DNA from: a virus
Lineage: Duplodnaviria; Caudoviricetes
Strand: one strand, 5' to 3'
Length of the DNA stretch: 64,000 bases
IMG/VR virus record: IMGVR_UViG_3300013947_000019
Span: 32,001-96,000 of that record
Part shown: positions 1-64,000 of the stretch, in pieces
Numbering within the stretch: the first letter of the stretch is position 1
Layout: the number at the start of each line of letters is the position of its first letter
Position numbers and translations under genes: made by a program
The notes under the pieces: model-generated
The model's input: only the letters and a program-made list of their open reading frames with translations
The model's database searches: none
Told to the model about the DNA's origin: nothing

Positions 1-12
1 GGTAGATTTAAG

Positions 13-804
13 ATGCCTTGTAAAAAGACTCTGCGAGAGATGCTGGATAAAGGTCAGGTTGTGATGGTGTATAGTGATAAATATCGTCTGCCTGTTTCTA
101 TTCCTTATATTGCTCAAACTAAGAGTAAGAATGACGCCACTATCTATATTAATATCTCTGACTTCGTTGAGATGGATCAGTATGGTCAATTCTCGGTGAA
201 AGTAGTGCGCAACTATAATGCACTGATGGCCTTGATTCTTGCTGGCTGTTTGACTTACCGTATTGTCACTCTTAACTCTTCTCTCCCCTCTGATCTTGCT
301 GATGGCATGGTTCTTTTATATGCCAGCATGATGGAATCTGTTATTAATTCTATGGTTCATATGGACCCTCTTACCAGAGAGAAGATTCGTTATCTGGCTT
401 CTGAGTTCTGCTTGGTTCAGATGTATGGTACGCAGAATGGTTTAAGTATGTTTAGCCGTTTACGTAACTCTTACTTCCCGAAGCTGTCTAAGCTCATGAT
501 GGATGCTATTGATAATCAGTTTGATGAGGATGCTTTTGATAAGTTTACCTTATGGGTTGGTGAGCTTACTCGTCTGTATCCTTCTCTTCGTGGACTGACT
601 ACCTATGCAATCTATGATAAGTGGATCAAGAGATATGGACCTGCTACTGCTATGTCTATTGACTATCTGGGGTATCATATCTATACAATTTGTATGATCC
701 TGATGGAAAGTCCTCTGACAACTCGCACTACACTTGAACCAATGATGGAAAAGTGTAAAGGTGCTGATATGTTCCGCCGTATCCAGGCGATTATTGGAGT
801 ATAA
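13..804 (+). CDS. Hypothetical protein, probably virion-associated
   Basis: 263-aa ORF (may start upstream of the window) at the head of a structural cluster; no recognisable motif. Confidence 0.6.
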   Translation: MPCKKTLREMLDKGQVVMVYSDKYRLPVSIPYIAQTKSKNDATIYINISDFVEMDQYGQFSVKVVRNYNALMALILAGCLTYRIVTLNSSLPSDLADGMVLLYASMMESVINSMVHMDPLTREKIRYLASEFCLVQMYGTQNGLSMFSRLRNSYFPKLSKLMMDAIDNQFDEDAFDKFTLWVGELTRLYPSLRGLTTYAIYDKWIKRYGPATAMSIDYLGYHIYTICMILMESPLTTRTTLEPMMEKCKGADMFRRIQAIIGV

Positions 805-810
805 ACATTA

Positions 811-841
811 TATGGGAGGAGCTATTGCTGCTCCTCCCATA
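811..841 (+). terminator. GC-rich hairpin between co-oriented genes (no clear U-tract)
   Basis: TATGGGAGGAGC...GCTCCTCCCATA inverted repeat right after the stop at 804. Confidence 0.5.
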
Positions 842-865
842 ATACAATGAAAGGAGGGTTACTCC

Positions 866-3800
866 TTGGATATCACTGAAATTCGTCGCTCAGAAATATA
901 TAATACGCTGAGTTGGATGGGACTCTTAAGTACAGAAGAATATCGTATTCGAGAAGTCCGCAATACTCCCAGCAAATATTATATCGATCTTGATTTAGAA
1001 AATACAGATATCGAACGAGTTGGATATCTGTACCCTCATGTCAGAATCAAGTCTGAATATAAAGACGTATGTGAACTCTGGTTTGATAATCAGTATATCA
1101 ACCCAAAAAGATGCACTTGGATTGATACGAATAATGGTACATATTGTATTACTGATAAAGCATATGATGATCAAAAGCCCGTTAACTGTTTTATCAATCC
1201 TAGTATCATCATCCGATACACAAATCTATCCGATGATCCCGAGAAAGAATTAGAGCATGTTGTGGATATTGATACGACTGATTTGATTTATTCTAATATT
1301 ATCAATATTGAACATTGTGCTTACTATATTTCTCAGAATAAAGTTCGAGTTCCCACTATAGAATGGCTGGATGCAAAGACCTTACGTTTCCATGCTCCAT
1401 ATAAAGAAGATATTGACTTCTTCCTGTGCAGTAATGTAGTAAATGTAGTTGAAGCAACTGCTAATATAGGTGTATATCTTGACCAACCTTATTCGAATAA
1501 ATGCTATCATGAAATCTTTGTAGATCATGAAAGAGATTATCCAATTGATGCAAGATTTTATCCTTGTGTTTCAGTAGATAAAGATTGTGTCATTCGTGTA
1601 TTTTCTTATAATAGTCATACAATTCTTTATCCTGATGTATGCAGATTAATTTTGTATCCTGAATTTCTGGATGTAGATGATCCATATAATACAGATAAAC
1701 TTGGAATGACTGATTTGCCTCGAATTGATGACTGCATCAAGAGTTCTGACTCTGATACAGTAATCGAAGAGAAGTTTTCTCATATTGCTCAATATTTTTA
1801 TCGAATGTGGGAAAAGTTTCCTGTAGACACTACTGAGCAATCTGACTTTATCATATGTGACAATGGTAGACTTGGAGATGAGCACTTCTTACGTAGGACT
1901 GTAGGATTAGTTGATGTAAAAGAAGAAAGAATTGTATCAACTGTTCCTGTAGAAGAATTCCGTGATGTGTTATTGTATAATGGAATGATGTTTAATGATT
2001 ACATTGTACGTAATATGCGAGTGGATGCTAAAGGAAACTATGTAGAAGATACAAAAGATGGTGTTCCAAGTTATATCATTTCTAATGAATATGATGAAAA
2101 CCAATTTACACTAATTAAGTTTAATACTGGTGAAGATACAACAATTATGAATATTGGTGATTACGTTGATACAAAGAATATTGCTCAACTTCACCGTAAG
2201 GTTAATCGTTTTTATCGAAACCTGTTATTAATTCGTAGTGAACTATTGGATGATAATATTCAGGATAAAGTTCATATTGGTACTAAAAGACCCTCTCAAG
2301 TTGATGAATATCTCTGGTATGAGTTATTAATCAATGCTAACCCTGAAATGTTTAAGAATCATCTGATTGATGCTATCCATATTTTTGGTTTAGATGAGGC
2401 TGATATTCCTGATGATATTAAAGAGGGTGCATATAAAATTGATATGGATCCAATGACTGGTCCTAAAACCTATACAGAATTAATGATGACTTACTTTAAT
2501 CTTACAAAGAGCTATCGTAAGTATCTCGTTCTTCATATGGGTGATGGAGTAGAGGATCCTCGTATTCAGATTTTCCACAAAATTCATACTGGTAAAATCA
2601 AGAATCCAGATTTGAATGCTATGACGATAGAAACAGATACAGAAGAGACCACTGAAACTGAATATGAAACTGGTTTCAAAGATCATCCTGTATCTGGTGA
2701 ACATCGAGAAGGTAATCTATATGTAGAAGCTCAATACATTGGTGATGATACAAATACTCGTATCGATCAAATTGAGCTTGGTCCTAATACTCCCGAACCA
2801 AATGAGCATACGTTGTGGATTGATGCTCCTTCCAGTGCTATTAATGGAATCACTGCTGCACCTAATGAGTTAGATAGTACGACTGAGATTATTGACGTAG
2901 TAAATGACCCTTCTACCATTAATGATCCTAAGAAATCTGACTATGCCTTAGATTCTATTAATGATACATTAGAAGAAGATTCTGAAATCAGTATTGATGA
3001 CCTGTTTGGTGATGATACTGATTTTGATGATGAAGATGATGAAGTAGAGGATGGCGAAATGCCAGATGATCCTAATATGATGTCTGGTATCAGCGCAGCC
3101 ATTGCTGAAAACCGTCAAGCTTCTGATGTCATCAATCCAACAGCTGGCATGTTAGCATTGGATGATATCTCTTATTATAATGAAGAGACTGGCGAGAAGA
3201 TTAGTATGGAAGAAATTGAAAAGATGTCCCATGATGAGAAGGTTGGAGTAGCAAAGAAGTTTATTACTGATGATGATACTCCTACTAATGCAAACATTGG
3301 AGATCTATGGGTTTCTTATTTAAATACTTCTTCTGAAGAAGTCTTGAATACTGTTGTATATAAGATTCTACTCAGTGCATATGTACTTGGTATGGATAGA
3401 CCCGAAAAAGGAACTCTGGTTATCGAGGGTGATGATTTACCTGAAGAGGAGGATACGGTTGCTATTGGTGATAGTACTCGACATACTGCACCTAATCAGT
3501 TATTGATCCATACTGACTTCAATGCTATGGGTGAAGAGATTCCTGATTATGAGATTGTGAAGAAAGAAGCTCTTACTTATATCTTATCAGTAAAAGAGCC
3601 TGATAACCCGAAGAAAAATGATATCTGGCTCTCCATGCCTGCATCCTTCAAGGTTGAAATCATCATTGACGTTATTTCTCATACACTGGAAGAGTTTGGT
3701 GAAGAACTGCCTGAAGGATACTTCTATGATGATGGTTATGAGGCTACAGCTACTATGGGCTTCGATTATTTTGCTCATGATAAAGGTACAAGTGGTCTTG

Positions 3801-4873
3801 GTGAAGAGTTCCAGGAATCTTCTTCTGATAAACTGAATAAAATTATTTTCGATAATGATATAGAAACTGCTACTATCGAAGATAATGATATCTGGTTTGA
3901 ATTCTTAGATGATATTGACAATCGAGTTGTCTATAGTGATGAAAACTCTATGGTTATTCGAGTTGACGAAAGATTAATTCTTGTTAATTTCAATCGAGAA
4001 GGAATTATTGGATATGCTTTCGATGATATCTTGATTAACTTCCGTGGTAAACAAGGTATTCGATATCTTTCTATTGTATCCGATTTGATCAATAGTGGAG
4101 TTATCACTAAAGACGATATTGATATCTTCTATAAGAGATTAATTACATTCCATGATGAGTTTGATCCGAATCTGAAGAGACTATATACAGGAACATCACA
4201 TGTATTATCTACCACAAAAGTAGATATGAATGATTTTGCTGTTCTATATTCTACTAATATCGGAAGATTCAGAATGAACTATGCAGATGAAAGCACAACA
4301 AACACCGAACGAGCTGGAGCATATCAACTCTGTATTGATTATAGAGAAAGAGATTTTGCTTTCTTGAAGAATCGTATGCTTTTATTTGTCAATGGTAAAT
4401 ATATTCCCAGGAATAATTATAGGGAGAATTTCCCAGGTAAGATTCAACTCCTTAATTGGAATGAATTGATAACCACAGTTGATATTCTGTATTCGAAGAA
4501 AGATGAACATTTAATGGATATGAAGAAGCTTGCTATGAAACATAGTCAAGCTCCTGATAATAGTAAAATGATTGAACGCCCATCTAAGTTTGATGAAATG
4601 ATTCCTATTGAAGCATATGATCAAACGATGAAGGGATATTATGATATTTTACTGGATGAATATATCCTGAATGGAAAGCTTGTTCGAATTTTGAATTATC
4701 TGGAAGAACATCCTGAAGAAGCAAACGATTATCGTAAAGATATTATTCGTAAATTCCATGATATATCAGATACTGGTTTATCTGGAATTGATGAAGCAGA
4801 TGCTCGAATTGTTATTCCTACCAATACGGATATTGATATACCTCCGTATCAAATCGGTGTTGATCAAGACTGA
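866..4873 (+). CDS. Large acidic virion/tail-associated protein
   Basis: 1335 aa, TTG start after AAGGAGGG; recurring P-x(4-7)-[LI]W motifs (PSQVDEYLW, PEPNEHTLW, PTNANIGDLW, PDNPKKNDIW) of the kind seen in tail-fibre/baseplate proteins; central D/E-rich tract. Confidence 0.6.
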   Translation: MDITEIRRSEIYNTLSWMGLLSTEEYRIREVRNTPSKYYIDLDLENTDIERVGYLYPHVRIKSEYKDVCELWFDNQYINPKRCTWIDTNNGTYCITDKAYDDQKPVNCFINPSIIIRYTNLSDDPEKELEHVVDIDTTDLIYSNIINIEHCAYYISQNKVRVPTIEWLDAKTLRFHAPYKEDIDFFLCSNVVNVVEATANIGVYLDQPYSNKCYHEIFVDHERDYPIDARFYPCVSVDKDCVIRVFSYNSHTILYPDVCRLILYPEFLDVDDPYNTDKLGMTDLPRIDDCIKSSDSDTVIEEKFSHIAQYFYRMWEKFPVDTTEQSDFIICDNGRLGDEHFLRRTVGLVDVKEERIVSTVPVEEFRDVLLYNGMMFNDYIVRNMRVDAKGNYVEDTKDGVPSYIISNEYDENQFTLIKFNTGEDTTIMNIGDYVDTKNIAQLHRKVNRFYRNLLLIRSELLDDNIQDKVHIGTKRPSQVDEYLWYELLINANPEMFKNHLIDAIHIFGLDEADIPDDIKEGAYKIDMDPMTGPKTYTELMMTYFNLTKSYRKYLVLHMGDGVEDPRIQIFHKIHTGKIKNPDLNAMTIETDTEETTETEYETGFKDHPVSGEHREGNLYVEAQYIGDDTNTRIDQIELGPNTPEPNEHTLWIDAPSSAINGITAAPNELDSTTEIIDVVNDPSTINDPKKSDYALDSINDTLEEDSEISIDDLFGDDTDFDDEDDEVEDGEMPDDPNMMSGISAAIAENRQASDVINPTAGMLALDDISYYNEETGEKISMEEIEKMSHDEKVGVAKKFITDDDTPTNANIGDLWVSYLNTSSEEVLNTVVYKILLSAYVLGMDRPEKGTLVIEGDDLPEEEDTVAIGDSTRHTAPNQLLIHTDFNAMGEEIPDYEIVKKEALTYILSVKEPDNPKKNDIWLSMPASFKVEIIIDVISHTLEEFGEELPEGYFYDDGYEATATMGFDYFAHDKGTSGLGEEFQESSSDKLNKIIFDNDIETATIEDNDIWFEFLDDIDNRVVYSDENSMVIRVDERLILVNFNREGIIGYAFDDILINFRGKQGIRYLSIVSDLINSGVITKDDIDIFYKRLITFHDEFDPNLKRLYTGTSHVLSTTKVDMNDFAVLYSTNIGRFRMNYADESTTNTERAGAYQLCIDYRERDFAFLKNRMLLFVNGKYIPRNNYRENFPGKIQLLNWNELITTVDILYSKKDEHLMDMKKLAMKHSQAPDNSKMIERPSKFDEMIPIEAYDQTMKGYYDILLDEYILNGKLVRILNYLEEHPEEANDYRKDIIRKFHDISDTGLSGIDEADARIVIPTNTDIDIPPYQIGVDQD

Positions 4874-4877
4874 CTAA

Positions 4878-4912
4878 ATAGGGAGGGTCCATTGGGCTCT
4901 CCCTATTCTTTT
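4878..4912 (+). terminator. Intrinsic terminator
   Basis: AATAGGGAGGGTCC-ATT-GGGCTCTCCCTATT followed by CTTTT. Confidence 0.75.
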
Positions 4913-4920
4913 CTTGGAGG

Positions 4921-4932
4921 AACAACCATATA
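4921..4932 (+). promoter_or_regulatory. AR9-type late promoter (AACA-N6-TA)
   Basis: AACAACCATATA immediately after a terminator and upstream of an SD; the same motif recurs in about 15 non-coding sites. Confidence 0.65.
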
Positions 4933-4951
4933 ATAATCTAGACATAAAGGA

Positions 4952-6175
4952 GTGATTTCTATGGATACTCAGCCCGTGCTGACTCCATTTCAGATGGAAC
5001 TTCTCTCTAATATTTTCCGTGTTATGATTAAAGAGATCGTAACAGATGAAGATAAAGAAAAATTGGCTCCTGGTGAAATGGGAATCAATTATAAAGAGGG
5101 ATCTTTTTATATTCGTAATCCCCATACAGGTGAATTATTTACTCCAAACAGTTTAAGCTATCTCAATCAGATTTTATCTAAGTATGAGGATGAGACTAAT
5201 TTACTGAATGCTGATAGAGCTGGTGGTATTCGTTTTTATTCTAATATTTCTCAGCTTACTCAGCTTGGTATTTCTTTAACTGCTGATAGTATTATCCGAC
5301 AGATGGAATATCCAGGTATTTTGATGAGCCCTGTGGAATATGAAAATTATGAGATTCTTGGTATGCCTAGCAATTCTGGTATGATTTTGGTATTCAAAGC
5401 AGCTCCTGAATTTGTAATTGCTACCTATTATGATAATCTGACTCGTATCACATATCAAGGAAGATATAATCCTTTTAAACAATATTTTGAAGGATGGATT
5501 TGTCAAGATGCTCCCAGCGGGTTTATTACTGCTGAAGGTGATGCTGATAGAATCAAAATTCGTATGGAAAATCTTCCTGAAGATATGGAACCTATTACCT
5601 TACGAGTACCATATGGTGTAAACCCTGGTGCTACTATTTCTGTGAATAATCAGGCTTTCCAGCCTATTATTACGGCCTCTGGAGATCCTCTGGGGTCGAC
5701 CATAACTGCAAACAATATTATAATGCTTATCTACGATGATATGCGTAAATCGTGGATTTTATCCAACTCTAACGAGTCCACCATCAATAGTGTGATCACC
5801 GTACTCCGTGAACGTGTCGAGACTGCAACTGCTGATATTGATAAGGCTGTTAAAGACTACAGAGAGCGGCTGGATCAGCTTACCAAGTCGGTAAATGATG
5901 ATATTGCCGCACTGAAAGCTCGTCCAGGTGTAATCAGTAATGTAACTAGCGACCTTACTATTATGCAGGATAATCTCAATATGATCACTGGTATTACAGG
6001 ATTTGATCAGAGATATGATAAGCTGTTGGTTAACTTCCAGCAGACTATCCTCCGTCAAGGTCTGGATTATACAATTGATGAAGAAACTGGTAACCTTTAC
6101 TTTAAGGACATCAGATTCAATAGTGGTGATGTATTGCAATTCATTGTTCTTAAGCAAGCTCGACCTACCGAGTAA
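4952..6175 (+). CDS. Tail-fibre/baseplate accessory protein
   Basis: 407 aa (ATG 4961 is the likely start); C-terminal NFQQTILRQGLDY domain shared with 8877..10982; coiled-coil segment. Confidence 0.6.
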   Translation: MISMDTQPVLTPFQMELLSNIFRVMIKEIVTDEDKEKLAPGEMGINYKEGSFYIRNPHTGELFTPNSLSYLNQILSKYEDETNLLNADRAGGIRFYSNISQLTQLGISLTADSIIRQMEYPGILMSPVEYENYEILGMPSNSGMILVFKAAPEFVIATYYDNLTRITYQGRYNPFKQYFEGWICQDAPSGFITAEGDADRIKIRMENLPEDMEPITLRVPYGVNPGATISVNNQAFQPIITASGDPLGSTITANNIIMLIYDDMRKSWILSNSNESTINSVITVLRERVETATADIDKAVKDYRERLDQLTKSVNDDIAALKARPGVISNVTSDLTIMQDNLNMITGITGFDQRYDKLLVNFQQTILRQGLDYTIDEETGNLYFKDIRFNSGDVLQFIVLKQARPTE

Positions 6176-6227
6176 AAGAACGTAGGTAATTCAGAAAATT
6201 CTATTATATGAAAGGTGGAATTTTATT

Positions 6228-8822
6228 ATGGCTACTATTCAGAAAACCACTCTGAAGCGCTTCAATGGTACCGATTGGGATCCCGTATATCTGGCTAACT
6301 CTGCTGATATCAGCTACATTGGTACTGGTTTCGAGGTTGCTTCTGGTGAAGGTTTTGAGAAGGGCGAGAGCATCTCTGCCTCCGCTTCTACCTATGAGAT
6401 TCTGAAGCGCACCGTTGAGGGCCTGACCGCTGTTATGAAGGACAAGATCCCCGCCCTGGAGGCCGGTACTTCTCTGTCCAGCGTCGATGTCAAGCTGCTG
6501 AAGGGTGTTATCGATCGTGCTAACCTGCCTGCTGATGTTGGCGGTAAGGGTAAGGAAGTTGAGTCTGAGGATGCTAAGGCTGCTCTGACCAAGACTGATG
6601 TTAACATTGGTGATATCGTTAAGGTTAACGGCGGTAAGGTTTACCTGGTGACTGGCGTTGAGCCTATGGCTTTCATGGAGCTGTCTGATTCTGCTTCTGA
6701 GATCGCTTGGAGCCGTATCACTGGCACTCCGACTACGCTGGCCGGTTATGGTATTACTGACAAGCTGGTTGCTGAGTCTGAGAAGGTCACAACCGCTTCT
6801 GTCGCTAACGCTGGTAAGATTCTGGTTCTGAACGCTGAGGGCAAGCTGGATGCCGATGTCACTGGTAGCGCTGCTAAGTTTGGTGGTCAGGAGCCTTCCT
6901 ACTACACCACTAAGGCTGACCATGACACTCTGGCCGGTCGTGTTACCACTAATGAGGGTGATATCAGCACGCTGAAGACTGACATCAAGGCCATTGATGC
7001 CGCTTGGATCACCAAGGGTGTTATCAGCATTGATCGTCTGCCTGCTACCGCTGTTGAGCGTGTCTACGTGACTCCCGATGAGGCTGGTCGTCAGGCTCTG
7101 ACCACCGAGCAGGTCCAGAATGGTGATACCGTTAAGGTTAATGCCACTGGCAAGATGTTCTTTGTGGTCGATGATACTAAGCTGGGTACTGCTGAGTGGG
7201 CTGATGCTTACATGGAGTATTCCGCTGGTGTTGCTGGCTCCGTTGCTTGGTCCGGTGTTACTGGTACTCCTACGACTCTGGCTGGCTACGGTATTACCGA
7301 TGAGCTGGTTAAGGCCGATGAGGTCGCTGCCACTGCTACCGCTAACAAGCTGCTGAAGCTGAATGGTGATGGTAAGCTCGAGGCTGATGTTGTTGGTTCT
7401 GCCAGCAAGCTGGGCGGCCAGGAGGCTTCTTACTATGCTAAGCAGTCTGACATGACTACGGCTAACACCAATATCACCAAGAACGCTACCGACATCAAGG
7501 ATCTGCAGGATGCTGTTGGTCTTGGTGGCGGTACTGGTGGTAACTCTATGCGTGAGGATATCACTGCTCTGCAGGGTCGTATGACCACTGCTGAGACTGA
7601 TATCACCAACCTGAAGGCTGGTACTGCTATCACTGCTCTGGCTGCTTCCAAGATCACTGGTACTCTGACCCGTGCTCAGCTGCCTGCTGATATCTCTGGT
7701 CGTCTGTTTGCTAAGGCTGATCTGGCCGAGGCTAAGGAGTCTCTGACCAAGGATACCGCTGCTGTTGGTGATATCGTTAAGTGTGCCAATGGTAAGGTCT
7801 ATGTCATCACTGATGCTAATTCTCTGGATGCTGATGCTGGTTATACTCTGATCGTTGACGTTGCTGGTTCCGAGATCCAGTGGTCTCAGATCAAGGGTGT
7901 TCCCACGACTCTGGCTGCTATGAACTGGGCCGATGCCGTTACCACTGCTATGCTGGCTGATGAGGCTACTGTTGCTAATGCTGGTAAGCTGCTGAAGATC
8001 GGTGCTGATGGTAAGCTGAAGGCTTCTATCTCTGGCGATGCTATGAGCCTGAATGGTCATGCTGATACGTACTTTGCTACCAAGGAAGAGCACGATGCTC
8101 TGAATACCACTGTTACCGGTGAGGCCGCTAAGGTTACCGAGCTGCAGGGTCAGATCAAGGCTATCGATGCTACCTGGATTACCACTGGCAAGATCGACAT
8201 CGAGCGTCTGCCTCATGGTGCTCTGGAGCGTTGCAAGGTCGTTAAGGATGATGCTGCCCGTAAGGCCCTGACGAAGGATGATGTTCAGAATGGCGATACC
8301 GTTAAGGTTACCGATACTGGTCTGATGTACTTCGTCGTCGATGACACCAAGCTGGCTGAGGATGCTGGTTATGAGGTCTATACTGCCGGTACGGCTTCTG
8401 CTGTTGACTGGTCTGGTATTACCAACAAGCCCACTACGCTGGCTGGTTATGGTATCACTGATGCCGTTAATAAGAACGAGAAGGTTACCGTTGCCTCTAC
8501 CGCTAATGCTGGTAAGATCCTGGTTCTGAACGATGCTGGTAAGCTGGACGTTGACATTACCGGTTCTGTTGCTTGGGCTAAGATCACTGATGCTCCCACG
8601 AGCACTGTTGCTGCTATCGATGCTGCTGTTGAGGCTGCTACTCATAGCAACCGCGCTGTTCTGGATAAGCTGTCTGAGGTCGATGGTGTCCTGGCTTACA
8701 ATGGTGCTAAGGTCGCTACTGCTGATGAGCTGTCCAAGGTCTCTCTGGGTGCCCTGCAGGTCGTTGAGACTGCTCCTGCCGATGCCACTGCTGGCCAGCT
8801 GGTCCTGGAGGCTATTAAGTAA
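6228..8822 (+). CDS. Tail fibre protein with four internal repeat modules
   Basis: 864 aa; repeated W[SA]xIxGxPTTLAGYGITD phage fibre motif and GDxVKV repeats; strongly optimised codon usage. Confidence 0.85.
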   Translation: MATIQKTTLKRFNGTDWDPVYLANSADISYIGTGFEVASGEGFEKGESISASASTYEILKRTVEGLTAVMKDKIPALEAGTSLSSVDVKLLKGVIDRANLPADVGGKGKEVESEDAKAALTKTDVNIGDIVKVNGGKVYLVTGVEPMAFMELSDSASEIAWSRITGTPTTLAGYGITDKLVAESEKVTTASVANAGKILVLNAEGKLDADVTGSAAKFGGQEPSYYTTKADHDTLAGRVTTNEGDISTLKTDIKAIDAAWITKGVISIDRLPATAVERVYVTPDEAGRQALTTEQVQNGDTVKVNATGKMFFVVDDTKLGTAEWADAYMEYSAGVAGSVAWSGVTGTPTTLAGYGITDELVKADEVAATATANKLLKLNGDGKLEADVVGSASKLGGQEASYYAKQSDMTTANTNITKNATDIKDLQDAVGLGGGTGGNSMREDITALQGRMTTAETDITNLKAGTAITALAASKITGTLTRAQLPADISGRLFAKADLAEAKESLTKDTAAVGDIVKCANGKVYVITDANSLDADAGYTLIVDVAGSEIQWSQIKGVPTTLAAMNWADAVTTAMLADEATVANAGKLLKIGADGKLKASISGDAMSLNGHADTYFATKEEHDALNTTVTGEAAKVTELQGQIKAIDATWITTGKIDIERLPHGALERCKVVKDDAARKALTKDDVQNGDTVKVTDTGLMYFVVDDTKLAEDAGYEVYTAGTASAVDWSGITNKPTTLAGYGITDAVNKNEKVTVASTANAGKILVLNDAGKLDVDITGSVAWAKITDAPTSTVAAIDAAVEAATHSNRAVLDKLSEVDGVLAYNGAKVATADELSKVSLGALQVVETAPADATAGQLVLEAIK

Positions 8823-8876
8823 GGTAACTTACTTAGGAGTTTATAGCTAAGTAATAATGAAAGGCTTGGTGTTTAA

Positions 8877-10982
8877 ATGAATCGTTTGTTTCGAATGAGA
8901 CGTGCAAATACCAAGTCCAAACCAACAAGTTATGACGTTCTATTCCCACAAGGGATCACGAGTAACGTCATTCGAGCTGAGAATGGCGGCGTGCTGGAGT
9001 CTTCGTTACTCCAGTACGACCGCCATCTTGGCGATCATTCTATTCATATCAATTCTGCTACTAGTAAAGGTACGAATCGATATCTTGAAGTTAGAATGAA
9101 GAATGAGGTTCTCGTAGATAATTATCCTTTAATCCTGACTCTCCATACCTCACTGGAATGTGAGCCTTACCTGAAGTTTAATGATGGTGAGTTTAAGGAA
9201 ATTATTTCCGCTAGTGGTGATAGAATTCCTGGCGGGCAGGCTGAAGGGACTATGATCTTCCTGGTATGGAATGCCAATCTCGATAAATGGATTCTAATGA
9301 GCGCTGATAACTTCAGTGATATTACGAAAGTTGTTCTTCCTGTAGAAACAGAGTATAACTATACTGCTATTACAGATAATGAAGAAACAATCGTAATTCC
9401 AGGATTTAATAAAAAGTCTGATAAGCTGTCCGTAAACTATGGTCAAACAATTCTTCGTAATGGTATTGACTATGAGTTTGTGAAAAGCGCTAATGACGCC
9501 ATTCATCTGATTGGGTTTGGACTTAGTAAGGGTGATATCCTTCATTGTATTATCACTTCCTATATCACTGCTGCAAAGCGTGGTCACTTCCGCTATGAGT
9601 TAAAAACTAGTGATTTCATCGTACCCGCCGAGAAAGATGGTACGACTGTTTTTAATATTCCAGTAGAAGCTGATGGTGCTCATAGTATGATCATCAATTA
9701 TAACCAGACAATTCTCAGGAATAACCTGGATTATGATATTGACAATATTGAGCATGTAATTAAGTTAAAAGAAATCTCTTTGGATAAAGGCGAAGAGATG
9801 GTATTTACTATTACCCAGTTTGTAGAAGCTAATGGTGAAATTGTTCCTAATAACTGGGGCGCTACTGGTAATTATCGATATAAAATGAATGTCATTCATG
9901 GTTCTTATGTAGCTACTGAAGATGATGTTAAAGTTTTTGTTGTTCCTGAGTTTAATTATAAGGCTGATGATATCTCTCTGATTGATAATAATCAGCTATT
10001 GATTATGGATGTTGATTATACGGTTGATGAAATCGGTAATGTAGTCTTACTTAAGAAATCCTTGAATACCGGTGATGAAATCTTCTTTACCATTCTTCAA
10101 GGTGCCATGATGGATGTTCCAAACTTCAATGTTATTCGTGCAAGCGGACAAGATGGACAGCATATCTTACTGGATATGTCTTATAGTGTACTGTCGAATT
10201 TCTACTGTTTGCTCGTAAAATTGAAGTATGATCTGAAGACTGCTCCTACAGTTAAGTGTATCGATGGTCCTGCAGAAATGATCTGTGACTGTTTCCATAC
10301 ACCTATTACCGGTGGGTATAAAGCTGGTTCTTATTTATGGCTTGTATATGATGAAGGTGAACATCTGTGGTATTCTCTGTCTCATAGTCAGGTAGACATT
10401 TCTCAGATGATTCCCACACATAAACATGCTAGTGGTTCTGCTAAATTCTCTGGATATCATCCAGATGAAGGTGATGTCGGATTTAAGGAAACTGTGATCA
10501 AACATGGTCTTGGAATGAAGCCTCAAAGAATCGATGTTGTACCTTCTGAACCTCCTACCGTTAACTCTGACGGTAGTATCTCGACCATTGGTGATATTTG
10601 GTCTTATGCGGATGAGAACTACCTCTATGTAGGCAATAGTGGCACTTCTACATCTAAATTTGACTGGTCTGTGAGTTGTGAAGATGCTACAAATGATCTG
10701 CGTTCTTATATCGATGAAGAGATTAAACAGGTCAAGAATAATCCTGGTAAGATTGAGACAAAGCTTTCTACCTTTACTGCTACTACAGATGGAGCATATA
10801 GTATTACTATTAACGATTTCAATGCACAGGTTGATAAGTTAATTGTAAACTATAACCAGACTGTGCTCCGTGAAGGTATTGACTATGATATCAATAAAGA
10901 TATCAATGGTATTACTATGAAGGCATTCAATCTGAAGACAGATGATATTCTGCAGTTTATGGTTATTAAACAGACTGTCTAA
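8877..10982 (+). CDS. Tail-fibre/baseplate accessory protein with repeated beta domains
   Basis: 701 aa; four copies of an NYNQTILRxGxDY-type domain, one of them degenerate. Confidence 0.65.
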   Translation: MNRLFRMRRANTKSKPTSYDVLFPQGITSNVIRAENGGVLESSLLQYDRHLGDHSIHINSATSKGTNRYLEVRMKNEVLVDNYPLILTLHTSLECEPYLKFNDGEFKEIISASGDRIPGGQAEGTMIFLVWNANLDKWILMSADNFSDITKVVLPVETEYNYTAITDNEETIVIPGFNKKSDKLSVNYGQTILRNGIDYEFVKSANDAIHLIGFGLSKGDILHCIITSYITAAKRGHFRYELKTSDFIVPAEKDGTTVFNIPVEADGAHSMIINYNQTILRNNLDYDIDNIEHVIKLKEISLDKGEEMVFTITQFVEANGEIVPNNWGATGNYRYKMNVIHGSYVATEDDVKVFVVPEFNYKADDISLIDNNQLLIMDVDYTVDEIGNVVLLKKSLNTGDEIFFTILQGAMMDVPNFNVIRASGQDGQHILLDMSYSVLSNFYCLLVKLKYDLKTAPTVKCIDGPAEMICDCFHTPITGGYKAGSYLWLVYDEGEHLWYSLSHSQVDISQMIPTHKHASGSAKFSGYHPDEGDVGFKETVIKHGLGMKPQRIDVVPSEPPTVNSDGSISTIGDIWSYADENYLYVGNSGTSTSKFDWSVSCEDATNDLRSYIDEEIKQVKNNPGKIETKLSTFTATTDGAYSITINDFNAQVDKLIVNYNQTVLREGIDYDINKDINGITMKAFNLKTDDILQFMVIKQTV

Positions 10983-10990
10983 ATATAAGT

Positions 10991-11020
10991 CCCCTCCCTG
11001 TTTGGGAGGGGCTTTCTTTT
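10991..11020 (+). terminator. Intrinsic terminator
   Basis: CCCCTCCC-TGTTT-GGGAGGGG followed by CTTTCTTTT. Confidence 0.8.
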
Positions 11021-11021
11021 G

Positions 11022-11033
11022 AACATTACTATA
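11022..11033 (+). promoter_or_regulatory. Late promoter of the holin pair
   Basis: AACATTACTATA (AACA-N6-TA). Confidence 0.65.
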
Positions 11034-11057
11034 CTAGGAGATTAATAGAAAGGAGGA

Positions 11058-11516
11058 TTGATTCCTATGGCTAAGAAAAATAAAGAGATCGATATGGCAC
11101 AAGAACTTCTTGCTAAGAAGAAGAGACAACTACGTAATGAACGTATCAGAGAAAGTCTTGCTGCTAATTTAATGAGTACAACTAAACAGCTTGTTTGGTT
11201 ATTTTCTATTAATGGTATTTTATGGATCTGGTGCTCTTATGTACTAGCATTTATGGATAAAGTACAGATTGCTGAGAGCCTCTCTAGTAATGTATGTACA
11301 GTTGTTCTTGGTCAGCTTGGTATGTACCTAATCACCAAGACTGTGGAGAACGTCTTCCGTTATAATAATTTCGGAGGTACATCTTTATATACTGCCGACA
11401 ATCAAAATGTCGAAGTAAATAATACTTTTACAGAAAGTGAGGAAATGAATAATGGAACAGAAGCAGACCAATACTGTAGTGGAGGAGACCAAGTCGACCC
11501 AGGCTCCTTGGTATAA
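11058..11516 (+). CDS. Holin-like membrane protein
   Basis: Two hydrophobic segments (LVWLFSINGILWIWCSYVLAF; VCTVVLGQLGMYLI); ATG 11067 is the likely start; overlaps the next gene. Confidence 0.5.
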   Translation: MIPMAKKNKEIDMAQELLAKKKRQLRNERIRESLAANLMSTTKQLVWLFSINGILWIWCSYVLAFMDKVQIAESLSSNVCTVVLGQLGMYLITKTVENVFRYNNFGGTSLYTADNQNVEVNNTFTESEEMNNGTEADQYCSGGDQVDPGSLV

Positions 11517-11814
11517 GAAGTTTACCTCCCGTAAGTTCATCATGGCCCTGATCGGTGTAATTACTGGTATCTGTGGTATGATCGGTTTCAGTGACAATAC
11601 GACTGCAGTGATCGCTTTCATTGCTATCGAGATTTTATCCCTGGCCGGTTATATCATTGCTGAGGGTGTCGTTGATGCTAAGGCTGTGAAGACAGGTGCT
11701 ACGATTCTGCAGGAGATTGCAGACATCATTGCTGCACTGATGGATCATAAGGAACCAACTGTTGATCCTGATGGTGGTACTCATGATGATACGATGAAAG
11801 ATTTGGATGAATAA
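11452..11814 (+). CDS. Phage holin
   Basis: KKFTSRKF followed by two TM segments and YIIAEGVVDA, the pattern of Firmicutes phage holins. Confidence 0.7.
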   Translation: MEQKQTNTVVEETKSTQAPWYKKFTSRKFIMALIGVITGICGMIGFSDNTTAVIAFIAIEILSLAGYIIAEGVVDAKAVKTGATILQEIADIIAALMDHKEPTVDPDGGTHDDTMKDLDE

Positions 11815-11817
11815 AGA

Positions 11818-11841
11818 TGGGAGGGCAAATTTGCCCTCCCA
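11818..11841. terminator. Bidirectional terminator hairpin between convergent genes
   Basis: TGGGAGGGCAA-AT-TTGCCCTCCCA. Confidence 0.75.
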
Positions 11842-11845
11842 ATTC

Positions 11846-12526
11846 TTATTTCTCATAATGAATCTTATACCCAGATTCTGGAACCATGCACTTAGCTTCA
11901 TAATAAATTTCATTCGTGGTACAATCTTCATTATATGTAAGTGTTAGTGCTAATCCACCAGACATGATATTCTTAGCAATCTTATCAACAAGACCAAGTC
12001 GCATCAGATAATTCAGACAATATGAATATTTCTGATCAATACCAGGTAACGTTTTCATCTTAGCTGTAGCTTCATCATCCATCGTTGTTCTACCACAAAC
12101 AACAATAAAATTTAATGGATTATTGTGTGTTTCTTGCATAGTTTCACAGGAGACGGATGACGACCCGGGGAAGCACATATTTCGAGCAAATGAGAACATA
12201 TGGTCATCATGAAGTGCCCTCCTAAGGCCTTTCTGAACCTCTTTATAGTACTCTTCACTCTTTTGCATCTCAACATGAATCTTATCATGCTCTGCTTGCA
12301 GTCGATCATTTTCTGATTTCAATTCTTCCATTGTAACCAGATTCATAGCATTAATTCGACCTCTACAAATATTCAACTCTTCAGTTAATTGATCCGTGCA
12401 GGTTTGCAATTTCTTGATTTTATCGTCATAATCTGTAATGCGCGCAAAATGTTCATCTGCATCAATCACAACAAATCCATGACGCTCTAAGAATTTTCTG
12501 AACCACTTAATTAATAGTTTAATCAT
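11846..12526 (-). CDS. Hypothetical coiled-coil protein
   Basis: 226 aa with SD GGGAG; heptad-rich N-terminal half. Confidence 0.65.
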   Translation of the reverse strand: MIKLLIKWFRKFLERHGFVVIDADEHFARITDYDDKIKKLQTCTDQLTEELNICRGRINAMNLVTMEELKSENDRLQAEHDKIHVEMQKSEEYYKEVQKGLRRALHDDHMFSFARNMCFPGSSSVSCETMQETHNNPLNFIVVCGRTTMDDEATAKMKTLPGIDQKYSYCLNYLMRLGLVDKIAKNIMSGGLALTLTYNEDCTTNEIYYEAKCMVPESGYKIHYEK

Positions 12527-12561
12527 ATAAATTACTCCCTTCTTTATTTTTATAGTACGAT

Positions 12562-13091
12562 TGCTCCAGGTCGCCCTGGAGCATAACTTAACCTATGATT
12601 AACGAGTGAAGTAGCAAAAGACAGAGGTGTATGTCATGGTACCTTATGCAGTGAAAGGAGATATCTACAATGAGCGATGTAGATTTATCATTGGAGGTCG
12701 GTTAAGTTTTGGTATCGTACTGAGGCAAGCCTCACCGGAGATAGAGATGAAAAATTATTCGCACATCCATTCCAGGTATTCCCTGATTTGGATGATATAA
12801 AAATGGATATTATCTGAAGAACCATCACTTCAGTAATACCCTTGGATGAGGTGTCCAATGATGATAAATATCAGATACTTGGCAGTTATAGATATAAGAG
12901 TTATGGGAAGTGGTGGAGTCTCTTATACCTGAGGTGGAATATCTGATATCATAAGTAATCCAGTATCCTTGTTAGTACTCAACAGATGGTTAGGATCAAC
13001 CGATTACTGGGAAGGAGGACTTAATATAGGTGAAATCAAATGTACTTTGTGGAGGTATACAACATGATTCGGTGGTGAATACCAAGCCCTC
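12562..13091 (-). ncRNA. Candidate ~530-nt structured non-coding RNA carrying an array of SD/start-codon units (strand uncertain)
   Basis: No ORF of 60 aa or more in about 650 bp; minus-strand late promoter AACAATTTTATG at 13091-13102; bounding hairpin at 12562-12583; many internal stems; 22-nt identity to the RBS/start of 35509..36141. Confidence 0.5.
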
Positions 13092-13139
13092 ATAAAATTG
13101 TTAGTATATGTATAAAAATAAAATAATGAGAAAGAATTT

Positions 13140-13168
13140 GCCCGGGAGAGTAGTATCATCTCCCGGGC
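13140..13168. terminator. Terminator hairpin downstream of nrdG
   Basis: GCCCGGGAGA-GTAGTATCA-TCTCCCGGGC. Confidence 0.75.
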
Positions 13169-13174
13169 TTATCT

Positions 13175-13702
13175 TTATGGTAACTTGTACAGAGTTGGAT
13201 ATCCACTTTCTCGAGTCTTCTGCAGATCAATGATACGTTGATTACTGCTACCTCTAAAACGAAGGGATATATCTTTTAACTCTTCTACAAAACGACCATC
13301 TACCAATACATCAAATGGTTTAAGCATTTCATCCATTCTTGAATTATATGCACGACAAGTCGGGTTATGAAGTTCCTCATAAGTAAATCCAGTATATAAC
13401 CAGAAATTTTTATCAGGGTGATTTGCCTTCAAAAACTTAACCAATTCACATACATACATTTGATTCTCTGGTTCCATTGGTTCACCACCAAGAATTGTTA
13501 CACCATCAATATATGATCGATCTAATGCTGCACTGAGATCATATGCAAGTTCTGTTGTTACAGGTTTACCATAATTGAAATCCCATGTACACTCATTGAA
13601 ACAATTCTTACAATGATTCCGACAACCAGATACAAAAAGAGAAATACGGACACCTAAACCATTTGCAATATCACAGTCTTTTATTGCACTATAATGTACC
13701 AT
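13175..13702 (-). CDS. nrdG: Anaerobic ribonucleotide reductase activating protein (radical SAM)
   Basis: DIANGLGVRISLFVSGCRNHCKNCFN (CxxxCxxC), LGGEP, LVDGRF...FRGSSNQR; lies downstream of nrdD. Confidence 0.97.
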   Translation of the reverse strand: MVHYSAIKDCDIANGLGVRISLFVSGCRNHCKNCFNECTWDFNYGKPVTTELAYDLSAALDRSYIDGVTILGGEPMEPENQMYVCELVKFLKANHPDKNFWLYTGFTYEELHNPTCRAYNSRMDEMLKPFDVLVDGRFVEELKDISLRFRGSSNQRIIDLQKTRESGYPTLYKLP

Positions 13703-13717
13703 TAAAAGACCTCCTAA

Positions 13718-13786
13718 TTACAGATGGAGAACTCGATCACGGATCTCTTCTGTTCTTCCCTGATTCCAGTACTGTGTGCCAATGTA
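13718..13786 (-). CDS. nrdD: nrdD exon 2 (YIGTQYWNQGRTEEIRDRVLHL*)
   Basis: Canonical NrdD C-terminus; joins in frame to exon 1 ending ...RRTCG and restores the RTCGY glycyl-radical motif. Confidence 0.92.
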   Translation of the reverse strand, partial: YIGTQYWNQGRTEEIRDRVLHL

Positions 13787-13872
13787 CTTGAACTACCCAT
13801 AGTAACAACCATCCTATGGGAATAGACTATCCCTTGCAAGGGTCCATTATAATTGGTTCCTCATGCCGATAT

Positions 13873-14580
13873 TTATAGTCGTTGCACCTTCTCTTCAACA
13901 TACTTTTCAATTTCTTTAGCTCGATTTTTTGGAATTTTTGGTTTTTCTTTTGGATACCTATATTCTTTGAAGAGAATTTCTTCCGCATACCATCTTGCAT
14001 AATATGCTTCTTCTTCATGTTCATAAGTTCCTAAATGTACCGATTTTCCATGAAGTTTGATTCGCGCAGCCCATTTACCATTATGATCATCAACACCACG
14101 ATAATTACTATTCATCTGGTTTTGAGATTTAGTAATGATGCGCAAATTACATCTTCTATTATCAAGCTTATTGTGATTAATATGATCAACAAATTGATCA
14201 GTACCTAGAATAACTCTATGCATAAATAAAGTAAGCTCATTAGTTCCTTTTATTTTATTCTTTGAATTCTTACTATTATTTATAGCATATCCAGAAGCAC
14301 TCTTTCTCCACTTAGTATATCGAACTTTATTGTAATCTTTGATATCAACCATTGCTTGGTCTACAAATTCACCATTTTTATCAAATAGATCGATATACAC
14401 TACATCATTTTTTATATGTGCAGTATTCGGAGTATACATAGTTCTAGGATTAGTATCAATCGGATGACCATATTTTTTAATTTGTTTATAATGCTTATTG
14501 CAAAGAGTTTGTCCAAAATATGCAATTTTACGATATAGCATTTTTCCACAAACATCACATTGAAAATGATATTCTTTCAT
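13873..14580 (-). CDS. Intron-encoded HNH homing endonuclease with AP2-like C-terminal domain
   Basis: MHRVI...VDHINHNKLDNRRCNLR (HNH_3 type); YRGV...KWAARIK...HLGTY..EEEA (AP2); N-terminal CDVC/CNKH zinc motif. Confidence 0.93.
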   Translation of the reverse strand: MKEYHFQCDVCGKMLYRKIAYFGQTLCNKHYKQIKKYGHPIDTNPRTMYTPNTAHIKNDVVYIDLFDKNGEFVDQAMVDIKDYNKVRYTKWRKSASGYAINNSKNSKNKIKGTNELTLFMHRVILGTDQFVDHINHNKLDNRRCNLRIITKSQNQMNSNYRGVDDHNGKWAARIKLHGKSVHLGTYEHEEEAYYARWYAEEILFKEYRYPKEKPKIPKNRAKEIEKYVEEKVQRL

Positions 14581-14614
14581 ATATACTACACCTCCTTTCT
14601 ATCTTGTTTGAGAT

Positions 14615-14627
14615 ATAGTATATATTT
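14615..14627 (-). promoter_or_regulatory. Early-type promoter inside the nrdD intron
   Basis: AAATATATACTAT on the minus strand, about 35 nt upstream of the HNH start. Confidence 0.6.
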
Positions 14628-14744
14628 AAAATAAATTTATGTTAAAGAGCATGGCTCAGGATTACCCTTTTAGTTTAGTTTATAGGTTCGGGCTTCCCCT
14701 GAATTTCTATCGATTTATAATGCGGCTAAATATAGCACACCTTC

Positions 14745-16847
14745 ACCGCATGTGCGCCTGCAGATGTTCATCGTAGATTGATTTGTATTACCACACTTAG
14801 GACATTTCCAGATTAATTTACCATTCTCATTTGTTACAATATCGATTTCTCCATCCCAGCCACATTCCTGACAATAATCAGATTTAGTGTTGAGTTCAGC
14901 ATACATGATATTATCATAAATAAATTTCATCACATTAAGTACTGCAGGAATATTACCCTTCATATCAGGAACTTCCACATAGCTAATAGCACCACCAGGA
15001 GAGAGCTTCTGAAACTCAGCTTCTTTGGCAAGTTTAGTAAAAGCATCAACTTTTTCATATACCGCGAAATGGTACGAGTTAGTTATGAAATTATGATCAG
15101 TTACACCAGGAATAATACCAAAACGCTCTTTCAAACACTTAGCAAACTTATATGTAGTAGATTCCATAGGAGTTCCATATAAAGAATAAGAGATATTCTC
15201 TGCTGCTCTCCATTCAGCACACTTATCATTCATGTGCTGCATAATCTTAAGAGCAAATTCTTTATTCTCAGGATCCATATGAGACTTACCAGTCATTGCT
15301 ACTACACATTCATGCAGACCAGCATATCCAAGAGAAATAGTAGAATAGTTATTATACAATAACTTATCAATGGTTTCACCTTTCTTCAAACGTGCAAGTG
15401 CACCATATTGCCAAAGGATAGGAGCTACATCAGAAGTTGTACCTTTAAGTCTATTATGTCTGATCTGAAGAGCTCTATGACAAAGTTCAAGTCGTTCATC
15501 AAAAATCTTCCAAAACTCGTCAAAATCTTTATGTGCAGAGAGACCAATATCAACCAGATTAATGGTCACAACTCCCTGATTAAAACGAGAATAGTATTTA
15601 TGTTCACCATTAGGACCAAGACCTTCAGTATCGGGAGTTAAGAAAGAACGACAACCCATACATGGATAAACATCACCATTCTTAAGCTCTCTCATCTTCT
15701 TTGCAGAAATATAATCAGGCACCATCCTTTTAGCAGTACATTCGGCAGCAAGTTTGGTAAGATACCAATAAGGGGAATCCTCATGAATATTGTCTTCATC
15801 AAGAACATAGATTAGCTTCGGGAAAGAAGGAGTAACCCATGCACCAACTTCATTCTTAACTCCCTGAATTCTTTGCTTTAAAGTCTCTTCAATAATCATT
15901 GCAAGATCATGTTTAGTTTGTTGATCTTCTACTTCTCCAAGATACATAAAAGATGTAACAAATGGGGTTTGTCCATTAGTTGTCAACAATGTTAAAATTT
16001 GATACTGAATCATCTGAACACCACGAGTAACTTCCTCATGAAGTCTAGATTCAGTAATCTTATCAATCAGGTAAGTATCATTTGCACTATGCGTATCTTT
16101 CAGCTCCTCGATAACCTTCTTGCGAATCTTCTGACGAGAAATATCAACAAAAGGTGCAAGATGACTCAAAGAGAAGGTTTGGCCGCCATATTGATTAGAA
16201 GCAACCTGTGCAATGATTTGAGTGGTAATATTACATGCAGTAGAGAAAGAATGTGGCTTCTCGATCATAGTACCAGAAATAACGGTACCATTCTGAAGCA
16301 TATCTTCTAGATCAATCAAATCACAATTATGCATTCTCTGTGCTACATAATCTTGATCATGCAACCAAATGATTCCAGCCTCATGTGCTTCTACTAAATC
16401 ATGCGGATATAAATATCGTTTACATATATCTCTAGAAATCTCACCAGCCATATAATCACGCTGGGTAGAATTGATTACAGGGTTCTTATTAGAATTCTCC
16501 TGCTTAGCCTCTTCGTTTGTCTGATCAATGATAGAAAGGATCTTATCATCAGTTGTATTCTTCTGACGGATCTTGCTTCTCTCATAACGATAGGTTATAT
16601 AATTCTTAGCAATCTGGTAGAAACCAAGTTTCATGATTGCTAATTCAACCATATCTTGAATATCTTCTACACCAACAGCATGTCCAAGTTTTTCACATTT
16701 AGCTTGAACTGTAGAAGCAATATCTTTGATATAATCATCAGTCATTCTTGCTGTCTGCGGGACAGTTGCATTTGCTTTACCGATCGCAATTTCAATTTTA
16801 GAAATATCAAAGACTGCTTCAGAGCCATTCCTTTTTATGACATTCAT
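14745..16847 (-). CDS. nrdD: Anaerobic (class III) ribonucleoside-triphosphate reductase, exon 1
   Basis: N-terminal ATP cone (VIKRNG...FDISKI), MHNCDL, CMGCRSF, RFNQGVVTINL, CQECG/CPKCG zinc site; ends at RRTCG before the intron. Confidence 0.97.
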
Positions 16848-16922
16848 GGTTTGTTCATCCTACCTTTCTGTGAAAAATCACAATGTGTATATTCATTTTA
16901 TATCTCGGAAGAGATAAGAATA

Positions 16923-16951
16923 GGATCGGGCATGACTAACATACCCGATCC
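16923..16951. terminator. Hairpin/terminator
   Basis: GGATCGGGCATG-ACTAA-CATACCCGATCC. Confidence 0.6.
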
Positions 16952-16997
16952 ATAAAATTCTTAAAATGTCGCATTACCAACCATTACAAAATAATGG

Positions 16998-17519
16998 TTA
17001 TTTCGTTGTGATAGCATTATATATCTCCGATACAAATTCGCTGGGGGTGGGGAAATTCATATCATATGACATGATGCCATTGGGGTTAAGTGTAATGACT
17101 CGGCTATATACACTAAGTCCATCTTCTGTGCACATAATAATCTCGTAACATGCCTCTGTTTGGGGTTCAGGAGGATGTTTTGGATCATAACGAAACGTTA
17201 ACGTAAATTTATCAATGATATTATTATGTGAATTTTGAACACAACAAACACATTCAGTATAATAGTCAATGCGATTCACACATAATTTTACGTCTGAGAT
17301 AGCTAATGTATGTAGCAAATATTTAACGGAATGGAGGATCGTCTTCCCAGCCTCAAAAAGCTTTGAATAGTCACTTGAGACGCTCGCCCCACTAGATAAA
17401 CCATGAGCCGCACGCGTATGGATAAGTTTATCTGAAAGATATTGAATATCAGCAATTGATAAACTCTCACAGTAGGGTGCGGGTTTCTCTGGAGCATGCA
17501 CCTCGAATAACAAAGACAT
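16998..17519 (-). CDS. Hypothetical protein
   Basis: 173 aa with SD GGAGGTG. Confidence 0.65.
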   Translation of the reverse strand: MSLLFEVHAPEKPAPYCESLSIADIQYLSDKLIHTRAAHGLSSGASVSSDYSKLFEAGKTILHSVKYLLHTLAISDVKLCVNRIDYYTECVCCVQNSHNNIIDKFTLTFRYDPKHPPEPQTEACYEIIMCTEDGLSVYSRVITLNPNGIMSYDMNFPTPSEFVSEIYNAITTK

Positions 17520-17544
17520 GAGAGATCACCTCCGGGAAACTTAC

Positions 17545-17763
17545 TTACTTCTTACCTCTATAGTTAGAGCAGGCCTTGTTCCCACACGGTGACTGACGAC
17601 CACACAGTTCATAACAGCTATGGTGAGAATAGGATTCTTTGACATAGGGTTTGCGAGGAGCTCGTTCCGTAGTATCGCTCATCTGAGGAATAATTTTGCT
17701 TTGTCTTGTTGCAGGAGCAGAAATATTATTGGATTTCTTTTCAGCCAGGTTGGTAATGATCAT
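17545..17763 (-). CDS. Small protein with Cys-rich C-terminus
   Basis: 72 aa, SD GGGTGA, CYELC...C..KAC; late promoter at 17820-17831. Confidence 0.6.
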   Translation of the reverse strand: MIITNLAEKKSNNISAPATRQSKIIPQMSDTTERAPRKPYVKESYSHHSCYELCGRQSPCGNKACSNYRGKK

Positions 17764-17819
17764 TATTATTTCACCCTTCTATCAAAATTTTTTGACCCTT
17801 CAACTCGCTATAGGGGCCC

Positions 17820-17831
17820 TATAATCTTGTT
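17820..17831 (-). promoter_or_regulatory. Late promoter
   Basis: AACAAGATTATA on the minus strand. Confidence 0.6.
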
Positions 17832-17856
17832 TAAGCCAGATTCAATAAATAAAAGA

Positions 17857-17880
17857 GACCAGGAGTTTTATCTCCTGGTC
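17857..17880 (-). terminator. Intrinsic terminator after the RNAP beta' fragment
   Basis: GACCAGGAG...CTCCTGGTC flanked by A/T runs. Confidence 0.7.
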
Positions 17881-17886
17881 ATTCTT

Positions 17887-19101
17887 TTAATCAGTTACAT
17901 ACTTAAGAATATCTTCCTCTTTGATCGTATATGTACCAACTGTCACATTATGCTTTGTTTTCAGTGCAGCATTCAGTGTAGCACCAGACAGAATTGAAAC
18001 AGTCAGACCAATATTGTGTACACCAATATCATATAGACGATCACCCATACATACATTACAGTAATATGGATCTTTTGCATGACAATGAAGAGGTGAACGA
18101 AGTTTACAAACCTTGCCTTTATATTTATCAATTACTTCTGGAGTTAAACAGACAGGTTTACCATTCTCCATAATATATCGATATAAATGCCGGTTTGTAA
18201 TTACTGTCTGAAGAGTATCTGGAGTCTTACAGTCAGAACCTCTTTCCATAAGCTTGACTCTTTGTAAGATTGTATTATACTTCTTACCCATATAACCAGA
18301 GTCCTGTGTAGCAACACCAGAGTTATAAGAAGACGTAACAACAGTATCTGCAATCTTAGGCATATCCTCTTTAGAGATTCCATTATCATATTCAGAAGTC
18401 ACAATCTTATATCCAGTTGGAGATTCTCCAGTATTATCTTTCACTGCACCCTTCATGACAAACATTGTACGATAGTTATTATATGGATCAATTGCACCAG
18501 ACTTGAAGAAAGACAAAGACGGATCATTTCTTTCATTCATCCAATTCATAGCAACTTTTGTAACTTCCTTCTCGATTTTAGAAGATGTCTGAGGATCATT
18601 GGCTTCAATGCCAGCTTTATTCTCAGCAAGTAATTTCTTCTTTAGCGCAGCTGCCTGAGGAGGAAGAGTCATAATATCCGGATTAATAGAAGGATTAATT
18701 AGATGCGCAAGAGGTCCACCGAGTAAGAACTGAAGTCGATCAATATACTCAGCAGCTTGAGCTGGTGTAATATCTTTTTGCATCAATCCATCAGAAATAC
18801 CATCTTCCAATGCTCCCAATTCTTTACTACCAAACGGTTTATTTACATAACCAAAGATCTTTAATGGTTCCAGAATAAACTTATTGAATAGATAGATACC
18901 ACAAGTTGTTGTAGAATTCTCTTTTACAAATGGGGACTGTTCTGGACCAATGATAATCATATCATCTACATGATATTTCGGAGGAGAATCTTTATGCGCT
19001 GCAAACAAATCTGCAAACATTTGTGCAGTAGGATTATGCAAATCACCTAATATTTCAAAGTATGCAGTTTGTAACGGTGTATTACGAATATCACGTGGCA
19101 T
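17887..19101 (-). CDS. Phage multisubunit RNA polymerase, beta' middle/C-terminal fragment
   Basis: Bridge-helix-like TQDSGYMGKK, SDCKT, LRSPLHC, CNVCMG, NIGL (compare TADSGYLTRRL, DCGT, RSPLTC, CYG); no NADFDGD, consistent with a split subunit. Confidence 0.88.
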   Translation of the reverse strand: MPRDIRNTPLQTAYFEILGDLHNPTAQMFADLFAAHKDSPPKYHVDDMIIIGPEQSPFVKENSTTTCGIYLFNKFILEPLKIFGYVNKPFGSKELGALEDGISDGLMQKDITPAQAAEYIDRLQFLLGGPLAHLINPSINPDIMTLPPQAAALKKKLLAENKAGIEANDPQTSSKIEKEVTKVAMNWMNERNDPSLSFFKSGAIDPYNNYRTMFVMKGAVKDNTGESPTGYKIVTSEYDNGISKEDMPKIADTVVTSSYNSGVATQDSGYMGKKYNTILQRVKLMERGSDCKTPDTLQTVITNRHLYRYIMENGKPVCLTPEVIDKYKGKVCKLRSPLHCHAKDPYYCNVCMGDRLYDIGVHNIGLTVSILSGATLNAALKTKHNVTVGTYTIKEEDILKYVTD

Positions 19102-19116
19102 AGTGATTCACCCGCC

Positions 19117-19974
19117 TTACTGAATAAACAGTCGATAGATGAAAGTAATCGTAGATTCAGAATCTTTCAGTTCTTGATTCTCCATATTAAACGTAGTCAT
19201 ACCACGCACATTGAAATACTCTTCATTACCATCCTTATCCGGAAGGGGATAACCAGTAATCAAACCAACAGAGTTAATCAGAGAACGGAGAGTAGAACCC
19301 TCTGTATACTTAAAATACTCACGGATATCACGCTGATCAATCACAGCACGATATTTGGTAAAGACCTTAATGAACTTATCAGGAACCTGAGTGTTGACAT
19401 CAACGGGAACGACAGTACCATCTTCAAACATGACACCAATTTCCGGCTCAATATCAAACTTCTTACCATAGTAATAAGCATACTCACCTTTAACTACCCG
19501 GAGGAAGTACTTCTCTCTATCGGTAGCAGAAAGGTCATTCTCTACAGGGACAACGCGGAAAGGAACAGGACCTGGAACAGATAGTGCAGCACGGTTTACC
19601 TTATATACGGTATTATACGTATCACCAGCTCCGCCGTCACCTACCATGATACCACCAATCTTTTCATAACCAATCGTCTTAGTAGAAACCTCAACTTGAT
19701 CAGCAGTATGAACACCAAGACTGATATCCAATGGAGTGGTCTTAAAAGTAGATCTCATATTATTGGCTTTCTCAGACAGGAACACAGCACCTGTCACAAG
19801 TAGATCATTGTGATCGTGGAGCGTACGAGTAAAGACAACTTTACCATTCTTCTTAGATTCATAAATAACCTGGACATCACCGATAATCTTAGAACCGGCT
19901 TGACCATCATACTCTACATTATTGATAGTGAGAGAATCCCTCACATTTGCGCAGTCATTACCCTTTAATAACAT
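19117..19974 (-). CDS. Putative baseplate/virion structural protein
   Basis: 285 aa, beta-rich; motifs VGDGGAG, VPFRVV and a terminal FIYRL; in an operon with structural and RNAP genes. Confidence 0.5.
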   Translation of the reverse strand: MLLKGNDCANVRDSLTINNVEYDGQAGSKIIGDVQVIYESKKNGKVVFTRTLHDHNDLLVTGAVFLSEKANNMRSTFKTTPLDISLGVHTADQVEVSTKTIGYEKIGGIMVGDGGAGDTYNTVYKVNRAALSVPGPVPFRVVPVENDLSATDREKYFLRVVKGEYAYYYGKKFDIEPEIGVMFEDGTVVPVDVNTQVPDKFIKVFTKYRAVIDQRDIREYFKYTEGSTLRSLINSVGLITGYPLPDKDGNEEYFNVRGMTTFNMENQELKDSESTITFIYRLFIQ

Positions 19975-19991
19975 CGCTCAGCTACCTCCTT

Positions 19992-22187
19992 TTAAGTATT
20001 ATAGTAAGCCTTATCTAAGCCATAAACTGTATCGTCTACAGTAATTGTTTTATGAACTGCTACATCATCCGTTACATATACCGTATCATTGATATAGGAT
20101 GTCAAATGCTTTTCTTTCTGGTCAATTACACGAATTGGATCATGATCACCTAAGCGGAAAAAGACATTGATTGTATCCAATTGCACAGAAGATGCTTTGA
20201 ACACATTGATAGCCATTTTTAGATATTTCTCAATCAATGCACCATATGCACTTGGAGTATTTAAGAATAGATACTTCAGTTCATCACTATTAAATAAATC
20301 TTCTAACTTCTCAAGGATATAGATAATCATTTTATCCAAATCATTGGCATGATCCTTCATATCAATACTATCAAGTTTGGAACAAATGACAGGATCCAAA
20401 TCCTCCAGCATTTCATGATATGTATGAGCTTCAGTACCATCCATCTTTCTGAAGTCCTGCTTTTCCATCCAAGATGTATACATACATTTCTTAGCATTCG
20501 ATAATGCAATATACCGACGGATATCTGTAGTAACTTCCATCTCTTTACAAATAGCATCATACAGATTACGATTATAAACATATACATCAATCATCTGTTG
20601 ATCTTTTGCTTGACCAACTGGAAATTGTAATGCAGGAGGAGAATCATAATCTGGAATCAAGGTAATTCCATCATCAACATCTACTAATTTCTCATAAGAG
20701 TTGGCAATGGATCTAATTTCATCCATAATATCAGAACTATTAAATCGAAGAATCTCTTCAATATGATCAGGTTCATAGACAATATTACCATCAAAACCAG
20801 ATCTCTTAGCTAATGCTGCTAATAAGAATACAATCATTGTATATGCCTCTGATTTACCTGCAGCTGCATACATATTTGTACAATATATCTTAAACATATT
20901 TTCTCTAGAATGAAGTAGTAAGTTCAAGAAATAACATACTTCAAAGGTAAGTGCAGTTAAATCATATGTGGCCTCTACATCAATGTATTTTGTCATCATC
21001 AGATTAAAATCTTCTTGCAGAAGATCTTTTCTTTCTTCTTCTGTCAACTGCCAAAGATAATCATTGTTGACAACCGTTTCATATGGTGTAATATCCTCTG
21101 GCTGATAACTAATCTCGTGATCTTCAATAGGAGCTTTTACAAAATGTAAATCGTTATCTTGATCAGGATCTCCTGTGAAGATAATATTACCATCATTATC
21201 CTTTGGTTGCGTTTTCATCAAGAAGTATCTCTTTGCATCAAAGTTCTCCATAGAGAAAATCTTACAAAGATCGACTAATACACCATCGGTACCTTTTACC
21301 ATAAGAATATTATCAAGTGCTAGTACTAGGCGTCTCTTAAACGTAAATGGAAAGTTTTCAAAATATTTCTTTAAACCATATGATTCAAGAATTGCATCTA
21401 ATACTTCCTCAAAATTCAGATAAGCAGCTTCATCAGGAACCAATAGATTTCTAATAGCTAATGTAATCATTAATGTACCAATAATGGGATCATATAAAGT
21501 CTTATTGGTAAACATGTCACGATTATATACCGTTGCCATCAGATATCGTCTGGCTCCATAATATTCCTTCTCGAACATAGATTGAACCATACTATTAGAT
21601 GGAACACCAATACGAAGGATTTCAAAAGGCTTAGCCAGTCGAGCATCGATAATATCAATCTTATTGATACCTAAATATTGAAGATATTCTTTATCAGGAT
21701 TCTCTTCAATTAGTTTATCAATTGTACCTCTTGTTTGGAGATATGCAATTTGCTCAACGGAAAGCTCATGAATGGGAACATCGGCTGGGATACGAGTATC
21801 ATCAGTAATATAGATCCAAAAATGATCATTCATAGGAGGCTGACCATTTAACATCCGATAATACTCATTCTTCTCTACATAGTTCTCTACTACTCGTTTA
21901 GATTGTTCATCTACAATAACAGATCGAAGAGCTTGAGGAATATTATTAGGATCTCGGTAACAATCAGTCACTTCTTGTGGACTCATATATTTTTCAAGAA
22001 TATCAATATCAAATTCTCTAAAGTCATAAAAATACCTGCTTCCAGTTAAGCAGGCATAGTATAACTCAAAAGCTCTGATACTATCAATATCCTCAGCAGC
22101 TTGTGCTAAGTCCTGACGTTTGACAACTAAGTTATCCAACATCATCAAAGTATCTTTATAGAGTGACTTAAGGAACTCATATGTCAT
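19992..22187 (-). CDS. Putative baseplate/virion structural protein
   Basis: 731 aa; YVEKNEYYRMLNG and KGT..VLVDLC motifs reminiscent of jumbo-phage baseplate proteins; late promoter at 22220-22231. Confidence 0.55.
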   Translation of the reverse strand: MTYEFLKSLYKDTLMMLDNLVVKRQDLAQAAEDIDSIRAFELYYACLTGSRYFYDFREFDIDILEKYMSPQEVTDCYRDPNNIPQALRSVIVDEQSKRVVENYVEKNEYYRMLNGQPPMNDHFWIYITDDTRIPADVPIHELSVEQIAYLQTRGTIDKLIEENPDKEYLQYLGINKIDIIDARLAKPFEILRIGVPSNSMVQSMFEKEYYGARRYLMATVYNRDMFTNKTLYDPIIGTLMITLAIRNLLVPDEAAYLNFEEVLDAILESYGLKKYFENFPFTFKRRLVLALDNILMVKGTDGVLVDLCKIFSMENFDAKRYFLMKTQPKDNDGNIIFTGDPDQDNDLHFVKAPIEDHEISYQPEDITPYETVVNNDYLWQLTEEERKDLLQEDFNLMMTKYIDVEATYDLTALTFEVCYFLNLLLHSRENMFKIYCTNMYAAAGKSEAYTMIVFLLAALAKRSGFDGNIVYEPDHIEEILRFNSSDIMDEIRSIANSYEKLVDVDDGITLIPDYDSPPALQFPVGQAKDQQMIDVYVYNRNLYDAICKEMEVTTDIRRYIALSNAKKCMYTSWMEKQDFRKMDGTEAHTYHEMLEDLDPVICSKLDSIDMKDHANDLDKMIIYILEKLEDLFNSDELKYLFLNTPSAYGALIEKYLKMAINVFKASSVQLDTINVFFRLGDHDPIRVIDQKEKHLTSYINDTVYVTDDVAVHKTITVDDTVYGLDKAYYNT

Positions 22188-22219
22188 GTGATGTTTCCAC
22201 CACCTTTCTATAAGAGAAT

Positions 22220-22231
22220 TATCACAATGTC
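22220..22231 (-). promoter_or_regulatory. Late promoter
   Basis: GACATTGTGATA on the minus strand. Confidence 0.55.
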
Positions 22232-22239
22232 TTACTTTA

Positions 22240-22484
22240 TACTGTTGTTCCGGGGTGTATCGATTAAAAGATGAGAATCAGGCCTGGGACCAACCCAGAC
22301 CTGATCTCAAAGAAAGGAGTAACCAATGTAAACCATGCCTAACCCGCCAGCAAGTTTACCGCATCTTTGATGTAGTCTACCCCGCAGAAGACTACATCCC
22401 TACTAAAAAAGGAGGTGTAGGAAAAATGAACAAAAGAGGAGCAAGAGTATCGAGCAGGTATCGTTTTAAGCGTAGAACGTACCT
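22240..22484 (-). ncRNA. Candidate late RNA (or long leader) containing anti-SD/anti-AUG segments
   Basis: Late promoter AACAATATTATA at 22484-22495 (-); the + strand carries two SD-ATG units, one 20/23 identical to the RBS/start of the nrdD-intron HNH gene. Confidence 0.4.
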
Positions 22485-22534
22485 ATAATATTGTTATATA
22501 ATTATTTCTATAATAGTTAAAAGGAGGATCTATT

Positions 22535-23167
22535 ATGGGAAAAAAGAAAGAGTCACTCTATGTATGGGGACGTGGTAGACACGAAGATGAAAAATTAGCA
22601 TTCGGAGCAGATCCTGACATTATTCTTCATGACTATGATCTATATACTAAATTCGTAAAAGGTATTGAACATGCTGTGCGAAAAGATGATCGATATACCA
22701 AATATGTGGGAAAGATTCGTATGTCTGGTTTCAATCATTGTGCAGTACTTGGTCATGCTGCAGATAATATGGATAAAGTTGAACTTGAAATGCATCATGG
22801 TCCTATCTTTAACTTATTTGATATTTGTGATATCGTCTTAAAACATTGCTTAAATAAAGGTGATATAGATAACCTGACTACATTTGATGTAGCAGATATC
22901 GTACTTACTGAGCATGAAAAAGATCATATTCAAGTAGTTATGCTGACACAAACTGCTCATAAAGCTGCTCATAAATCTAATATGTTTATTGATACCAGAG
23001 CTAGTGTTGGCAGACTTGATAAATTCATTGATAAATTCTATGATGGGATGGAAGATGATCATTGGGATAAAATTAGTAGATACTTGGATAGATGTAAGAA
23101 ATATGGCGGAACTTTGGATAAAGGTTTATTTGATACTGTTGAAAAGCTGACTGAATATAAAAAATAA
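22535..23167 (+). CDS. HNH-like (His-rich) protein
   Basis: LEMHHGPIFNLFDI...EHEKDHIQVVMLTQTAHKAAH; resembles 31209..31982. Confidence 0.55.
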   Translation: MGKKKESLYVWGRGRHEDEKLAFGADPDIILHDYDLYTKFVKGIEHAVRKDDRYTKYVGKIRMSGFNHCAVLGHAADNMDKVELEMHHGPIFNLFDICDIVLKHCLNKGDIDNLTTFDVADIVLTEHEKDHIQVVMLTQTAHKAAHKSNMFIDTRASVGRLDKFIDKFYDGMEDDHWDKISRYLDRCKKYGGTLDKGLFDTVEKLTEYKK

Positions 23168-23169
23168 AA

Positions 23170-23203
23170 GATCCCCGGGAGTTACCCCGGGGATCCTTCT
23201 TTT
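23170..23203. terminator. Bidirectional terminator
   Basis: GATCCCCGGG-AGTTAC-CCCGGGGATC between convergent genes. Confidence 0.8.
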
Positions 23204-23416
23204 TCATGAAACCAATGTAATTATCTTCATGATAAATACAATACTCATTGCAGTACTGCATATCATAATAAATAACTCGCCACAGATATACAATACCTTA
23301 AGCTCTTTATCGATATTACTGTTTGTAATATCTTTGCTCATGCACCATCCTGCATGAATTATTGCAAATACTAATAATACAATAGCAAGAATGTATAGTA
23401 TCATTGGAATAATCAT
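23204..23416 (-). CDS. Small membrane protein (2 TM)
   Basis: 70 aa with two hydrophobic helices; abuts the upstream gene's stop. Confidence 0.55.
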   Translation of the reverse strand: MIIPMILYILAIVLLVFAIIHAGWCMSKDITNSNIDKELKVLYICGELFIMICSTAMSIVFIMKIITLVS

Positions 23417-23914
23417 TTATTCTTCCTCATTATATTCTCTTGGATGAATGGTATCAATCAGTTTGCTCAGTGTTCCAGTCTGGGACATAAGGTTATATCT
23501 TAATTCACACCACCGATAGATATAGTCTTTTCCATAGAAGAAATTAATAGAATCTTCTGTGGTCTTTCCGACATAAGTGATTAAACTTTTTATAGCATAT
23601 GCATATACAGTCTCACCATTAATCGGATCTTTCGGGGTGTAATGTCCAGCAATGGACAACTTCAAGCAACTTGTAAAGATTTCATCCAACCATTTATCTA
23701 GTTCTTCTGGTTTCATTGTACCAATCTTATTATATTCCATCTGCACAGATGTCATAACAGATTTCCTATAATTATCGATTTCCTGATACTTCTTTTTATT
23801 AATAATAATAAGTCGAACTAGATAGTATCCAAGGAAACCGACAAAGATACTAATAATCCAAAACTGAAGAGTTGCTCCAACAGTGAATACTTGTGCAATA
23901 GCAGTCCAATCCAT
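23417..23914 (-). CDS. Membrane-anchored hypothetical protein
   Basis: 165 aa, N-terminal TM segment, SD GAGGAGG. Confidence 0.65.
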   Translation of the reverse strand: MDWTAIAQVFTVGATLQFWIISIFVGFLGYYLVRLIIINKKKYQEIDNYRKSVMTSVQMEYNKIGTMKPEELDKWLDEIFTSCLKLSIAGHYTPKDPINGETVYAYAIKSLITYVGKTTEDSINFFYGKDYIYRWCELRYNLMSQTGTLSKLIDTIHPREYNEEE

Positions 23915-23917
23915 AAA

Positions 23918-24154
23918 TCAATCCTCCTCATCATATAGTGCAGATGAGTTAGCATTGATTGTAATTGTTGCTCCACACATGGGGCATATTACTGAAGTAA
24001 AGATAGATCTGTATTCACTATCATGTTCGAATGAATATTCCCGAGGAAGACGTTTTACTTCCTTATATAGAATTTCATGTTCACAAATATCACAGACAAC
24101 ATTTCCATCATCAGTGAAATCATTATAGATGATTTCTTTCTCTTTTACTTTCAT
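23918..24154 (-). CDS. Small zinc-ribbon protein
   Basis: CDIC...CPMC, 78 aa, SD GAGGAG. Confidence 0.65.
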   Translation of the reverse strand: MKVKEKEIIYNDFTDDGNVVCDICEHEILYKEVKRLPREYSFEHDSEYRSIFTSVICPMCGATITINANSSALYDEED

Positions 24155-24165
24155 CTTACTCTCCT

Positions 24166-25014
24166 CTACATAAACATCCGGATGATTGGTAATATAAATC
24201 TAGTATAATTATATACTGGATTAATGATATCCATATCTTTCTCGCCTATCTCTAATAGGTTATATTCAAATCCAGCTATTTCATATACAGTTCGATAAAT
24301 ATTTTCTCCATTCAATTCTTTATAATAATAGTGAGGAAGATTTTTAGCTTTATAATCTCTCACAAATTGAATTAAGAACTGACGAAGTTCATCTCTCTGA
24401 TCCATAGATAAATACTTGAATACTTGTAGGAAGAATTGAATCATTCCTTTCTGATGATCTGGATCTTCTACTACCTCATCACGAATGCCTTTAATAGTAA
24501 TAGATTTATTTCTTTTATCATAATAGAATTCGATCTTATCGATATTCAGATATCCCATATAAGTATGCTTGGGTCTGAATTCAAAGGGACCGAATTTCGT
24601 ATATTTTAACTTTCTACCAATAATGAACACTGCATCATTTTTGATAGCAAGTACATCTTTGTCTTGAATATGATTTATTCGGAATAACTTTTCTTTAGCA
24701 GATTGAATACCATCAGATATTGCTTTATATATAGTATTCTTTTTGGACTGCTTTTCCCGACGAATCATTTTACCAATCGCTTCTTCTCGCGCTTGCTTAT
24801 TCAATCCCTCTAGCATAGTTAAAATTTTAGGATCAATAAGTTTAGATGCTCGTAAGGCAGATGTATTAGCAGAACGAATATCATACTCATAGATATGATC
24901 CACTACATACTGTACATCTGCAGTATAGTTGACTTTCTTATACAACTCAGAATAAGTTCTTTTGAGCTCTATAAAACCTTCAGAATTGCGAACCATATCT
25001 TCCATGAATATCAT
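24166..25014 (-). CDS. Family-B DNA polymerase palm-like protein (small or split)
   Basis: Motif A-like YEYDIRSA and motif C-like IKNDAVF, followed by ITIKGI; only 282 aa with no exonuclease domain. Confidence 0.6.
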   Translation of the reverse strand: MIFMEDMVRNSEGFIELKRTYSELYKKVNYTADVQYVVDHIYEYDIRSANTSALRASKLIDPKILTMLEGLNKQAREEAIGKMIRREKQSKKNTIYKAISDGIQSAKEKLFRINHIQDKDVLAIKNDAVFIIGRKLKYTKFGPFEFRPKHTYMGYLNIDKIEFYYDKRNKSITIKGIRDEVVEDPDHQKGMIQFFLQVFKYLSMDQRDELRQFLIQFVRDYKAKNLPHYYYKELNGENIYRTVYEIAGFEYNLLEIGEKDMDIINPVYNYTRFILPIIRMFM

Positions 25015-25053
25015 ACACCTCCTTACTATGAAAAATCATTTTATGAAAGAGAG

Positions 25054-25081
25054 GGGAGGGGACATCATCCCCTCCCTTTTT
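25054..25081. terminator. Terminator hairpin
   Basis: GGGAGGGGA-CATCA-TCCCCTCCC followed by TTTTT. Confidence 0.7.
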
Positions 25082-25084
25082 ACT

Positions 25085-25465
25085 CTCCCGATCAACCTAA
25101 TCATTTCCGGTAATGGCTATAATCAGACAGGGGCCCGAAATTCACTCTATGGAAGCGAGACCTCATTACACATCCGACCGTCACACCAAGGTTATTAGTT
25201 TTGGCGTGCACTCCTATGCACACTTTCGCTAATACACCTAAATGCTAATAGGTAATAGGAGTTACCTGAATAGCAAAGTAGCCTTACCGATAGTATCGAT
25301 TAAGCAGATCTATATAATAGACCTGGACGAGCCGATCTCGACCAGATCACAACAAGAGAAACCGAAACGGGTCCACGAATTGGAATCACCAGAGACTACC
25401 TGTTTATCAGGATTGGGTGAATATGCACCGTTTCGATAACTCATGTTGCCTGGAATGATATGAAC
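25085..25465 (-). ncRNA. Candidate structured RNA / long 3' UTR
   Basis: About 380 nt with no credible CDS, elevated GC and several stems (CGAAACGG/CCGTTTCG, GTGCA/TGCAC, CTGG/CCAG); follows a highly expressed gene and ends at a terminator. Confidence 0.4.
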
Positions 25466-26605
25466 TTACTTGGACTCCTCAGTGGTCTTCAGAGCCTTTG
25501 CCGCAGCAATGAAAGCCTTGGAGAAAGTATCCTCATAGTTCATATAGCCGATCATGGTAGTCATGATCTTGTTATACTCCTTGGAACCGATAGTCACATC
25601 GCACAGAACGGCACTGGTGTGAGCATAGATCATGGGGATGAAGTCAAAGTTCTTCTTCTTGGAGAAGTACTTCACAAACTTCTTCACCTTCATCTTGGGA
25701 GCCTTGCCCTTCTTATCATAACCGTTCTTCACGGTGGGCAGCTTCATATCAGTACCCATAGCAGTATTCAGGATCTCGGTGAAGGTATCATAAGCAGCCA
25801 CTGCCACCTTGTTCTTCTCCTTCAGAGAACCGCAGACCTTCTTCATCTGCTTCTTCTTCAGACCCTCAGTGATAGCGAAGTTGTCATTGGTATAAGCATC
25901 CAGCAGGTTCTTCAGCATGATGTGACGCTCATCCTTACGGATATGCAGCTCGCCTTCCTGCTGGGCAATATTGAACAGAGCAGCCTGACGCAGCTCGATA
26001 GCGAAGAAACCAAACAGGCGCTTCTTCAGCTTCATGCCCTTGCCGGAAACACGGACCTTATCATTAGCACGAATGAAGTCGGCAACACGACGAGCAACCT
26101 TCTTGCTCTTACCCTTACCGAACAGCTTCTTCAGAACCTTGGTATCAGTCACGATCTCGATACCGAAAGCATCAAACAGAGCAGCCAGATACTTGGTCAG
26201 GAACTTATTCTTCTTCTTAGTGATCTCATCAGTGGGATCATCCAGGACGATCACGATGATGTTAGGACCGTGCTTCTTGATGTTCTTGATCTCACGCTTG
26301 GTCAGCTTACGATCGGAGCTGATGATATTCACCAGCTGAGCCATCTCGATGCACAGGCCGTTGTTCTCCATGGAAGGAACCATCAGAGCCTTGCAGGCAC
26401 TCTTGATGACCTTCTTCTCCTTCAGGCTGCCATCCAGAACACCATTGATCTCGTCCTCATCGGGCAGAATGTTCAGCTTGGTCAGACTGACCTGCAGTTC
26501 AGCATCATCGATACCCTTGGTCTTACCTGCGGTAAATGCCGCAATATTCGTATCATACTTTGCAAAGATAGTCTTTGCCTTGGATGCGGTAGTTACGATA
26601 ATCAT
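25466..26605 (-). CDS. Abundant Lys-rich hypothetical protein
   Basis: 379 aa, strongly optimised codons (AAG/CTG/ATC), SD AAAGGAG. Confidence 0.8.
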   Translation of the reverse strand: MIIVTTASKAKTIFAKYDTNIAAFTAGKTKGIDDAELQVSLTKLNILPDEDEINGVLDGSLKEKKVIKSACKALMVPSMENNGLCIEMAQLVNIISSDRKLTKREIKNIKKHGPNIIVIVLDDPTDEITKKKNKFLTKYLAALFDAFGIEIVTDTKVLKKLFGKGKSKKVARRVADFIRANDKVRVSGKGMKLKKRLFGFFAIELRQAALFNIAQQEGELHIRKDERHIMLKNLLDAYTNDNFAITEGLKKKQMKKVCGSLKEKNKVAVAAYDTFTEILNTAMGTDMKLPTVKNGYDKKGKAPKMKVKKFVKYFSKKKNFDFIPMIYAHTSAVLCDVTIGSKEYNKIMTTMIGYMNYEDTFSKAFIAAAKALKTTEESK

Positions 26606-26664
26606 AATAGTATCTCCTTTTCTTTGATTATAATATAGTCTGTAGAATTTTCTTTTTCTACAAA

Positions 26665-28737
26665 TTATTCCGCGGGGTATACATCCTCATGGTCATTATC
26701 ATTCTCAAGATGATTCTCAATACGTTCTGCTTGTGCATCCAGTACTGCAGTCTCCATGAGCTTTTCCATAGTAGATGCAGGAATCGCCTTATAAGATGTA
26801 TGAGGATCATCTGCGAACGAAATATAGAGCGAGAGGCCATTGTTATCAAATGCCTCTCTGAAGTCCCCGGAAATCTCCATGAAAATACCCGGGAACAGCT
26901 GGGTATCACTCTCATCGCAAGTATCGTTTACAACACGATACCAGCAATGAGGTTCGGTCGGTCTAATGATATCATCAGACTCCCCTGTATTATCATTGTT
27001 AGTAATTTCTTTTTCTACATCAGGCTGATCAGGGATGACATAGAAAGCCTCACAAATATTTGTGAGAATCTCGGAAGCTCTGGGATCAGCAGAGTCCTTG
27101 ATTTTAGCGAGCATATCATATGCTCTTTCACCCATATCGAGAACATTGAGTTCTTCAGGGTTTTCATCGAGAACGGTGGGACTATCCTCAGTAACCTGAG
27201 TCTGAATATCACCCACTGAATCATTCAGTACCTTCTCAATAGAGTCAGATACAAATTTAACGAACCCCTGGTACATAGAAGCTTCCAAAGGATCGCTCGA
27301 ATGCTTCAAATGATCACACAATGCAAGGAAGTTTTTAACGTTCTCGTCTCCCTTGTCAATCTCCAGCTTGAATTGAGTGCTGTTGGTATTGGACTGGCCA
27401 CCCTGAGTAGCTTCTAAACTCTGGGTCTCACTTACATTAGACTTATCAGACTCCACGGTCGAATCTGTGCTAGGAGTGCCAGCAGGAACCACACTACAAT
27501 CAGCAAGATCCCCCACAGGATCAGTACCGGCCATTTGTGTGTCATCGTTATCCATCTCGCCAGGTTCAGAATTATCGAATGTAGGAAGCTCAACGTCGAC
27601 AAGGTTGTCATCTCCCTCGACTTCATCCTCAGATGTATTCTGATCCTCGATTAGACCATTAGTTTTCGGTTTCAGAACTGTGAACCCTTCAGCATCACGA
27701 TCGTCATCAGTGACCTGGGAGTTCATGCCTTCTTTCTGATCATTCAGATCAGATTCAATATCATCGTCGTCTTCATCTACATTGACAAAGACAGTACGAG
27801 GTTCACGTTCCTCTTCCTGATACCCGTTGAGACTACGGGCCTTGGACTCATACTGGTTCGTATGACAAATTGCAGCCAACTCAGCATTGGCCATGGCTTC
27901 ACGCTCTTCTGCGTTATAACCATCTCGATACAGTTCCAGCACTTTGGTTACCTCCTTTTTCGGACGCATTTCCAGCGTCATATATTTTGCACCACATTCA
28001 TTACAAATGAAATACTTAAAGTCTTTGGAGTACTTAAGTTTGTTTCCACAATACTTAGGTTCTCCAGTATGCTTATGTTCCCCAACTATTCTTTTACAAC
28101 GAGGAGGGAACTCTTTCATTTGACTCAGTGGATACAAATCAGATCCATCAATTATTTTGATCTCGCCATCACGAGTAACACCATAATTTAGTCTCATATC
28201 AGGAGACAGATCTGCGATAAGGAAGTACTTCGAAAGATCTGACAGGATACTGAGTATCTCTGGCATGAACATGTCCATCTGATACGGAGTCGGAAGTACC
28301 AGACGCTCCTGCACCGAAATCAATGCAGCAGGATCTCTCGAATAAACTCGGTTAAATTTACCGATACATTTAGATAATTGGAAATCGTTAAAATTATCAG
28401 CGATTCCGTTTTCGTCCAATGCAACTTTGAATACGACACCAGGATAATATGGGTGTGCCATCGTAAGAATATTTGTTCCAAGACCAACTGTCTCGAAACC
28501 AAGATCAGACCATTCTTTTTCGATGTATTCAGCTTTCTGCTGATTATCCGAACAACTGGTCATAATCGTCCGAATATCGTCATACATTTCTGGTGTAAAT
28601 AATTCAAGCCAATCTTGACTCAAATCAGGTTCTCCAAATCGTTCATAATTCTTTATCTGATCTGGAGTTAAAATATTACTATATTTATATCTGCCTCCTT
28701 TCTTTTTAAGTTTCTTTTTATTACCCATAAAGAACAC
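26665..28737 (-). CDS. Protein-kinase-like domain + zinc ribbon + long acidic tail
   Basis: GLGTN (Gly loop), VVFKVA (VAIK-like), IADL...NYG, IKIIDG (DFG-like); C..C/CNEC zinc ribbon; D/E-rich C-terminal half; early promoter upstream. Confidence 0.6.
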   Translation of the reverse strand: MFFMGNKKKLKKKGGRYKYSNILTPDQIKNYERFGEPDLSQDWLELFTPEMYDDIRTIMTSCSDNQQKAEYIEKEWSDLGFETVGLGTNILTMAHPYYPGVVFKVALDENGIADNFNDFQLSKCIGKFNRVYSRDPAALISVQERLVLPTPYQMDMFMPEILSILSDLSKYFLIADLSPDMRLNYGVTRDGEIKIIDGSDLYPLSQMKEFPPRCKRIVGEHKHTGEPKYCGNKLKYSKDFKYFICNECGAKYMTLEMRPKKEVTKVLELYRDGYNAEEREAMANAELAAICHTNQYESKARSLNGYQEEEREPRTVFVNVDEDDDDIESDLNDQKEGMNSQVTDDDRDAEGFTVLKPKTNGLIEDQNTSEDEVEGDDNLVDVELPTFDNSEPGEMDNDDTQMAGTDPVGDLADCSVVPAGTPSTDSTVESDKSNVSETQSLEATQGGQSNTNSTQFKLEIDKGDENVKNFLALCDHLKHSSDPLEASMYQGFVKFVSDSIEKVLNDSVGDIQTQVTEDSPTVLDENPEELNVLDMGERAYDMLAKIKDSADPRASEILTNICEAFYVIPDQPDVEKEITNNDNTGESDDIIRPTEPHCWYRVVNDTCDESDTQLFPGIFMEISGDFREAFDNNGLSLYISFADDPHTSYKAIPASTMEKLMETAVLDAQAERIENHLENDNDHEDVYPAE

Positions 28738-28760
28738 ACTCCTTATCGATTTCTATACAT

Positions 28761-28773
28761 ATAGTATATATCT
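28761..28773 (-). promoter_or_regulatory. Early promoter
   Basis: AGATATATACTAT on the minus strand. Confidence 0.6.
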
Positions 28774-28800
28774 CAAAAAGTTTTATTCAAAACAGGTAAG

Positions 28801-30294
28801 TTAATAATCTGGTAACTGATTATACTCGTCCCAATACTCTTTTGTAAACTTTGGTTTTGATACATGTCTTGGTTCAGTTGGCTCATTCAGGAACAAAGCA
28901 TCTTCCAAAGATCGTTCAGAATACACGGTGGTACCAGTACCAGTCTCACACTTGTAAATAGGTTTCTTCGCACCCGGATTTATAATACTAGCTGTTATAC
29001 CCTCCTCTTCATCAATTACTACAAATCCTTTATCGGTTATATCTCCTCCATGTTTTTCAAACCATTTTTTACGCGCTTCATATGTCTTCTTCTGATGAGC
29101 ATATTGTTTCTTGGCATGTTTCTCACGAATTTTAGCTCGCTCATATTCAGCGTACCATTGTTTGCGAACTCGATCTCGTACAAGTTTGGTATCTCCCATC
29201 CAACCATTTGCCATCTCTTCAGAGATCTGACCATCTTTTACAAGACCATCTAAAAGTTTCACAAAATCTTTCCGCTTCTCATCATATTTCTTTAACTGTT
29301 TTTGAAGCGCAGCTTTCATCTTCTTTTCGCTAACAAAAGATGCACCAGTTAAAGGATCATGAAGCATCATATTCTTACGCCAACCTTTATTCCTCTTATT
29401 GATCTGCTTCAGGAATACGATTCTTCTCATTCCCATAGCAGTCATATTCGGATACTTCTTGGCTTTCTTCTTGAATTTCTTAATTGGATTTTTATCACAC
29501 CAATCAGAAAATTCTTTCCAATATTCATCTGGAATATCGGGACACTTTACCGTATATGGATTGACATCATACTCTCTCCGATGACGTTCTGCCACTTCAA
29601 TACGCTTGAACTTTAAACCACCAACATCCTCCACTGTGGTAGCTTCATCCTCATATTTTGATTTCAAACGTTCATACATCTCTTTCGAAGAGATTGTCTT
29701 ATTAGTATTATGTGTCATATACGTAGACCAATACATGGCTGCTTCATAACACACTTCTACCAACTCATCCAATTTACCTGCATATTCATAATATAACTTA
29801 TCAGCTTCAGATCTCTTCAAGAAAGATTCCAGATACCAATAGGCAATATCATATTTAACTTGCTGTTGCTGTTTATATTCAGCTTTCTTTCTCTTCTTAC
29901 GAAGCTTTCTGATTTTCTTAGATTCTTTGGCCTCCTTGGGAAGATGAATCGTTGTGATCTCAGGAACATATTTCTTTTTCCACTCAGATTCATCTGTGAT
30001 CTTCTTAGACATCTTTTTGATATCTTTATCAGAGTAATCTAAGAATTCATCAGGTGGTTCTGGACCAGGGCCTAACCAACGATCAGTCCAGGGATCTCGA
30101 TTAAACATCTTCACATAGTTTTCTTCTGTTCCTGCCAAGTCTGCTCTTTTACGAGCTGCTTGACGTTTCGCTTCATAAAACTTGTCTTCTGCTTCAGTAG
30201 TTTCTTCCTCTGGAATACCAAACTCTTTTCTGAGTTCCATAATCTTTTCATGTGCACTCTTACGCTTTCTGGGCTCATCACTCATCATCTTCAC
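28801..30294 (-). CDS. Highly charged (Lys/Glu-rich) hypothetical protein
   Basis: 497 aa; overlaps the 3' end of the RNase H gene (translational coupling). Confidence 0.75.
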   Translation of the reverse strand: MKMMSDEPRKRKSAHEKIMELRKEFGIPEEETTEAEDKFYEAKRQAARKRADLAGTEENYVKMFNRDPWTDRWLGPGPEPPDEFLDYSDKDIKKMSKKITDESEWKKKYVPEITTIHLPKEAKESKKIRKLRKKRKKAEYKQQQQVKYDIAYWYLESFLKRSEADKLYYEYAGKLDELVEVCYEAAMYWSTYMTHNTNKTISSKEMYERLKSKYEDEATTVEDVGGLKFKRIEVAERHRREYDVNPYTVKCPDIPDEYWKEFSDWCDKNPIKKFKKKAKKYPNMTAMGMRRIVFLKQINKRNKGWRKNMMLHDPLTGASFVSEKKMKAALQKQLKKYDEKRKDFVKLLDGLVKDGQISEEMANGWMGDTKLVRDRVRKQWYAEYERAKIREKHAKKQYAHQKKTYEARKKWFEKHGGDITDKGFVVIDEEEGITASIINPGAKKPIYKCETGTGTTVYSERSLEDALFLNEPTEPRHVSKPKFTKEYWDEYNQLPDY

Positions 30295-30910
30295 CTCCTC
30301 GTCTTGGAATCATTGTAATAAAACCTCTTCTGTTACGTAACCATACATTGCGAACTTCTGTTGCTTTCTCATCAGCCCAAGCATTCATCTTCATAATAAG
30401 TTTAGCCTGTGCATTCGATACATTTACTCCAGCATTGATAATTTTATATTTCATCTTTGTCACATCATTCTTATCTTTAATATTCTTATGAGAATTAATG
30501 TGCACATACTTAATTGTGAGATTTAGATCTCTTTCTAAGTTTTGAATCTTTCGATATATTTCCTGATTCTTAACTCTTCCACCTTGGGATTTCTTCCAAT
30601 TGAATGGATTAGAAGTATTCCAATACTGTTTTGACCATATCGTCAAAGCTTGTACTGTTAATTTTGAATCGGATATCACTAAGACATTCGTTGGTTTTGC
30701 TTTAGTATATTTTCCAAGCATTTGAAGTGCTTTATAGATAGCATATCCTTCACAATAATTAATACCTTTACCATTCAAAGCTTTTCCATGAATGGTATAT
30801 TTCATCGTCTTGCAATTTAAAATAACAAATGCATAGGCTCCAGGAACTTCACCATTTCTTTCGTCCCGGAATACTCCAGCATCTGTTGCAATAATATATT
30901 CTGGAACCAT
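30278..30910 (-). CDS. rnhA: Ribonuclease HI
   Basis: TDAG (D10), CEGYAI (E48), SDS (D70), VKNQEI, NSH, NAWADEKA (D134); all catalytic positions present. Confidence 0.9.
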   Translation of the reverse strand: MVPEYIIATDAGVFRDERNGEVPGAYAFVILNCKTMKYTIHGKALNGKGINYCEGYAIYKALQMLGKYTKAKPTNVLVISDSKLTVQALTIWSKQYWNTSNPFNWKKSQGGRVKNQEIYRKIQNLERDLNLTIKYVHINSHKNIKDKNDVTKMKYKIINAGVNVSNAQAKLIMKMNAWADEKATEVRNVWLRNRRGFITMIPRRGGEDDE

Positions 30911-30938
30911 AATGAAGTTCCTCCTTTCATTCGTATAT

Positions 30939-30951
30939 ATAATATATATTT
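30939..30951 (-). promoter_or_regulatory. Early promoter
   Basis: Exact AAATATATATTAT on the minus strand upstream of the RNase H SD. Confidence 0.7.
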
Positions 30952-30961
30952 CAAAAAAGAA

Positions 30962-30990
30962 TGTGGAGAATCCCTAACGGATCCTCCACA
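30962..30990 (-). terminator. Terminator hairpin
   Basis: TGTGGAGAATCC-CTAAC-GGATCCTCCACA flanked by A/T runs. Confidence 0.65.
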
Positions 30991-30994
30991 CTTT

Positions 30995-31222
30995 TTATTT
31001 CACATTAAATTGCTGGAATAAATTTTCCAACCGATGAGCAAGAATAGTTACATCTGTTCGCATTTTGATACGAAGATTTGTAAGTTGTCCTGACTCTTTT
31101 GCATCTTCCATATAGTCAATATTATCCATTAATATATGCGCATATTTCTTACATTCATAAATTTCATTTCGTAATGAAGTCAATTTTCTATCTGTTACAA
31201 TTTTCATATCATTTACCCTCAT
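30995..31222 (-). CDS. Hypothetical protein
   Basis: 75 aa, coupled to the upstream gene. Confidence 0.55.
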   Translation of the reverse strand: MRVNDMKIVTDRKLTSLRNEIYECKKYAHILMDNIDYMEDAKESGQLTNLRIKMRTDVTILAHRLENLFQQFNVK

Positions 31223-31982
31223 TAAGAGACATGATCAAGTCATAGAGTTTTGTTTGAGAAATACCATCTCCATGCTTTCCGCCCTCTTCTTGATCAATAT
31301 ATACTAAATGTCGTCTCAGGTTATCTGGGATTTCATTCTGAATAATTGTATATCCCTTTGTCATTTCCTGAAGATTTCTGAATTTAATCTTCAATGTATC
31401 GCTGATATATTCACCATAGATATCAAAGAATGCTTCAGGATCTCCATATAATACATTTAATGGAATAAATAAATCATTCTCTTCAGAGTGAATATAACTG
31501 TGACAGACTTCACATAAAGGATATAATCCTACTAAACCAAGATAGTGATCATACATTACTTCTTTAGCAATGGCTGATTGCTTTAAAGATTCACCACGTT
31601 TTAATCGTTTATTGATCACAATATAAATGATATCCTCAATTGTAAGTGGAGTATGATGAATTTCGATTGTAAACCCATCATACTTCTTAATATTTGGATG
31701 AACTCCACAGTGATACATCATACATTTATCTTTCAAGAAAGCAATCAGTTGTTTGTATTCATAACTATTGCGAATCATAAACTTCGTTCTGACTACAAAC
31801 TTGTGGAGTTCTTTTGGATCATCTTCAAACATACTCAAGTCATCTACATACTCAGAAGGAGATAATGATACTTGAGCAGTTTCATATTCTTTCTTTTCTT
31901 TATATGTCTCTTTTGGTTGTCCTATATCTATCGTATTAGGAGGTAGAGACTTACCTTTCTTATGAACAGATGGCATCCTCAT
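31209..31982 (-). CDS. HNH-like protein
   Basis: IEIHHTPLTIEDI...HYLGLVGLYPLCEVCHSYIH; resembles 22535..23167. Confidence 0.6.
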   Translation of the reverse strand: MRMPSVHKKGKSLPPNTIDIGQPKETYKEKKEYETAQVSLSPSEYVDDLSMFEDDPKELHKFVVRTKFMIRNSYEYKQLIAFLKDKCMMYHCGVHPNIKKYDGFTIEIHHTPLTIEDIIYIVINKRLKRGESLKQSAIAKEVMYDHYLGLVGLYPLCEVCHSYIHSEENDLFIPLNVLYGDPEAFFDIYGEYISDTLKIKFRNLQEMTKGYTIIQNEIPDNLRRHLVYIDQEEGGKHGDGISQTKLYDLIMSLNEGK

Positions 31983-32007
31983 ATTGAGATCTGCCTCCTT
32001 CCATATA

Positions 32008-32418
32008 TTAATAATCGCTCAGATCATAATCTGCGTAGTAACCGGAAATCTCATAATATTTCTTACGTTCTTTATCATCCATCTTCTCTAAGACAATTTT
32101 CTCGTAATCATATAACCAATCCCAGAGTTGATCTAAAGCTTCTGCATCTCTGGTAAATCCGTGACTTTCCAGATCGCGCTTGATATGCATAATACGACCT
32201 TGAATGGCTTTCATTTTCAGATCAGGATTCTTAGATTTCCAGGGAATATCTCTGGCTCCACCTCCAGGATATTTGGTGTCTTCATCTTTACGGAATCGAT
32301 CAGTATTAATCTTACCTTTTACTTTTTCAGCTACTTTGCTATACTTCTTAGGTTTAGGTGCATTATTATCCACCAGTGGATTAAACACAACATCTTCGAA
32401 TAAACTAAATAAACCCAT
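32008..32418 (-). CDS. Hypothetical protein
   Basis: ORF track gives 32008..32454; SD GGAGG supports ATG 32418 (MGLFSLFED...). Confidence 0.65.
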   Translation of the reverse strand: MGLFSLFEDVVFNPLVDNNAPKPKKYSKVAEKVKGKINTDRFRKDEDTKYPGGGARDIPWKSKNPDLKMKAIQGRIMHIKRDLESHGFTRDAEALDQLWDWLYDYEKIVLEKMDDKERKKYYEISGYYADYDLSDY

Positions 32419-32464
32419 AATATGATCCTCCACTATCATATAAATTAAAAACACTTTAACACGC

Positions 32465-32650
32465 TAAAGTGCGCGGGGCGGGGCCGGGGGCAGGTTTCCT
32501 GCATTAGACAAGACGTTCGCGCAATATCGCGCTCACTCAAGCCCGCCATTTCTAATGAAATTTTGACCAGGTGAAACATTGATTGGCGGGCGGGCACTTT
32601 TCCGGTAACTACGTTGTTGACAAGGAACGCACTTCGTGCTTTACTGAGGG
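32465..32650. other. GC-rich structured island
   Basis: GGGGCGGGGCCGGGGGCAGG run; stems AAAGTGC/GCACTTT and GCCCGCCA/TGGCGGGC; embedded in very AT-rich DNA. Confidence 0.55.
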
Positions 32651-33166
32651 TTAGTGATTTAAACATTCAATACTAAGATATCCTAAAACTACTGGATCGT
32701 CTGTATTTACTTCAGAGACATTGAGCATAGTTTTGATAGTATTTTTCAGACGATCCATATTTACAATTTTGAGGAACTGGAAAATATCATTGACTACAAT
32801 GGGAGATTTATTTTTCTGAAGTTTAACCAGTTCCTCATTAATTTTCTTAGTTACAATTTTATTGATCGATGGATCACAAATTACTAGAATAGTTAATTCA
32901 TCAGAGATATCAGATCCATCGATTTTTAGTCTAAGAAATTGAGATAATGATTTAATCTGAGTAGATAAATCAGAACTATCATTTCTCTGAAATTTAAATA
33001 TATTATTTCCAAAATTATTTAGTTCTGATTTTCTTTTATTAGAGAATATATTGAAGATATATTGACTCTGATCCAACATAGGAATTTTTGTTTCTTTATA
33101 AGTTAATACTAGTTCAGGAGTTGGATCAGATAATTTCTTACAATCAGAAGTAATAATCCAAATCAT
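32651..33166 (-). CDS. AT-rich hypothetical protein
   Basis: 171-aa ORF with a weak SD and atypical composition. Confidence 0.45.
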   Translation of the reverse strand: MIWIITSDCKKLSDPTPELVLTYKETKIPMLDQSQYIFNIFSNKRKSELNNFGNNIFKFQRNDSSDLSTQIKSLSQFLRLKIDGSDISDELTILVICDPSINKIVTKKINEELVKLQKNKSPIVVNDIFQFLKIVNMDRLKNTIKTMLNVSEVNTDDPVVLGYLSIECLNH

Positions 33167-33461
33167 ATCAGTAAAATACCTTTCTAATAAGTATAAAACT
33201 GTCTAGTAATATAGTAGAAAAATACAAGAAAAATAATGATATATTTCTTCTAATTTTTCTTAATTTTTTGAAAGAATTCGAAAATTTTATTTGAGAATTC
33301 TCATTAAAATGCATTTTCCAACCCGAGAAGGGTTTCGAAAATGCCGAGGGCTAGATAACATCACGTTAGCTAGACCAACATTATTCACTATATCTTCTGT
33401 ATATATAAATAGTAATACATAGAATCTATTTAAAATTGTTAGTAAAAAGAGATTAAATTTG

Positions 33462-33474
33462 AGATATATATTAT
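33462..33474 (+). promoter_or_regulatory. Early promoter
   Basis: AGATATATATTAT upstream of SD AAAGGAGG. Confidence 0.65.
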
Positions 33475-33505
33475 AGAAATAGTACATAGAAAGGAGGTAT
33501 TTATT

Positions 33506-34216
33506 ATGCAGAAAAATCATTGGTATCATTCGACAAAAGATAAAGTTGAGTTAGATCTTACTCAACACGAAATTATTAAGTTACATGAACTTTGTGATTA
33601 TATCATTGAAGTTTGTGATGAGTATATAAAGTATCTTTATAAAAATTATACTGATTATATTCATATGGGTGAAATAGCTGAAACGACATATGTAGATACT
33701 ACACCAGGATGGAAGCCATACTATAAATATCATATTAAAAAACATGAGGATTTATTACGTATATATCTATATGAAATTGCTAATGAGTTTCCTCATGCTT
33801 TTGAAGCTTCTAAATATAATGGTTTTAGTTATACCAATTTTTATGATGCGATGAATAAGTATTGTAAAAAGCTTTACTTGCTGCGTATTCATAAAAAGTC
33901 AAGTGATCGATTACTAGTTATAACTCCAGCACATCATGTATCATTATCCAGAATCAATGATCGTGGTTCAATCACAATACCTGGATTTAAGAAAAATATA
34001 AAACTGCGGAGTAAATTTAAGAATGTGCTTGGTGATGATCGTGTAATGCATTATTTTATCAATATCACAAAACCATCAAGTTCAAAGCTTATGAAAGCTT
34101 CATTGAATCTTGGTTTTGGTACAAAAAATAAACCATATTTTGATATCGATGGATTTATTAATTTACGAAAGAAAAAGAAAGGAGAGAAATCCAATGGCTG
34201 GAAAAAAGAACGATAA
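33506..34216 (+). CDS. Hypothetical early protein
   Basis: 236 aa, strong SD; C-terminal FDIDGFINLRK motif. Confidence 0.75.
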   Translation: MQKNHWYHSTKDKVELDLTQHEIIKLHELCDYIIEVCDEYIKYLYKNYTDYIHMGEIAETTYVDTTPGWKPYYKYHIKKHEDLLRIYLYEIANEFPHAFEASKYNGFSYTNFYDAMNKYCKKLYLLRIHKKSSDRLLVITPAHHVSLSRINDRGSITIPGFKKNIKLRSKFKNVLGDDRVMHYFINITKPSSSKLMKASLNLGFGTKNKPYFDIDGFINLRKKKKGEKSNGWKKER

Positions 34217-34898
34217 TAAACTTCGTGGTAAACGAGATGAAGAAGGTTTCATTCAGCTGATTCCGAAGAGTGAAAATAAAACTGAAAAAGTTAAATCAGT
34301 AAAAAAGAGTGATGGGAACCCCTTTAAAATGGGGTCTTACAAATATCGATTGTTCAAATCTCTTCAAAAACACCGTACCCCAAAGTGGGTACTCGGGTTC
34401 CACCATGAAAAGGCAGAAAACGTCATTTTAGGGGTAGATAAGAAAGATAAACCTAAGACGATTATTACTTCTTATCCGGTTGGTAAGAAAGAGCTGAATG
34501 ATGCTGGAATTCAGAAGTCAGAAGGTCTTTCTGTATTGATTAATTGTGGTATGGGAACGTATCAAAAGATCCCATATTCAGTCTATAAGAAGTTCAAGAA
34601 AATCGAAAAGATGATCATTACAGTTAGATTAGAAACCTGGTCGGATGGAGATGATGAAGGAGAAGAAGTTTATGCCCATCAGTACTTCATTGATTCTATT
34701 GGAGAGCTGATGAGATTCTATCTATATCTGAGACATTTAGATGAGTATGTAAATGAACTTACTTCTTCTTTGTTATGGTATAATCGAATCAAGTTTAAGA
34801 TCGATACGATGGTAGATAAAGGAAAAGATAAACCAGAATATTTTAAAGGCAACTTTAATGAGTTTCTGGAAAAGTATGGATTTAAGGAGTTAATTTAA
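34194..34898 (+). CDS. Basic hypothetical early protein
   Basis: ORF track gives 34110..34898; SD AAAGGAG supports ATG 34194 (MAGKK...); N-terminal RDEEGFIQLIPK motif. Confidence 0.75.
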   Translation: MAGKKNDNKLRGKRDEEGFIQLIPKSENKTEKVKSVKKSDGNPFKMGSYKYRLFKSLQKHRTPKWVLGFHHEKAENVILGVDKKDKPKTIITSYPVGKKELNDAGIQKSEGLSVLINCGMGTYQKIPYSVYKKFKKIEKMIITVRLETWSDGDDEGEEVYAHQYFIDSIGELMRFYLYLRHLDEYVNELTSSLLWYNRIKFKIDTMVDKGKDKPEYFKGNFNEFLEKYGFKELI

Positions 34899-34900
34899 AT

Positions 34901-35068
34901 ATGACAAAAGATAGACTTTTTGAGATCCTGGATGATCTCACCAATAAGATGGTGGAAGATACAGATGTAAATACAGTCATAACGATCTTAGTGGATCAAT
35001 GTGACTGTACATATGATGAGTTGGAAGAACTCGGTTTCAATGAAGATGATATCGATGATGTACTGTGA
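34901..35068 (+). CDS. Small acidic protein (55 aa; below the ORF-track cutoff)
   Basis: SD AAGGAG; MTKDRLFEILDDLTNK...ELEELGFNEDDIDDVL*. Confidence 0.65.
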   Translation: MTKDRLFEILDDLTNKMVEDTDVNTVITILVDQCDCTYDELEELGFNEDDIDDVL

Positions 35069-35387
35069 TAATAAGAAAGTTGTTTCTACCAAAAATCCAG
35101 AACCGGATGAGTACGGATACTATAGAGCAACGGATATATCTACATTCTCTGATAAAGTTGAAGAGCTTATGAATGAAAGAGATGGTGTATCTACAATAGA
35201 TCATCCATATACAATGGATGATGTAAGAGCTGTAATCAGAATGCAATCTTATCAGAACTCTCCTAATGAGAGATGGAATGGTACTATGAAGTATCGCGGT
35301 CCAGATAAAATTGAATCTAATCATAAGGCTAAGAAGAAAAAGAAATTCAAATTAGTCAAGAAGTCAAAACAAAGAAATCGGAAGTAA
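35055..35387 (+). CDS. Hypothetical protein with basic tail
   Basis: ORF track gives 35001..35387; ATG 35055/35058 overlaps the preceding stop. Confidence 0.6.
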   Translation: MMYCDNKKVVSTKNPEPDEYGYYRATDISTFSDKVEELMNERDGVSTIDHPYTMDDVRAVIRMQSYQNSPNERWNGTMKYRGPDKIESNHKAKKKKKFKLVKKSKQRNRK

Positions 35388-35415
35388 ATAAGCTTCCGAT
35401 TTTGGCTCATCTTTC

Positions 35416-35428
35416 AAATATATATTAT
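35416..35428 (+). promoter_or_regulatory. Early promoter
   Basis: Exact AAATATATATTAT, followed by a leader hairpin (GAGTTAG...CTAACTC). Confidence 0.7.
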
Positions 35429-35508
35429 ATAAGTGATAGAGAGTTAGATGATATGCTGAGATCATAACTAACTCACAAATAATTTAAATTCAAAAGGAGA
35501 TATCTACA

Positions 35509-36141
35509 ATGAGCAGATCTGAGGCAAACAAGAAGAGAGCAAAGGCAATCGATACCAAGTATGAAACTACTGTCAAGGAACCCGAAACTGAAGTGAAGGA
35601 AGAGACCAAGAAGGAAAAGAAACCTTTCTTCAAGTTCAAGAGTACTCCTGCCGAGCGTATGACCAAGTTGGCAACGCTCAATGCACGCACCTATATCTTC
35701 CTGAAGGGTATGGGTATCGTGAACAAGAAGTTGAGCGCCAAGGTCAATGGCGAAGTTCAGCCGAATGGAAAGCCCTGGTTCAATGACAACAAGGTCACTG
35801 AAATCAAGGAAGAAGAGAAGGCCTCTCCGATCCTGAATACGGTTCCTACTACCACTGAGGTGGTCAAGAAGGATACCCAGAAGAAGGATCAGGATGAGAA
35901 GAAAGAAACCAAGAAGACAGAGACTACTCAGCAGGACTCTGTTAAGTCTAAGGAGCAGCCCGCCAAGGAAGAGAAGAAGGATAAGGAACCCAAGGTCGTT
36001 GAGGTGAAGGAAGATGAGATCGATTATCTCGTCGAACCTGAGACCGAGATGGAGAAGGTTCTGAAGCCCAAGAAGAATTACCGCAAGAATGGTAAGAAGG
36101 CCAGAAAGGCCGCAATGGAGGCTGCGAAGAAGTCTGCCTGA
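35509..36141 (+). CDS. Abundant Lys/Glu-rich, probably disordered early protein
   Basis: 210 aa, optimised codons, SD AAAGGAG. Confidence 0.8.
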   Translation: MSRSEANKKRAKAIDTKYETTVKEPETEVKEETKKEKKPFFKFKSTPAERMTKLATLNARTYIFLKGMGIVNKKLSAKVNGEVQPNGKPWFNDNKVTEIKEEEKASPILNTVPTTTEVVKKDTQKKDQDEKKETKKTETTQQDSVKSKEQPAKEEKKDKEPKVVEVKEDEIDYLVEPETEMEKVLKPKKNYRKNGKKARKAAMEAAKKSA

Positions 36142-36168
36142 TTGGGAGAGACAGGTAGACAAAAGAGT

Positions 36169-36193
36169 TGGGAGGGTCGCAATGACCCTCCCA
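36169..36193. terminator. Bidirectional terminator
   Basis: TGGGAGGGTC-GCAAT-GACCCTCCCA between convergent genes. Confidence 0.8.
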
Positions 36194-36214
36194 TTCTCTC
36201 TCATTATTTATTTT

Positions 36215-36447
36215 TTATTTATTAAGTTCCTTTTCAATTAGTGGTAAGTATTTATTTGCAAGCTGTCGTTTCTTTTCAATAACAATCTTGTTCATACCAC
36301 CAACTTTAATAATATCTAAGCACATACGCTTATAGATACCAATAGCTGATAGACAAGCGTCAATCTTATATACATGATCAGTATCTTTCGTGTATGGTGC
36401 AAGATCCGAAGGAATCACATTAGATACAATACCTTTTAATGCACTAA
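36215..36447 (-). CDS. RNA polymerase beta subunit, exon 2
   Basis: Splicing gives GDKISY-F-SALKGIVSNVIP...KRM, equivalent to RpoB GDKMAGRHGNKGVIS...SRM. Confidence 0.88.
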
Positions 36448-36573
36448 CTAATATCTTCAGATAGGGTCGCTAATCCTATCCCGCAGCATTACCTGCAGCT
36501 TACGGTTTTCCCGTAATGTAGAGACTATATTTTCAAGATATATCTTGTCTGGTCTTTCGGAATCGCTTGATTC

Positions 36574-37359
36574 CTAATGCTTATGAACTAAAATAATGAA
36601 ACCATTTTCATCTCTTGGTTCATATGCAATAGTCGTTGAACCTTTAACTTCTTCTAGTATAGGACGATATAGTTTTCCTTGGCGCATCTTTTTAATGACT
36701 TGTATTAATTTCTTCTCATCGTATTTTGGAAAATATTTAGCAATTTCCCGGGATGTGAAAACACCATATTGAATTAAACTTGCAATTGATAATAAGTCTT
36801 TTCGCTTATATGTTTTCATTCGAATTTCATCCACATCCCATTTATAATCCTTGCTTATATTATTCCATGTTTTTCTGTAAAATATTCTATCAAGAATACT
36901 ATCAATATTTTTAATATCATAAAGATCAAGTTTCTTTTCAATTTTTCGTATATTGTATCCCTGTTCAAATAACTCACATACTTTACGTACTTGATCATTT
37001 GTTAGTATTGAAAATTGATGATCTTCGCCAGTTCTATACAAATCATTAATAGATGCACGACATTTATTTTCATCACCAGTAACATACTCAAGATTATACA
37101 AAGCAGGGTTTAGTTTATTACAGTCTATATGATCCACTTCTAGATCAGAGTCATATGTAAAAGCTGCTAAAACTAAACGATGTAATGCATATTTTTTAAG
37201 TTTTCCAGATTTAGATACTAGAGTGACTCGAATATAACCTTTTTCATTTTTAGGATTACATCCATTTAATATTCGTCCATTTACAAGAGCAATTTTTCCT
37301 TCATCTGATATTAAATATCTTGTAGGATCAATGTCTCTATATACTAAGGGTATCCACAT
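36574..37359 (-). CDS. Intron-encoded HNH homing endonuclease (NUMOD4-like N-terminus)
   Basis: YLISDEG...GYIRV...LHRLVLAAF...VDHIDCNKLNPALYNLEYVT..EN; SD AAGGAGG. Confidence 0.92.
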   Translation of the reverse strand: MWIPLVYRDIDPTRYLISDEGKIALVNGRILNGCNPKNEKGYIRVTLVSKSGKLKKYALHRLVLAAFTYDSDLEVDHIDCNKLNPALYNLEYVTGDENKCRASINDLYRTGEDHQFSILTNDQVRKVCELFEQGYNIRKIEKKLDLYDIKNIDSILDRIFYRKTWNNISKDYKWDVDEIRMKTYKRKDLLSIASLIQYGVFTSREIAKYFPKYDEKKLIQVIKKMRQGKLYRPILEEVKGSTTIAYEPRDENGFIILVHKH

Positions 37360-37384
37360 GATTAAACTGCCTCCTTAAAATATT

Positions 37385-37396
37385 TAATCATATGTT
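37385..37396 (-). promoter_or_regulatory. Late-type promoter inside the RNAP intron
   Basis: AACATATGATTA on the minus strand just upstream of the HNH SD. Confidence 0.55.
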
Positions 37397-37623
37397 ATCC
37401 CCTTAGTTTATTAAAAGAAGTTACTTGGCTGCGGGTTAACCATATATCTCAATATTTTTTACGATACATCCAGACTCTCTCTGGATCCACTAACTATGTC
37501 ACCATGCTAGTTTCGTATATTGAGCTTTAGGTATCCAAGAATTAATTCTCAGATTGGTCTTATTTTAGCCCAGACCATTATTCCCGTCAATTAACCAGAT
37601 TACGTACCTAGGGCTTTATTTTC

Positions 37624-40600
37624 AGTACGAGATTTTGTCGCCCGGGGCAATAACGTCCTCATACTCAATATAGAAGTCGATCATTACGCCATCGGGTAGT
37701 TTAACACCCTTCACTTTGCCCTGTCCATCGGGTTCAAGTCTCTCAGCAGGTTTTGTAATCGTATTCGCATCATAGAGATTCTCATACTTTTCAATAACCT
37801 TTTCGCGCTTTCTATTTGCACTTGAGAAACCTTCAACAATCTTGCGAAGAGTGGGAGTCATTTCATTTGGATCAGCTGTATAATAAATACGAATATCTGC
37901 AATCTTTCCACTATACTTACTGACCACTGGTGCTGTTCCTGCAATCACTTCATCTTCATCTCCGGCTTCAGCAGCCATTGTCTGAAGCATCATAGAAGTG
38001 AATTCATCTTGTGTATCATCAAAGCTGATTAAAATGCTGTTTGTTGCAACATTATCACCAACTTTAACCATAGATTTAATATTAGCATACTTAGACAAGA
38101 TTACTCGTTTCTGCATAGTAATCTTGGTAGCCATTCTATGAGCCAGATCATCAGTGATATAACAAGAGTCTTCAAAAACACCACCATTGGTTTCTACTGC
38201 AATACGAGCCATAGTACCCATAGATGCCAAGTAATCACCAAACATATCGTTTGTATTGATATATTTAGGATCGTATGCTAATAATGTAGAGGCTTTAAAT
38301 TCAGAACCAATCTGCAGATCATTAGCAACGAACATCTGATTCATTACATAGAAACCACCATCCGTATTCTTTGCAGGTCTCTTAGAAAGATCAATATCAT
38401 CATATGTACCATCTACATATTGTACAATCATGATATCATCTTTAATATCAATAACCTTACCATCCTTCTTAGCACTACGTGCATAATCAGAGGAAAGATA
38501 AGGCATCAGACGTTCAGCATCATAAGAGACAGGGCAAGAACAACTGGATGCAACAGGGACCACATGCTTAGATTGAGATAGAGACATGGCAACACGCTCA
38601 ATATCAGCAGACTCAGGACCAAAAGCTTGCATTAACTCACCAGGAGTAGCAAGCTCGGTTGCTGTATAGTCTTCTTTATCGACAGTGATAAAACCACGTG
38701 CATCATCGATATTTGCATTGGTAGACATATGACGACCAATACCAACTTTACCAGAAGGAGTAGAGTTCATACCGACAACGCCCTTCATCGAAGGATGATA
38801 TGCACGTTTCTCAATCGTGAAAGAGTGCTCTTCATTCATACCAGAAGGACCCTTCAGTTTAATCAGTCGATCATTCTCCATCTCAAGTACAATATTTAAT
38901 TCAGAATGAGGGTCAACGATATCGGAAGTCAGTAAGTACTTGATAATAGCATTCTCGGGGATAGAGAACTTATCAGTCTTACCAAGTCGATATTTACCCC
39001 AAGCTTCAGCCAGTTCACAATATAACTGTGCCATAATGATTTCATTACTACGAATACGTGCATTATGATAATCAGAGTCAATCTGATAATGGTTATCAGC
39101 TAAGACACCATTACAATACAACATCAGTCGAGTGAAATCAGTTGGCATCTTCAGTCTGACCAGAACTTCCATTGTAATAGGATCAATGAAGCAGTAATAG
39201 AAGTTTCTCAGTGCATCAGCAAGAGTCTTACTATTAAACATGGAATCAAAGATTTGTACATATGCATCATATGTATCCATATCATAGAAGGAATAGTTCT
39301 TAGTCGGGAAAGTACTTAAACCATTCAGAAGCAACGAGTTTTCAAAAGGATATCGATCATAGATTAAATATCCATCATCAAACTGAACTAATCCCTGATT
39401 GTTAGGATCATAATCAGTAGGTTTCTTCTGTAAGAAATCAAACTTGATCTTAGCCTTCTGAAGAACTGCAGTTAAACCACCAGGATCAGCAGCAGCACAA
39501 ACAAGTACCAGAGGAACATCCATCTTCATAACTCGAGAACGAGAATAGATAAACTTAGAACTGCTGGAAAGAGAATCAAGTTCTTTCTTTAAACCAGAAT
39601 CATACCACCCAATTACCTCAGTAATGAATTCAGAGAGCTCACCATAATCATTACCCTTTTCATCATACACTTTATTAGTACGACCAGATAAGCAGAATTT
39701 AGTTCCTCCAGAAGCAGGACCCTTATTACCGGATCGTACTGCTAAAGGAATTAGAGATTCGGGATCTTCTTTATGCTTTGTATAAACAGGCTTAAACTCC
39801 TTCATATCGATGACCATATTAGCATCATCTACTATGAAGAAAATCTTCGTATGATCCTTACCTGTACCAATTGTAGCCTTCGTTACGGCTGTACCAATTT
39901 CATCATACTCCATAGTAGTCAGGTAATTCTTATTTGGAATCGTACAGTCACCTTTGGTTACAATAATACCAGGAGGACAACTGGGACCACCAAGAAGTTT
40001 CTTGATACGAGTAATACGAGGAGACAGATTAGAACCATATCGAGAAGAAATGATCTTCTTATAAGAAGTAACTGCCTGACAAGAATCTGGAGAGATCTTA
40101 GTAACAGGATAAGGAAGCTTCTGATGAGAGATATTCATCTTCTGATCATTCAGATAGAGATACCGATCCTCATACATCTTAGGAAGCAGGAATGAGAACT
40201 TATGTCTCTTACGAGTCTCATCTTCAAAAGAGACAGTATATCGAATCATACGATCAGTAGCCGTAGATACATCTTCTACTTCAATATCTTTATTAATATA
40301 CATAGCCGGATGCACATGGCTAAAATGCATCAGAATATTAACCAGATCATTCATCATTAAGTTTTCATTATATGCAGCTTCAAACTCTTGAGAACGAACA
40401 GTTTTCATATCATCATTGATTGTATGAATAGGAGGTTTTGTAACTGGAATAGCAGTCTTCTTTTCGGCTTCCAGAATTGTACGGAGAGGCACATTACCGA
40501 TATTAGTTTCTTTATACTTCTCCTTCATAATCTGGTCACGTTTATAAGAAGCTACCGTTTTACCAGTTGCTTTAGCTCCCAGGATTACATCGACATCTTC

Positions 40601-41779
40601 GGGATCTTCAATCACAACATCAGGCATTTCAAATTCACCCATGTCGACATCCATCTCGAATTCATCATCAATAATATCTTCACCAGAAGGTTCATCGATT
40701 TCTTCTACTTCTCTTTCTTCATCGAAATCATCAATCTTCTCTTTCTTTTGACCAAGTAAAGTTGGCTCTTCTTCAACCTTAGTCGGCTTTTCTGTCTTAG
40801 TGATATTTTTACGAACCACTTTCTTGACTTCAGCTTTCTTTTCAGGAGCCACAGTATCAGGATCCGTATTCATATCAGTTAAGATCTTTTCAGTAGCCAG
40901 ATCTTCCTTAGACTCCTCTTCGGCCTTCTTCATCTTTTGATCAATGATCTTATCGGCTTTGAGTTCTTCTGGAGTGGAAGTCTCCTTTGTTCTCTTAGCT
41001 CGCATCATAAACTCATGAAGAGTTTTAGTCATATCAAAATCTTCTGAAAGTTTGGTAGTATCAATAGGTAATACATATACACCATGTACGAAATATAGTT
41101 TATGAAATCTCGTATATACAGCAGGATCACATAATTGACGAGCCAATTGCTGACCAAACTGAGTAGCGTTTGGTCTAAAAATCAAATTGATATTATTATA
41201 GGAAGCTGTAGTAAAATACAGATCCATAGGAACAATCACATGACATTCATAATCGCCAAGATAGTTTTCCACACTACCAACCTGAGCAGATTTATAAACT
41301 CTCGTATATTCAGAGATAACCTCTCTTGTCTTAACAGACATCAACCTGGTATCTCTTGGATTATTCAGAATTGCTTGTGAAGCATAATTCGTTTCAACTA
41401 ATACATTGAAATTCTTCAGAGGTCTCATCTTAGCATTTGCTAAATAAGATGTGATACCATCGATATTCTTAAGGTTCTTCGTTTTATTATTATTGAGTAA
41501 TGCAGTTACAGACCCATCTTCATCCGGATGAATGATCTGAAGTCCAGCCCCTCTGAAATTATGACTCCACTTTTTATCAATAAAATATTTCCATAAGTTA
41601 CGGAAAAGAAGTGTTGGATTTTTATCCAACCATTTTAATTCATCTTCAATAGAAGGAGCAAGTACCATAAAGGCCATGTTCTTCTTTCGAGCTTTCGGGT
41701 TTTCGGGCATAATGACCGGTGGTCTGGTCTTATATGTGATGAAAGGCTCAAGTGCCTGGAGCTTAATCATCTTGATCAC
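37624..41779 (-). CDS. Phage multisubunit RNA polymerase beta subunit, exon 1 (probably virion RNAP)
   Basis: YLYLNDQKMNISHQ, KGPSGM...RAYHPS..G....STP.G.VG, RVAMSLSQSKH, FEDS, GDK motifs matching RpoB; long N-terminal extension with an acidic linker. Confidence 0.92.
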
Positions 41780-41921
41780 CGTTCCTTTCTATTTAAATTC
41801 TACATATTTACCAACGTGATAATAATAGAACCCATAATATAATAGGGTTAAGCGCTATGTCTGTATATTATATCAGTGTTCAGATCATGAAAAGAGACTA
41901 TTTATTTTCTACACTTTTACA

Positions 41922-41933
41922 GACATTACAATA
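41922..41933 (+). promoter_or_regulatory. Late promoter
   Basis: GACATTACAATA. Confidence 0.55.
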
Positions 41934-41940
41934 ATTTATC

Positions 41941-42267
41941 ATGCAGATAAAAGGAGTTTTTGATATGAGTGTCGATATTAAAGCGATGATTATGAAGAAG
42001 CAAAATGACAAGTTGAAGTCTTCAAAACTTGTTATGAAGGATATCAATCGAGAGTTGATTACAGCATTGATTGCATTACCGGTTTATGGTAAAGAAGTGC
42101 GTGATGAGGAGATTTTAACCATTATTATTAATGGCGGTATCGAACCTCCTCGTATGGATAAAATTCGTTCTGACTTCAGTAAGAGGTTGGATAAACAGGA
42201 AGTTAAGAAGGTCAAAGGTGAATATAGAGATAATGACGGCTTCCTGGTTCTCGTTCCCCGAGCATAA
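41941..42267 (+). CDS. Small hypothetical protein
   Basis: SD AAGGAG supports ATG 41965; C-terminal RDNDGFLVLVPR motif. Confidence 0.7.
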   Translation: MQIKGVFDMSVDIKAMIMKKQNDKLKSSKLVMKDINRELITALIALPVYGKEVRDEEILTIIINGGIEPPRMDKIRSDFSKRLDKQEVKKVKGEYRDNDGFLVLVPRA

Positions 42268-42291
42268 TTAATATTATACTTTAGAAGGAGT

Positions 42292-42792
42292 GTGTACGTA
42301 ATGGCTAATAAGGTTGAGGCGAATGTCGCCAAGATGGTGGAGGAGCTGAAGAAGAATCCCTCTGCTCGTTTCAGTAAGTCCGACTTCCAGGCTCTGGTGT
42401 ATGCGGTCCTGGCTGATAAGGATTTCGATACCAAGAAGTATGTGATTAAGAATGATGAGATCATCGAGCAGCATACTTCTCTGAATGATGCTATGAAGAA
42501 GTTTATGGATAAGCTTCTGAAGCATGCGCAGATGTCTGATTCTGCTGAACGTGCTGCAGTGATCGACAGCTTTGAGTTTGGTCCTCGTGATGTTGAGTGG
42601 ATTACTGATGCTGTTGATGAGGCTATGTATCAGTACAGCGAATGCGGCAAGAATATGCGTATGTTCCGTGATAAGATGCTGCAGCTGTCTGTGAAGAAGA
42701 TGGTTCGCTCCGGCAAGTCTGCTGGTAAGATTACATATAAGAAGTCTGTTGTAGACAGAGCTGTTGCTCTGAAGAAGAGAACGGACAAGTAA
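42292..42792 (+). CDS. Abundant small protein, possibly DNA-binding
   Basis: Optimised codons; ATG 42301 is the likely start; basic C-terminus. Confidence 0.75.
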   Translation: MYVMANKVEANVAKMVEELKKNPSARFSKSDFQALVYAVLADKDFDTKKYVIKNDEIIEQHTSLNDAMKKFMDKLLKHAQMSDSAERAAVIDSFEFGPRDVEWITDAVDEAMYQYSECGKNMRMFRDKMLQLSVKKMVRSGKSAGKITYKKSVVDRAVALKKRTDK

Positions 42793-42882
42793 ATTTGCTA
42801 TTCAGGAAACCAAAATGGTTTGCGCTTCCCATTTTGGTGGATTTGTTGCTGTTCATATCGAACCCTCCGGTTAGAGAAGATT

Positions 42883-42906
42883 AGGTACCCTTCGGGGTAC
42901 CTTTTC
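42883..42906 (+). terminator. Intrinsic terminator with cUUCGg tetraloop
   Basis: AGGTACCC-TTCG-GGGTACCT followed by TTTC. Confidence 0.85.
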
Positions 42907-42943
42907 TTCCCTCTCTTTTTCTCACACCTATTTAAATAGGGTC

Positions 42944-42955
42944 AACATCCATATA
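42944..42955 (+). promoter_or_regulatory. Late promoter
   Basis: AACATCCATATA upstream of the 3114-aa gene. Confidence 0.65.
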
Positions 42956-42983
42956 ATCTAACACCCGGAAAGGCGGTGAGAAA

Positions 42984-45900
42984 ATGGCTAAAGTGGATAG
43001 AAGTACTCGTGAAATTAATCAGCGAGTAAAACGTGCAGTGGGCAATACTTCTAAGAGAGCTAGCAATGCTGGCAAAATGTTTTTACATGTAGGAGGAGAG
43101 TTCTTAAAGACGAACTTTCCTACCCCTTTTGCTTTTGTGGAAACCAATAAAGATGTATTGGACTCTACTGCAAAATTCTTACGTAATCCTGTAGATAATG
43201 TAAACAGACAGATCAACCGGGCGTTAGCTACTGATGATTTCAAAGCCTTATCTAAACTGGCTAAGAATACATTAGCAGACCTCAAGAGCGGTAACTATTA
43301 TGATCCTGAGAGGCATCGTGATGCTGCATCGGAACAGATGGATGCTGCTATGGCTGAACTTGATAATTTTGATTTCGATTTCGGCGGCTTTGATCTTAGC
43401 GATTTCGATGAGAATGGTGACTGGGTAGATAGTTCTGATGATGCTGCTAAGGCTGATGTAAATACACAGCTTAAAGTTGCATATCTACAAAATGCAAAAG
43501 ATGATGCACGTACAACAGCAACTGTCAATGCAATTGTAGGTGGAACTCAAGCTCAGATTCAGAATGATAATGCCAATGCTCAGGTTAATATTCGTATGAT
43601 GCTCAAGCAACACTCTGAAATGATGCAAACTCAAGAGAGTTTGATTCAGGGTCAGCAAGCTACATTCGAATTAATTTCTAAATCTTCTGAAGCTCATGCC
43701 AATCTCTTCCGAGAAGCTCATAATCAGGTAATGGGTAAATTTGATACTACAATCGAATTACTTAAGAAGATTGAAGTTAATACCCAGAAGCCTGTTAAGA
43801 CTGAGAAGAAGAGAAAAGAAACTGAAGATATCTTTGGTACTAATGGTGAGCTGAATCTGAAAGCTTATGCAAAAGCTGTCAAGAAGAATATCAGTGATAA
43901 GATGTTCAGTCTACCGATTGGTGTCGGTGGTGTTATGGGCTTACCATTTAGTCAGATTATTGAAACTTTTGGTGATAACCCGATTGACAGCCTACTGCAG
44001 TTAGCTCTTAGTGCAGCTATTCCAAAGGGTACGAGATATCAGATGGAACGTACCAATAAGAATATGCAAGGATTCTTACCTGCTCTTATGCAGAAGATGA
44101 CTGAACGTGGTCGTCTCTATGAAACTGGTAAGAGTAATAAGAAATTTGATATGCTTATGGGTCTTCTTGCTCCAAGTCAGGAATCCAAGACCGGTATCAG
44201 TACCAGAAATAGTGATTATCTGAAGGCTGCACAGATTACCAATAAGACGGTACGAGCTATTGAGGAAGTCATCCCTATGTGGCTTTCTCGTATTGACTCA
44301 CATCTTACTGGCGGTCCAATGATGGTTTATGACTATGAACGTGGACAGTTAGTAAATGCTGGTAAAGTTATTGCTGAGAATGAACGTTATAATCGTAATA
44401 TCGCCAAGAATATTGATGGGTATTATGAAGTAGCCAGCAGAGCTAAGAATTATAAGTTTAAGAATGAAGGAGATCAGAAAGCTTTCTTAGACTTTGTATA
44501 TAGATTCTTCCAGAATGCTGGTGAAAATGATAAGTTCATCAATCCTTGGGGAGATATGAAGAATCTGATGAGGGATATGGATGTCCCTGAAGGGTCCAAT
44601 TATGATAATATGCTTATGGCTATTCTTCGTAACTTGAATCCTGATCAGAGTAAAGTAAAGGGTGCCAATAAAGCTGCTATTCTTCAAATGAATAGTAGTA
44701 TTGCTAATGCTCGCAGAAGACGTAATGATACGAACTTTAGAGTAAATCGAGATCTTGCTGAAAGTGGGCTAATTGGTGCTTGGTCCTTTATGGATGAGAC
44801 CAGTAGAAATGCTATCATTGGTAAAGCTATGAGTCAACATGATGAGCTTTCTGATGAAGATATTGAGAAGATCAGTGAACAAAGAAGAAAAGCTCTGTTA
44901 AAGAATGGTGGAGTTAACGCCTCCAATGTTCTTCTTGCTGATATTCTGAAAACACTTCGTTCTGGTATTATTACTTATAGCACTTCACTAAAGGGTTCAC
45001 CTGAATCTATTCCGGATTATGTGAAGGAAAAGATTAAGGTTAAGAGATCTCGTACAATTACTCCTGGTACAGTTGGTGGACGTGCAACTTCTATCAATGA
45101 TCCTGCAACACAGGCTGTTGATGAACTATACGCGAATACGATGTCTCTGGAAGAGCTTATGACTCAGCAGGGAAATCTGTCATATGATAAAGATGAGGAT
45201 GCGCGTCAGAGAGAAATTGAACGTCTTCGCAAGGAAGGTAAGGATCCTACAAACCGTTATAATGATACTCTCCGAGATAAGAGTAAGTATTATAAGAAAG
45301 CTTTCGAAGAATCCAATTTTGGTAAGCTTGTCGCTACGGTCAAAGCAACTGCAGAGAATCCTTTTAAGTTAGTTAATAGTGCTCTTCAGATGGTAGATGA
45401 CATGATGTACAAAACTCTGTTCGGTACAGATGCTCTTAAGGATGGAGAAGAAGATGGTCCTATCGATCCTAAAGATTCTCCTTCCATTCTGAAGACTACT
45501 ATGAATATCATTGCTAAACAATTCAATCAACTCTCTGGATTTGTCAATAGTACATTTAAGAGGATTGATGATTATCTGTTTGCTCCTGAACATGGCCTGT
45601 TTTCTAAAGCTATGAAATCTCTTGGCGAAATGCTTGGATTTGGTGAGCTGAAAGATAAGGCTATGGACAAGGCTAAGAATGTTCGTGACAAGATCAAGAA
45701 CAAAGTTGTTGGTACCAAGGGTGAAGATGGTAAGTATTCCGGAGGTTGGGCTTCTAATCTTGTAAATAACTACAAGGAAGGTAAAGATGATCTGGAAGGT
45801 ACCATTAAGGGTGCTATCAACAAGATGCTCTATGGTGACTATGCTGCCAGTAAGGGTAAGTTTGAAGGCTTTGTTGTTGATGAACAAGGTAATGCTACTC

Positions 45901-48900
45901 AGAAGAAGGATTATGGCGGAGTTATTGGTAAGATTCGTAAGTCTTTTGATGGCCTGAATGATTTCCTCTTCGGAGAAGGCACTGCTGATGATAAGGATCG
46001 TTCCAAAGCTAAGTGGAAGAAAGTTAAGGGTGCTTTTAAAGAAGCTGCTCCTAAGATGACTGCTGGTGCTGGCATCGGTGCTATTACTGGTCTCTTCCTT
46101 CCTGGTGGACCTATCCTTGGTGCAATTCTTGGTTCCATGACTGGATTAGTTTCTGGTTCTTCTGAACTGAAGAAATATCTCTTTGGTGAGTATAGCGATG
46201 AAATGGAAGACGTTATTGATCCAGAAACCGGAAAGGTTGCCACTGATTGGAAGGGTAATAAGAAACAGAGAAGAAAGCAAACTAAATCTGGTATCTTTAG
46301 TAGAGAACTCCAGGATGGTGTGAAGAAGATAGTTCCCGCCAGTATCCTTGGCGGTATTGGTGGTAAACTTGCTGGTGGTAGCATTGTATCTCTCGGTGCT
46401 AAGATGGGTATTCTTCCCGCAACTACCAGTTTACTTCCATTCACTATCCTTGGTGTTGGCGCTGGACTGCTCTCTACTTCTGATGAGTTTAAGAAGATGA
46501 TCTTTGGTGATTCTGAAGATCCTAAGTCTGGATTAATTTCTAAGGATTTTAGAGAAAAAGCATTAAAGACAGTTAAGAAGGTTGCACCTTCTGCTTTAGG
46601 TGGTGCAGCTATTGGTAAGGGCATGGCTCTTGCTATGGGACATCTTGGTATCTTCCCTGGTTTGATGCTTGGTCCTGGCGGTCCTATCATGGCTACGCTT
46701 GGTGCTATTACTATGGGTAGTCAGGCTGATAAGATTAACAAGTTCTTATTCGGTGAAGAGACTGAATCTGAAGTTGATGAGAAAGATAGTGAAGGTAATG
46801 TAATCGGTAAGAAGAAAGTGAAGAAACGCGAAGGTGGTGTCTTCGGTAAGGCTTATGATTACATGAAGGATAAGGTTATGGAACCGATTGCCAAGGGTAT
46901 GAACAATGTAGTTAAAGGTATTGGTAATTGGTTTAAGGAAGATATCCTCGGCCCTCTTGGTAGATCTATCGAACCTCTGAAGGATAAGTTGAAAGAGGCT
47001 GGCGCTTCTATCAAGGAATCTCTATCTAATATTGGTAATAGTATTGCTACTGGTATTACCAGAGCTCTTGGTATTGTTCCTGAAGATCAGGATATGAAAA
47101 CCTTCTGGGAGAAGAATGTTAAAGGTAAGTTGAAGCAGACTTTTAACAATCTTTTCAGTGGTCTTGGTAAACTGATCGGTAAGATCTTATCTGCTCCGTT
47201 TAAGGCTCTTGAATCTATTGTTCGTGGATCCACTCAACCTGGTGAAGAGGATGATGGTTTAGGAGATGGAACTGGAGCTCCCAAGAAGAAAGGTCTTTTT
47301 GGAAGATTCAATGACAGTTTCAATAAGTGGAGAGATAAGAGTAGAAAGAGGCGATTCCAGAGAGCTGGTGAGAATCTTGGTAATGCTTTTAAAGATTCTG
47401 GTTCTCATTTAGAAGATATCGGATACCGCTTTGCTGACTATGCCGATACTGCAGCGACTGGTGCTGCTGTTGGTATGAATAAAGTTGGCGGAGCGCTGTC
47501 TCGTATCTTTGGTGGTAAGAATAATCCTGTGCAAGCTGCTACTACGAGTACTGCTGCAGCAACTGGATTTACTATGGCTCAGTTACAAGCTATGCCTGTG
47601 GCTGATGCTATTCAGAATATTCAGAAGAAACAGTCCCAGGGTATTCCTTTAACTCCTGCAGAGCAGTCCTTTATGTCTGCAAACTGGAGAAAGGTAAAAG
47701 GTAATACTACAGTTACTCAGAATCGTACAATCAATCAAACGATTAAAGATTCTGCAGATAACAAAGAATCTGAGACTGATTCTGAAGATACTAAGATGTC
47801 TAGAGCAGATCGCAGAGCTGCTAAGGCTGAAGCTAAGGAAGAGCGAAGAGCTAAGAAGAAATCTGCTTCCTGGGCTAAAGATAACCATGATAACATCAAG
47901 AAGATGTCCAAAAATACTGCTAAGATCTATGACGAGATCAGAGGTCAACTCGGTGGTCTTGGATGGAATGTAGCTTACATTAAGACACTTCTTGAGTTAC
48001 AGTATGGTCCTTTAAATAATGACCAATTACCCGAGGAGATGGAAGGTTCTACTAAGTCTGTACGTAAGAAGCGCGACTTCTTCGGTAAGATGAGAGATAA
48101 AGCTTCTGATATCTTCCATGGTATTGGTGATAAGCTCGGAGATCTCAAAGATGCTATCTTTGGTGATCGTGATAAATCTGGTAAGGGTAAAGGTGGTGGA
48201 GGTCGAGGAGGTATTAAAGCCATTCTTCGATTAGTATTTACACCTTTCCGAATCCTTGGTAAGGCTGCTGGATTTATTGGTGATCGTATTAGTGATCTAT
48301 TCGATGTTCTTGGTGTAGCTGTTAAGAGTGGCGTACAATTAATTGGTGATGCACTTCATACTGGTGCGCAGCTAATTGTTGGTGCTGCTAAGGGTATTGG
48401 TTCTGCTCTTGGTGATGCTGCTGCTCTGTTCATTGGTACTATTAAAGATATCGGATTAAGTCTCACTGCGATGATCCGAGGTACACTACAATTCTTATCC
48501 GATACGATTCCTGCACTGGCTGCTGATGTAATTCATGCTGGTGTTGGATTAGCTAAGGGTATTGGTAAGGGTGTAATCAAGGGTGCTAAATGGATTGGCT
48601 CTGGTATCAAGGGTATTGGAACTAAGATCAAGAATCGTCGTGATAAGAAGAAAGGTATTACTACACAGACAAAGATCGAACGAATTGGAACTTTCCAAAT
48701 TGCTGGTGGATACGTCGATGATTCTGGTACTACCTTCCCGATGATCGGTGATAAGTTAGCTCCTCAGCCAGTACCTATTGTTAGCATGTTCAAGGGTAAG
48801 GCGCATGGCTCTATTCCGTATGCTATTCCAGTATATGTTGCAAATGATTCTATTCCTGCAACTATCAAGAATATGATGAAGGGTGATAAGGATGATAATC

Positions 48901-51900
48901 TGGATAAGGATTATACCAACACCTATAAGTCAGTCGATAGACAGGCAGAAGCAAATGCAAATCCTGCAGAAGTATATGATAAAGCCATTGCCAATGCCAA
49001 GACTAAAGAAGAGCGTGATGCTATTCTGCATGCTGCTCAACTGAATGCAGCTAAGCAACAGCTTGCCTTACCAGCACACACTGAAGAGGAAGAAGAATCT
49101 TCTGGTGGATTATTCTCTACACTCATTAGTTCACTTGCTGGCGGATCTGGATCTGGTGGAATATTGAAAGCTCTTGCTGGACTATTTGCTGGAACAAAAC
49201 TCGGTAAACTAGCAGCTAAAGTTATTCCTGCTATTGCGCCAATCACATCTCTTGGATTAAGCACAGTGCTTCCTGGTATGATTGGTGCTATTGATCAGGT
49301 TAAAGAAGGAGATCTTGTCAATGCTGGCATTAGAGGTACACGCACATTTACTCAAACTGGGGTGAATGCACTTAAATTAAGTGGTCGTTATCTCGAGAAA
49401 GCTGCTGGTACAATGCCACTGAGTGCTGAGGAAGGTAAGCTTTTAAAGAAGTCTAATGTTGCACAAAAGATTGGTACTTCAATTGCTAAAACTACACAGA
49501 ATGCTACAAGTAAACTTGTAACTTGGATTAAGAATGCTTTTACTAAACTCTTTGGTGAAAATACTATTAAGAATGCTATAGCCAATGTCGGTGAAGGTAA
49601 AGGCAATCTGAAAGAAAAGTTACTTGCTGGTGTTACAAAGAATCTTGATAAATGGGTTGCAAATGCTGGTAAAGAAACTGCAGAGCAGCTATTAAAGAAA
49701 GCAAATATTGTTTTAATGGTAGCAGGAGCAGTAGTTGATTTCACTAAGGGTTATAGAAGAGCTGATAGATACTTTGATGTCGATCATTCTGATCTTACTT
49801 TTGGTATGAAGCTAACTGCTGGTTTATGTAATGCATTATCTGGTCTGGCATTTGGTTTAATTCCAGAGGCTTGGTTAACTCAGACGCTATATAGTATTCT
49901 TGCTAACGCTGAAGATAAGCAAAATCTTGCTGACAATCAACAGAAGCTAAAAGATAAAGTTGCTACATATAATTCTGAGAATAATACAAGTTATAGTGTT
50001 GAAGAATTCCAAGATAAATTTAAAGAGGATGGATCTAGACGTAGTCCTGGATTATTCAAGGGTGTATGGAATGTACTGACTGGTAAAACTTGGTATGGTG
50101 ATGAACGCTATACTGAGGAAGAAAAACAGGCAAATCTTCAGCGCACAATGAATAATTTGGATAACTTCCATGCACTTGGTGCTGGTCGTTGGGGTCATGG
50201 TCCTGCGCACTATTCGCAGAGAGATTCTCGTTGGAATCATGGTACAAATATGGCTTCTGTTGGTTGTGGTCCTACAGCTGCAGCAATCGTAGGTAGTGCT
50301 TATGGTGATAAGAGAAATCCGTTAGCTGCAAATGCCATGTCTTATGGTCTTGGTATGCGCTCTGCTGATGGTGGTACTGATCCTAGATTCTTCAGTCAGT
50401 ATGCTGCATCTTCTAACTATGGTATGGCACAGGGTCCAAATTCCAGTGCTATGGTTGCATCCAACCTGTCTAAGGGTCAGCCTGTTGTAATGATGGGTAA
50501 GGGTGGAGCATTCGGTTCTGGTATGCACTATATGGTTGCTGATAAGATGATGGGTAGAAATAGAGTTAGCATGATTGATCCATATACTGGAGGTACTAAA
50601 TCTGGTAATCTTGGTTCTATTATGAAAAACACTTCTTCTACTATCTATTCTTATGGTAAGGGTCCTGGTAGTGGTGGTAGAGGTAATGGTTTTGGTGGAA
50701 ATGTCCGTGGTGCACAGCAAGCTCTCTGTAACAAGATGGCCGGTGTAGCCGGAAAGATCAGATATACCACCAGTGGCGCACAAGATCCTGATCAGGGCAC
50801 TGCGTCCTGTGCATCTATGTGTAACTGGGCATATAAGAAGGTCTTCCCAGATGTATTTACCAATGCACCTATGTCTGCTAATGCTTACTATAGTTCTCTG
50901 GATAGTCGATTTGAGACAATCTATGTCAATGATGGTACTCAATCGTTCAATATGAACATGCTTCAGCCCGGCGACTTGTTGTACTTCGATTGGCGAACAA
51001 CAAAGATCATGAATGGTAAGATGTCTCATGTTGATATGTATGCTGGTAATAATATGGTATGGTATCATGGTGGTGATCCAATTATGGGACCCACTAAGAA
51101 GACTATGACTGATTATAGAATTCAGCATCTGATGAAAGTGCGTCGTTATAAGCCATTTATTGATGGTAGTGTTAAAACATATGATGACTCTGAAGTCGAC
51201 TATACTGGTTCTACTACAAGTGATTCTGATAGTACTAGTGATAGTACCTTCTTTGGGCAGATTACGAATCTGTTCCAGTCTGCTGGTGAGAAGTTTGATA
51301 ACTTCTTCGGTGGACTGTATGGAAATAAATCCAGTAATAGTGATGATTCATCTGGTACTACCAGCGGTGGTGCTTCTGGTGTAATTACTTCTACTTCAAA
51401 TATTGGACTGTCTACAAATACCAGAGAAAATGGCAGAAAGATCTGGAAGTTCTTCAAGGATAAGGGATTATCCAATAATCAGATTGCTGGTATTGTGGGT
51501 AATTTGTATCAGGAATCCTTACTCCGTCCTGAGAATGTTAGTGACTATTATAATAAGAGAACTGGCATTACCGATCAGGGTTATACTGATATGGTGAATA
51601 ATGGTACATATAAGACATTTGCTACAGACGGTGAAGGATATGGTCTGCCGATGTGGACTGTCTCTGATAATAAGGGACCGTTACTGGAGTCTGCTAAGAA
51701 GAGTGGTAAGTCTGTTGGTGATCTTGGATTACAGCTCGACTTCTTGTGGAATGATCTGAATACGAAGTATAAGGAAGCCTTAATGGATCCTATTCGTCAG
51801 TCTGATTCCCTGGAAGATATTGCTGTCAAGTTCATGCAGACATATGAGAAGCCTGCTGGTTATAAAACCGAAGCTAAGAAACAGGAGCGCATTAATGCTG

Positions 51901-52328
51901 CTAAGACTGTTCTTTCTCAGTTTGGTACTGGTAGGGGCGATTTAACGAATCTGACTTCTATGAATAACCGTATCCGTGGTATGAACTCCACTATCACTAA
52001 ACTTAACGAGTTTGGTAAGGGTGAATCTACTGCAGTTATGGCTACGAAGCAGATTACTGATGCTATTAAGAGTAGTGAGTTCGGTAAAGGTGAGAGCGAT
52101 GCAACCACGCAGCAGATGCTCCAGCTTATGACCAAAGCTTTTGGTCAAATGATCTCACTGCTGAGTGATATCAAGGATAATACTGGTTCTGGTTCTACTG
52201 TAACGTCCAGCAATAGAAGCAAGAATATGAAGACCGTTCGTGGCGATAATTATAATGCGAATATGGATACTGAAAATAATACTACAGACTATGGTAGAAT
52301 TATTGTAGATAATCTAACTCGCAGATAA
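42984..52328 (+). CDS. Tape-measure-like virion protein with C39-like peptidase, NlpC/P60 and phage tail lysozyme domains
   Basis: 3114 aa, helical with Gly/Ala-rich hydrophobic repeats; YSQRD..W...GCGPTAAA...HYMV (C39-like); SCAS...LQPGDLLYF...HVDMYAG (NlpC/P60); GLSNNQIAGIVGNLYQES...GYGL..WT...QLDFLW...YEKPA (tail lysozyme). Confidence 0.85.
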   Translation: MAKVDRSTREINQRVKRAVGNTSKRASNAGKMFLHVGGEFLKTNFPTPFAFVETNKDVLDSTAKFLRNPVDNVNRQINRALATDDFKALSKLAKNTLADLKSGNYYDPERHRDAASEQMDAAMAELDNFDFDFGGFDLSDFDENGDWVDSSDDAAKADVNTQLKVAYLQNAKDDARTTATVNAIVGGTQAQIQNDNANAQVNIRMMLKQHSEMMQTQESLIQGQQATFELISKSSEAHANLFREAHNQVMGKFDTTIELLKKIEVNTQKPVKTEKKRKETEDIFGTNGELNLKAYAKAVKKNISDKMFSLPIGVGGVMGLPFSQIIETFGDNPIDSLLQLALSAAIPKGTRYQMERTNKNMQGFLPALMQKMTERGRLYETGKSNKKFDMLMGLLAPSQESKTGISTRNSDYLKAAQITNKTVRAIEEVIPMWLSRIDSHLTGGPMMVYDYERGQLVNAGKVIAENERYNRNIAKNIDGYYEVASRAKNYKFKNEGDQKAFLDFVYRFFQNAGENDKFINPWGDMKNLMRDMDVPEGSNYDNMLMAILRNLNPDQSKVKGANKAAILQMNSSIANARRRRNDTNFRVNRDLAESGLIGAWSFMDETSRNAIIGKAMSQHDELSDEDIEKISEQRRKALLKNGGVNASNVLLADILKTLRSGIITYSTSLKGSPESIPDYVKEKIKVKRSRTITPGTVGGRATSINDPATQAVDELYANTMSLEELMTQQGNLSYDKDEDARQREIERLRKEGKDPTNRYNDTLRDKSKYYKKAFEESNFGKLVATVKATAENPFKLVNSALQMVDDMMYKTLFGTDALKDGEEDGPIDPKDSPSILKTTMNIIAKQFNQLSGFVNSTFKRIDDYLFAPEHGLFSKAMKSLGEMLGFGELKDKAMDKAKNVRDKIKNKVVGTKGEDGKYSGGWASNLVNNYKEGKDDLEGTIKGAINKMLYGDYAASKGKFEGFVVDEQGNATQKKDYGGVIGKIRKSFDGLNDFLFGEGTADDKDRSKAKWKKVKGAFKEAAPKMTAGAGIGAITGLFLPGGPILGAILGSMTGLVSGSSELKKYLFGEYSDEMEDVIDPETGKVATDWKGNKKQRRKQTKSGIFSRELQDGVKKIVPASILGGIGGKLAGGSIVSLGAKMGILPATTSLLPFTILGVGAGLLSTSDEFKKMIFGDSEDPKSGLISKDFREKALKTVKKVAPSALGGAAIGKGMALAMGHLGIFPGLMLGPGGPIMATLGAITMGSQADKINKFLFGEETESEVDEKDSEGNVIGKKKVKKREGGVFGKAYDYMKDKVMEPIAKGMNNVVKGIGNWFKEDILGPLGRSIEPLKDKLKEAGASIKESLSNIGNSIATGITRALGIVPEDQDMKTFWEKNVKGKLKQTFNNLFSGLGKLIGKILSAPFKALESIVRGSTQPGEEDDGLGDGTGAPKKKGLFGRFNDSFNKWRDKSRKRRFQRAGENLGNAFKDSGSHLEDIGYRFADYADTAATGAAVGMNKVGGALSRIFGGKNNPVQAATTSTAAATGFTMAQLQAMPVADAIQNIQKKQSQGIPLTPAEQSFMSANWRKVKGNTTVTQNRTINQTIKDSADNKESETDSEDTKMSRADRRAAKAEAKEERRAKKKSASWAKDNHDNIKKMSKNTAKIYDEIRGQLGGLGWNVAYIKTLLELQYGPLNNDQLPEEMEGSTKSVRKKRDFFGKMRDKASDIFHGIGDKLGDLKDAIFGDRDKSGKGKGGGGRGGIKAILRLVFTPFRILGKAAGFIGDRISDLFDVLGVAVKSGVQLIGDALHTGAQLIVGAAKGIGSALGDAAALFIGTIKDIGLSLTAMIRGTLQFLSDTIPALAADVIHAGVGLAKGIGKGVIKGAKWIGSGIKGIGTKIKNRRDKKKGITTQTKIERIGTFQIAGGYVDDSGTTFPMIGDKLAPQPVPIVSMFKGKAHGSIPYAIPVYVANDSIPATIKNMMKGDKDDNLDKDYTNTYKSVDRQAEANANPAEVYDKAIANAKTKEERDAILHAAQLNAAKQQLALPAHTEEEEESSGGLFSTLISSLAGGSGSGGILKALAGLFAGTKLGKLAAKVIPAIAPITSLGLSTVLPGMIGAIDQVKEGDLVNAGIRGTRTFTQTGVNALKLSGRYLEKAAGTMPLSAEEGKLLKKSNVAQKIGTSIAKTTQNATSKLVTWIKNAFTKLFGENTIKNAIANVGEGKGNLKEKLLAGVTKNLDKWVANAGKETAEQLLKKANIVLMVAGAVVDFTKGYRRADRYFDVDHSDLTFGMKLTAGLCNALSGLAFGLIPEAWLTQTLYSILANAEDKQNLADNQQKLKDKVATYNSENNTSYSVEEFQDKFKEDGSRRSPGLFKGVWNVLTGKTWYGDERYTEEEKQANLQRTMNNLDNFHALGAGRWGHGPAHYSQRDSRWNHGTNMASVGCGPTAAAIVGSAYGDKRNPLAANAMSYGLGMRSADGGTDPRFFSQYAASSNYGMAQGPNSSAMVASNLSKGQPVVMMGKGGAFGSGMHYMVADKMMGRNRVSMIDPYTGGTKSGNLGSIMKNTSSTIYSYGKGPGSGGRGNGFGGNVRGAQQALCNKMAGVAGKIRYTTSGAQDPDQGTASCASMCNWAYKKVFPDVFTNAPMSANAYYSSLDSRFETIYVNDGTQSFNMNMLQPGDLLYFDWRTTKIMNGKMSHVDMYAGNNMVWYHGGDPIMGPTKKTMTDYRIQHLMKVRRYKPFIDGSVKTYDDSEVDYTGSTTSDSDSTSDSTFFGQITNLFQSAGEKFDNFFGGLYGNKSSNSDDSSGTTSGGASGVITSTSNIGLSTNTRENGRKIWKFFKDKGLSNNQIAGIVGNLYQESLLRPENVSDYYNKRTGITDQGYTDMVNNGTYKTFATDGEGYGLPMWTVSDNKGPLLESAKKSGKSVGDLGLQLDFLWNDLNTKYKEALMDPIRQSDSLEDIAVKFMQTYEKPAGYKTEAKKQERINAAKTVLSQFGTGRGDLTNLTSMNNRIRGMNSTITKLNEFGKGESTAVMATKQITDAIKSSEFGKGESDATTQQMLQLMTKAFGQMISLLSDIKDNTGSGSTVTSSNRSKNMKTVRGDNYNANMDTENNTTDYGRIIVDNLTRR

Positions 52329-52345
52329 TTTAAAGTGTTGTCCTT

Positions 52346-52357
52346 GACAATACAATA
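52346..52357 (+). promoter_or_regulatory. Late promoter
   Basis: GACAATACAATA. Confidence 0.5.
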
Positions 52358-52373
52358 ATGTATGAATCAAAAG

Positions 52374-52403
52374 AGTGGATGCCGGTTCATACTGGCATCC
52401 ACT
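52374..52403 (+). terminator. Strong hairpin (terminator of the tape-measure gene, or leader structure)
   Basis: AGTGGATGCCGG-TTCATA-CTGGCATCCACT. Confidence 0.6.
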
Positions 52404-52437
52404 TCTAATTATCTTGTAAGAAAGTGAGGCGAACGAA

Positions 52438-54897
52438 ATGGCTTACGAGATTTTAAATAATGCATATCTTTGTCGTACTCTCAGATCGACTAAGCTATAT
52501 GCTCGTCCGAATGATATTAAGCCATCTAATGTAATCATTCCTGAAGATATTACATTGACAACTGATGAAGAATGTCAGATTAATGGAATTAAGTTTTTTA
52601 AGATTTCTTCTATCATAAAAGGTGAAGATGATCAATATATTGGAATGTGGATTTCCAGTCAGGAAATCGAATATTCTAAGATTTTATTGGAAGAGAAAGA
52701 ACCACAAGAAATACAACCAGATGATTCTGAGGATGTTGAGGAGTGGTTAGTCACAAATGTACCAAAAGTAACATTCTATGAAAAGAGCACGTCGGGAACT
52801 GGCCTCCCTATGGAGTTGCCAGTGGGTTCTTCGATCGCTGCAGATAAAAAGGTAAATGTTACAATTAATGGTTTTACGCAAACCCGTTATCATGTGGCAG
52901 ATTGTATTGATCCAGAAGGAATGCCTTTATTCCTTGTGATTGATATGTGGGTTCGATATGGTACTGAGGTTCGTATCAAAGATGATACAGATATTGTACC
53001 TGTGCCAGATGTACCAACTCTTCAATCCGCAAATAGAGATCGTGCAGAAGCCAGAGGTACATATAATAAGAATAAAAATAAAGAACCTAAAAATGAAAGA
53101 GAACGTCAGCGCCAAGCTAGATTAGCAGCTCAAAAGAAAGCCAAAGAGACAATGGCCAAAAATGAGCAGAAAGCTATGGAATCTAATTTTACCAGTGCTG
53201 CTGTTCCAAGACAAACACAGAATCGTAATAATAATGCTACAACACCATCCGCTGTGTATGAGAATCAAACTATCTTTAACGATGTTGATGTGGATTATGG
53301 CGATGTGAATAACATCGTTGCCGGATATACCCAAGGTTATTTTTCAAATGGTCAATCTATTATGGGTACTCCAATTGGACGTATGCTATTTGTGCATGGT
53401 ATGCCATTCCAGTTTACACACTATACTGATAGACGAACTGGTAGTACAAAACAGTACGGTAATGCAAATGAATACTACGATTTGACTCGTATGGGAACTT
53501 CTATCAAAAGTGGAGGATCCAAAGCTGCTGGTGCTGATTTCTATGGCAGATCATATGAGCAGGAAATTGCTTGTAATATTCCTATTATGTCAGTAGTTCC
53601 AGGAGAACCTCAGTATATGTCCCTTGTAACTGGTAGTTTTGTATTCCCCACTTATACTAAAGCGAAACGTCAAGGTCAAGATTTCAGTGCATTATTTAAT
53701 GTATTAACTGATAAAGAAACACAATCTGTTATAAATGATATCAATGCAGGTGCAAGTGATAGCAACTTATATCAGTACTATACGATGTCTGTTAATACTG
53801 ATGAATATTTCGCTTATGTAAATACATTGTGCAAAATGAGTGCCATCTTAATGGGTCTTAGTGATTTCCAATATTATGGTACTAAATGTACATTAGTTGA
53901 CTGGGGTAATTATAATTCAACTAATTCTGGCGGTCAGGATTATAATATGCTTGAAGAAATTATTGGTATTGATGGTGGTGTATCTTTTGCATATGATCCA
54001 GGATCTTCTGTAACAGATAGCCTCAGTAATACCATTGAAGATTCTCAGTTTACTGGATTACTGAAAGGTATTTCACAGAAAGCCAGAGAAGCTGGATTCT
54101 TATTTGGCAACTGGGCAAACGATATTGATTATTTATCTGCTGTCGATGATACTGACTATGATTCGTCTATAACTGGTATTACCAGTTCTACTTTAGGTAA
54201 AGTATTTGGTGGTCAGGGTATTCTTGGTCGAGCTTCGACATTTATTAAGAACTCTGGTAAGGGTATGAATATCCGATTCCCAAAAGTTTGGCAAGACTCT
54301 AGCTCTAGTAAAGATTATAGTATTGAGATGCATTTTATTGCACCGTATGCTACTAACTTCTGTAAGTGGAGATATGTGCTTGTACCATTTTTCCATTGCT
54401 TTGCTTTAACCGCGCCACGAATGAAAACATCTCTGAATATGTATTCTACGCCATTTTTAATTCGTGCATATTCTAAAGGATATTTTAACGTTGAGATGGG
54501 TATGATCAATAGCTTATCTTGGAGACGTTTTGGTGATGGTGGAGATATGGTATCTGATGATGGAATCCCTACTCAGATTGATGTTACTATGGATTTCCAA
54601 GATATGTATCAAACTATCGGTATGAGTAAGATCGATGGTGCATGGGATCCTCTCAATATCACTGGTAAAGGAATTACAGCACAGCTTGGTCTATTTTTCA
54701 ATAATACTGGATTAATGGATATGCTTGGTACTATGTCTGGTGTTAATATGAATAGAATGAATATTGGTGAACGCATTGCATTATATTGGAATGCTGCTGC
54801 TACCATTGGTGCTGCCGGTCTTCCTGGTAACTTTAAGAGAGCTATCACAGATCGTATACGTAACCTATATGAGAGCTGGATTACTAAGGGTATGTAA
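52438..54897 (+). CDS. Baseplate hub / tail-tube-initiator-like structural protein
   Basis: 819 aa after the tape measure; FPKVWQDS...YSIEMHF..PY, PFLIRAYSKG..NVEMGMI, PTQIDVTMDFQD motifs of the kind seen in jumbo-phage tail-tube-fold proteins. Confidence 0.6.
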   Translation: MAYEILNNAYLCRTLRSTKLYARPNDIKPSNVIIPEDITLTTDEECQINGIKFFKISSIIKGEDDQYIGMWISSQEIEYSKILLEEKEPQEIQPDDSEDVEEWLVTNVPKVTFYEKSTSGTGLPMELPVGSSIAADKKVNVTINGFTQTRYHVADCIDPEGMPLFLVIDMWVRYGTEVRIKDDTDIVPVPDVPTLQSANRDRAEARGTYNKNKNKEPKNERERQRQARLAAQKKAKETMAKNEQKAMESNFTSAAVPRQTQNRNNNATTPSAVYENQTIFNDVDVDYGDVNNIVAGYTQGYFSNGQSIMGTPIGRMLFVHGMPFQFTHYTDRRTGSTKQYGNANEYYDLTRMGTSIKSGGSKAAGADFYGRSYEQEIACNIPIMSVVPGEPQYMSLVTGSFVFPTYTKAKRQGQDFSALFNVLTDKETQSVINDINAGASDSNLYQYYTMSVNTDEYFAYVNTLCKMSAILMGLSDFQYYGTKCTLVDWGNYNSTNSGGQDYNMLEEIIGIDGGVSFAYDPGSSVTDSLSNTIEDSQFTGLLKGISQKAREAGFLFGNWANDIDYLSAVDDTDYDSSITGITSSTLGKVFGGQGILGRASTFIKNSGKGMNIRFPKVWQDSSSSKDYSIEMHFIAPYATNFCKWRYVLVPFFHCFALTAPRMKTSLNMYSTPFLIRAYSKGYFNVEMGMINSLSWRRFGDGGDMVSDDGIPTQIDVTMDFQDMYQTIGMSKIDGAWDPLNITGKGITAQLGLFFNNTGLMDMLGTMSGVNMNRMNIGERIALYWNAAATIGAAGLPGNFKRAITDRIRNLYESWITKGM

Positions 54898-54922
54898 TTT
54901 TTAATTCATATAACATTTTTAT

Positions 54923-54995
54923 AGAGTGTAATAAGTATCATTGAGCCCTCCGTTGTGTAGAGATCCCCTCCTGTATTGGAGGGGATTCTACTATT
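54923..54995 (+). ncRNA. Candidate ~70-nt late sRNA with CAU...CCCUCC anti-RBS segment
   Basis: Late promoter AACATTTTTATA (54912-54923), then a short segment and the terminator hairpin ATCCCCTCC-TGTATT-GGAGGGGAT. Confidence 0.35.
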
Positions 54996-55015
54996 TAATA
55001 TTTTTCTACATTTTT

Positions 55016-55027
55016 AACAACGAAATA
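55016..55027 (+). promoter_or_regulatory. Late promoter
   Basis: AACAACGAAATA. Confidence 0.5.
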
Positions 55028-55061
55028 ATAATGGAATGCATTAAAAGGAGTTTGATGCAAT

Positions 55062-55736
55062 GTGAAGATAAAATCGCGTAAACAAAAAATAGATGAATAT
55101 AATACAAAATATCCGAATCGTTATTACGATCCGGAAATTTCACTGCGAAATTACTTTCTATCCAGAGGATGGAATTTTGATAAAGCTTTGAAAAAAGCAA
55201 AGAAGAAAGCAGATAACATTGAGATAAATAGAAAATATGAAACTATTCGGGTTGTGATGTATGAACAACCAGTAAAGACAGATCGACCCAGAGCATTCAA
55301 TTCCCATATTTATTCTCCCAATGCTGCAGCGAATCATTCATATTTTGAAAAAGCAGTTAAAGGTATCTGTAAAGATATTAAATTAATTAATACTCCTGCA
55401 GAAATTACTATTAATGCTTATATCGAAATGCCTTCACGAGTTCCACCTGATGAAGTGATACTTTTTGAGGGAAAAGTATTAGATATCATTGATATGCCAG
55501 ACTATGATAATATTGGAAAAGCATATACTGATATGCTTAAGAATGTATTAATCATAGATGATGATATATTTCATCGTGGTGAAATTAATAAATATTATTC
55601 AGTAATGCCGAGAGTAGAAATCATTATTCGATATCAGAAATCACATGATTCAGATTACGTCTATAAAAAGATTAAATCTAGAAAATCGGTGAAGGCTGCC
55701 ATTGAAACCGGTCAATTAGAATTGATGAGGATTTAA
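55062..55736 (+). CDS. rusA: RusA-family Holliday junction resolvase
   Basis: RPR...YSP; PDYDNIGKAYTDML...IIDDD; KYYS..PRVEI. Confidence 0.85.
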   Translation: MKIKSRKQKIDEYNTKYPNRYYDPEISLRNYFLSRGWNFDKALKKAKKKADNIEINRKYETIRVVMYEQPVKTDRPRAFNSHIYSPNAAANHSYFEKAVKGICKDIKLINTPAEITINAYIEMPSRVPPDEVILFEGKVLDIIDMPDYDNIGKAYTDMLKNVLIIDDDIFHRGEINKYYSVMPRVEIIIRYQKSHDSDYVYKKIKSRKSVKAAIETGQLELMRI

Positions 55737-55738
55737 TT

Positions 55739-56218
55739 ATGTATAATATTAAGGAAACAAACTATACTGCATATGAAGTAGATGGGTTTATTTTTAATAC
55801 AGAAAAAGAAGCCGAACAACATATCAGAAAGCTTTTACACGCGAAGCTTATGATGATGGTACAGGCTGGACAAATACAAGTATCTGAAGATATTCATGAT
55901 TTCATGCCATCTTATGATTACTTAGTAAAAGAATTTTCTTGTATTAAACTTCTAGATGGTAGTAAAGAAGTTCGTGATAATTTAAGAGATATCATCTATG
56001 ATCTGAAAAGAATTGATGATATTGATGCAACAAATGATCCATTCAAAAATGGTTCAGTTGGTAAAACGTATGCAATACTTCCTGACTCAGAGGCGTATTT
56101 ATACTTTAATGTAGTAAGCGTAGAAGATCGTATTGCTTGTTTACAAGAAATTTTAGATGATATGAAAACATTTAATGACTCCATGGAAGGGAGTGAGAAT
56201 CAGAATGAAGAAAAGTGA
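55739..56218 (+). CDS. Hypothetical protein
   Basis: 159 aa, coupled to rusA. Confidence 0.7.
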   Translation: MYNIKETNYTAYEVDGFIFNTEKEAEQHIRKLLHAKLMMMVQAGQIQVSEDIHDFMPSYDYLVKEFSCIKLLDGSKEVRDNLRDIIYDLKRIDDIDATNDPFKNGSVGKTYAILPDSEAYLYFNVVSVEDRIACLQEILDDMKTFNDSMEGSENQNEEK

Positions 56219-56576
56219 TAAGTATATGCAGACCAGTATTATCAATGAGATTATGAAGCAGTATAACATGCGGACGATTGCTGAAGAGCTTTGTAATCAG
56301 TTGAAGAAATCTGGTTCTGTTTCTGTATATGAAGTAAATGAGGATGGTTTTGTTCTTCGTCGTAATACGGATGGAATCATTAGTCCAGATACCATTATTG
56401 ATGGGTTAGTAAAAACTTTCCGTTCTATTGTCTCTGACGATGATGAACTCCAGGAGATTATTCAAGATACATATGATTTTGAATATGATAAGAAGTCTAT
56501 TAACGATGAACTTCTGTCTGAAGATGTTAACGTAAAATTATCTGGAAGATTAATTTCTATTGAAATTGATTTTTAA
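56175..56576 (+). CDS. Hypothetical protein
   Basis: Likely start at ATG 56205, overlapping the upstream gene. Confidence 0.65.
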   Translation: MTPWKGVRIRMKKSDKYMQTSIINEIMKQYNMRTIAEELCNQLKKSGSVSVYEVNEDGFVLRRNTDGIISPDTIIDGLVKTFRSIVSDDDELQEIIQDTYDFEYDKKSINDELLSEDVNVKLSGRLISIEIDF

Positions 56577-56581
56577 AATAG

Positions 56582-56615
56582 ATATGGGGAGGCTTAATTG
56601 CCTCCCCATATTTTA
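56582..56615. terminator. Bidirectional terminator
   Basis: ATATGGGGAGGC-TTAATT-GCCTCCCCATAT between convergent genes. Confidence 0.8.
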
Positions 56616-56619
56616 TTTC

Positions 56620-57408
56620 TTACTTACCGTAATAAATACGCTTAGCCTCTTCTTCGACTTCACGAGCAGTATACTTATGAATACCAAAAACATTGGCACT
56701 CTCATACAGACAATACAGCATTACAGCACGCTCGCGGATCTTATCAGCATTCTCAGACAGAACCTTATCAACACTGACAGTACCGGAAGCATTTTCATTG
56801 ACATCCTTCACAGCCAGACCAGCAGTAGCATTCATGATTGCATTCATCAGAGAAGTAGGACCAACGGCATTCAAACGATTGATTGTCTCATTGACAGTCT
56901 TAGGATCCTCGCCAGCGGCAACCTTAGAATTAGCCATATTCAGAGCATCCTTAATAGCGCGGGCCTTCTTATCTTCAGCAAGCAGAGAAGCAACAGCACT
57001 ATCACGAATTGTCTGGATCTGAACAGTAGGGGCCTTAGCATCAAACAGTCGATCGATGATAGCCTGATCTTCTTCAGAGAGCTCAACCTTATCACGACCA
57101 GAGCATTCCAGATCAGCATCCTCTGCATCGCAGCACTTAGACTCAGAAATAGCTTCAGCAACCTCTACGCAGTCCTTGATAAAGGTGCAGGATTCCTCCA
57201 GAGTCTTCTTAACTTCCTTAATCGTATGATCATTCAGCTTCAGCATATCAGTATAGAAAGCCTCAGCCATCTTAGTAGCACGAGCTGCATTTACCGGCTC
57301 CTTAGAAGGGTCAATCTCACAGCAGCATAACTGTACACGACCCAGGCACTCTAACAGTGCAGCATTAAAAGCGGCATGTTTATAATTCATCTTCTGAATA
57401 GCATTCAT
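56620..57408 (-). CDS. Abundant helical protein, probably virion structural
   Basis: 262 aa, optimised codons, downstream of the baseplate gene. Confidence 0.65.
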   Translation of the reverse strand: MNAIQKMNYKHAAFNAALLECLGRVQLCCCEIDPSKEPVNAARATKMAEAFYTDMLKLNDHTIKEVKKTLEESCTFIKDCVEVAEAISESKCCDAEDADLECSGRDKVELSEEDQAIIDRLFDAKAPTVQIQTIRDSAVASLLAEDKKARAIKDALNMANSKVAAGEDPKTVNETINRLNAVGPTSLMNAIMNATAGLAVKDVNENASGTVSVDKVLSENADKIRERAVMLYCLYESANVFGIHKYTAREVEEEAKRIYYGK

Positions 57409-57420
57409 ACTAATTCCTCC

Positions 57421-60039
57421 TTATACTTCATCCAGATCAATCTGGATATCAGTGACATTAAGTTGCTCAGGTACGAAACGATAGATAATATCTTTATTCG
57501 TAAACTCAGGTACAGTATATGTAAACTCCTGATAAGAAGCATCGAATTTATTTACGCCCATATATTTGATAGATTTCACTGAAGAATATTGTTCCTCAAT
57601 CAATGTACAGATATTGGACATATAGATGCTTGTATCAGTAATATATGTATCTCTGAGGTATTCATAAATAAACTGACGAATTTCATCAATATCGACATTC
57701 TTACCATAAATCTTAAAGTAGAATGTGGGATTCAGATCATTCAGATCTGCAGTGACTTCTTCGCCATCAATACTACGACCACCAGTGATGGTAATATATT
57801 TTGATCTACCATAGGTAGCTGTAAATTTCAAAGAAATATCAAAGTCTGTTGTTAATTTCAAAAGTGCACCATAAACTTCTCTGAAGTTCTCGAATGTATC
57901 ATACATATTACTGATATTTTTGATACCATATTCGTACTCAATCAGAGGAACTTCTGAAATATAGAAATTAACAACTCCTGATTCTTTCTTAGCAGTTACT
58001 GAAGAACTGGAGAACTTATTATATTCCAGTAAGAGATCATAAGGATATTCCGGTTTATTATAGAATCCACACATTAAAGCATAACCTTCAGTTGCAGATT
58101 TAGGAAGATAGGAAAATACTTGATCTGTTCTTTCATATTCTTCCCAAAGGTCATACTTATACATAAAGAATACTTCTAATGTAGCATCCTTAAAATCAAT
58201 TACACTACCATAATTCTTCTCAGTGCCATTCTGGTATAAACCGGTGGTGATATGAAGATAATCATCCTCAGTAACAAAATCGTTTGTCTTCATCTGCCCA
58301 CTAAAAGTAAAGGTACGAGATTCTTTATTATAAGAATCAATTGGCATCTTCATATAAGCTGCTGGAGCATTACCTTTACGGAAGATGATATAGCACATAA
58401 TAGCTTCTTTGTCTTTGATAGTACCATCTTTCTCAACAAGCTCATCATCGTTTGCAGTATTCATATTACCCTCAATGCTGAACTTATATACATTAGACTC
58501 AGTAGATGAATGTGCATTACGGAAAATATTTACTTCACGTGTAATAATCTGAAATGGAAAAATCGTATTCAGTAGTTTACCAGATAATAGAATATAATCA
58601 TTCACTGAAGTATAATAATAAGATGCAATATTATACTTATTCAGGAGAATCATGAAAGGTGAAGTAAAATAGAAAGTGTCTTCTTCATTTTCATCATGAG
58701 GAACTTTTACAATAAGATCTTCTGCTCCCTTTGTACCAGGGATCAACTTCCATTTATTGTAAGCATTGATAACTTTTCTGTCAAGTGTTTGATCATAATA
58801 GTCAAAGTCACCGATATTCCCAATATTACGAATACCAGTAATTTTAGCACGGACAGTATTTGCTGGTACAATCTCACTATTATAACGAAGAAGTGTATAC
58901 AGATAATATCTGCGATCCTCAATATCATTACGTTTCTTGATAATTTGCACATTGGCATCAATATCATTAATATATGTAATAATATCATGCTCTGTGGTAA
59001 TATTATCTCTTCGTGTCTTAGCATCAATTAATCGTGCTTTAATATCTTCGATAGAATCACCATCAGCAGCATCAACCGTGTCACTAAGCATAGTGATAAT
59101 TACATTGACACCAGAATAATTATAATTGCCATCTCGATAAAGACTAAATGTAGTATTATCATTTCCGATAGTGATCATACCATCTGAACCAAGAGTTTCA
59201 CGAATTTCACATTTGATCATCGTATTTGCACCGAGGTTCAGTTTTTGATTATTCATAATAAAAAGAATATTGGAATTATCATCATTATAATAAATATCAT
59301 TTGTAGTAGCATCACTTAAATAATGAGTTGTTCCAACTCTCGTATATGCATCACTTGTAGACTTTTTGTAGTATATATCAAATCCAGCAAGTTTGTTATC
59401 ATAATCAAATTCAATACCATCATACATGAACTGAATTTCATCTGTAACAATCTTCTCTTGAATATTATAAGAGAACTGATAGATCTGTACAACGAGCGTA
59501 ACCATTTCTTGTCCACGGTCATTCTCTTGCTCATACATTTGAATATATGAATCATAGGATGCATATTCTCCGCTATATGCAGCAGAGTATACAATACCAG
59601 TAGATCTTTGGGTTGCTCGAATAATGATATCATCCTCTAATGAGAAAGGAATACCATTATGCATAATGGTAGAACGTCGATCGACTGTAAATCGAATCTC
59701 ATTCTTACCATTACGTTCACCCTTATTCAAGATATCAGATTTTAGTATACCAATAATGGCGAATGCTCTACCAGGAGTAGCATAATCTACACCAATAGAA
59801 CGGATCTTTGCAGTCTGTCTAACACGAACTTCAGAGGTAGAAAGTTCTGGACAGTAATCTGCTGCACGCCGTTGTTCCAGCGTAACTGTATCTTCAATAG
59901 ATACCGCCATTGTCTCCGTAAGATAACCCAGAATAGATACACGGTTAGTATCTAATGTTTCTTCAGGGAAATATTTGGGGAGAATAACACCCACCAGATC
60001 ATTGAGGATGTCTTTGCGGTTGATTAATTTTCTGGCCAA
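57421..60039 (-). CDS. Baseplate wedge protein (gp6/baseplate-J-like)
   Basis: 872 aa; ETLGSDG...DGDSIEDIKARL...NITTEHDI resembles the gp6 GG..ES.E.I...RAVT.ED motif. Confidence 0.65.
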   Translation of the reverse strand: MARKLINRKDILNDLVGVILPKYFPEETLDTNRVSILGYLTETMAVSIEDTVTLEQRRAADYCPELSTSEVRVRQTAKIRSIGVDYATPGRAFAIIGILKSDILNKGERNGKNEIRFTVDRRSTIMHNGIPFSLEDDIIIRATQRSTGIVYSAAYSGEYASYDSYIQMYEQENDRGQEMVTLVVQIYQFSYNIQEKIVTDEIQFMYDGIEFDYDNKLAGFDIYYKKSTSDAYTRVGTTHYLSDATTNDIYYNDDNSNILFIMNNQKLNLGANTMIKCEIRETLGSDGMITIGNDNTTFSLYRDGNYNYSGVNVIITMLSDTVDAADGDSIEDIKARLIDAKTRRDNITTEHDIITYINDIDANVQIIKKRNDIEDRRYYLYTLLRYNSEIVPANTVRAKITGIRNIGNIGDFDYYDQTLDRKVINAYNKWKLIPGTKGAEDLIVKVPHDENEEDTFYFTSPFMILLNKYNIASYYYTSVNDYILLSGKLLNTIFPFQIITREVNIFRNAHSSTESNVYKFSIEGNMNTANDDELVEKDGTIKDKEAIMCYIIFRKGNAPAAYMKMPIDSYNKESRTFTFSGQMKTNDFVTEDDYLHITTGLYQNGTEKNYGSVIDFKDATLEVFFMYKYDLWEEYERTDQVFSYLPKSATEGYALMCGFYNKPEYPYDLLLEYNKFSSSSVTAKKESGVVNFYISEVPLIEYEYGIKNISNMYDTFENFREVYGALLKLTTDFDISLKFTATYGRSKYITITGGRSIDGEEVTADLNDLNPTFYFKIYGKNVDIDEIRQFIYEYLRDTYITDTSIYMSNICTLIEEQYSSVKSIKYMGVNKFDASYQEFTYTVPEFTNKDIIYRFVPEQLNVTDIQIDLDEV

Positions 60040-60057
60040 TTGTTTCTCACCTCTTTA

Positions 60058-61329
60058 TCACGTTCTACTAACGGTATTTGTTAATCTCTTTAATGGGTCC
60101 ATAACACCAGCAAGAGTTCCCTTAAATGCATTACTAAGGCTCTTTTGAATTTGATCAGGATCCATACCAAGATTTCTCATAGCATTGGCAGCTTGAATAT
60201 AATTATCAGAATAATTGATATTGGGATTCGTTTTATTCTCCCAAGTTAGATAATATTTTAAGCAACCTGTATTATCTCTATTCATAACGATATACGGATT
60301 CGTTGCCCATACATCACCTTTTACAAATGGTGTTTCTTTATTATTTTGCCAAACCTCATTACTTAATAGTGAAGGATGAGTCCACCCATTTGCCATCTTT
60401 TGTTGTATTGTATCATACGAATCACCTGACAATACGTTAATATCATTTAATACAGAAGGATCACAAGGATCAGATCGAATTGAATAAGCAAAATCAATAG
60501 ATACATTATCCTCAACGATCATCTGATCAGTAGTACTAAACATAGACCAGGGAACTCGAGTAGGAAATACGCCTGTTAGTTTTTCCCAATAAACAAGTTC
60601 TCTACCATCTCTACGTGTAACGAGATAGTAAAGAGAACCACAATAATCCAGAATAGCATTTCGTTGATAGTTCTCATCAGGAACAATCCAATCATTCTTT
60701 GACACATTGTAGATATAAGATACCCACAATTGCATCATTTTGAGAATACTTAAATATCTATCATTCCGGAACTCAAGTGTAAAAGATCCGGCGATCTTAT
60801 GATCTTCACTATGCTTGCCATAAATAATCTTATGACCAAAGAAAGTAAGACCTTTTTCAATCTGCTTTAATTCAGCGTCATTTACATTGAAGTTCTTTGA
60901 TCTTGTGGTAATCAACGGTAACCAGATATTAGAATTAGCACGACTGAGCTGATATAACATCATCTCACCATATTTATCATTTGCATAAGCTGCTGTCATA
61001 GCCATATTCTTCATTGTTTCCAGGTTTTGTTGGGAAGTATCTGTACCAGTATTCTTTCCCCAGATACCACCAGCGCCACTAGTTACATTTAAGTCAGGTC
61101 GAGACATAAGGATATATGCAATATATGGTTCAGTTGCATTATCCACATCGGGCAGTCTGCTGATATTGAAATACTGAATATTTTTATTTATATCAGCATA
61201 ACTATAACCGATACGTTCTCTATGAGCTTTTAAATCCGACATAAAAGTCGGATATGTAAAGGTAGATGTTGTCTTCTGCTCAGCAGGAATAGGGCCATCT
61301 TTGGGTTTTACCGGGTTCATTATTTTCAC
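60058..61329 (-). CDS. Tail-tube-fold / baseplate structural protein
   Basis: 423 aa; RPDLN, GSFTLEF.ND....I..MMQLW, YWEKLTGVFP..VP motifs; late promoter at 61370-61381. Confidence 0.6.
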   Translation of the reverse strand: MKIMNPVKPKDGPIPAEQKTTSTFTYPTFMSDLKAHRERIGYSYADINKNIQYFNISRLPDVDNATEPYIAYILMSRPDLNVTSGAGGIWGKNTGTDTSQQNLETMKNMAMTAAYANDKYGEMMLYQLSRANSNIWLPLITTRSKNFNVNDAELKQIEKGLTFFGHKIIYGKHSEDHKIAGSFTLEFRNDRYLSILKMMQLWVSYIYNVSKNDWIVPDENYQRNAILDYCGSLYYLVTRRDGRELVYWEKLTGVFPTRVPWSMFSTTDQMIVEDNVSIDFAYSIRSDPCDPSVLNDINVLSGDSYDTIQQKMANGWTHPSLLSNEVWQNNKETPFVKGDVWATNPYIVMNRDNTGCLKYYLTWENKTNPNINYSDNYIQAANAMRNLGMDPDQIQKSLSNAFKGTLAGVMDPLKRLTNTVSRT

Positions 61330-61369
61330 CTACTTTCCATAAGGGAGTAGCCTGTTGTTTATATTACAT

Positions 61370-61435
61370 TATAGTGATGTTTCTCATATATTTTCCTGCT
61401 ATTTATATTTTAATATGTATATAGACAGCTATATA
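61370..61435. promoter_or_regulatory. Divergent pair of late promoters
   Basis: AACATCACTATA (-, 61370-61381) and GACAGCTATATA (+, 61424-61435). Confidence 0.55.
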
Positions 61436-61449
61436 ATAAGTTTGAGGAG

Positions 61450-62115
61450 GTGTATCCAATGAGTTATGATATAGATCCTAAGTTTGGTAAATTGTATGAG
61501 CCTGTTATGAATCCATTTAATAATCCGAGTCCACCAATTCATTCTTTTATGGGTGGATTTTTAACAGGTGCCGCTATCGATGAAGATGTGAAAAACGGGC
61601 TTATTTCAATCGAACCATATGATCCTGCCAATCTGAATCCGAATTCATATAATCTTTCTATTGGAGATGTCATGCTTGAATGTGTGGGTAATGATTATCT
61701 TCATAATAGATATGATGAAAATAATCTTGACTATATGATCGATCTTAAGAATCCTATTAAATATCAGGAAGTGAAGATTCCAGAAGATGGTATTATTCTT
61801 AAACCTGGTAAGCTATATCTGATTGCTACAAAAGAGTATATTGGTTCAGATCACTATATTCCTATGATTACTGGCAGGTCTTCTCTTGGCAGAGCTGGAG
61901 TATCAGTGCATCAAGAAGCTGGGTTTGGTGATATTGGCTATCATGGCAAATGGACATTACAGGTAACAGTTACTCTTCCTACCAAGATCTATCCTAATAT
62001 GAAGATGGCACAGATGTATATGGTAGTTCCTTCTGGTAATACCAGTATTACCTATAACGGTAAATATCAGAATTCTACTGAAGCAAAAGGATCAGAAATA
62101 TCAAAGGACTTTTGA
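61450..62115 (+). CDS. dcd: dCTP deaminase family protein
   Basis: LNPNSYNLSIG, LKPGKLYLIATKE, GRSSLGRAG, AGFGDIGYHG, IYPNMKMAQM, YNGKYQ; ATG 61459 is the likely start. Confidence 0.9.
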   Translation: MYPMSYDIDPKFGKLYEPVMNPFNNPSPPIHSFMGGFLTGAAIDEDVKNGLISIEPYDPANLNPNSYNLSIGDVMLECVGNDYLHNRYDENNLDYMIDLKNPIKYQEVKIPEDGIILKPGKLYLIATKEYIGSDHYIPMITGRSSLGRAGVSVHQEAGFGDIGYHGKWTLQVTVTLPTKIYPNMKMAQMYMVVPSGNTSITYNGKYQNSTEAKGSEISKDF

Positions 62116-62128
62116 GCAAAATATTTTG

Positions 62129-62141
62129 AGATATATACTAT
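62129..62141 (+). promoter_or_regulatory. Early promoter
   Basis: AGATATATACTAT followed by a structured ~90-nt leader. Confidence 0.6.
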
Positions 62142-62235
62142 ATAAGTGAAAGCAGGGTTCATCACCTTGTAAAATTCGCCTACTCAACAAATGATAATTA
62201 CCGTAGGAATGAATTTTATTAAGGAGGTATACATT

Positions 62236-62661
62236 ATGTCTAATGTACACTACGATGAGCTTCCGACGGAGTTGATCTATCGGAAGAAGCCTGTTCTTAC
62301 TGTTGAAGAACAGCGAGAGAAACTTATGAGAAAAGTCAAGAAGGCCGATGTTGATCTGGTAGATCAAGTCAATCGACGGAATCGTTATGCACATGAGCTG
62401 CGTGATTTTAACAAAGCTTATGGATTCAAACCTGACCCCGAGAGTTCTATTGTAAGTTCTATTAAAAGAGAGAAAGTTGAGAAGAAAAGCATTCTAAAGA
62501 GTTTGCAGCTTCTCGGTCCCGATGGTTCTGATTTGCTTAGTTCATTTCAGAATCGAAGGGAACAATTCAAACAAGTGTTTGATGGTATTTCTCTGAAAGT
62601 GGATCCTTATAATAAAACTCTTAATGTCACTTTGAATACAAAAGACGTTCCTAAAGATTGA
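62236..62661 (+). CDS. Hypothetical early protein
   Basis: ORF track gives 62191..62661; SD AAGGAGGT supports ATG 62236. Confidence 0.7.
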   Translation: MSNVHYDELPTELIYRKKPVLTVEEQREKLMRKVKKADVDLVDQVNRRNRYAHELRDFNKAYGFKPDPESSIVSSIKREKVEKKSILKSLQLLGPDGSDLLSSFQNRREQFKQVFDGISLKVDPYNKTLNVTLNTKDVPKD

Positions 62662-62685
62662 TGCAGTCTTGATTTAAATAAAAGA

Positions 62686-62723
62686 AAGGAAACAGAGGGT
62701 TTTTCGCCCTCTGTTTCTTTTTT
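62686..62723 (+). terminator. Intrinsic terminator
   Basis: GAAACAGAGGG-TTTTTCG-CCCTCTGTTTC followed by TTTTTT. Confidence 0.85.
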
Positions 62724-62749
62724 ATGTTCAATCATTTTTTTATCATTTC

Positions 62750-62761
62750 AACATTGTAATA
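62750..62761 (+). promoter_or_regulatory. Late promoter
   Basis: AACATTGTAATA. Confidence 0.6.
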
Positions 62762-62806
62762 ATGCAGAATAACTGTAAAATCCTTTAAAGAAAGGAGTTG
62801 TTACAT

Positions 62807-64000
62807 GTGTTTAGTGAACTGACCGCTCTCTTATCTGGGCTTGACGTAGCTAAGAGCAGCGGTGGAAATAGTAAGAAGCTTGCAAAGACAATATTAAGGG
62901 GCAGCAATAGTAGAATTGGTTCTATTAGCGCATATAGTTCTAATTCTATTTTTTACTTCCCTACCATTGTTTCTGATCAAATGATGCCGTCTGAGCAGCA
63001 GATGATTATTCGTATGATCGAAAAGAACTATGCATCTTTCGTTATCGCTTGTATCAATCTGATGCCGGTTCATCATGTTAAAGCTGATGATGCTTCAGCT
63101 ATTACTGATTATCTGCGTAAGTTCCATCAGAATATGGGAATGAAGTATGTTGATCCTAATTTCACTGCTAAGCTGAATGTAGAGTTCAACAGAGCTCTTG
63201 GTGAAGCTGCAAATGTTACCGAACAGGATTTCAACGACTTCCAGGATTTCCTGTATGAATGCTGGCAGAAATCTAAGGCTACTAATACTGACTTTATCAA
63301 GATCGTTTCTGAGACTATTTCCATTAACGACATGTTTAACAAAGATCCATTAGATCCTCGTACTAGGATTCTTCAGGAACAGTTCAATCGTCAGCTGGAA
63401 GAGATGGAGGAGTGGGGATTCCTTGGTGAAGCCACTGCTGACATGTTTGATGATGATATGGAACTGACTGATGAAGATTTGGCTGATCTGGATGAAGAAG
63501 ATCCTGATGATGAGGACGAAGATCCTGAACTGTCTAAGATGATTGATCAGATGCTTGGTGAGAATGCTACTATGAATGAAGGCAATGTCCATCAGGCTAT
63601 CAATTCGATCAAGTTTTCGTTGGAATCTGTCTCTGAGAATAAGATTCTTTCTTGCCAATCTCTTACTAAGCTGAATGGTTTGGAAGGTAGACTGAAGAAA
63701 CTGAAGGGGAAGTATGCTAAATATCTGAATAGATATAAGGCTAAGGTTAAAGAGAATAAGGATAATGGGACGAAGAAGTCCCTTGCTATTCGCTTTAATA
63801 ATGCAATGATCTCTAATCCTAAGGCTTTTATGCAGCAGTATGGTGAATATATCAAGATCATTAATCGCAGATTGAAATTGATTGAAAAACGTCGTGCTGA
63901 ACTTCGTAAGCGTAAAGGCCTGTCTGAATCTGTTGGTGAAGTTAATCCTTTAACTGATATCACTAAGATGGATTTCGATGCAGTTGATTATTGCATTCGC
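62807..64000 (+). CDS. Putative virion structural protein, 3'-truncated (not in the ORF track)
   Basis: SD AAAGGAG + GTG start; reads MFSELTALLSG...SISAYSSNSIFYFPTIVS..., apparently open to the window end; late promoter upstream. Confidence 0.7.
   Translation, partial: MFSELTALLSGLDVAKSSGGNSKKLAKTILRGSNSRIGSISAYSSNSIFYFPTIVSDQMMPSEQQMIIRMIEKNYASFVIACINLMPVHHVKADDASAITDYLRKFHQNMGMKYVDPNFTAKLNVEFNRALGEAANVTEQDFNDFQDFLYECWQKSKATNTDFIKIVSETISINDMFNKDPLDPRTRILQEQFNRQLEEMEEWGFLGEATADMFDDDMELTDEDLADLDEEDPDDEDEDPELSKMIDQMLGENATMNEGNVHQAINSIKFSLESVSENKILSCQSLTKLNGLEGRLKKLKGKYAKYLNRYKAKVKENKDNGTKKSLAIRFNNAMISNPKAFMQQYGEYIKIINRRLKLIEKRRAELRKRKGLSESVGEVNPLTDITKMDFDAVDYCIR

Follow-up and report, generated by a model that had tools for sequence, protein, structure and literature searches.

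A 648-nt non-coding gap in a jumbo-phage genome carries a dense array of Shine-Dalgarno (SD) and start-codon words, one unit of which is a perfect 22-nt copy of the start region of a distant early-promoter gene, while the only conserved phage promoter of the gap, a late one, faces the opposite strand. The reading that we favour, and put forward tentatively from sequence comparison and RNA modelling, is that a structured RNA made late in infection, physically the 565-nt leader of the neighbouring 226-aa gene, pairs with the start region of that early gene (35509). The anatomy of the array, its word statistics, its conservation, the class of its promoter and its complementarity to the early gene were all observed directly in the DNA.

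A non-coding gap dense in Shine-Dalgarno words

The stretch of DNA analysed here (the window, 64,000 nt) comprises bases 32001-96000 of a 259,863-bp IMG/VR jumbo-phage record, and positions are counted from its first letter. The ORF-free gap, 12527-13174, is the second-longest non-coding gap of the 259,863-bp genome, 92% of which is coding, and it is bounded and punctuated by the following features:

11846..12526, minus strand: 226-aa gene (function not assigned), one flank of the gap; its unit ends at a bidirectional terminator, 11818-11841
12562..12585: hairpin H1, a perfect 9-bp GC-rich stem with a 4-nt loop
13141..13168: GC-rich hairpin with a 10-bp stem, T-rich on both sides, ending the nrdG unit
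13175-13702, minus strand: nrdG, the other flank of the gap

In keeping with the sequence-only reading, which had reported no ORF of 60 aa or more in this region, all six frames are closed in 12527-13174, and no frame was rescued by reading through TAA, TAG or TGA singly. A match to a known RNA family, which that reading had proposed to look for, was not found either: a Rfam covariance scan of 11500-14500 (E <= 1; GOLLD, ROOL, group I intron and others) gave no match in 12527-13174. A blastn search with the region found no match among 50,697 phage records, and neither the 226-aa protein nor the 210-aa product of gene 35509 hit a Pfam or PHROGs family above threshold.

The SD-like words that had drawn attention to the array are real and above chance. 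Within 12562-13102, GGAG or GAGG occurs 14 times on the plus strand and three times on the minus strand, compared to 6.0 +/- 2.3 plus-strand words in dinucleotide shuffles of the array (P = 0.002) and a mean of 2.7 in 541-nt windows genome-wide, among which the array ranks in the top 0.27%. SD words followed by an ATG form seven units on the plus strand (2.6 in shuffles, P = 0.02), a number that ties the genome maximum for that strand, and the plus strand of the array shows a skew of G over C. The array matches 34 start regions of the genome at 13 or more of 16 positions, compared to 11.4 +/- 3.8 for its shuffles, so the excess of ribosome-binding-site matches that had been predicted does exist; however, a match at 13-14 of 16 to another start is also the rule for real start regions, and since these match each other equally well, the resemblance is generic beyond the single 22-mer. 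The same applies to the likeness that had been noted to the starts of 62236, RNase H (30910) and the 61459 gene, which is present in the sequence but, 13-14 of 16 being usual, carries no gene-specific information.

Relatives of the region were recovered from human, Hadza and pig gut metagenomes: a 256-kb IMG/VR phage (G001), two metagenome contigs, ten ENA/Logan contigs (those with one common variant of the 226-aa protein) and two further contigs. The gap is kept in every relative recovered, at 620-701 nt, and nine distinct gap sequences of 621-671 nt were aligned. Two other jumbo phages whose nrdG is ~52% identical (G002 and G003) lack both the 226-aa gene and the gap region. Over aligned columns the gap is 81-86% identical to that of close relatives, compared to 63-73% at codon position 3 of both flanking genes; as it evolves more slowly than these third positions, the stretch is under purifying selection. 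In two more distant lineages, L040 and L042, the flanking proteins are 60% and 68% identical and ORF-free gaps of 701 and 690 nt follow nrdG, of which only the two ends align with the window, the interior being unalignable. The plus strand of the L040 gap holds 14 words (6.8 in shuffles, P = 0.02) and eight SD+ATG units (2.2 in shuffles, P < 0.002), and that of L042 holds 15 words (6.5 in shuffles, P = 0.002). Single motifs are gained and lost among close relatives, and anti-SD columns (the complements of these words on the minus strand) are no more conserved than other unpaired columns; it is the density of motifs, and not each copy, that is maintained.

The gap also varies in larger pieces. 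DNA contigs of four public runs, from pig and other gut metagenomes, have 12685-12786 replaced by 96-98 diverged letters, and different extra hairpins are inserted at one spot, ~12927, in L004 (at ~4800), L048 and L027. The insert of L004 and L048 repeats 10 nt of the 22-nt module's 5' flank and SD, and L048 combines segments resembling L004 with others resembling L027, a mosaic that points to recombination among lineages.

H1 lies 35 nt upstream of the start of the 226-aa gene, lacks a U-tract on either strand and occurs a single time in the genome; its stem sequence is the same in all relatives, L040 and L042 included, with loops that vary or are inverted. The stem of the hairpin that ends the nrdG unit is likewise kept in all close relatives, its loop being inverted in one, and by its placement this hairpin would shield the late promoter from transcription arriving upstream. 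In some relatives (L027 and L004) the loops 12571-12574 of H1 and 13151-13159 of the nrdG terminator are exactly inverted over unchanged stems, a pattern that reads as a DNA-level signature of template switching or recombination. On the far side of nrdG (region 13703-14760), an HNH gene, 13873-14580, sits between a long nrdD ORF and nrdG. It is missing in many close relatives (L030 and L031 among them), where a 723-aa nrdD directly adjoins nrdG, and in L040 and L042 nrdD is broken into two or three parts, of which one bears an HNH; this variation looks like a mobile intron or homing-endonuclease polymorphism.

The mini-ORFs of 4-54 codons described by the sequence-only reading are present in the sequence, and they are not conserved among the relatives. 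The ORF that begins at the 22-nt module's ATG has either 10 or 41 codons, depending on whether a T run (12685-12690) counts four or five letters. The ORF from an upstream ATG has 52-54 codons in part of the lineages, 12 in L027 and 18 in other lineages, and indels of mixed length (1, 3 and 4 nt) occur. No conserved frame, start or stop was found among the relatives: the ORFs are absent in L027, and no gene is called in the gaps of L040 and L042. The T4/T5 difference separates even very close relatives, and in several lineages differently placed indels keep the 3' part of the frame, up to its end at 12800, open.

Could the array be a decayed cluster of small plus-strand genes in a hyperplastic spot, functionless, with SD words and mini-ORFs as its fossils? 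The frames are indeed broken, an ORF tail (...WMI, stop at 12800) is common to differently started ORFs in several lineages, and recombination seems to have been frequent, given the variable inserted hairpins and the mosaic variants. Yet the region evolves more slowly than synonymous sites, and its length, ends, fold stability and SD-word density outlast alignability, all of which neutral decay would erase; we thus regard this origin as improbable.

Late promoter, probable transcribed strand and predicted fold

The elements that bear on transcription and folding of the minus strand are:

13091..13102, minus strand: late promoter of the AR9 type, AACA-N6-TG, with a predicted start at 13091
13014..13091, minus strand: 5'-terminal domain running from the predicted +1, a 13-bp helix of 13079-13091 with 13014-26
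12586..13090, minus strand: predicted structured RNA body with anti-SD and anti-start modules, marked by word excess, fold and conservation
12803..12836, minus strand: most conserved hairpin, 14 bp with one bulge, nearly invariant in nine sequences
13051-55, 13014-18, 12931-34, 12915-18, 12848-51, 12737-40, 12693-97, 12657-60 and 12624-27, minus strand: CUCC/CCUC words

In the jumbo phage AR9, 94 late start sites carry the motif AACA-N6-T(A/G), the last base of which is the transcription start (PMC5312081). The earlier assignment of a late promoter to the minus strand at 13102-13091 is borne out, as this site fits the AR9 consensus (PMC5312081) and belongs to a class enriched upstream of genes: in the phage genome AACA-N6-T(A/G) is concentrated 30-70 nt before start codons when the sense strand is scanned, and the antisense control is flat. 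The local late consensus is AACA-N4-TATA-AT, present in about 40 copies in the genome, and an early-like class consists of an AT-rich block of ~24 nt ending in AAGTGA, in 13-17 copies (e.g. at 62127, 28775, 33460 and 35413). With a PWM score of 5.7 the site at 13102-13091 lies in the top 0.1% of the genome and is a modest match beside the training median of 12.5. It takes the TG form (TATG instead of TATA) in the clade of the window and the TA form in L040 and L042, in which it is conserved where the gap interior fails to align. A shared extended motif around 13088-13103 at other sites of the window was not convincing. RNA_pol_Rpb2_6 domains, found in multisubunit RNA polymerases, occur in the relatives' orthologous neighbours, by which the phage itself would encode such a polymerase. 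PWM scoring of the plus strand of the gap gave no early or late phage promoter; a sigma-70-like TATAGT stands there just before H1.

The 226-aa gene lacks its own promoter of either the early or the late class, its only upstream AACA-N6-T[AG] site being at -576, and no conserved intrinsic terminator was found between the array and the gene. Because no terminator separates the two, the predicted RNA is probably the late leader of the 226-aa gene, which would be expressed from the promoter at 13102 through 565 nt of leader. Elsewhere in the window, 22188-22484 is a late-promoter-driven leader upstream of a 731-aa gene; it has a few C-rich tracts, with a weak excess of anti-SD words (five compared to 2.3 expected, P = 0.09).

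Since the only conserved phage promoter faces the minus strand, the SD words are read here as CCUCC-type anti-SD words. Folding points the same way, the reverse of what had been suggested from internal stems, namely a better fold on the plus strand. Single-sequence folds in five lineages gave z = -3.4 to -5.6 on the minus strand and z = -0.8 to -3.3 on the plus strand; for the consensus of nine sequences the energy was -121.6 kcal/mol on the minus strand (z = -10.3) and -113.8 on the plus strand (z = -6.0). The minus consensus has 144 pairs, its paired columns being 82% invariant compared to 54% of unpaired ones, with double compensatory changes at three pairs and loops that change over fixed stems, for example at 12722-12736. 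Of the predicted pairs, 71 (half) would be Watson-Crick on either strand, and G.U-preserving transitions in helices common to both strands number 3 versus 5, a split that does not tell the strands apart; the strand call rests on promoter and thermodynamics, not on covariation.

The predicted 13-bp terminal helix encloses a hairpin that presents CCUCC (13051-13055) in its loop, and it uses three G.U pairs, which would be A.C on the plus strand; one-sided changes in it stay paired. Throughout the minus strand, anti-SD words are predicted to be unpaired at 0.5-0.74, compared to 0.40 elsewhere, in five of six lineages, and in the window's RNA nine of 12 anti-SD sites are predicted to be 76-100% unpaired. 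On the plus strand, SD words are more paired than average, again in five of six lineages (unpaired 0.23-0.36 versus ~0.38). With a conserved late promoter, no phage promoter on the plus strand and the better fold on the minus strand, a late minus-strand transcript, as first proposed, seems the best reading of the sequence and its models.

The sequence-only reading had offered another option, in which the plus strand is transcribed and its SD/AUG sites are real, acting as a decoy for 30S subunits or for a CsrA- or RegA-like repressor; a messenger for micro-peptides would be a variant of it. We consider a plus-strand RNA very improbable, and the decoy or CsrA-sponge version is disfavoured by SD words that are more paired than average and by the lack of an early or late phage promoter on that strand. 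In addition, the plus strand folds no better than its shuffles in most lineages (z = -0.4 to -1.5), and its ORFs are toggled by the T4/T5 run and indels, absent from L027 and without a called gene in L040 and L042. What speaks for it is the correct spacing of SD and ATG, the excess of G over C, typical of sense strands, the TATAGT just before H1 and, in some relatives, a 41-aa ORF from the module ATG or one of 52-54 aa from the upstream ATG.

Less credible again, and given very little weight here, is an element acting at the level of DNA: a hairpin-rich site with a part in replication, packaging or recombination, for example, or a palindrome (H1) to which a dimeric protein binds as its operator. 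The half of the predicted pairs that are Watson-Crick on both strands, the conservation of H1 in sequence, beyond pairing alone, and the hairpin loops flipped in relatives, a DNA-level event, would all suit such an element, which nonetheless leaves the strand asymmetry of the SD words, the 22-mer and the conserved late promoter unexplained; moreover, H1 occurs only once in the genome.

The 22-nt module and the start of gene 35509

The module and its counterpart are:

12654..12675, minus strand: 22-nt module, perfect complement of the start region of gene 35509
35493..35514, plus strand: candidate target site, comprising SD, spacer, AUG and second codon of gene 35509-36141

The identity of 12654-12675 with 35493-35514, which the sequence-only reading had singled out, is exact, and the 22-mer is found in two copies, in the window (0.01 expected) as in the whole genome. 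That the minus-strand RNA complements the start of an early-promoter gene is likewise upheld, over 22 of 22 nt: among 277 start regions, that of gene 35509 is the top outlier, forming the best duplex with the RNA at -38 kcal/mol (z = -4.6; next, -31). Gene 35509-36141 has an early-class promoter at 35413-35436 and no late promoter, and encodes a 210-aa Lys/Glu-rich protein. In the predicted fold of the RNA, the module's anti-AUG lies in the loop of a 7-bp hairpin (12665-71 with 12678-84), and its anti-SD is single-stranded. The 210-aa protein evolves fast: gut metagenomes contain some 100 variants of its sequence, 76-87% identical, and a sister lineage has shorter forms of 143-147 aa; a long spurious ORF lies opposite its gene.

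The module belongs to a block of ~50 nt that is invariant in nine relatives save for one hot spot, which falls in the hairpin loop of the module and in the SD-AUG spacer of the gene. At the hot spot the two loci read:

Window: module CAATG, gene start CAATG
G001: module CTATG, gene start CTATG
Contig SRR25448224_1132 (both loci on one contig): module CTTATG, gene start AACATG

The co-variation of module and target that the sequence-only reading had called for is thus seen in part: the two are concordant in the window and in G001, and mismatched in SRR25448224_1132, where identical blocks of 14 and 6 nt flank a mismatch of 2-3 nt. Because the hot spot lies in a loop and a spacer, the concordance in two genomes could be due to chance or gene conversion, and it is suggestive at most. 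Co-variation is absent in L040, whose gap contains no module matching the start region of its own homologue; L042 keeps a shortened version of the module. No copy of the start regions of distant homologues of the 210-aa gene (L043 and L046) was found in the L040 or L042 gaps, and exact-pattern scans of IMG/VR led from the L042 version of the module to one unrelated phage gene and from the L040 version to nothing. Two further gene starts resemble the module and are possible secondary targets by sequence: G001:C1:52295-52313 (L024), which has the module's 14 SD-side bases and the ATG region, and 110902-111444 of the phage genome (G000, outside the window), an imperfect match that includes post-ATG bases otherwise present only in the intergenic copy.

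The claim that the RNA addresses many targets found no support. The other units resemble gene starts only generically, early genes are matched no better than late ones, and start regions as a class differ little from internal coding controls (-20.7 versus -19.7 kcal/mol by RNAduplex, which with a 500-nt partner allows very large loops, making class-level energies crude). A master RNA akin to RNAIII, that is, a late transcript of ~530 nt whose dozen anti-SD/anti-AUG loops silence early phage (or host) mRNAs as a class, is rather improbable in our view. Under it, the array would act as an early-to-late translational switch in which the 22-nt module is only the most specific of many arms, and the gain and loss of motifs would let the array stay in step with the ribosome-binding sites of the phage.

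For the late leader that pairs with gene 35509, we infer transcription, RNA ends and pairing in vivo as follows. The phage's non-virion RNA polymerase would start at 13091 on the minus strand late in infection, producing an RNA that begins with the 13-bp terminal helix, runs for ~530 nt to the invariant H1 and continues past it into the 226-aa gene, either as a 565-nt leader or with a stable RNA processed from it. In this transcript the plus-strand SD/start units would become anti-SD (CCUCC-type) and anti-AUG (CAU) modules, mostly in loops or single-stranded linkers. The 22-nt module would pair with the region from SD to second codon of gene 35509, blocking 30S binding, and the early protein of gene 35509 would be switched off late in infection. 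The other modules might contribute a weak and unspecific affinity for SD sequences, or might serve the leader's own gene.

The strongest competitor, unlikely though deserving of serious weight, is a leader that works in cis only: the 565 nt would be a structured 5' UTR of the 226-aa gene's late mRNA, its C-rich motifs would fold onto the gene's own SD or set mRNA stability or translation, and the 22-mer would be a historical duplication. It accords with the lack of a U-tract at H1 and of any promoter separating the array from the 226-aa gene, as it does with the 5' UTRs of AR9 late mRNAs, which reach 491 nt (PMC5312081), and with selection that falls mainly on helices. In the fold of the full leader, the gene's SD (12536-12540) is predicted with high probability to pair with C-rich 13009-13013; however, the sequence of this predicted partner is not conserved among relatives. 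One anti-SD would also be enough for such a leader, whereas 12-15 are maintained in lineages with unalignable interiors, and the 22-nt module, placed in one of the most conserved blocks, perfectly matches a distant gene start in two lineages.

Comparison with known regulatory RNAs

Temporal control in jumbo phages is, to our knowledge, explained almost entirely by two RNA polymerases, and we know of nothing on how early proteins are switched off despite stable mRNAs. A late RNA that covers ribosome-binding sites, if true, would add a post-transcriptional layer to this control and would make the phage the first virus with a long anti-SD RNA of several modules. The case also lends itself to direct testing, since a single promoter, a single RNA and a single 22-nt target, of which natural variants exist, are involved.

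In its making, the array RNA is closest to the late units and late antisense RNAs of AR9, a Bacillus jumbo phage with two phage RNA polymerases, long 5' UTRs and late promoters that drive non-coding and antisense transcripts (PMC5312081). The promoter grammar and the early/late logic are the same, but the AR9 antisense RNAs overlap opposed genes and so act in cis, whereas the array faces no gene on the other strand and has its candidate target in trans, at a distance of 22 kb. We know of no anti-SD array described for AR9. The c4 antisense RNA of phages P1 and P7, of ~77 nt, is excised by RNase P and targets the transcript from which it comes. Like c4, the array RNA would be a phage RNA co-transcribed with downstream genes that pairs with a ribosome-binding region and blocks translation; unlike c4, it would be ~530 nt long, carry a dozen modules and act on a distant target. 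CsrB/RsmZ sponges resemble the plus-strand reading in having many GGA words in a non-coding RNA, but theirs sit in hairpin loops of the transcribed strand, whereas here the plus-strand words are predicted to be more paired than average and no phage promoter was found on that strand.

Exposed C-rich generic seeds for SD sequences are known in Gram-positives from the Rsa RNAs with a UCCC motif (PMC2790875) and from 6C (PMC6486639). These RNAs measure 60-200 nt and have 2-4 motifs, compared to 12-15 in ~530 nt here, together with an extended perfect match. Of the features that characterise the class of RNAIII, Rsa and 6C, the array RNA has predicted exposed C-rich motifs and a specific complementarity to a start region, and we found neither several distinct targets nor a discrete transcript with its own 3' end; it falls in no described family.

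In its working, the closest system is RNAIII of Staphylococcus aureus, an RNA of ~0.5 kb with many hairpins, whose conserved C-rich loops pair with SD/start regions and block 30S binding; it acts late in its temporal programme, is terminated and free-standing, has proven targets and encodes delta-haemolysin (PMC2837412). The array RNA differs in being phage-encoded, in its promoter for a phage RNA polymerase, in having no terminator before the next gene and in its one perfect 22-nt match, where those of RNAIII are short and imperfect, and the two are unrelated by sequence or in Rfam. What they share, as predicted for the array RNA, is a size of ~0.5 kb, many hairpins and C-rich loops directed against SD/start regions.

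Follow-up and report, generated by a model that had tools for sequence, protein, structure and literature searches.

Clamp-binding peptides are short terminal or linker segments with a hydrophobic or aromatic anchor and often basic flanks, through which unlike DNA enzymes are held on one hub; the sequences that define them include Qxx[LIM]xx[FY][FY], QL[SD]LF/QLxLxL and a T4-type S-L-D-F-L-F/Y tail. The peptides that load cargo into microcompartments and encapsulins are also short and terminal, sit on a flexible linker and bring unrelated enzymes into one protein compartment, and one tagged subunit can carry its partners. In the phiKZ-like phages, the PicA/Imp1 import system admits replication and transcription proteins, along with an intron homing endonuclease, and excludes metabolic and structural proteins (PMC11087766, PMC11620839). 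Here, we describe a 12-residue peptide shared by unlike proteins of an uncultured jumbo phage of about 260 kb (259,863 bp), which includes the 64,000-nucleotide stretch that was analysed (the window). The best reading, to which we give a probability of roughly 0.45, is that the peptide is a localisation tag bringing its carriers to the phage DNA. This address label looks to be previously undescribed, and we found no comparable tag in print.

Across 23 copies the consensus is R-D-x-D/E-G-F-I-x-L-x-P-K, in which the G and the F are invariant and Gln does not occur. The original prediction had confined the peptide to seven proteins of the window, but the whole genome holds 24 tags on 21 proteins, beyond the window too. 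A motif profile separates them as one of two clean peaks, with 23 matches at 12.6–25 bits in 20 proteins and almost none at 5–12 bits; the 24th tag, the copy at 34139–34174, was added to these, its ORF having been dropped by the gene caller. The regular expression put forward at the outset has 14 matches in a six-frame translation of the whole genome and 13 in the called proteome, against 0.003 expected analytically, and none of 200 residue-shuffled proteomes contained any match, so the proposed comparison with shuffled proteomes came out in favour of a real excess. In an unbiased count of four-position patterns, the tag ranks top in the phage and in its relative G002; the same count gives nothing comparable in AR9, Machias or phiR1-37, and the tag is absent from these three phages and from LPJP1. 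Between copies, only 46% of the identical residues share a codon, and nucleotide identity averages 56%. The codons differ, as had been observed from the first, and thus the signal lies at the protein level and is not a DNA repeat.

All seven sites of the original prediction translate to the peptides quoted for them, on the strand given and inside real ORFs. On the minus strand, RNSEGFIELKRT (24955..24990) occupies residues 9–20 of a 282-aa homologue of AR9 g239 (24166..25014), in which AR9-group homology begins after the tag, at residue 20–30; the tag is kept as RDSEGFIILRRR in G002 and as RDANGFISLKR in a relative of about 60% identity. An internal copy on the same strand, RDAEGFTVLKPK (27664..27699), lies in the acidic linker of a 690-aa protein (26665..28737, residues 347–358) and is kept as RDSEGFFVLRPR in G002 and LDDEGFMMLKPK in L121. 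The labels first attached to these two carriers, PolB-palm and kinase-like, found no confirmation in Pfam, PHROGs or PDB sequence searches. RNase H (30278..30910) has RNRRGFITMIPR near its C-terminus (30302..30337, minus strand, residues 192–203), beyond the Pfam RNase_H match to residues 5–148. This copy is confined to the phage and its 82–94% relative and is absent from the G002 and L121 orthologues, which implies either a recent gain or loss elsewhere.

Two plus-strand copies are close neighbours on proteins of no family: FDIDGFINLRKK (34139..34174) near the C-terminus of a 236-aa protein (33506..34216), whose L121 orthologue terminates in FDKEGFYQLLEK, and RDEEGFIQLIPK (34233..34268; 23.8 bits) at residues 14–25 of a 234-aa protein (34194..34898), which reads YRDSDGFYTLIKR in G002 and RDEDGFITLKR in L121. 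At the extreme C-terminus of an HNH homing endonuclease of the HNH_3/phrog_59 family (36574..37359), which is flanked by exons of the virion RNA polymerase beta gene, the minus strand encodes RDENGFIILVHK (36580..36615); in G001, the corresponding protein shares just 45% identity but still has RDEEGFIRMVP at its C-terminus. The seventh copy, RDNDGFLVLVPR (42226..42261, plus strand; 20.9 bits), is at the extreme C-terminus of a 108-aa protein of no family (41941..42267). Two further stretches in the window, both uncertain candidates, resemble the tag in part. NEDGFVLRR (56337..56363, plus strand), internal in a 133-aa protein (56175..56576), scores only 5.8 bits and probably lies inside a fold; it is kept as SDGFVLRR in G002, a relative with 47% identity. 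A candidate half tag, AFMVLAPS (41651..41674, minus strand), at residues 36–43 of the 1385-aa virion RNA polymerase beta-like protein (37622..41779), corresponds to the motif in its second half alone (F-x-x-L-x-P), is identical in G002 and may be part of the fold.

The copies are concentrated towards the ends of their proteins, with 20 of 23 lying no more than 60 residues from a terminus, as against 9.8 expected under random placement, and only three being internal; the terminal or linker placement claimed for them is therefore borne out. AR9-group homologues exist for seven carriers, and in each of the seven the tag falls outside the aligned region, and extensions without an AR9-group counterpart amount to 107 aa in the polymerase subunit tail, 45 aa in the SF2 helicase and 60 aa in the PC4-like protein. 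An AF2 model (61 sequences) gives each of the three polymerase-subunit tags as an isolated two-residue beta-bridge hairpin in a flexible tail, with pLDDT of 56–75. On this model, the tags are predicted to be small exposed hairpins and not core strands, contrary to the alternative that the segments are buried. The phage and G002 share 55% identity in the tag and 30% in its flanks, which are often rich in Lys and Arg; this is the conservation in orthologues, with diverging flanks, that the original prediction had anticipated. Judged from the aligned sequences, the peptide itself appears to be under selection. In position, modelled flexibility and conservation relative to its flanks, it behaves as a short linear motif lying outside folded domains.

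The tag is retained in related phages spanning 37–51% GC. G001 has 20 tags and G002, a genome of 51% GC that shares 112 genes with the phage at 47% identity, has 13–16, while 116 of 120 metagenomic homologues of RNA polymerase beta-N (54–100% identity) carry two to four. Every tag in the phage, G001 and G002 reads G-F. All 12 tags seen in the three distinct genomes L118, L119 and L120 (GC 41–47%), on two or three proteins each, read G-Y, and among the polymerase tails 106 are FFF, four all-Y and two mixed. Such a concerted change from G-F to G-Y across proteins in one sub-lineage suggests one shared reader; L118, L119 and L120 may be one lineage, in which case the change was possibly a single historical event.

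A concerted change is compatible with any single reader, and the tag could also be a handling site for an enzyme or for quality control, such as a degron, a client tag for the GroEL-like chaperonin of the phage or the target of a modifying enzyme. Degrons and chaperone sites typically have exposed terminal hydrophobic strands with charged flanks, the G-F-I-x-L hairpin looks similar to the GroES mobile loop and to the GroEL “strongly binding peptide”, and the phage has a GroEL homologue (129564–131492 of its own genome) that matches AR9 g228. However, AR9, LPJP1 and phiR1-37 have the chaperonin too and are all without the tag, and the structural proteins, the usual clients of phage chaperonins, are untagged. 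Three tandem copies on a stable core enzyme would be odd for a degron, the G-F tags have no conserved modifiable Ser, Thr or Tyr, and an unsystematic look revealed no enzyme gene co-occurring specifically with the tags. We therefore consider handling an unlikely role.

All annotated carriers act on nucleic acids. They comprise DnaB helicase, an SF2 helicase, ligase, RNase H, GyrA, a DNA binder of the PC4-like kind, the non-virion RNA polymerase through its beta-N piece, which has three copies, homing endonucleases, an Ant-like protein, and the reverse transcriptase and Avd of a diversity-generating retroelement. In a rough tally, 14 of 39 annotated nucleic-acid proteins are tagged, versus none of the 30 with a structural, lytic or metabolic annotation (Fisher p = 1e-4), examples of the latter being NrdD, polyphosphate kinase, dCTP deaminase, endolysin, portal and sheath; the early impression that structural proteins lack the tag holds in the same tally. 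Many DNA proteins are also untagged, among them SbcC, SbcD, a RecD-like helicase, UvsX, primase, the main PolB pieces, an exonuclease, an invertase and two HNH genes, so that a strict rule of no tag, no access would require piggy-backing or second routes. The tag is found on HNH genes of two different families; GyrA has a full tag in G002 and only F-I-T-L-K-P in the phage; and helicase homologues show forms from the full hairpin down to the bare strand. These patterns of occurrence point to independent gain of the tag by several carriers.

The cargo bias would also be expected if the hairpin contacted DNA or RNA directly, as an AT-hook-like module that boosts affinity for the genome and has no protein receptor. 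The Lys/Arg-rich flanks suit this idea, as does the occurrence of a similar stretch within a protein resembling a transcription regulator, in an unrelated 42-kb phage. Nevertheless, conservation among the polar positions is highest for acidic residues (D at -3, D/E at -1); together with the invariant G, F and L, this is the signature of a hydrophobic contact between proteins. Moreover, gyrase, helicase and ligase bind DNA already, and the motif is restricted to one clade. Direct contact with nucleic acid is thus very unlikely in our estimation.

Still more improbable, to the point of being barely credible, is that the tag directs proteins into the prohead for injection with the DNA. Jumbo phages of the AR9-related group do package a virion RNA polymerase, and the internal proteins of T4 are loaded through a shared terminal peptide, the capsid-targeting sequence, which resembles the tag in being phage-specific and common to unlike proteins. 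That sequence, however, is only N-terminal, is cleaved off and has its cargo in the virion, whereas the phage tag occurs at both termini and in linkers and the virion polymerase subunits have no full tag. The AR9 homologues of the cargo (DnaB g007, ligase g095, non-virion polymerase g105, helicase g156, PC4-like g093 and g239) are not annotated as virion proteins of the AR9 particle, which is a proxy only, though AR9 virion proteins are so marked.

Under the preferred reading, that of a localisation tag, an AR9-related jumbo phage clade would have appended a portable address to proteins that must work on the genome, in flexible extensions at the N- or C-terminus. Its core would be a hydrophobic strand, F/Y-I-x-L-x-P-K/R, usually capped by R-D-x-D/E-G to form the small exposed beta-hairpin. 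We infer a common receptor, probably phage-encoded, that would read all tags and gather the tagged proteins, or let them in, at the site of phage DNA replication and transcription, localisation being the presumed result of the reading; the gate of a chimallin-independent compartment and a replication-factory scaffold are candidates. Multi-subunit machines would be tagged on one subunit (beta-N in the non-virion RNA polymerase, GyrA in gyrase, DnaB in the helicase-primase), with partners brought along, and selfish elements in need of the same access, namely the homing endonucleases and the retroelement reverse transcriptase and Avd, would have picked up the tag independently.

The original prediction was of a docking peptide for one phage hub. 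Its general part, a transferable terminal peptide marking unlike proteins for one partner, to which they would dock, agrees with the enrichment, the conservation, the appended extensions, the exposed hairpin, the nucleic-acid cargo and the F-to-Y change, but the hubs it named fit poorly. RNA polymerase and SSB are poor choices, since the non-virion RNA polymerase and the PC4-like single-strand binder are themselves tagged and are thus clients, not the hub. For a sliding clamp, another of the candidates, the peptide would hold proteins of replication, repair and transcription on a ring or other processivity hub already on the DNA, which could be the beta clamp of the host or a phage clamp that escaped detection. 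The PIP box works in this way with PCNA, as do the tails of T4 gp43, gp33 and gp55 with gp45. Such tethering would account for the placement of 20 of the 23 copies near an end, the basic flanks and the several copies on one client, and would need no special account of untagged DNA proteins; ligase, RNase H, helicases and a polymerase-associated protein are classic clamp clients, and late transcription in T4 is coupled to the clamp, so a tagged RNA polymerase is admissible.

Nonetheless, the profiles DNA_pol3_beta (PF00712), gp45-type DNA_PPF (PF02916) and PCNA (PF00705) have no match in the phage, G001 or G002, a result that covers clamps recognisable by these profiles in the three phage genomes. 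The tag, a predicted beta-hairpin whose consensus is free of Gln, is unrelated in sequence to QL[SD]LF, Qxx[LIM]xx[FY][FY] or the T4 tail. Besides RNA polymerase, its clients take in gyrase, DnaB, a single-strand binder, homing endonucleases, the reverse transcriptase and Avd, and the Ant-like protein, the last six of which are unusual for a clamp. Finally, retention over the whole GC range and the F-to-Y shift are easier to reconcile with a phage receptor that co-evolves than with the pocket of a host clamp, which is highly conserved. In both of its forms, host or phage, clamp docking does not strike us as a likely account.

No reader for the tag was recovered among the chimallin, PicA and clamp genes that were sought. 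Chimallin (phrog_4795) gave nothing in the phage, G001, G002 or AR9, in a search that recovered phiKZ gp54 at 1.8e-232, and PicA/Imp1 (phrog_3141) gave nothing in the tag-bearing genomes, with phiKZ gp69 recovered. PBS1-type phages are without chimallin (bioRxiv 10.1101/2023.02.24.529968), and jumbo phages that lack it, including AR9-like ones, are regarded as unlikely to form a protein nucleus (PMC13282480). Given these absences and this published view, a compartment is pure inference here. A tubulin-like gene, a possible hint of a positioned compartment, fails to track the tag, being missing from G002.

It is doubtful that the tag is a genuine linear “nuclear localisation signal” of a phage for a DNA compartment built without chimallin. 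Such a signal would license the replication, transcription and repair machines into the compartment, and the homing endonucleases and the diversity-generating retroelement would have captured it for access to the genome. The F-to-Y switch would then mark lineages with altered gate specificity, which could shut out the proteins of a co-infecting rival.

Eukaryotic nuclear localisation signals are likewise transferable linear peptides, frequently present as multiple copies, and are carried both by unrelated nuclear proteins and by selfish elements in need of access to the genome; they are, however, basic, unstructured and read by importins, while the phage tag combines a hydrophobic and acidic character with an invariant G-F/Y. 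Encapsulation peptides differ in being amphipathic helices or extended tails of the G-S-L type that bind a known shell protein. The phage tag shares their flexible linker, but is modelled as a beta-bridge hairpin instead of a helix, has DNA and RNA machinery as its cargo and has no known shell; among the approximately 90 proteins scanned, none is annotated as a BMC-H/T/P or encapsulin shell. The cargo resembles in kind that admitted by PicA/Imp1, in its replication and transcription proteins and its intron homing endonuclease. No linear signal has been found in cargo of the phiKZ type, where surface patches are indicated (PMC11087766), whereas the feature shared by the proteins of the tag-bearing clade is a linear 12-mer in flexible tails and not a patch on a folded surface.

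The tag, a 12-residue peptide of the form R-D-x-D/E-G-F-I-x-L-x-P-K, is present in 24 copies on 21 proteins of the phage, a total that includes the copy at window positions 34139–34174. The seven peptides from which the original prediction drew a shared docking motif all translate in frame within real ORFs. Its search pattern finds 14 matches in the six-frame translation of the whole genome and 13 in the called proteome, as compared with 0.003 expected and none in 200 shuffled proteomes. A profile built from the copies in alignment A1 gives 23 matches on 20 proteins at 12.6–25 bits, with the interval between 5 and 12 bits nearly empty. The tags tend to be terminal, with 20 of 23 lying no more than 60 residues from an end, versus 9.8 expected. 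At identical residues, codon identity between copies is 46%; since the copies use different codons, the repeat is selected at the protein level.

The window derives from one viral contig of 259,863 bp (36.9% GC). Protein searches identify the phage as a distant relative of the jumbo phages AR9/PBS1, Staphylococcus S6/Machias, Listeria LPJP1 and Yersinia phiR1-37, which encode two multisubunit RNA polymerases and with which it has about 50 genes in common at ~27% identity. Closer, tag-bearing relatives are G001, a 256-kb IMG/VR contig (mean protein identity 82%; query protein match 94%), and G002, a complete 287,660-bp contig of 51% GC with 112 genes in common at a mean identity of 47%; several metagenomic loci from protein look-ups (L118–L121) were also compared. 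Two NCBI contigs homologous via the SF2 helicase (89 kb and 249.6 kb) sit in bins labelled as Muribaculaceae and Ruminococcus flavefaciens MAGs; both are probably phage genomes placed in the wrong bins, and the labels suggest that the relatives live in the gut or rumen.

In an unbiased count of every eight-residue pattern in which four positions are fixed, GF..L.P and D..GF..L come top in the studied phage and D..GF..L is second in G002, while AR9, Machias and phiR1-37 have no comparable pattern and best tag-profile scores below 7 bits. The pattern over-represented in LPJP1, FQDxVxW..., was rejected as a tag: it belongs to a block of about 10 paralogous genes (MZ422438.1, 20.4–37.9 kb) built from tandem repeats of 23 residues, W-x-Y-I-S-x-x-Q-K-L-S-E-E-F-I-E-K-F-Q-D-K-V, rather than to a terminal tag. 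Scanning IMG/VR with a back-translated DNA pattern recovered the tag clade only as G001, G002 and a fragment of the phage itself; the other isolated matches are consistent with chance. A PDB search using the tag profile gave chance matches only.

Several lines of evidence indicate that the tag is an appended and exposed module. In all seven carriers with homologues in the AR9 group, the BLAST alignment ends before it reaches the tag. Relative to AR9, the tag clade has ~107 residues added at the C-terminus of the non-virion polymerase beta-N subunit, 45 at the N-terminus of the SF2 helicase and ~60 in the PC4-like protein, and it has gained an N-terminal stretch in the ligase and a C-terminal tail in DnaB. 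The tag is conserved against diverging flanks, a check that the original prediction had proposed: between the studied phage and G002 its 12 positions are 55% identical, versus 30% for the 20 residues on each side, and a relative at ~60% identity retains four of the tags found in the window. In an AlphaFold2 model of the polymerase subunit (61 diverse sequences, mean pLDDT 73.7), the three tags are not buried core strands; each is modelled as an isolated hairpin in an otherwise flexible tail (pLDDT 56–75), with Arg at −4 bridged to Ile at +2. Such a module might also be a handling tag, that is, a degron, a mark of chaperonin clients or a modification site, a reading that we consider unlikely.

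Judging from sequence comparison, the second strand of the hairpin is the minimal element of the tag. GyrA carries a full tag in G002 and only P-E-F-I-T-L-K-P after its start in the studied phage. Among 120 helicase homologues, 48 have the full hairpin and 31 a bare strand directly after Met, and remnants such as M-E-G-L-I-P-K are also found. Many of the SF2 helicase homologues (proteins P0140–P0251) are 650–890 aa long, with LAGLIDADG/Hom_end intein domains. A similar stretch, NRDIEGFIKLIPKK (21.6 bits), lies internally in a 145-aa regulator-like protein (weak phrog_36 match; L111:14440–14877) of the 42-kb phage contig G005, which shares its metagenome of origin with G001; the stretch may be a chance match, a fold element or a tag borrowed by a smaller phage.

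From Pfam, PHROGs and AR9 annotation, the carriers comprise a DnaB-like helicase, an SF2 helicase, an NAD-dependent ligase, RNase H, GyrA, the non-virion polymerase beta-N subunit (three copies), a PC4-like DNA-binding protein, a diversity-generating retroelement reverse transcriptase (two copies) with its bAvd-like protein, four HNH endonucleases of two families, an Ant/Bro-type protein and eight proteins without a family. The retroelement (L005:8893–11122, genome 144893–147122, minus strand; RVT_1, phrog_1423 reverse transcriptase and bAvd-like accessory protein) has the tag at the end of both proteins. Adjoining it is a 357-aa clade-specific gene, which may be its variable target. GyrB is in two pieces (356 and 437 aa; L001:9668–13164, genome coordinates) with an untagged HNH gene between them, and a tagged HNH gene lies just past the second piece.

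By our own tally, which rests on about 90 of 286 ORFs run against Pfam or PHROGs and AR9 homology for the others, the tag is carried by 14 of 39 annotated nucleic-acid proteins versus 0 of 30 structural, lytic or metabolic ones (p = 1e-4). It is absent from every annotated protein of the latter kinds, including NrdD, polyphosphate kinase, the dCMP and dCTP deaminases, endolysin, protease, portal, sheath, virion proteins and the chaperonin. That the tag loads proteins into the capsid is a reading to which we give very little weight. The bias towards nucleic-acid proteins could also reflect direct contact of the peptide with DNA or RNA; we regard this as improbable, if somewhat less so than capsid loading. 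Many DNA proteins lack the tag, namely SbcC, SbcD, a RecD-like helicase, UvsX, primase, the main PolB pieces, GyrB, the other polymerase subunits, an exonuclease, an invertase and two HNH genes. Several of these untagged proteins belong to complexes having one tagged subunit. The range of cargo, together with the fact that selfish elements have captured the tag independently, leads us to prefer a localisation device as the best fit, with a probability of roughly 45%. Under this proposal, something would read the tag and place the protein where the phage DNA is, and this reader could be the gate of a compartment or the scaffold of a replication factory.

That a single reader is involved is suggested by the aromatic residue that follows the invariant Gly. 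Two to four tags are present in 116 of 120 polymerase-subunit homologues; in this set the residue is F throughout in 114 (FFF in 106, FF in six, FFFF in two), Y throughout in four and mixed in two. In three Y-type genomes of differing GC the neighbouring tagged proteins are also G-Y (12 of 12 tags), and every tag of the studied phage, G001 and G002 is G-F. So many separate codon changes in one direction suggest a shared constraint, for example a single binding pocket, although the Y genomes may be a single lineage.

The general idea of hub docking in the original prediction is compatible with these data, but the specific hubs that it named are not. No gene for a beta-clamp, gp45-type clamp or PCNA was found, and the polymerase and the PC4-like binder carry the tag themselves and are thus clients. 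A clamp-like toolbelt hub is doubtful, about on a par with the handling tag. Homologues of chimallin and PicA/Imp1 were likewise not found, in agreement with the literature on PBS1-type phages, which lack chimallin (10.1101/2023.02.24.529968; PMC13282480).

Other potential partners were considered and rejected. A tubulin/FtsZ-family gene (L001:1–543, minus strand, running off the contig start; Pfam Tubulin 34.1 bits, cut-off 33) is present only in the studied phage and G001; no counterpart can be detected in G002 or in the AR9 group. A 653-aa clade-specific protein considered as a shell proved to be a complete polyphosphate kinase 1 (L006:10985–12946, minus strand; four PPK domains, E = 5e-65); it has 58% identity to its G002 counterpart, is missing from the AR9 group and represents an unusual auxiliary gene for a phage. 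The two phrog_12252 paralogues (31209..31982 and 22535..23167), core in AR9-like phages and with no function assigned, have an HH...CxxC...H motif, which suggests a zinc or HNH-like site, and do not resemble a clamp.

Two untagged, clade-specific proteins are receptor candidates by their position among the tagged window genes alone. The first, a basic 379-aa protein (window 25466–26605, minus strand), lies between two tagged genes; the plus-strand ORF 25460..26638 is its shadow. Its AlphaFold2 model is confident (pLDDT 90, pTM 0.87), but nothing in the PDB matches it convincingly (Foldseek best E = 0.1; VIA-align best Z = 5.2), a slight Foldseek similarity to clamp-loader delta subunits did not hold up, and a complex prediction with the tagged polymerase tail scored 0.00, which is no verdict either way. 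The second, a 497-aa protein of no family (window 28801–30294, minus strand; 22% Lys+Arg, 18% Asp+Glu), is 45% identical in G002 and contains a tag-like D-K-G-F-V-V-I-D stretch; there is a 17-nt overlap between the end of its gene and the start of the tagged RNase H gene.

If one receptor does read the tag, sequence alone would define the set of proteins that a jumbo phage wants at its genome, and the 12 residues would provide a handle to send any protein there, or to block access. It would also indicate that phage replication in a large clade has an organiser that has so far gone unseen, and the concerted F-to-Y change offers a direct computational route to the receptor via covarying residues. 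For the phiKZ-type, nucleus-forming phages, the absence of a linear signal has been explicitly reported (PMC11087766). In the published work searched, we found neither a description of this motif nor a report of a phage labelling its whole DNA/RNA toolkit with one linear peptide; the toolkit so labelled here includes the phage's own RNA polymerase, gyrase, helicase, ligase, homing endonucleases and a retroelement. Address peptides shared among proteins are known from clamps, microcompartments, encapsulins and eukaryotic nuclei.
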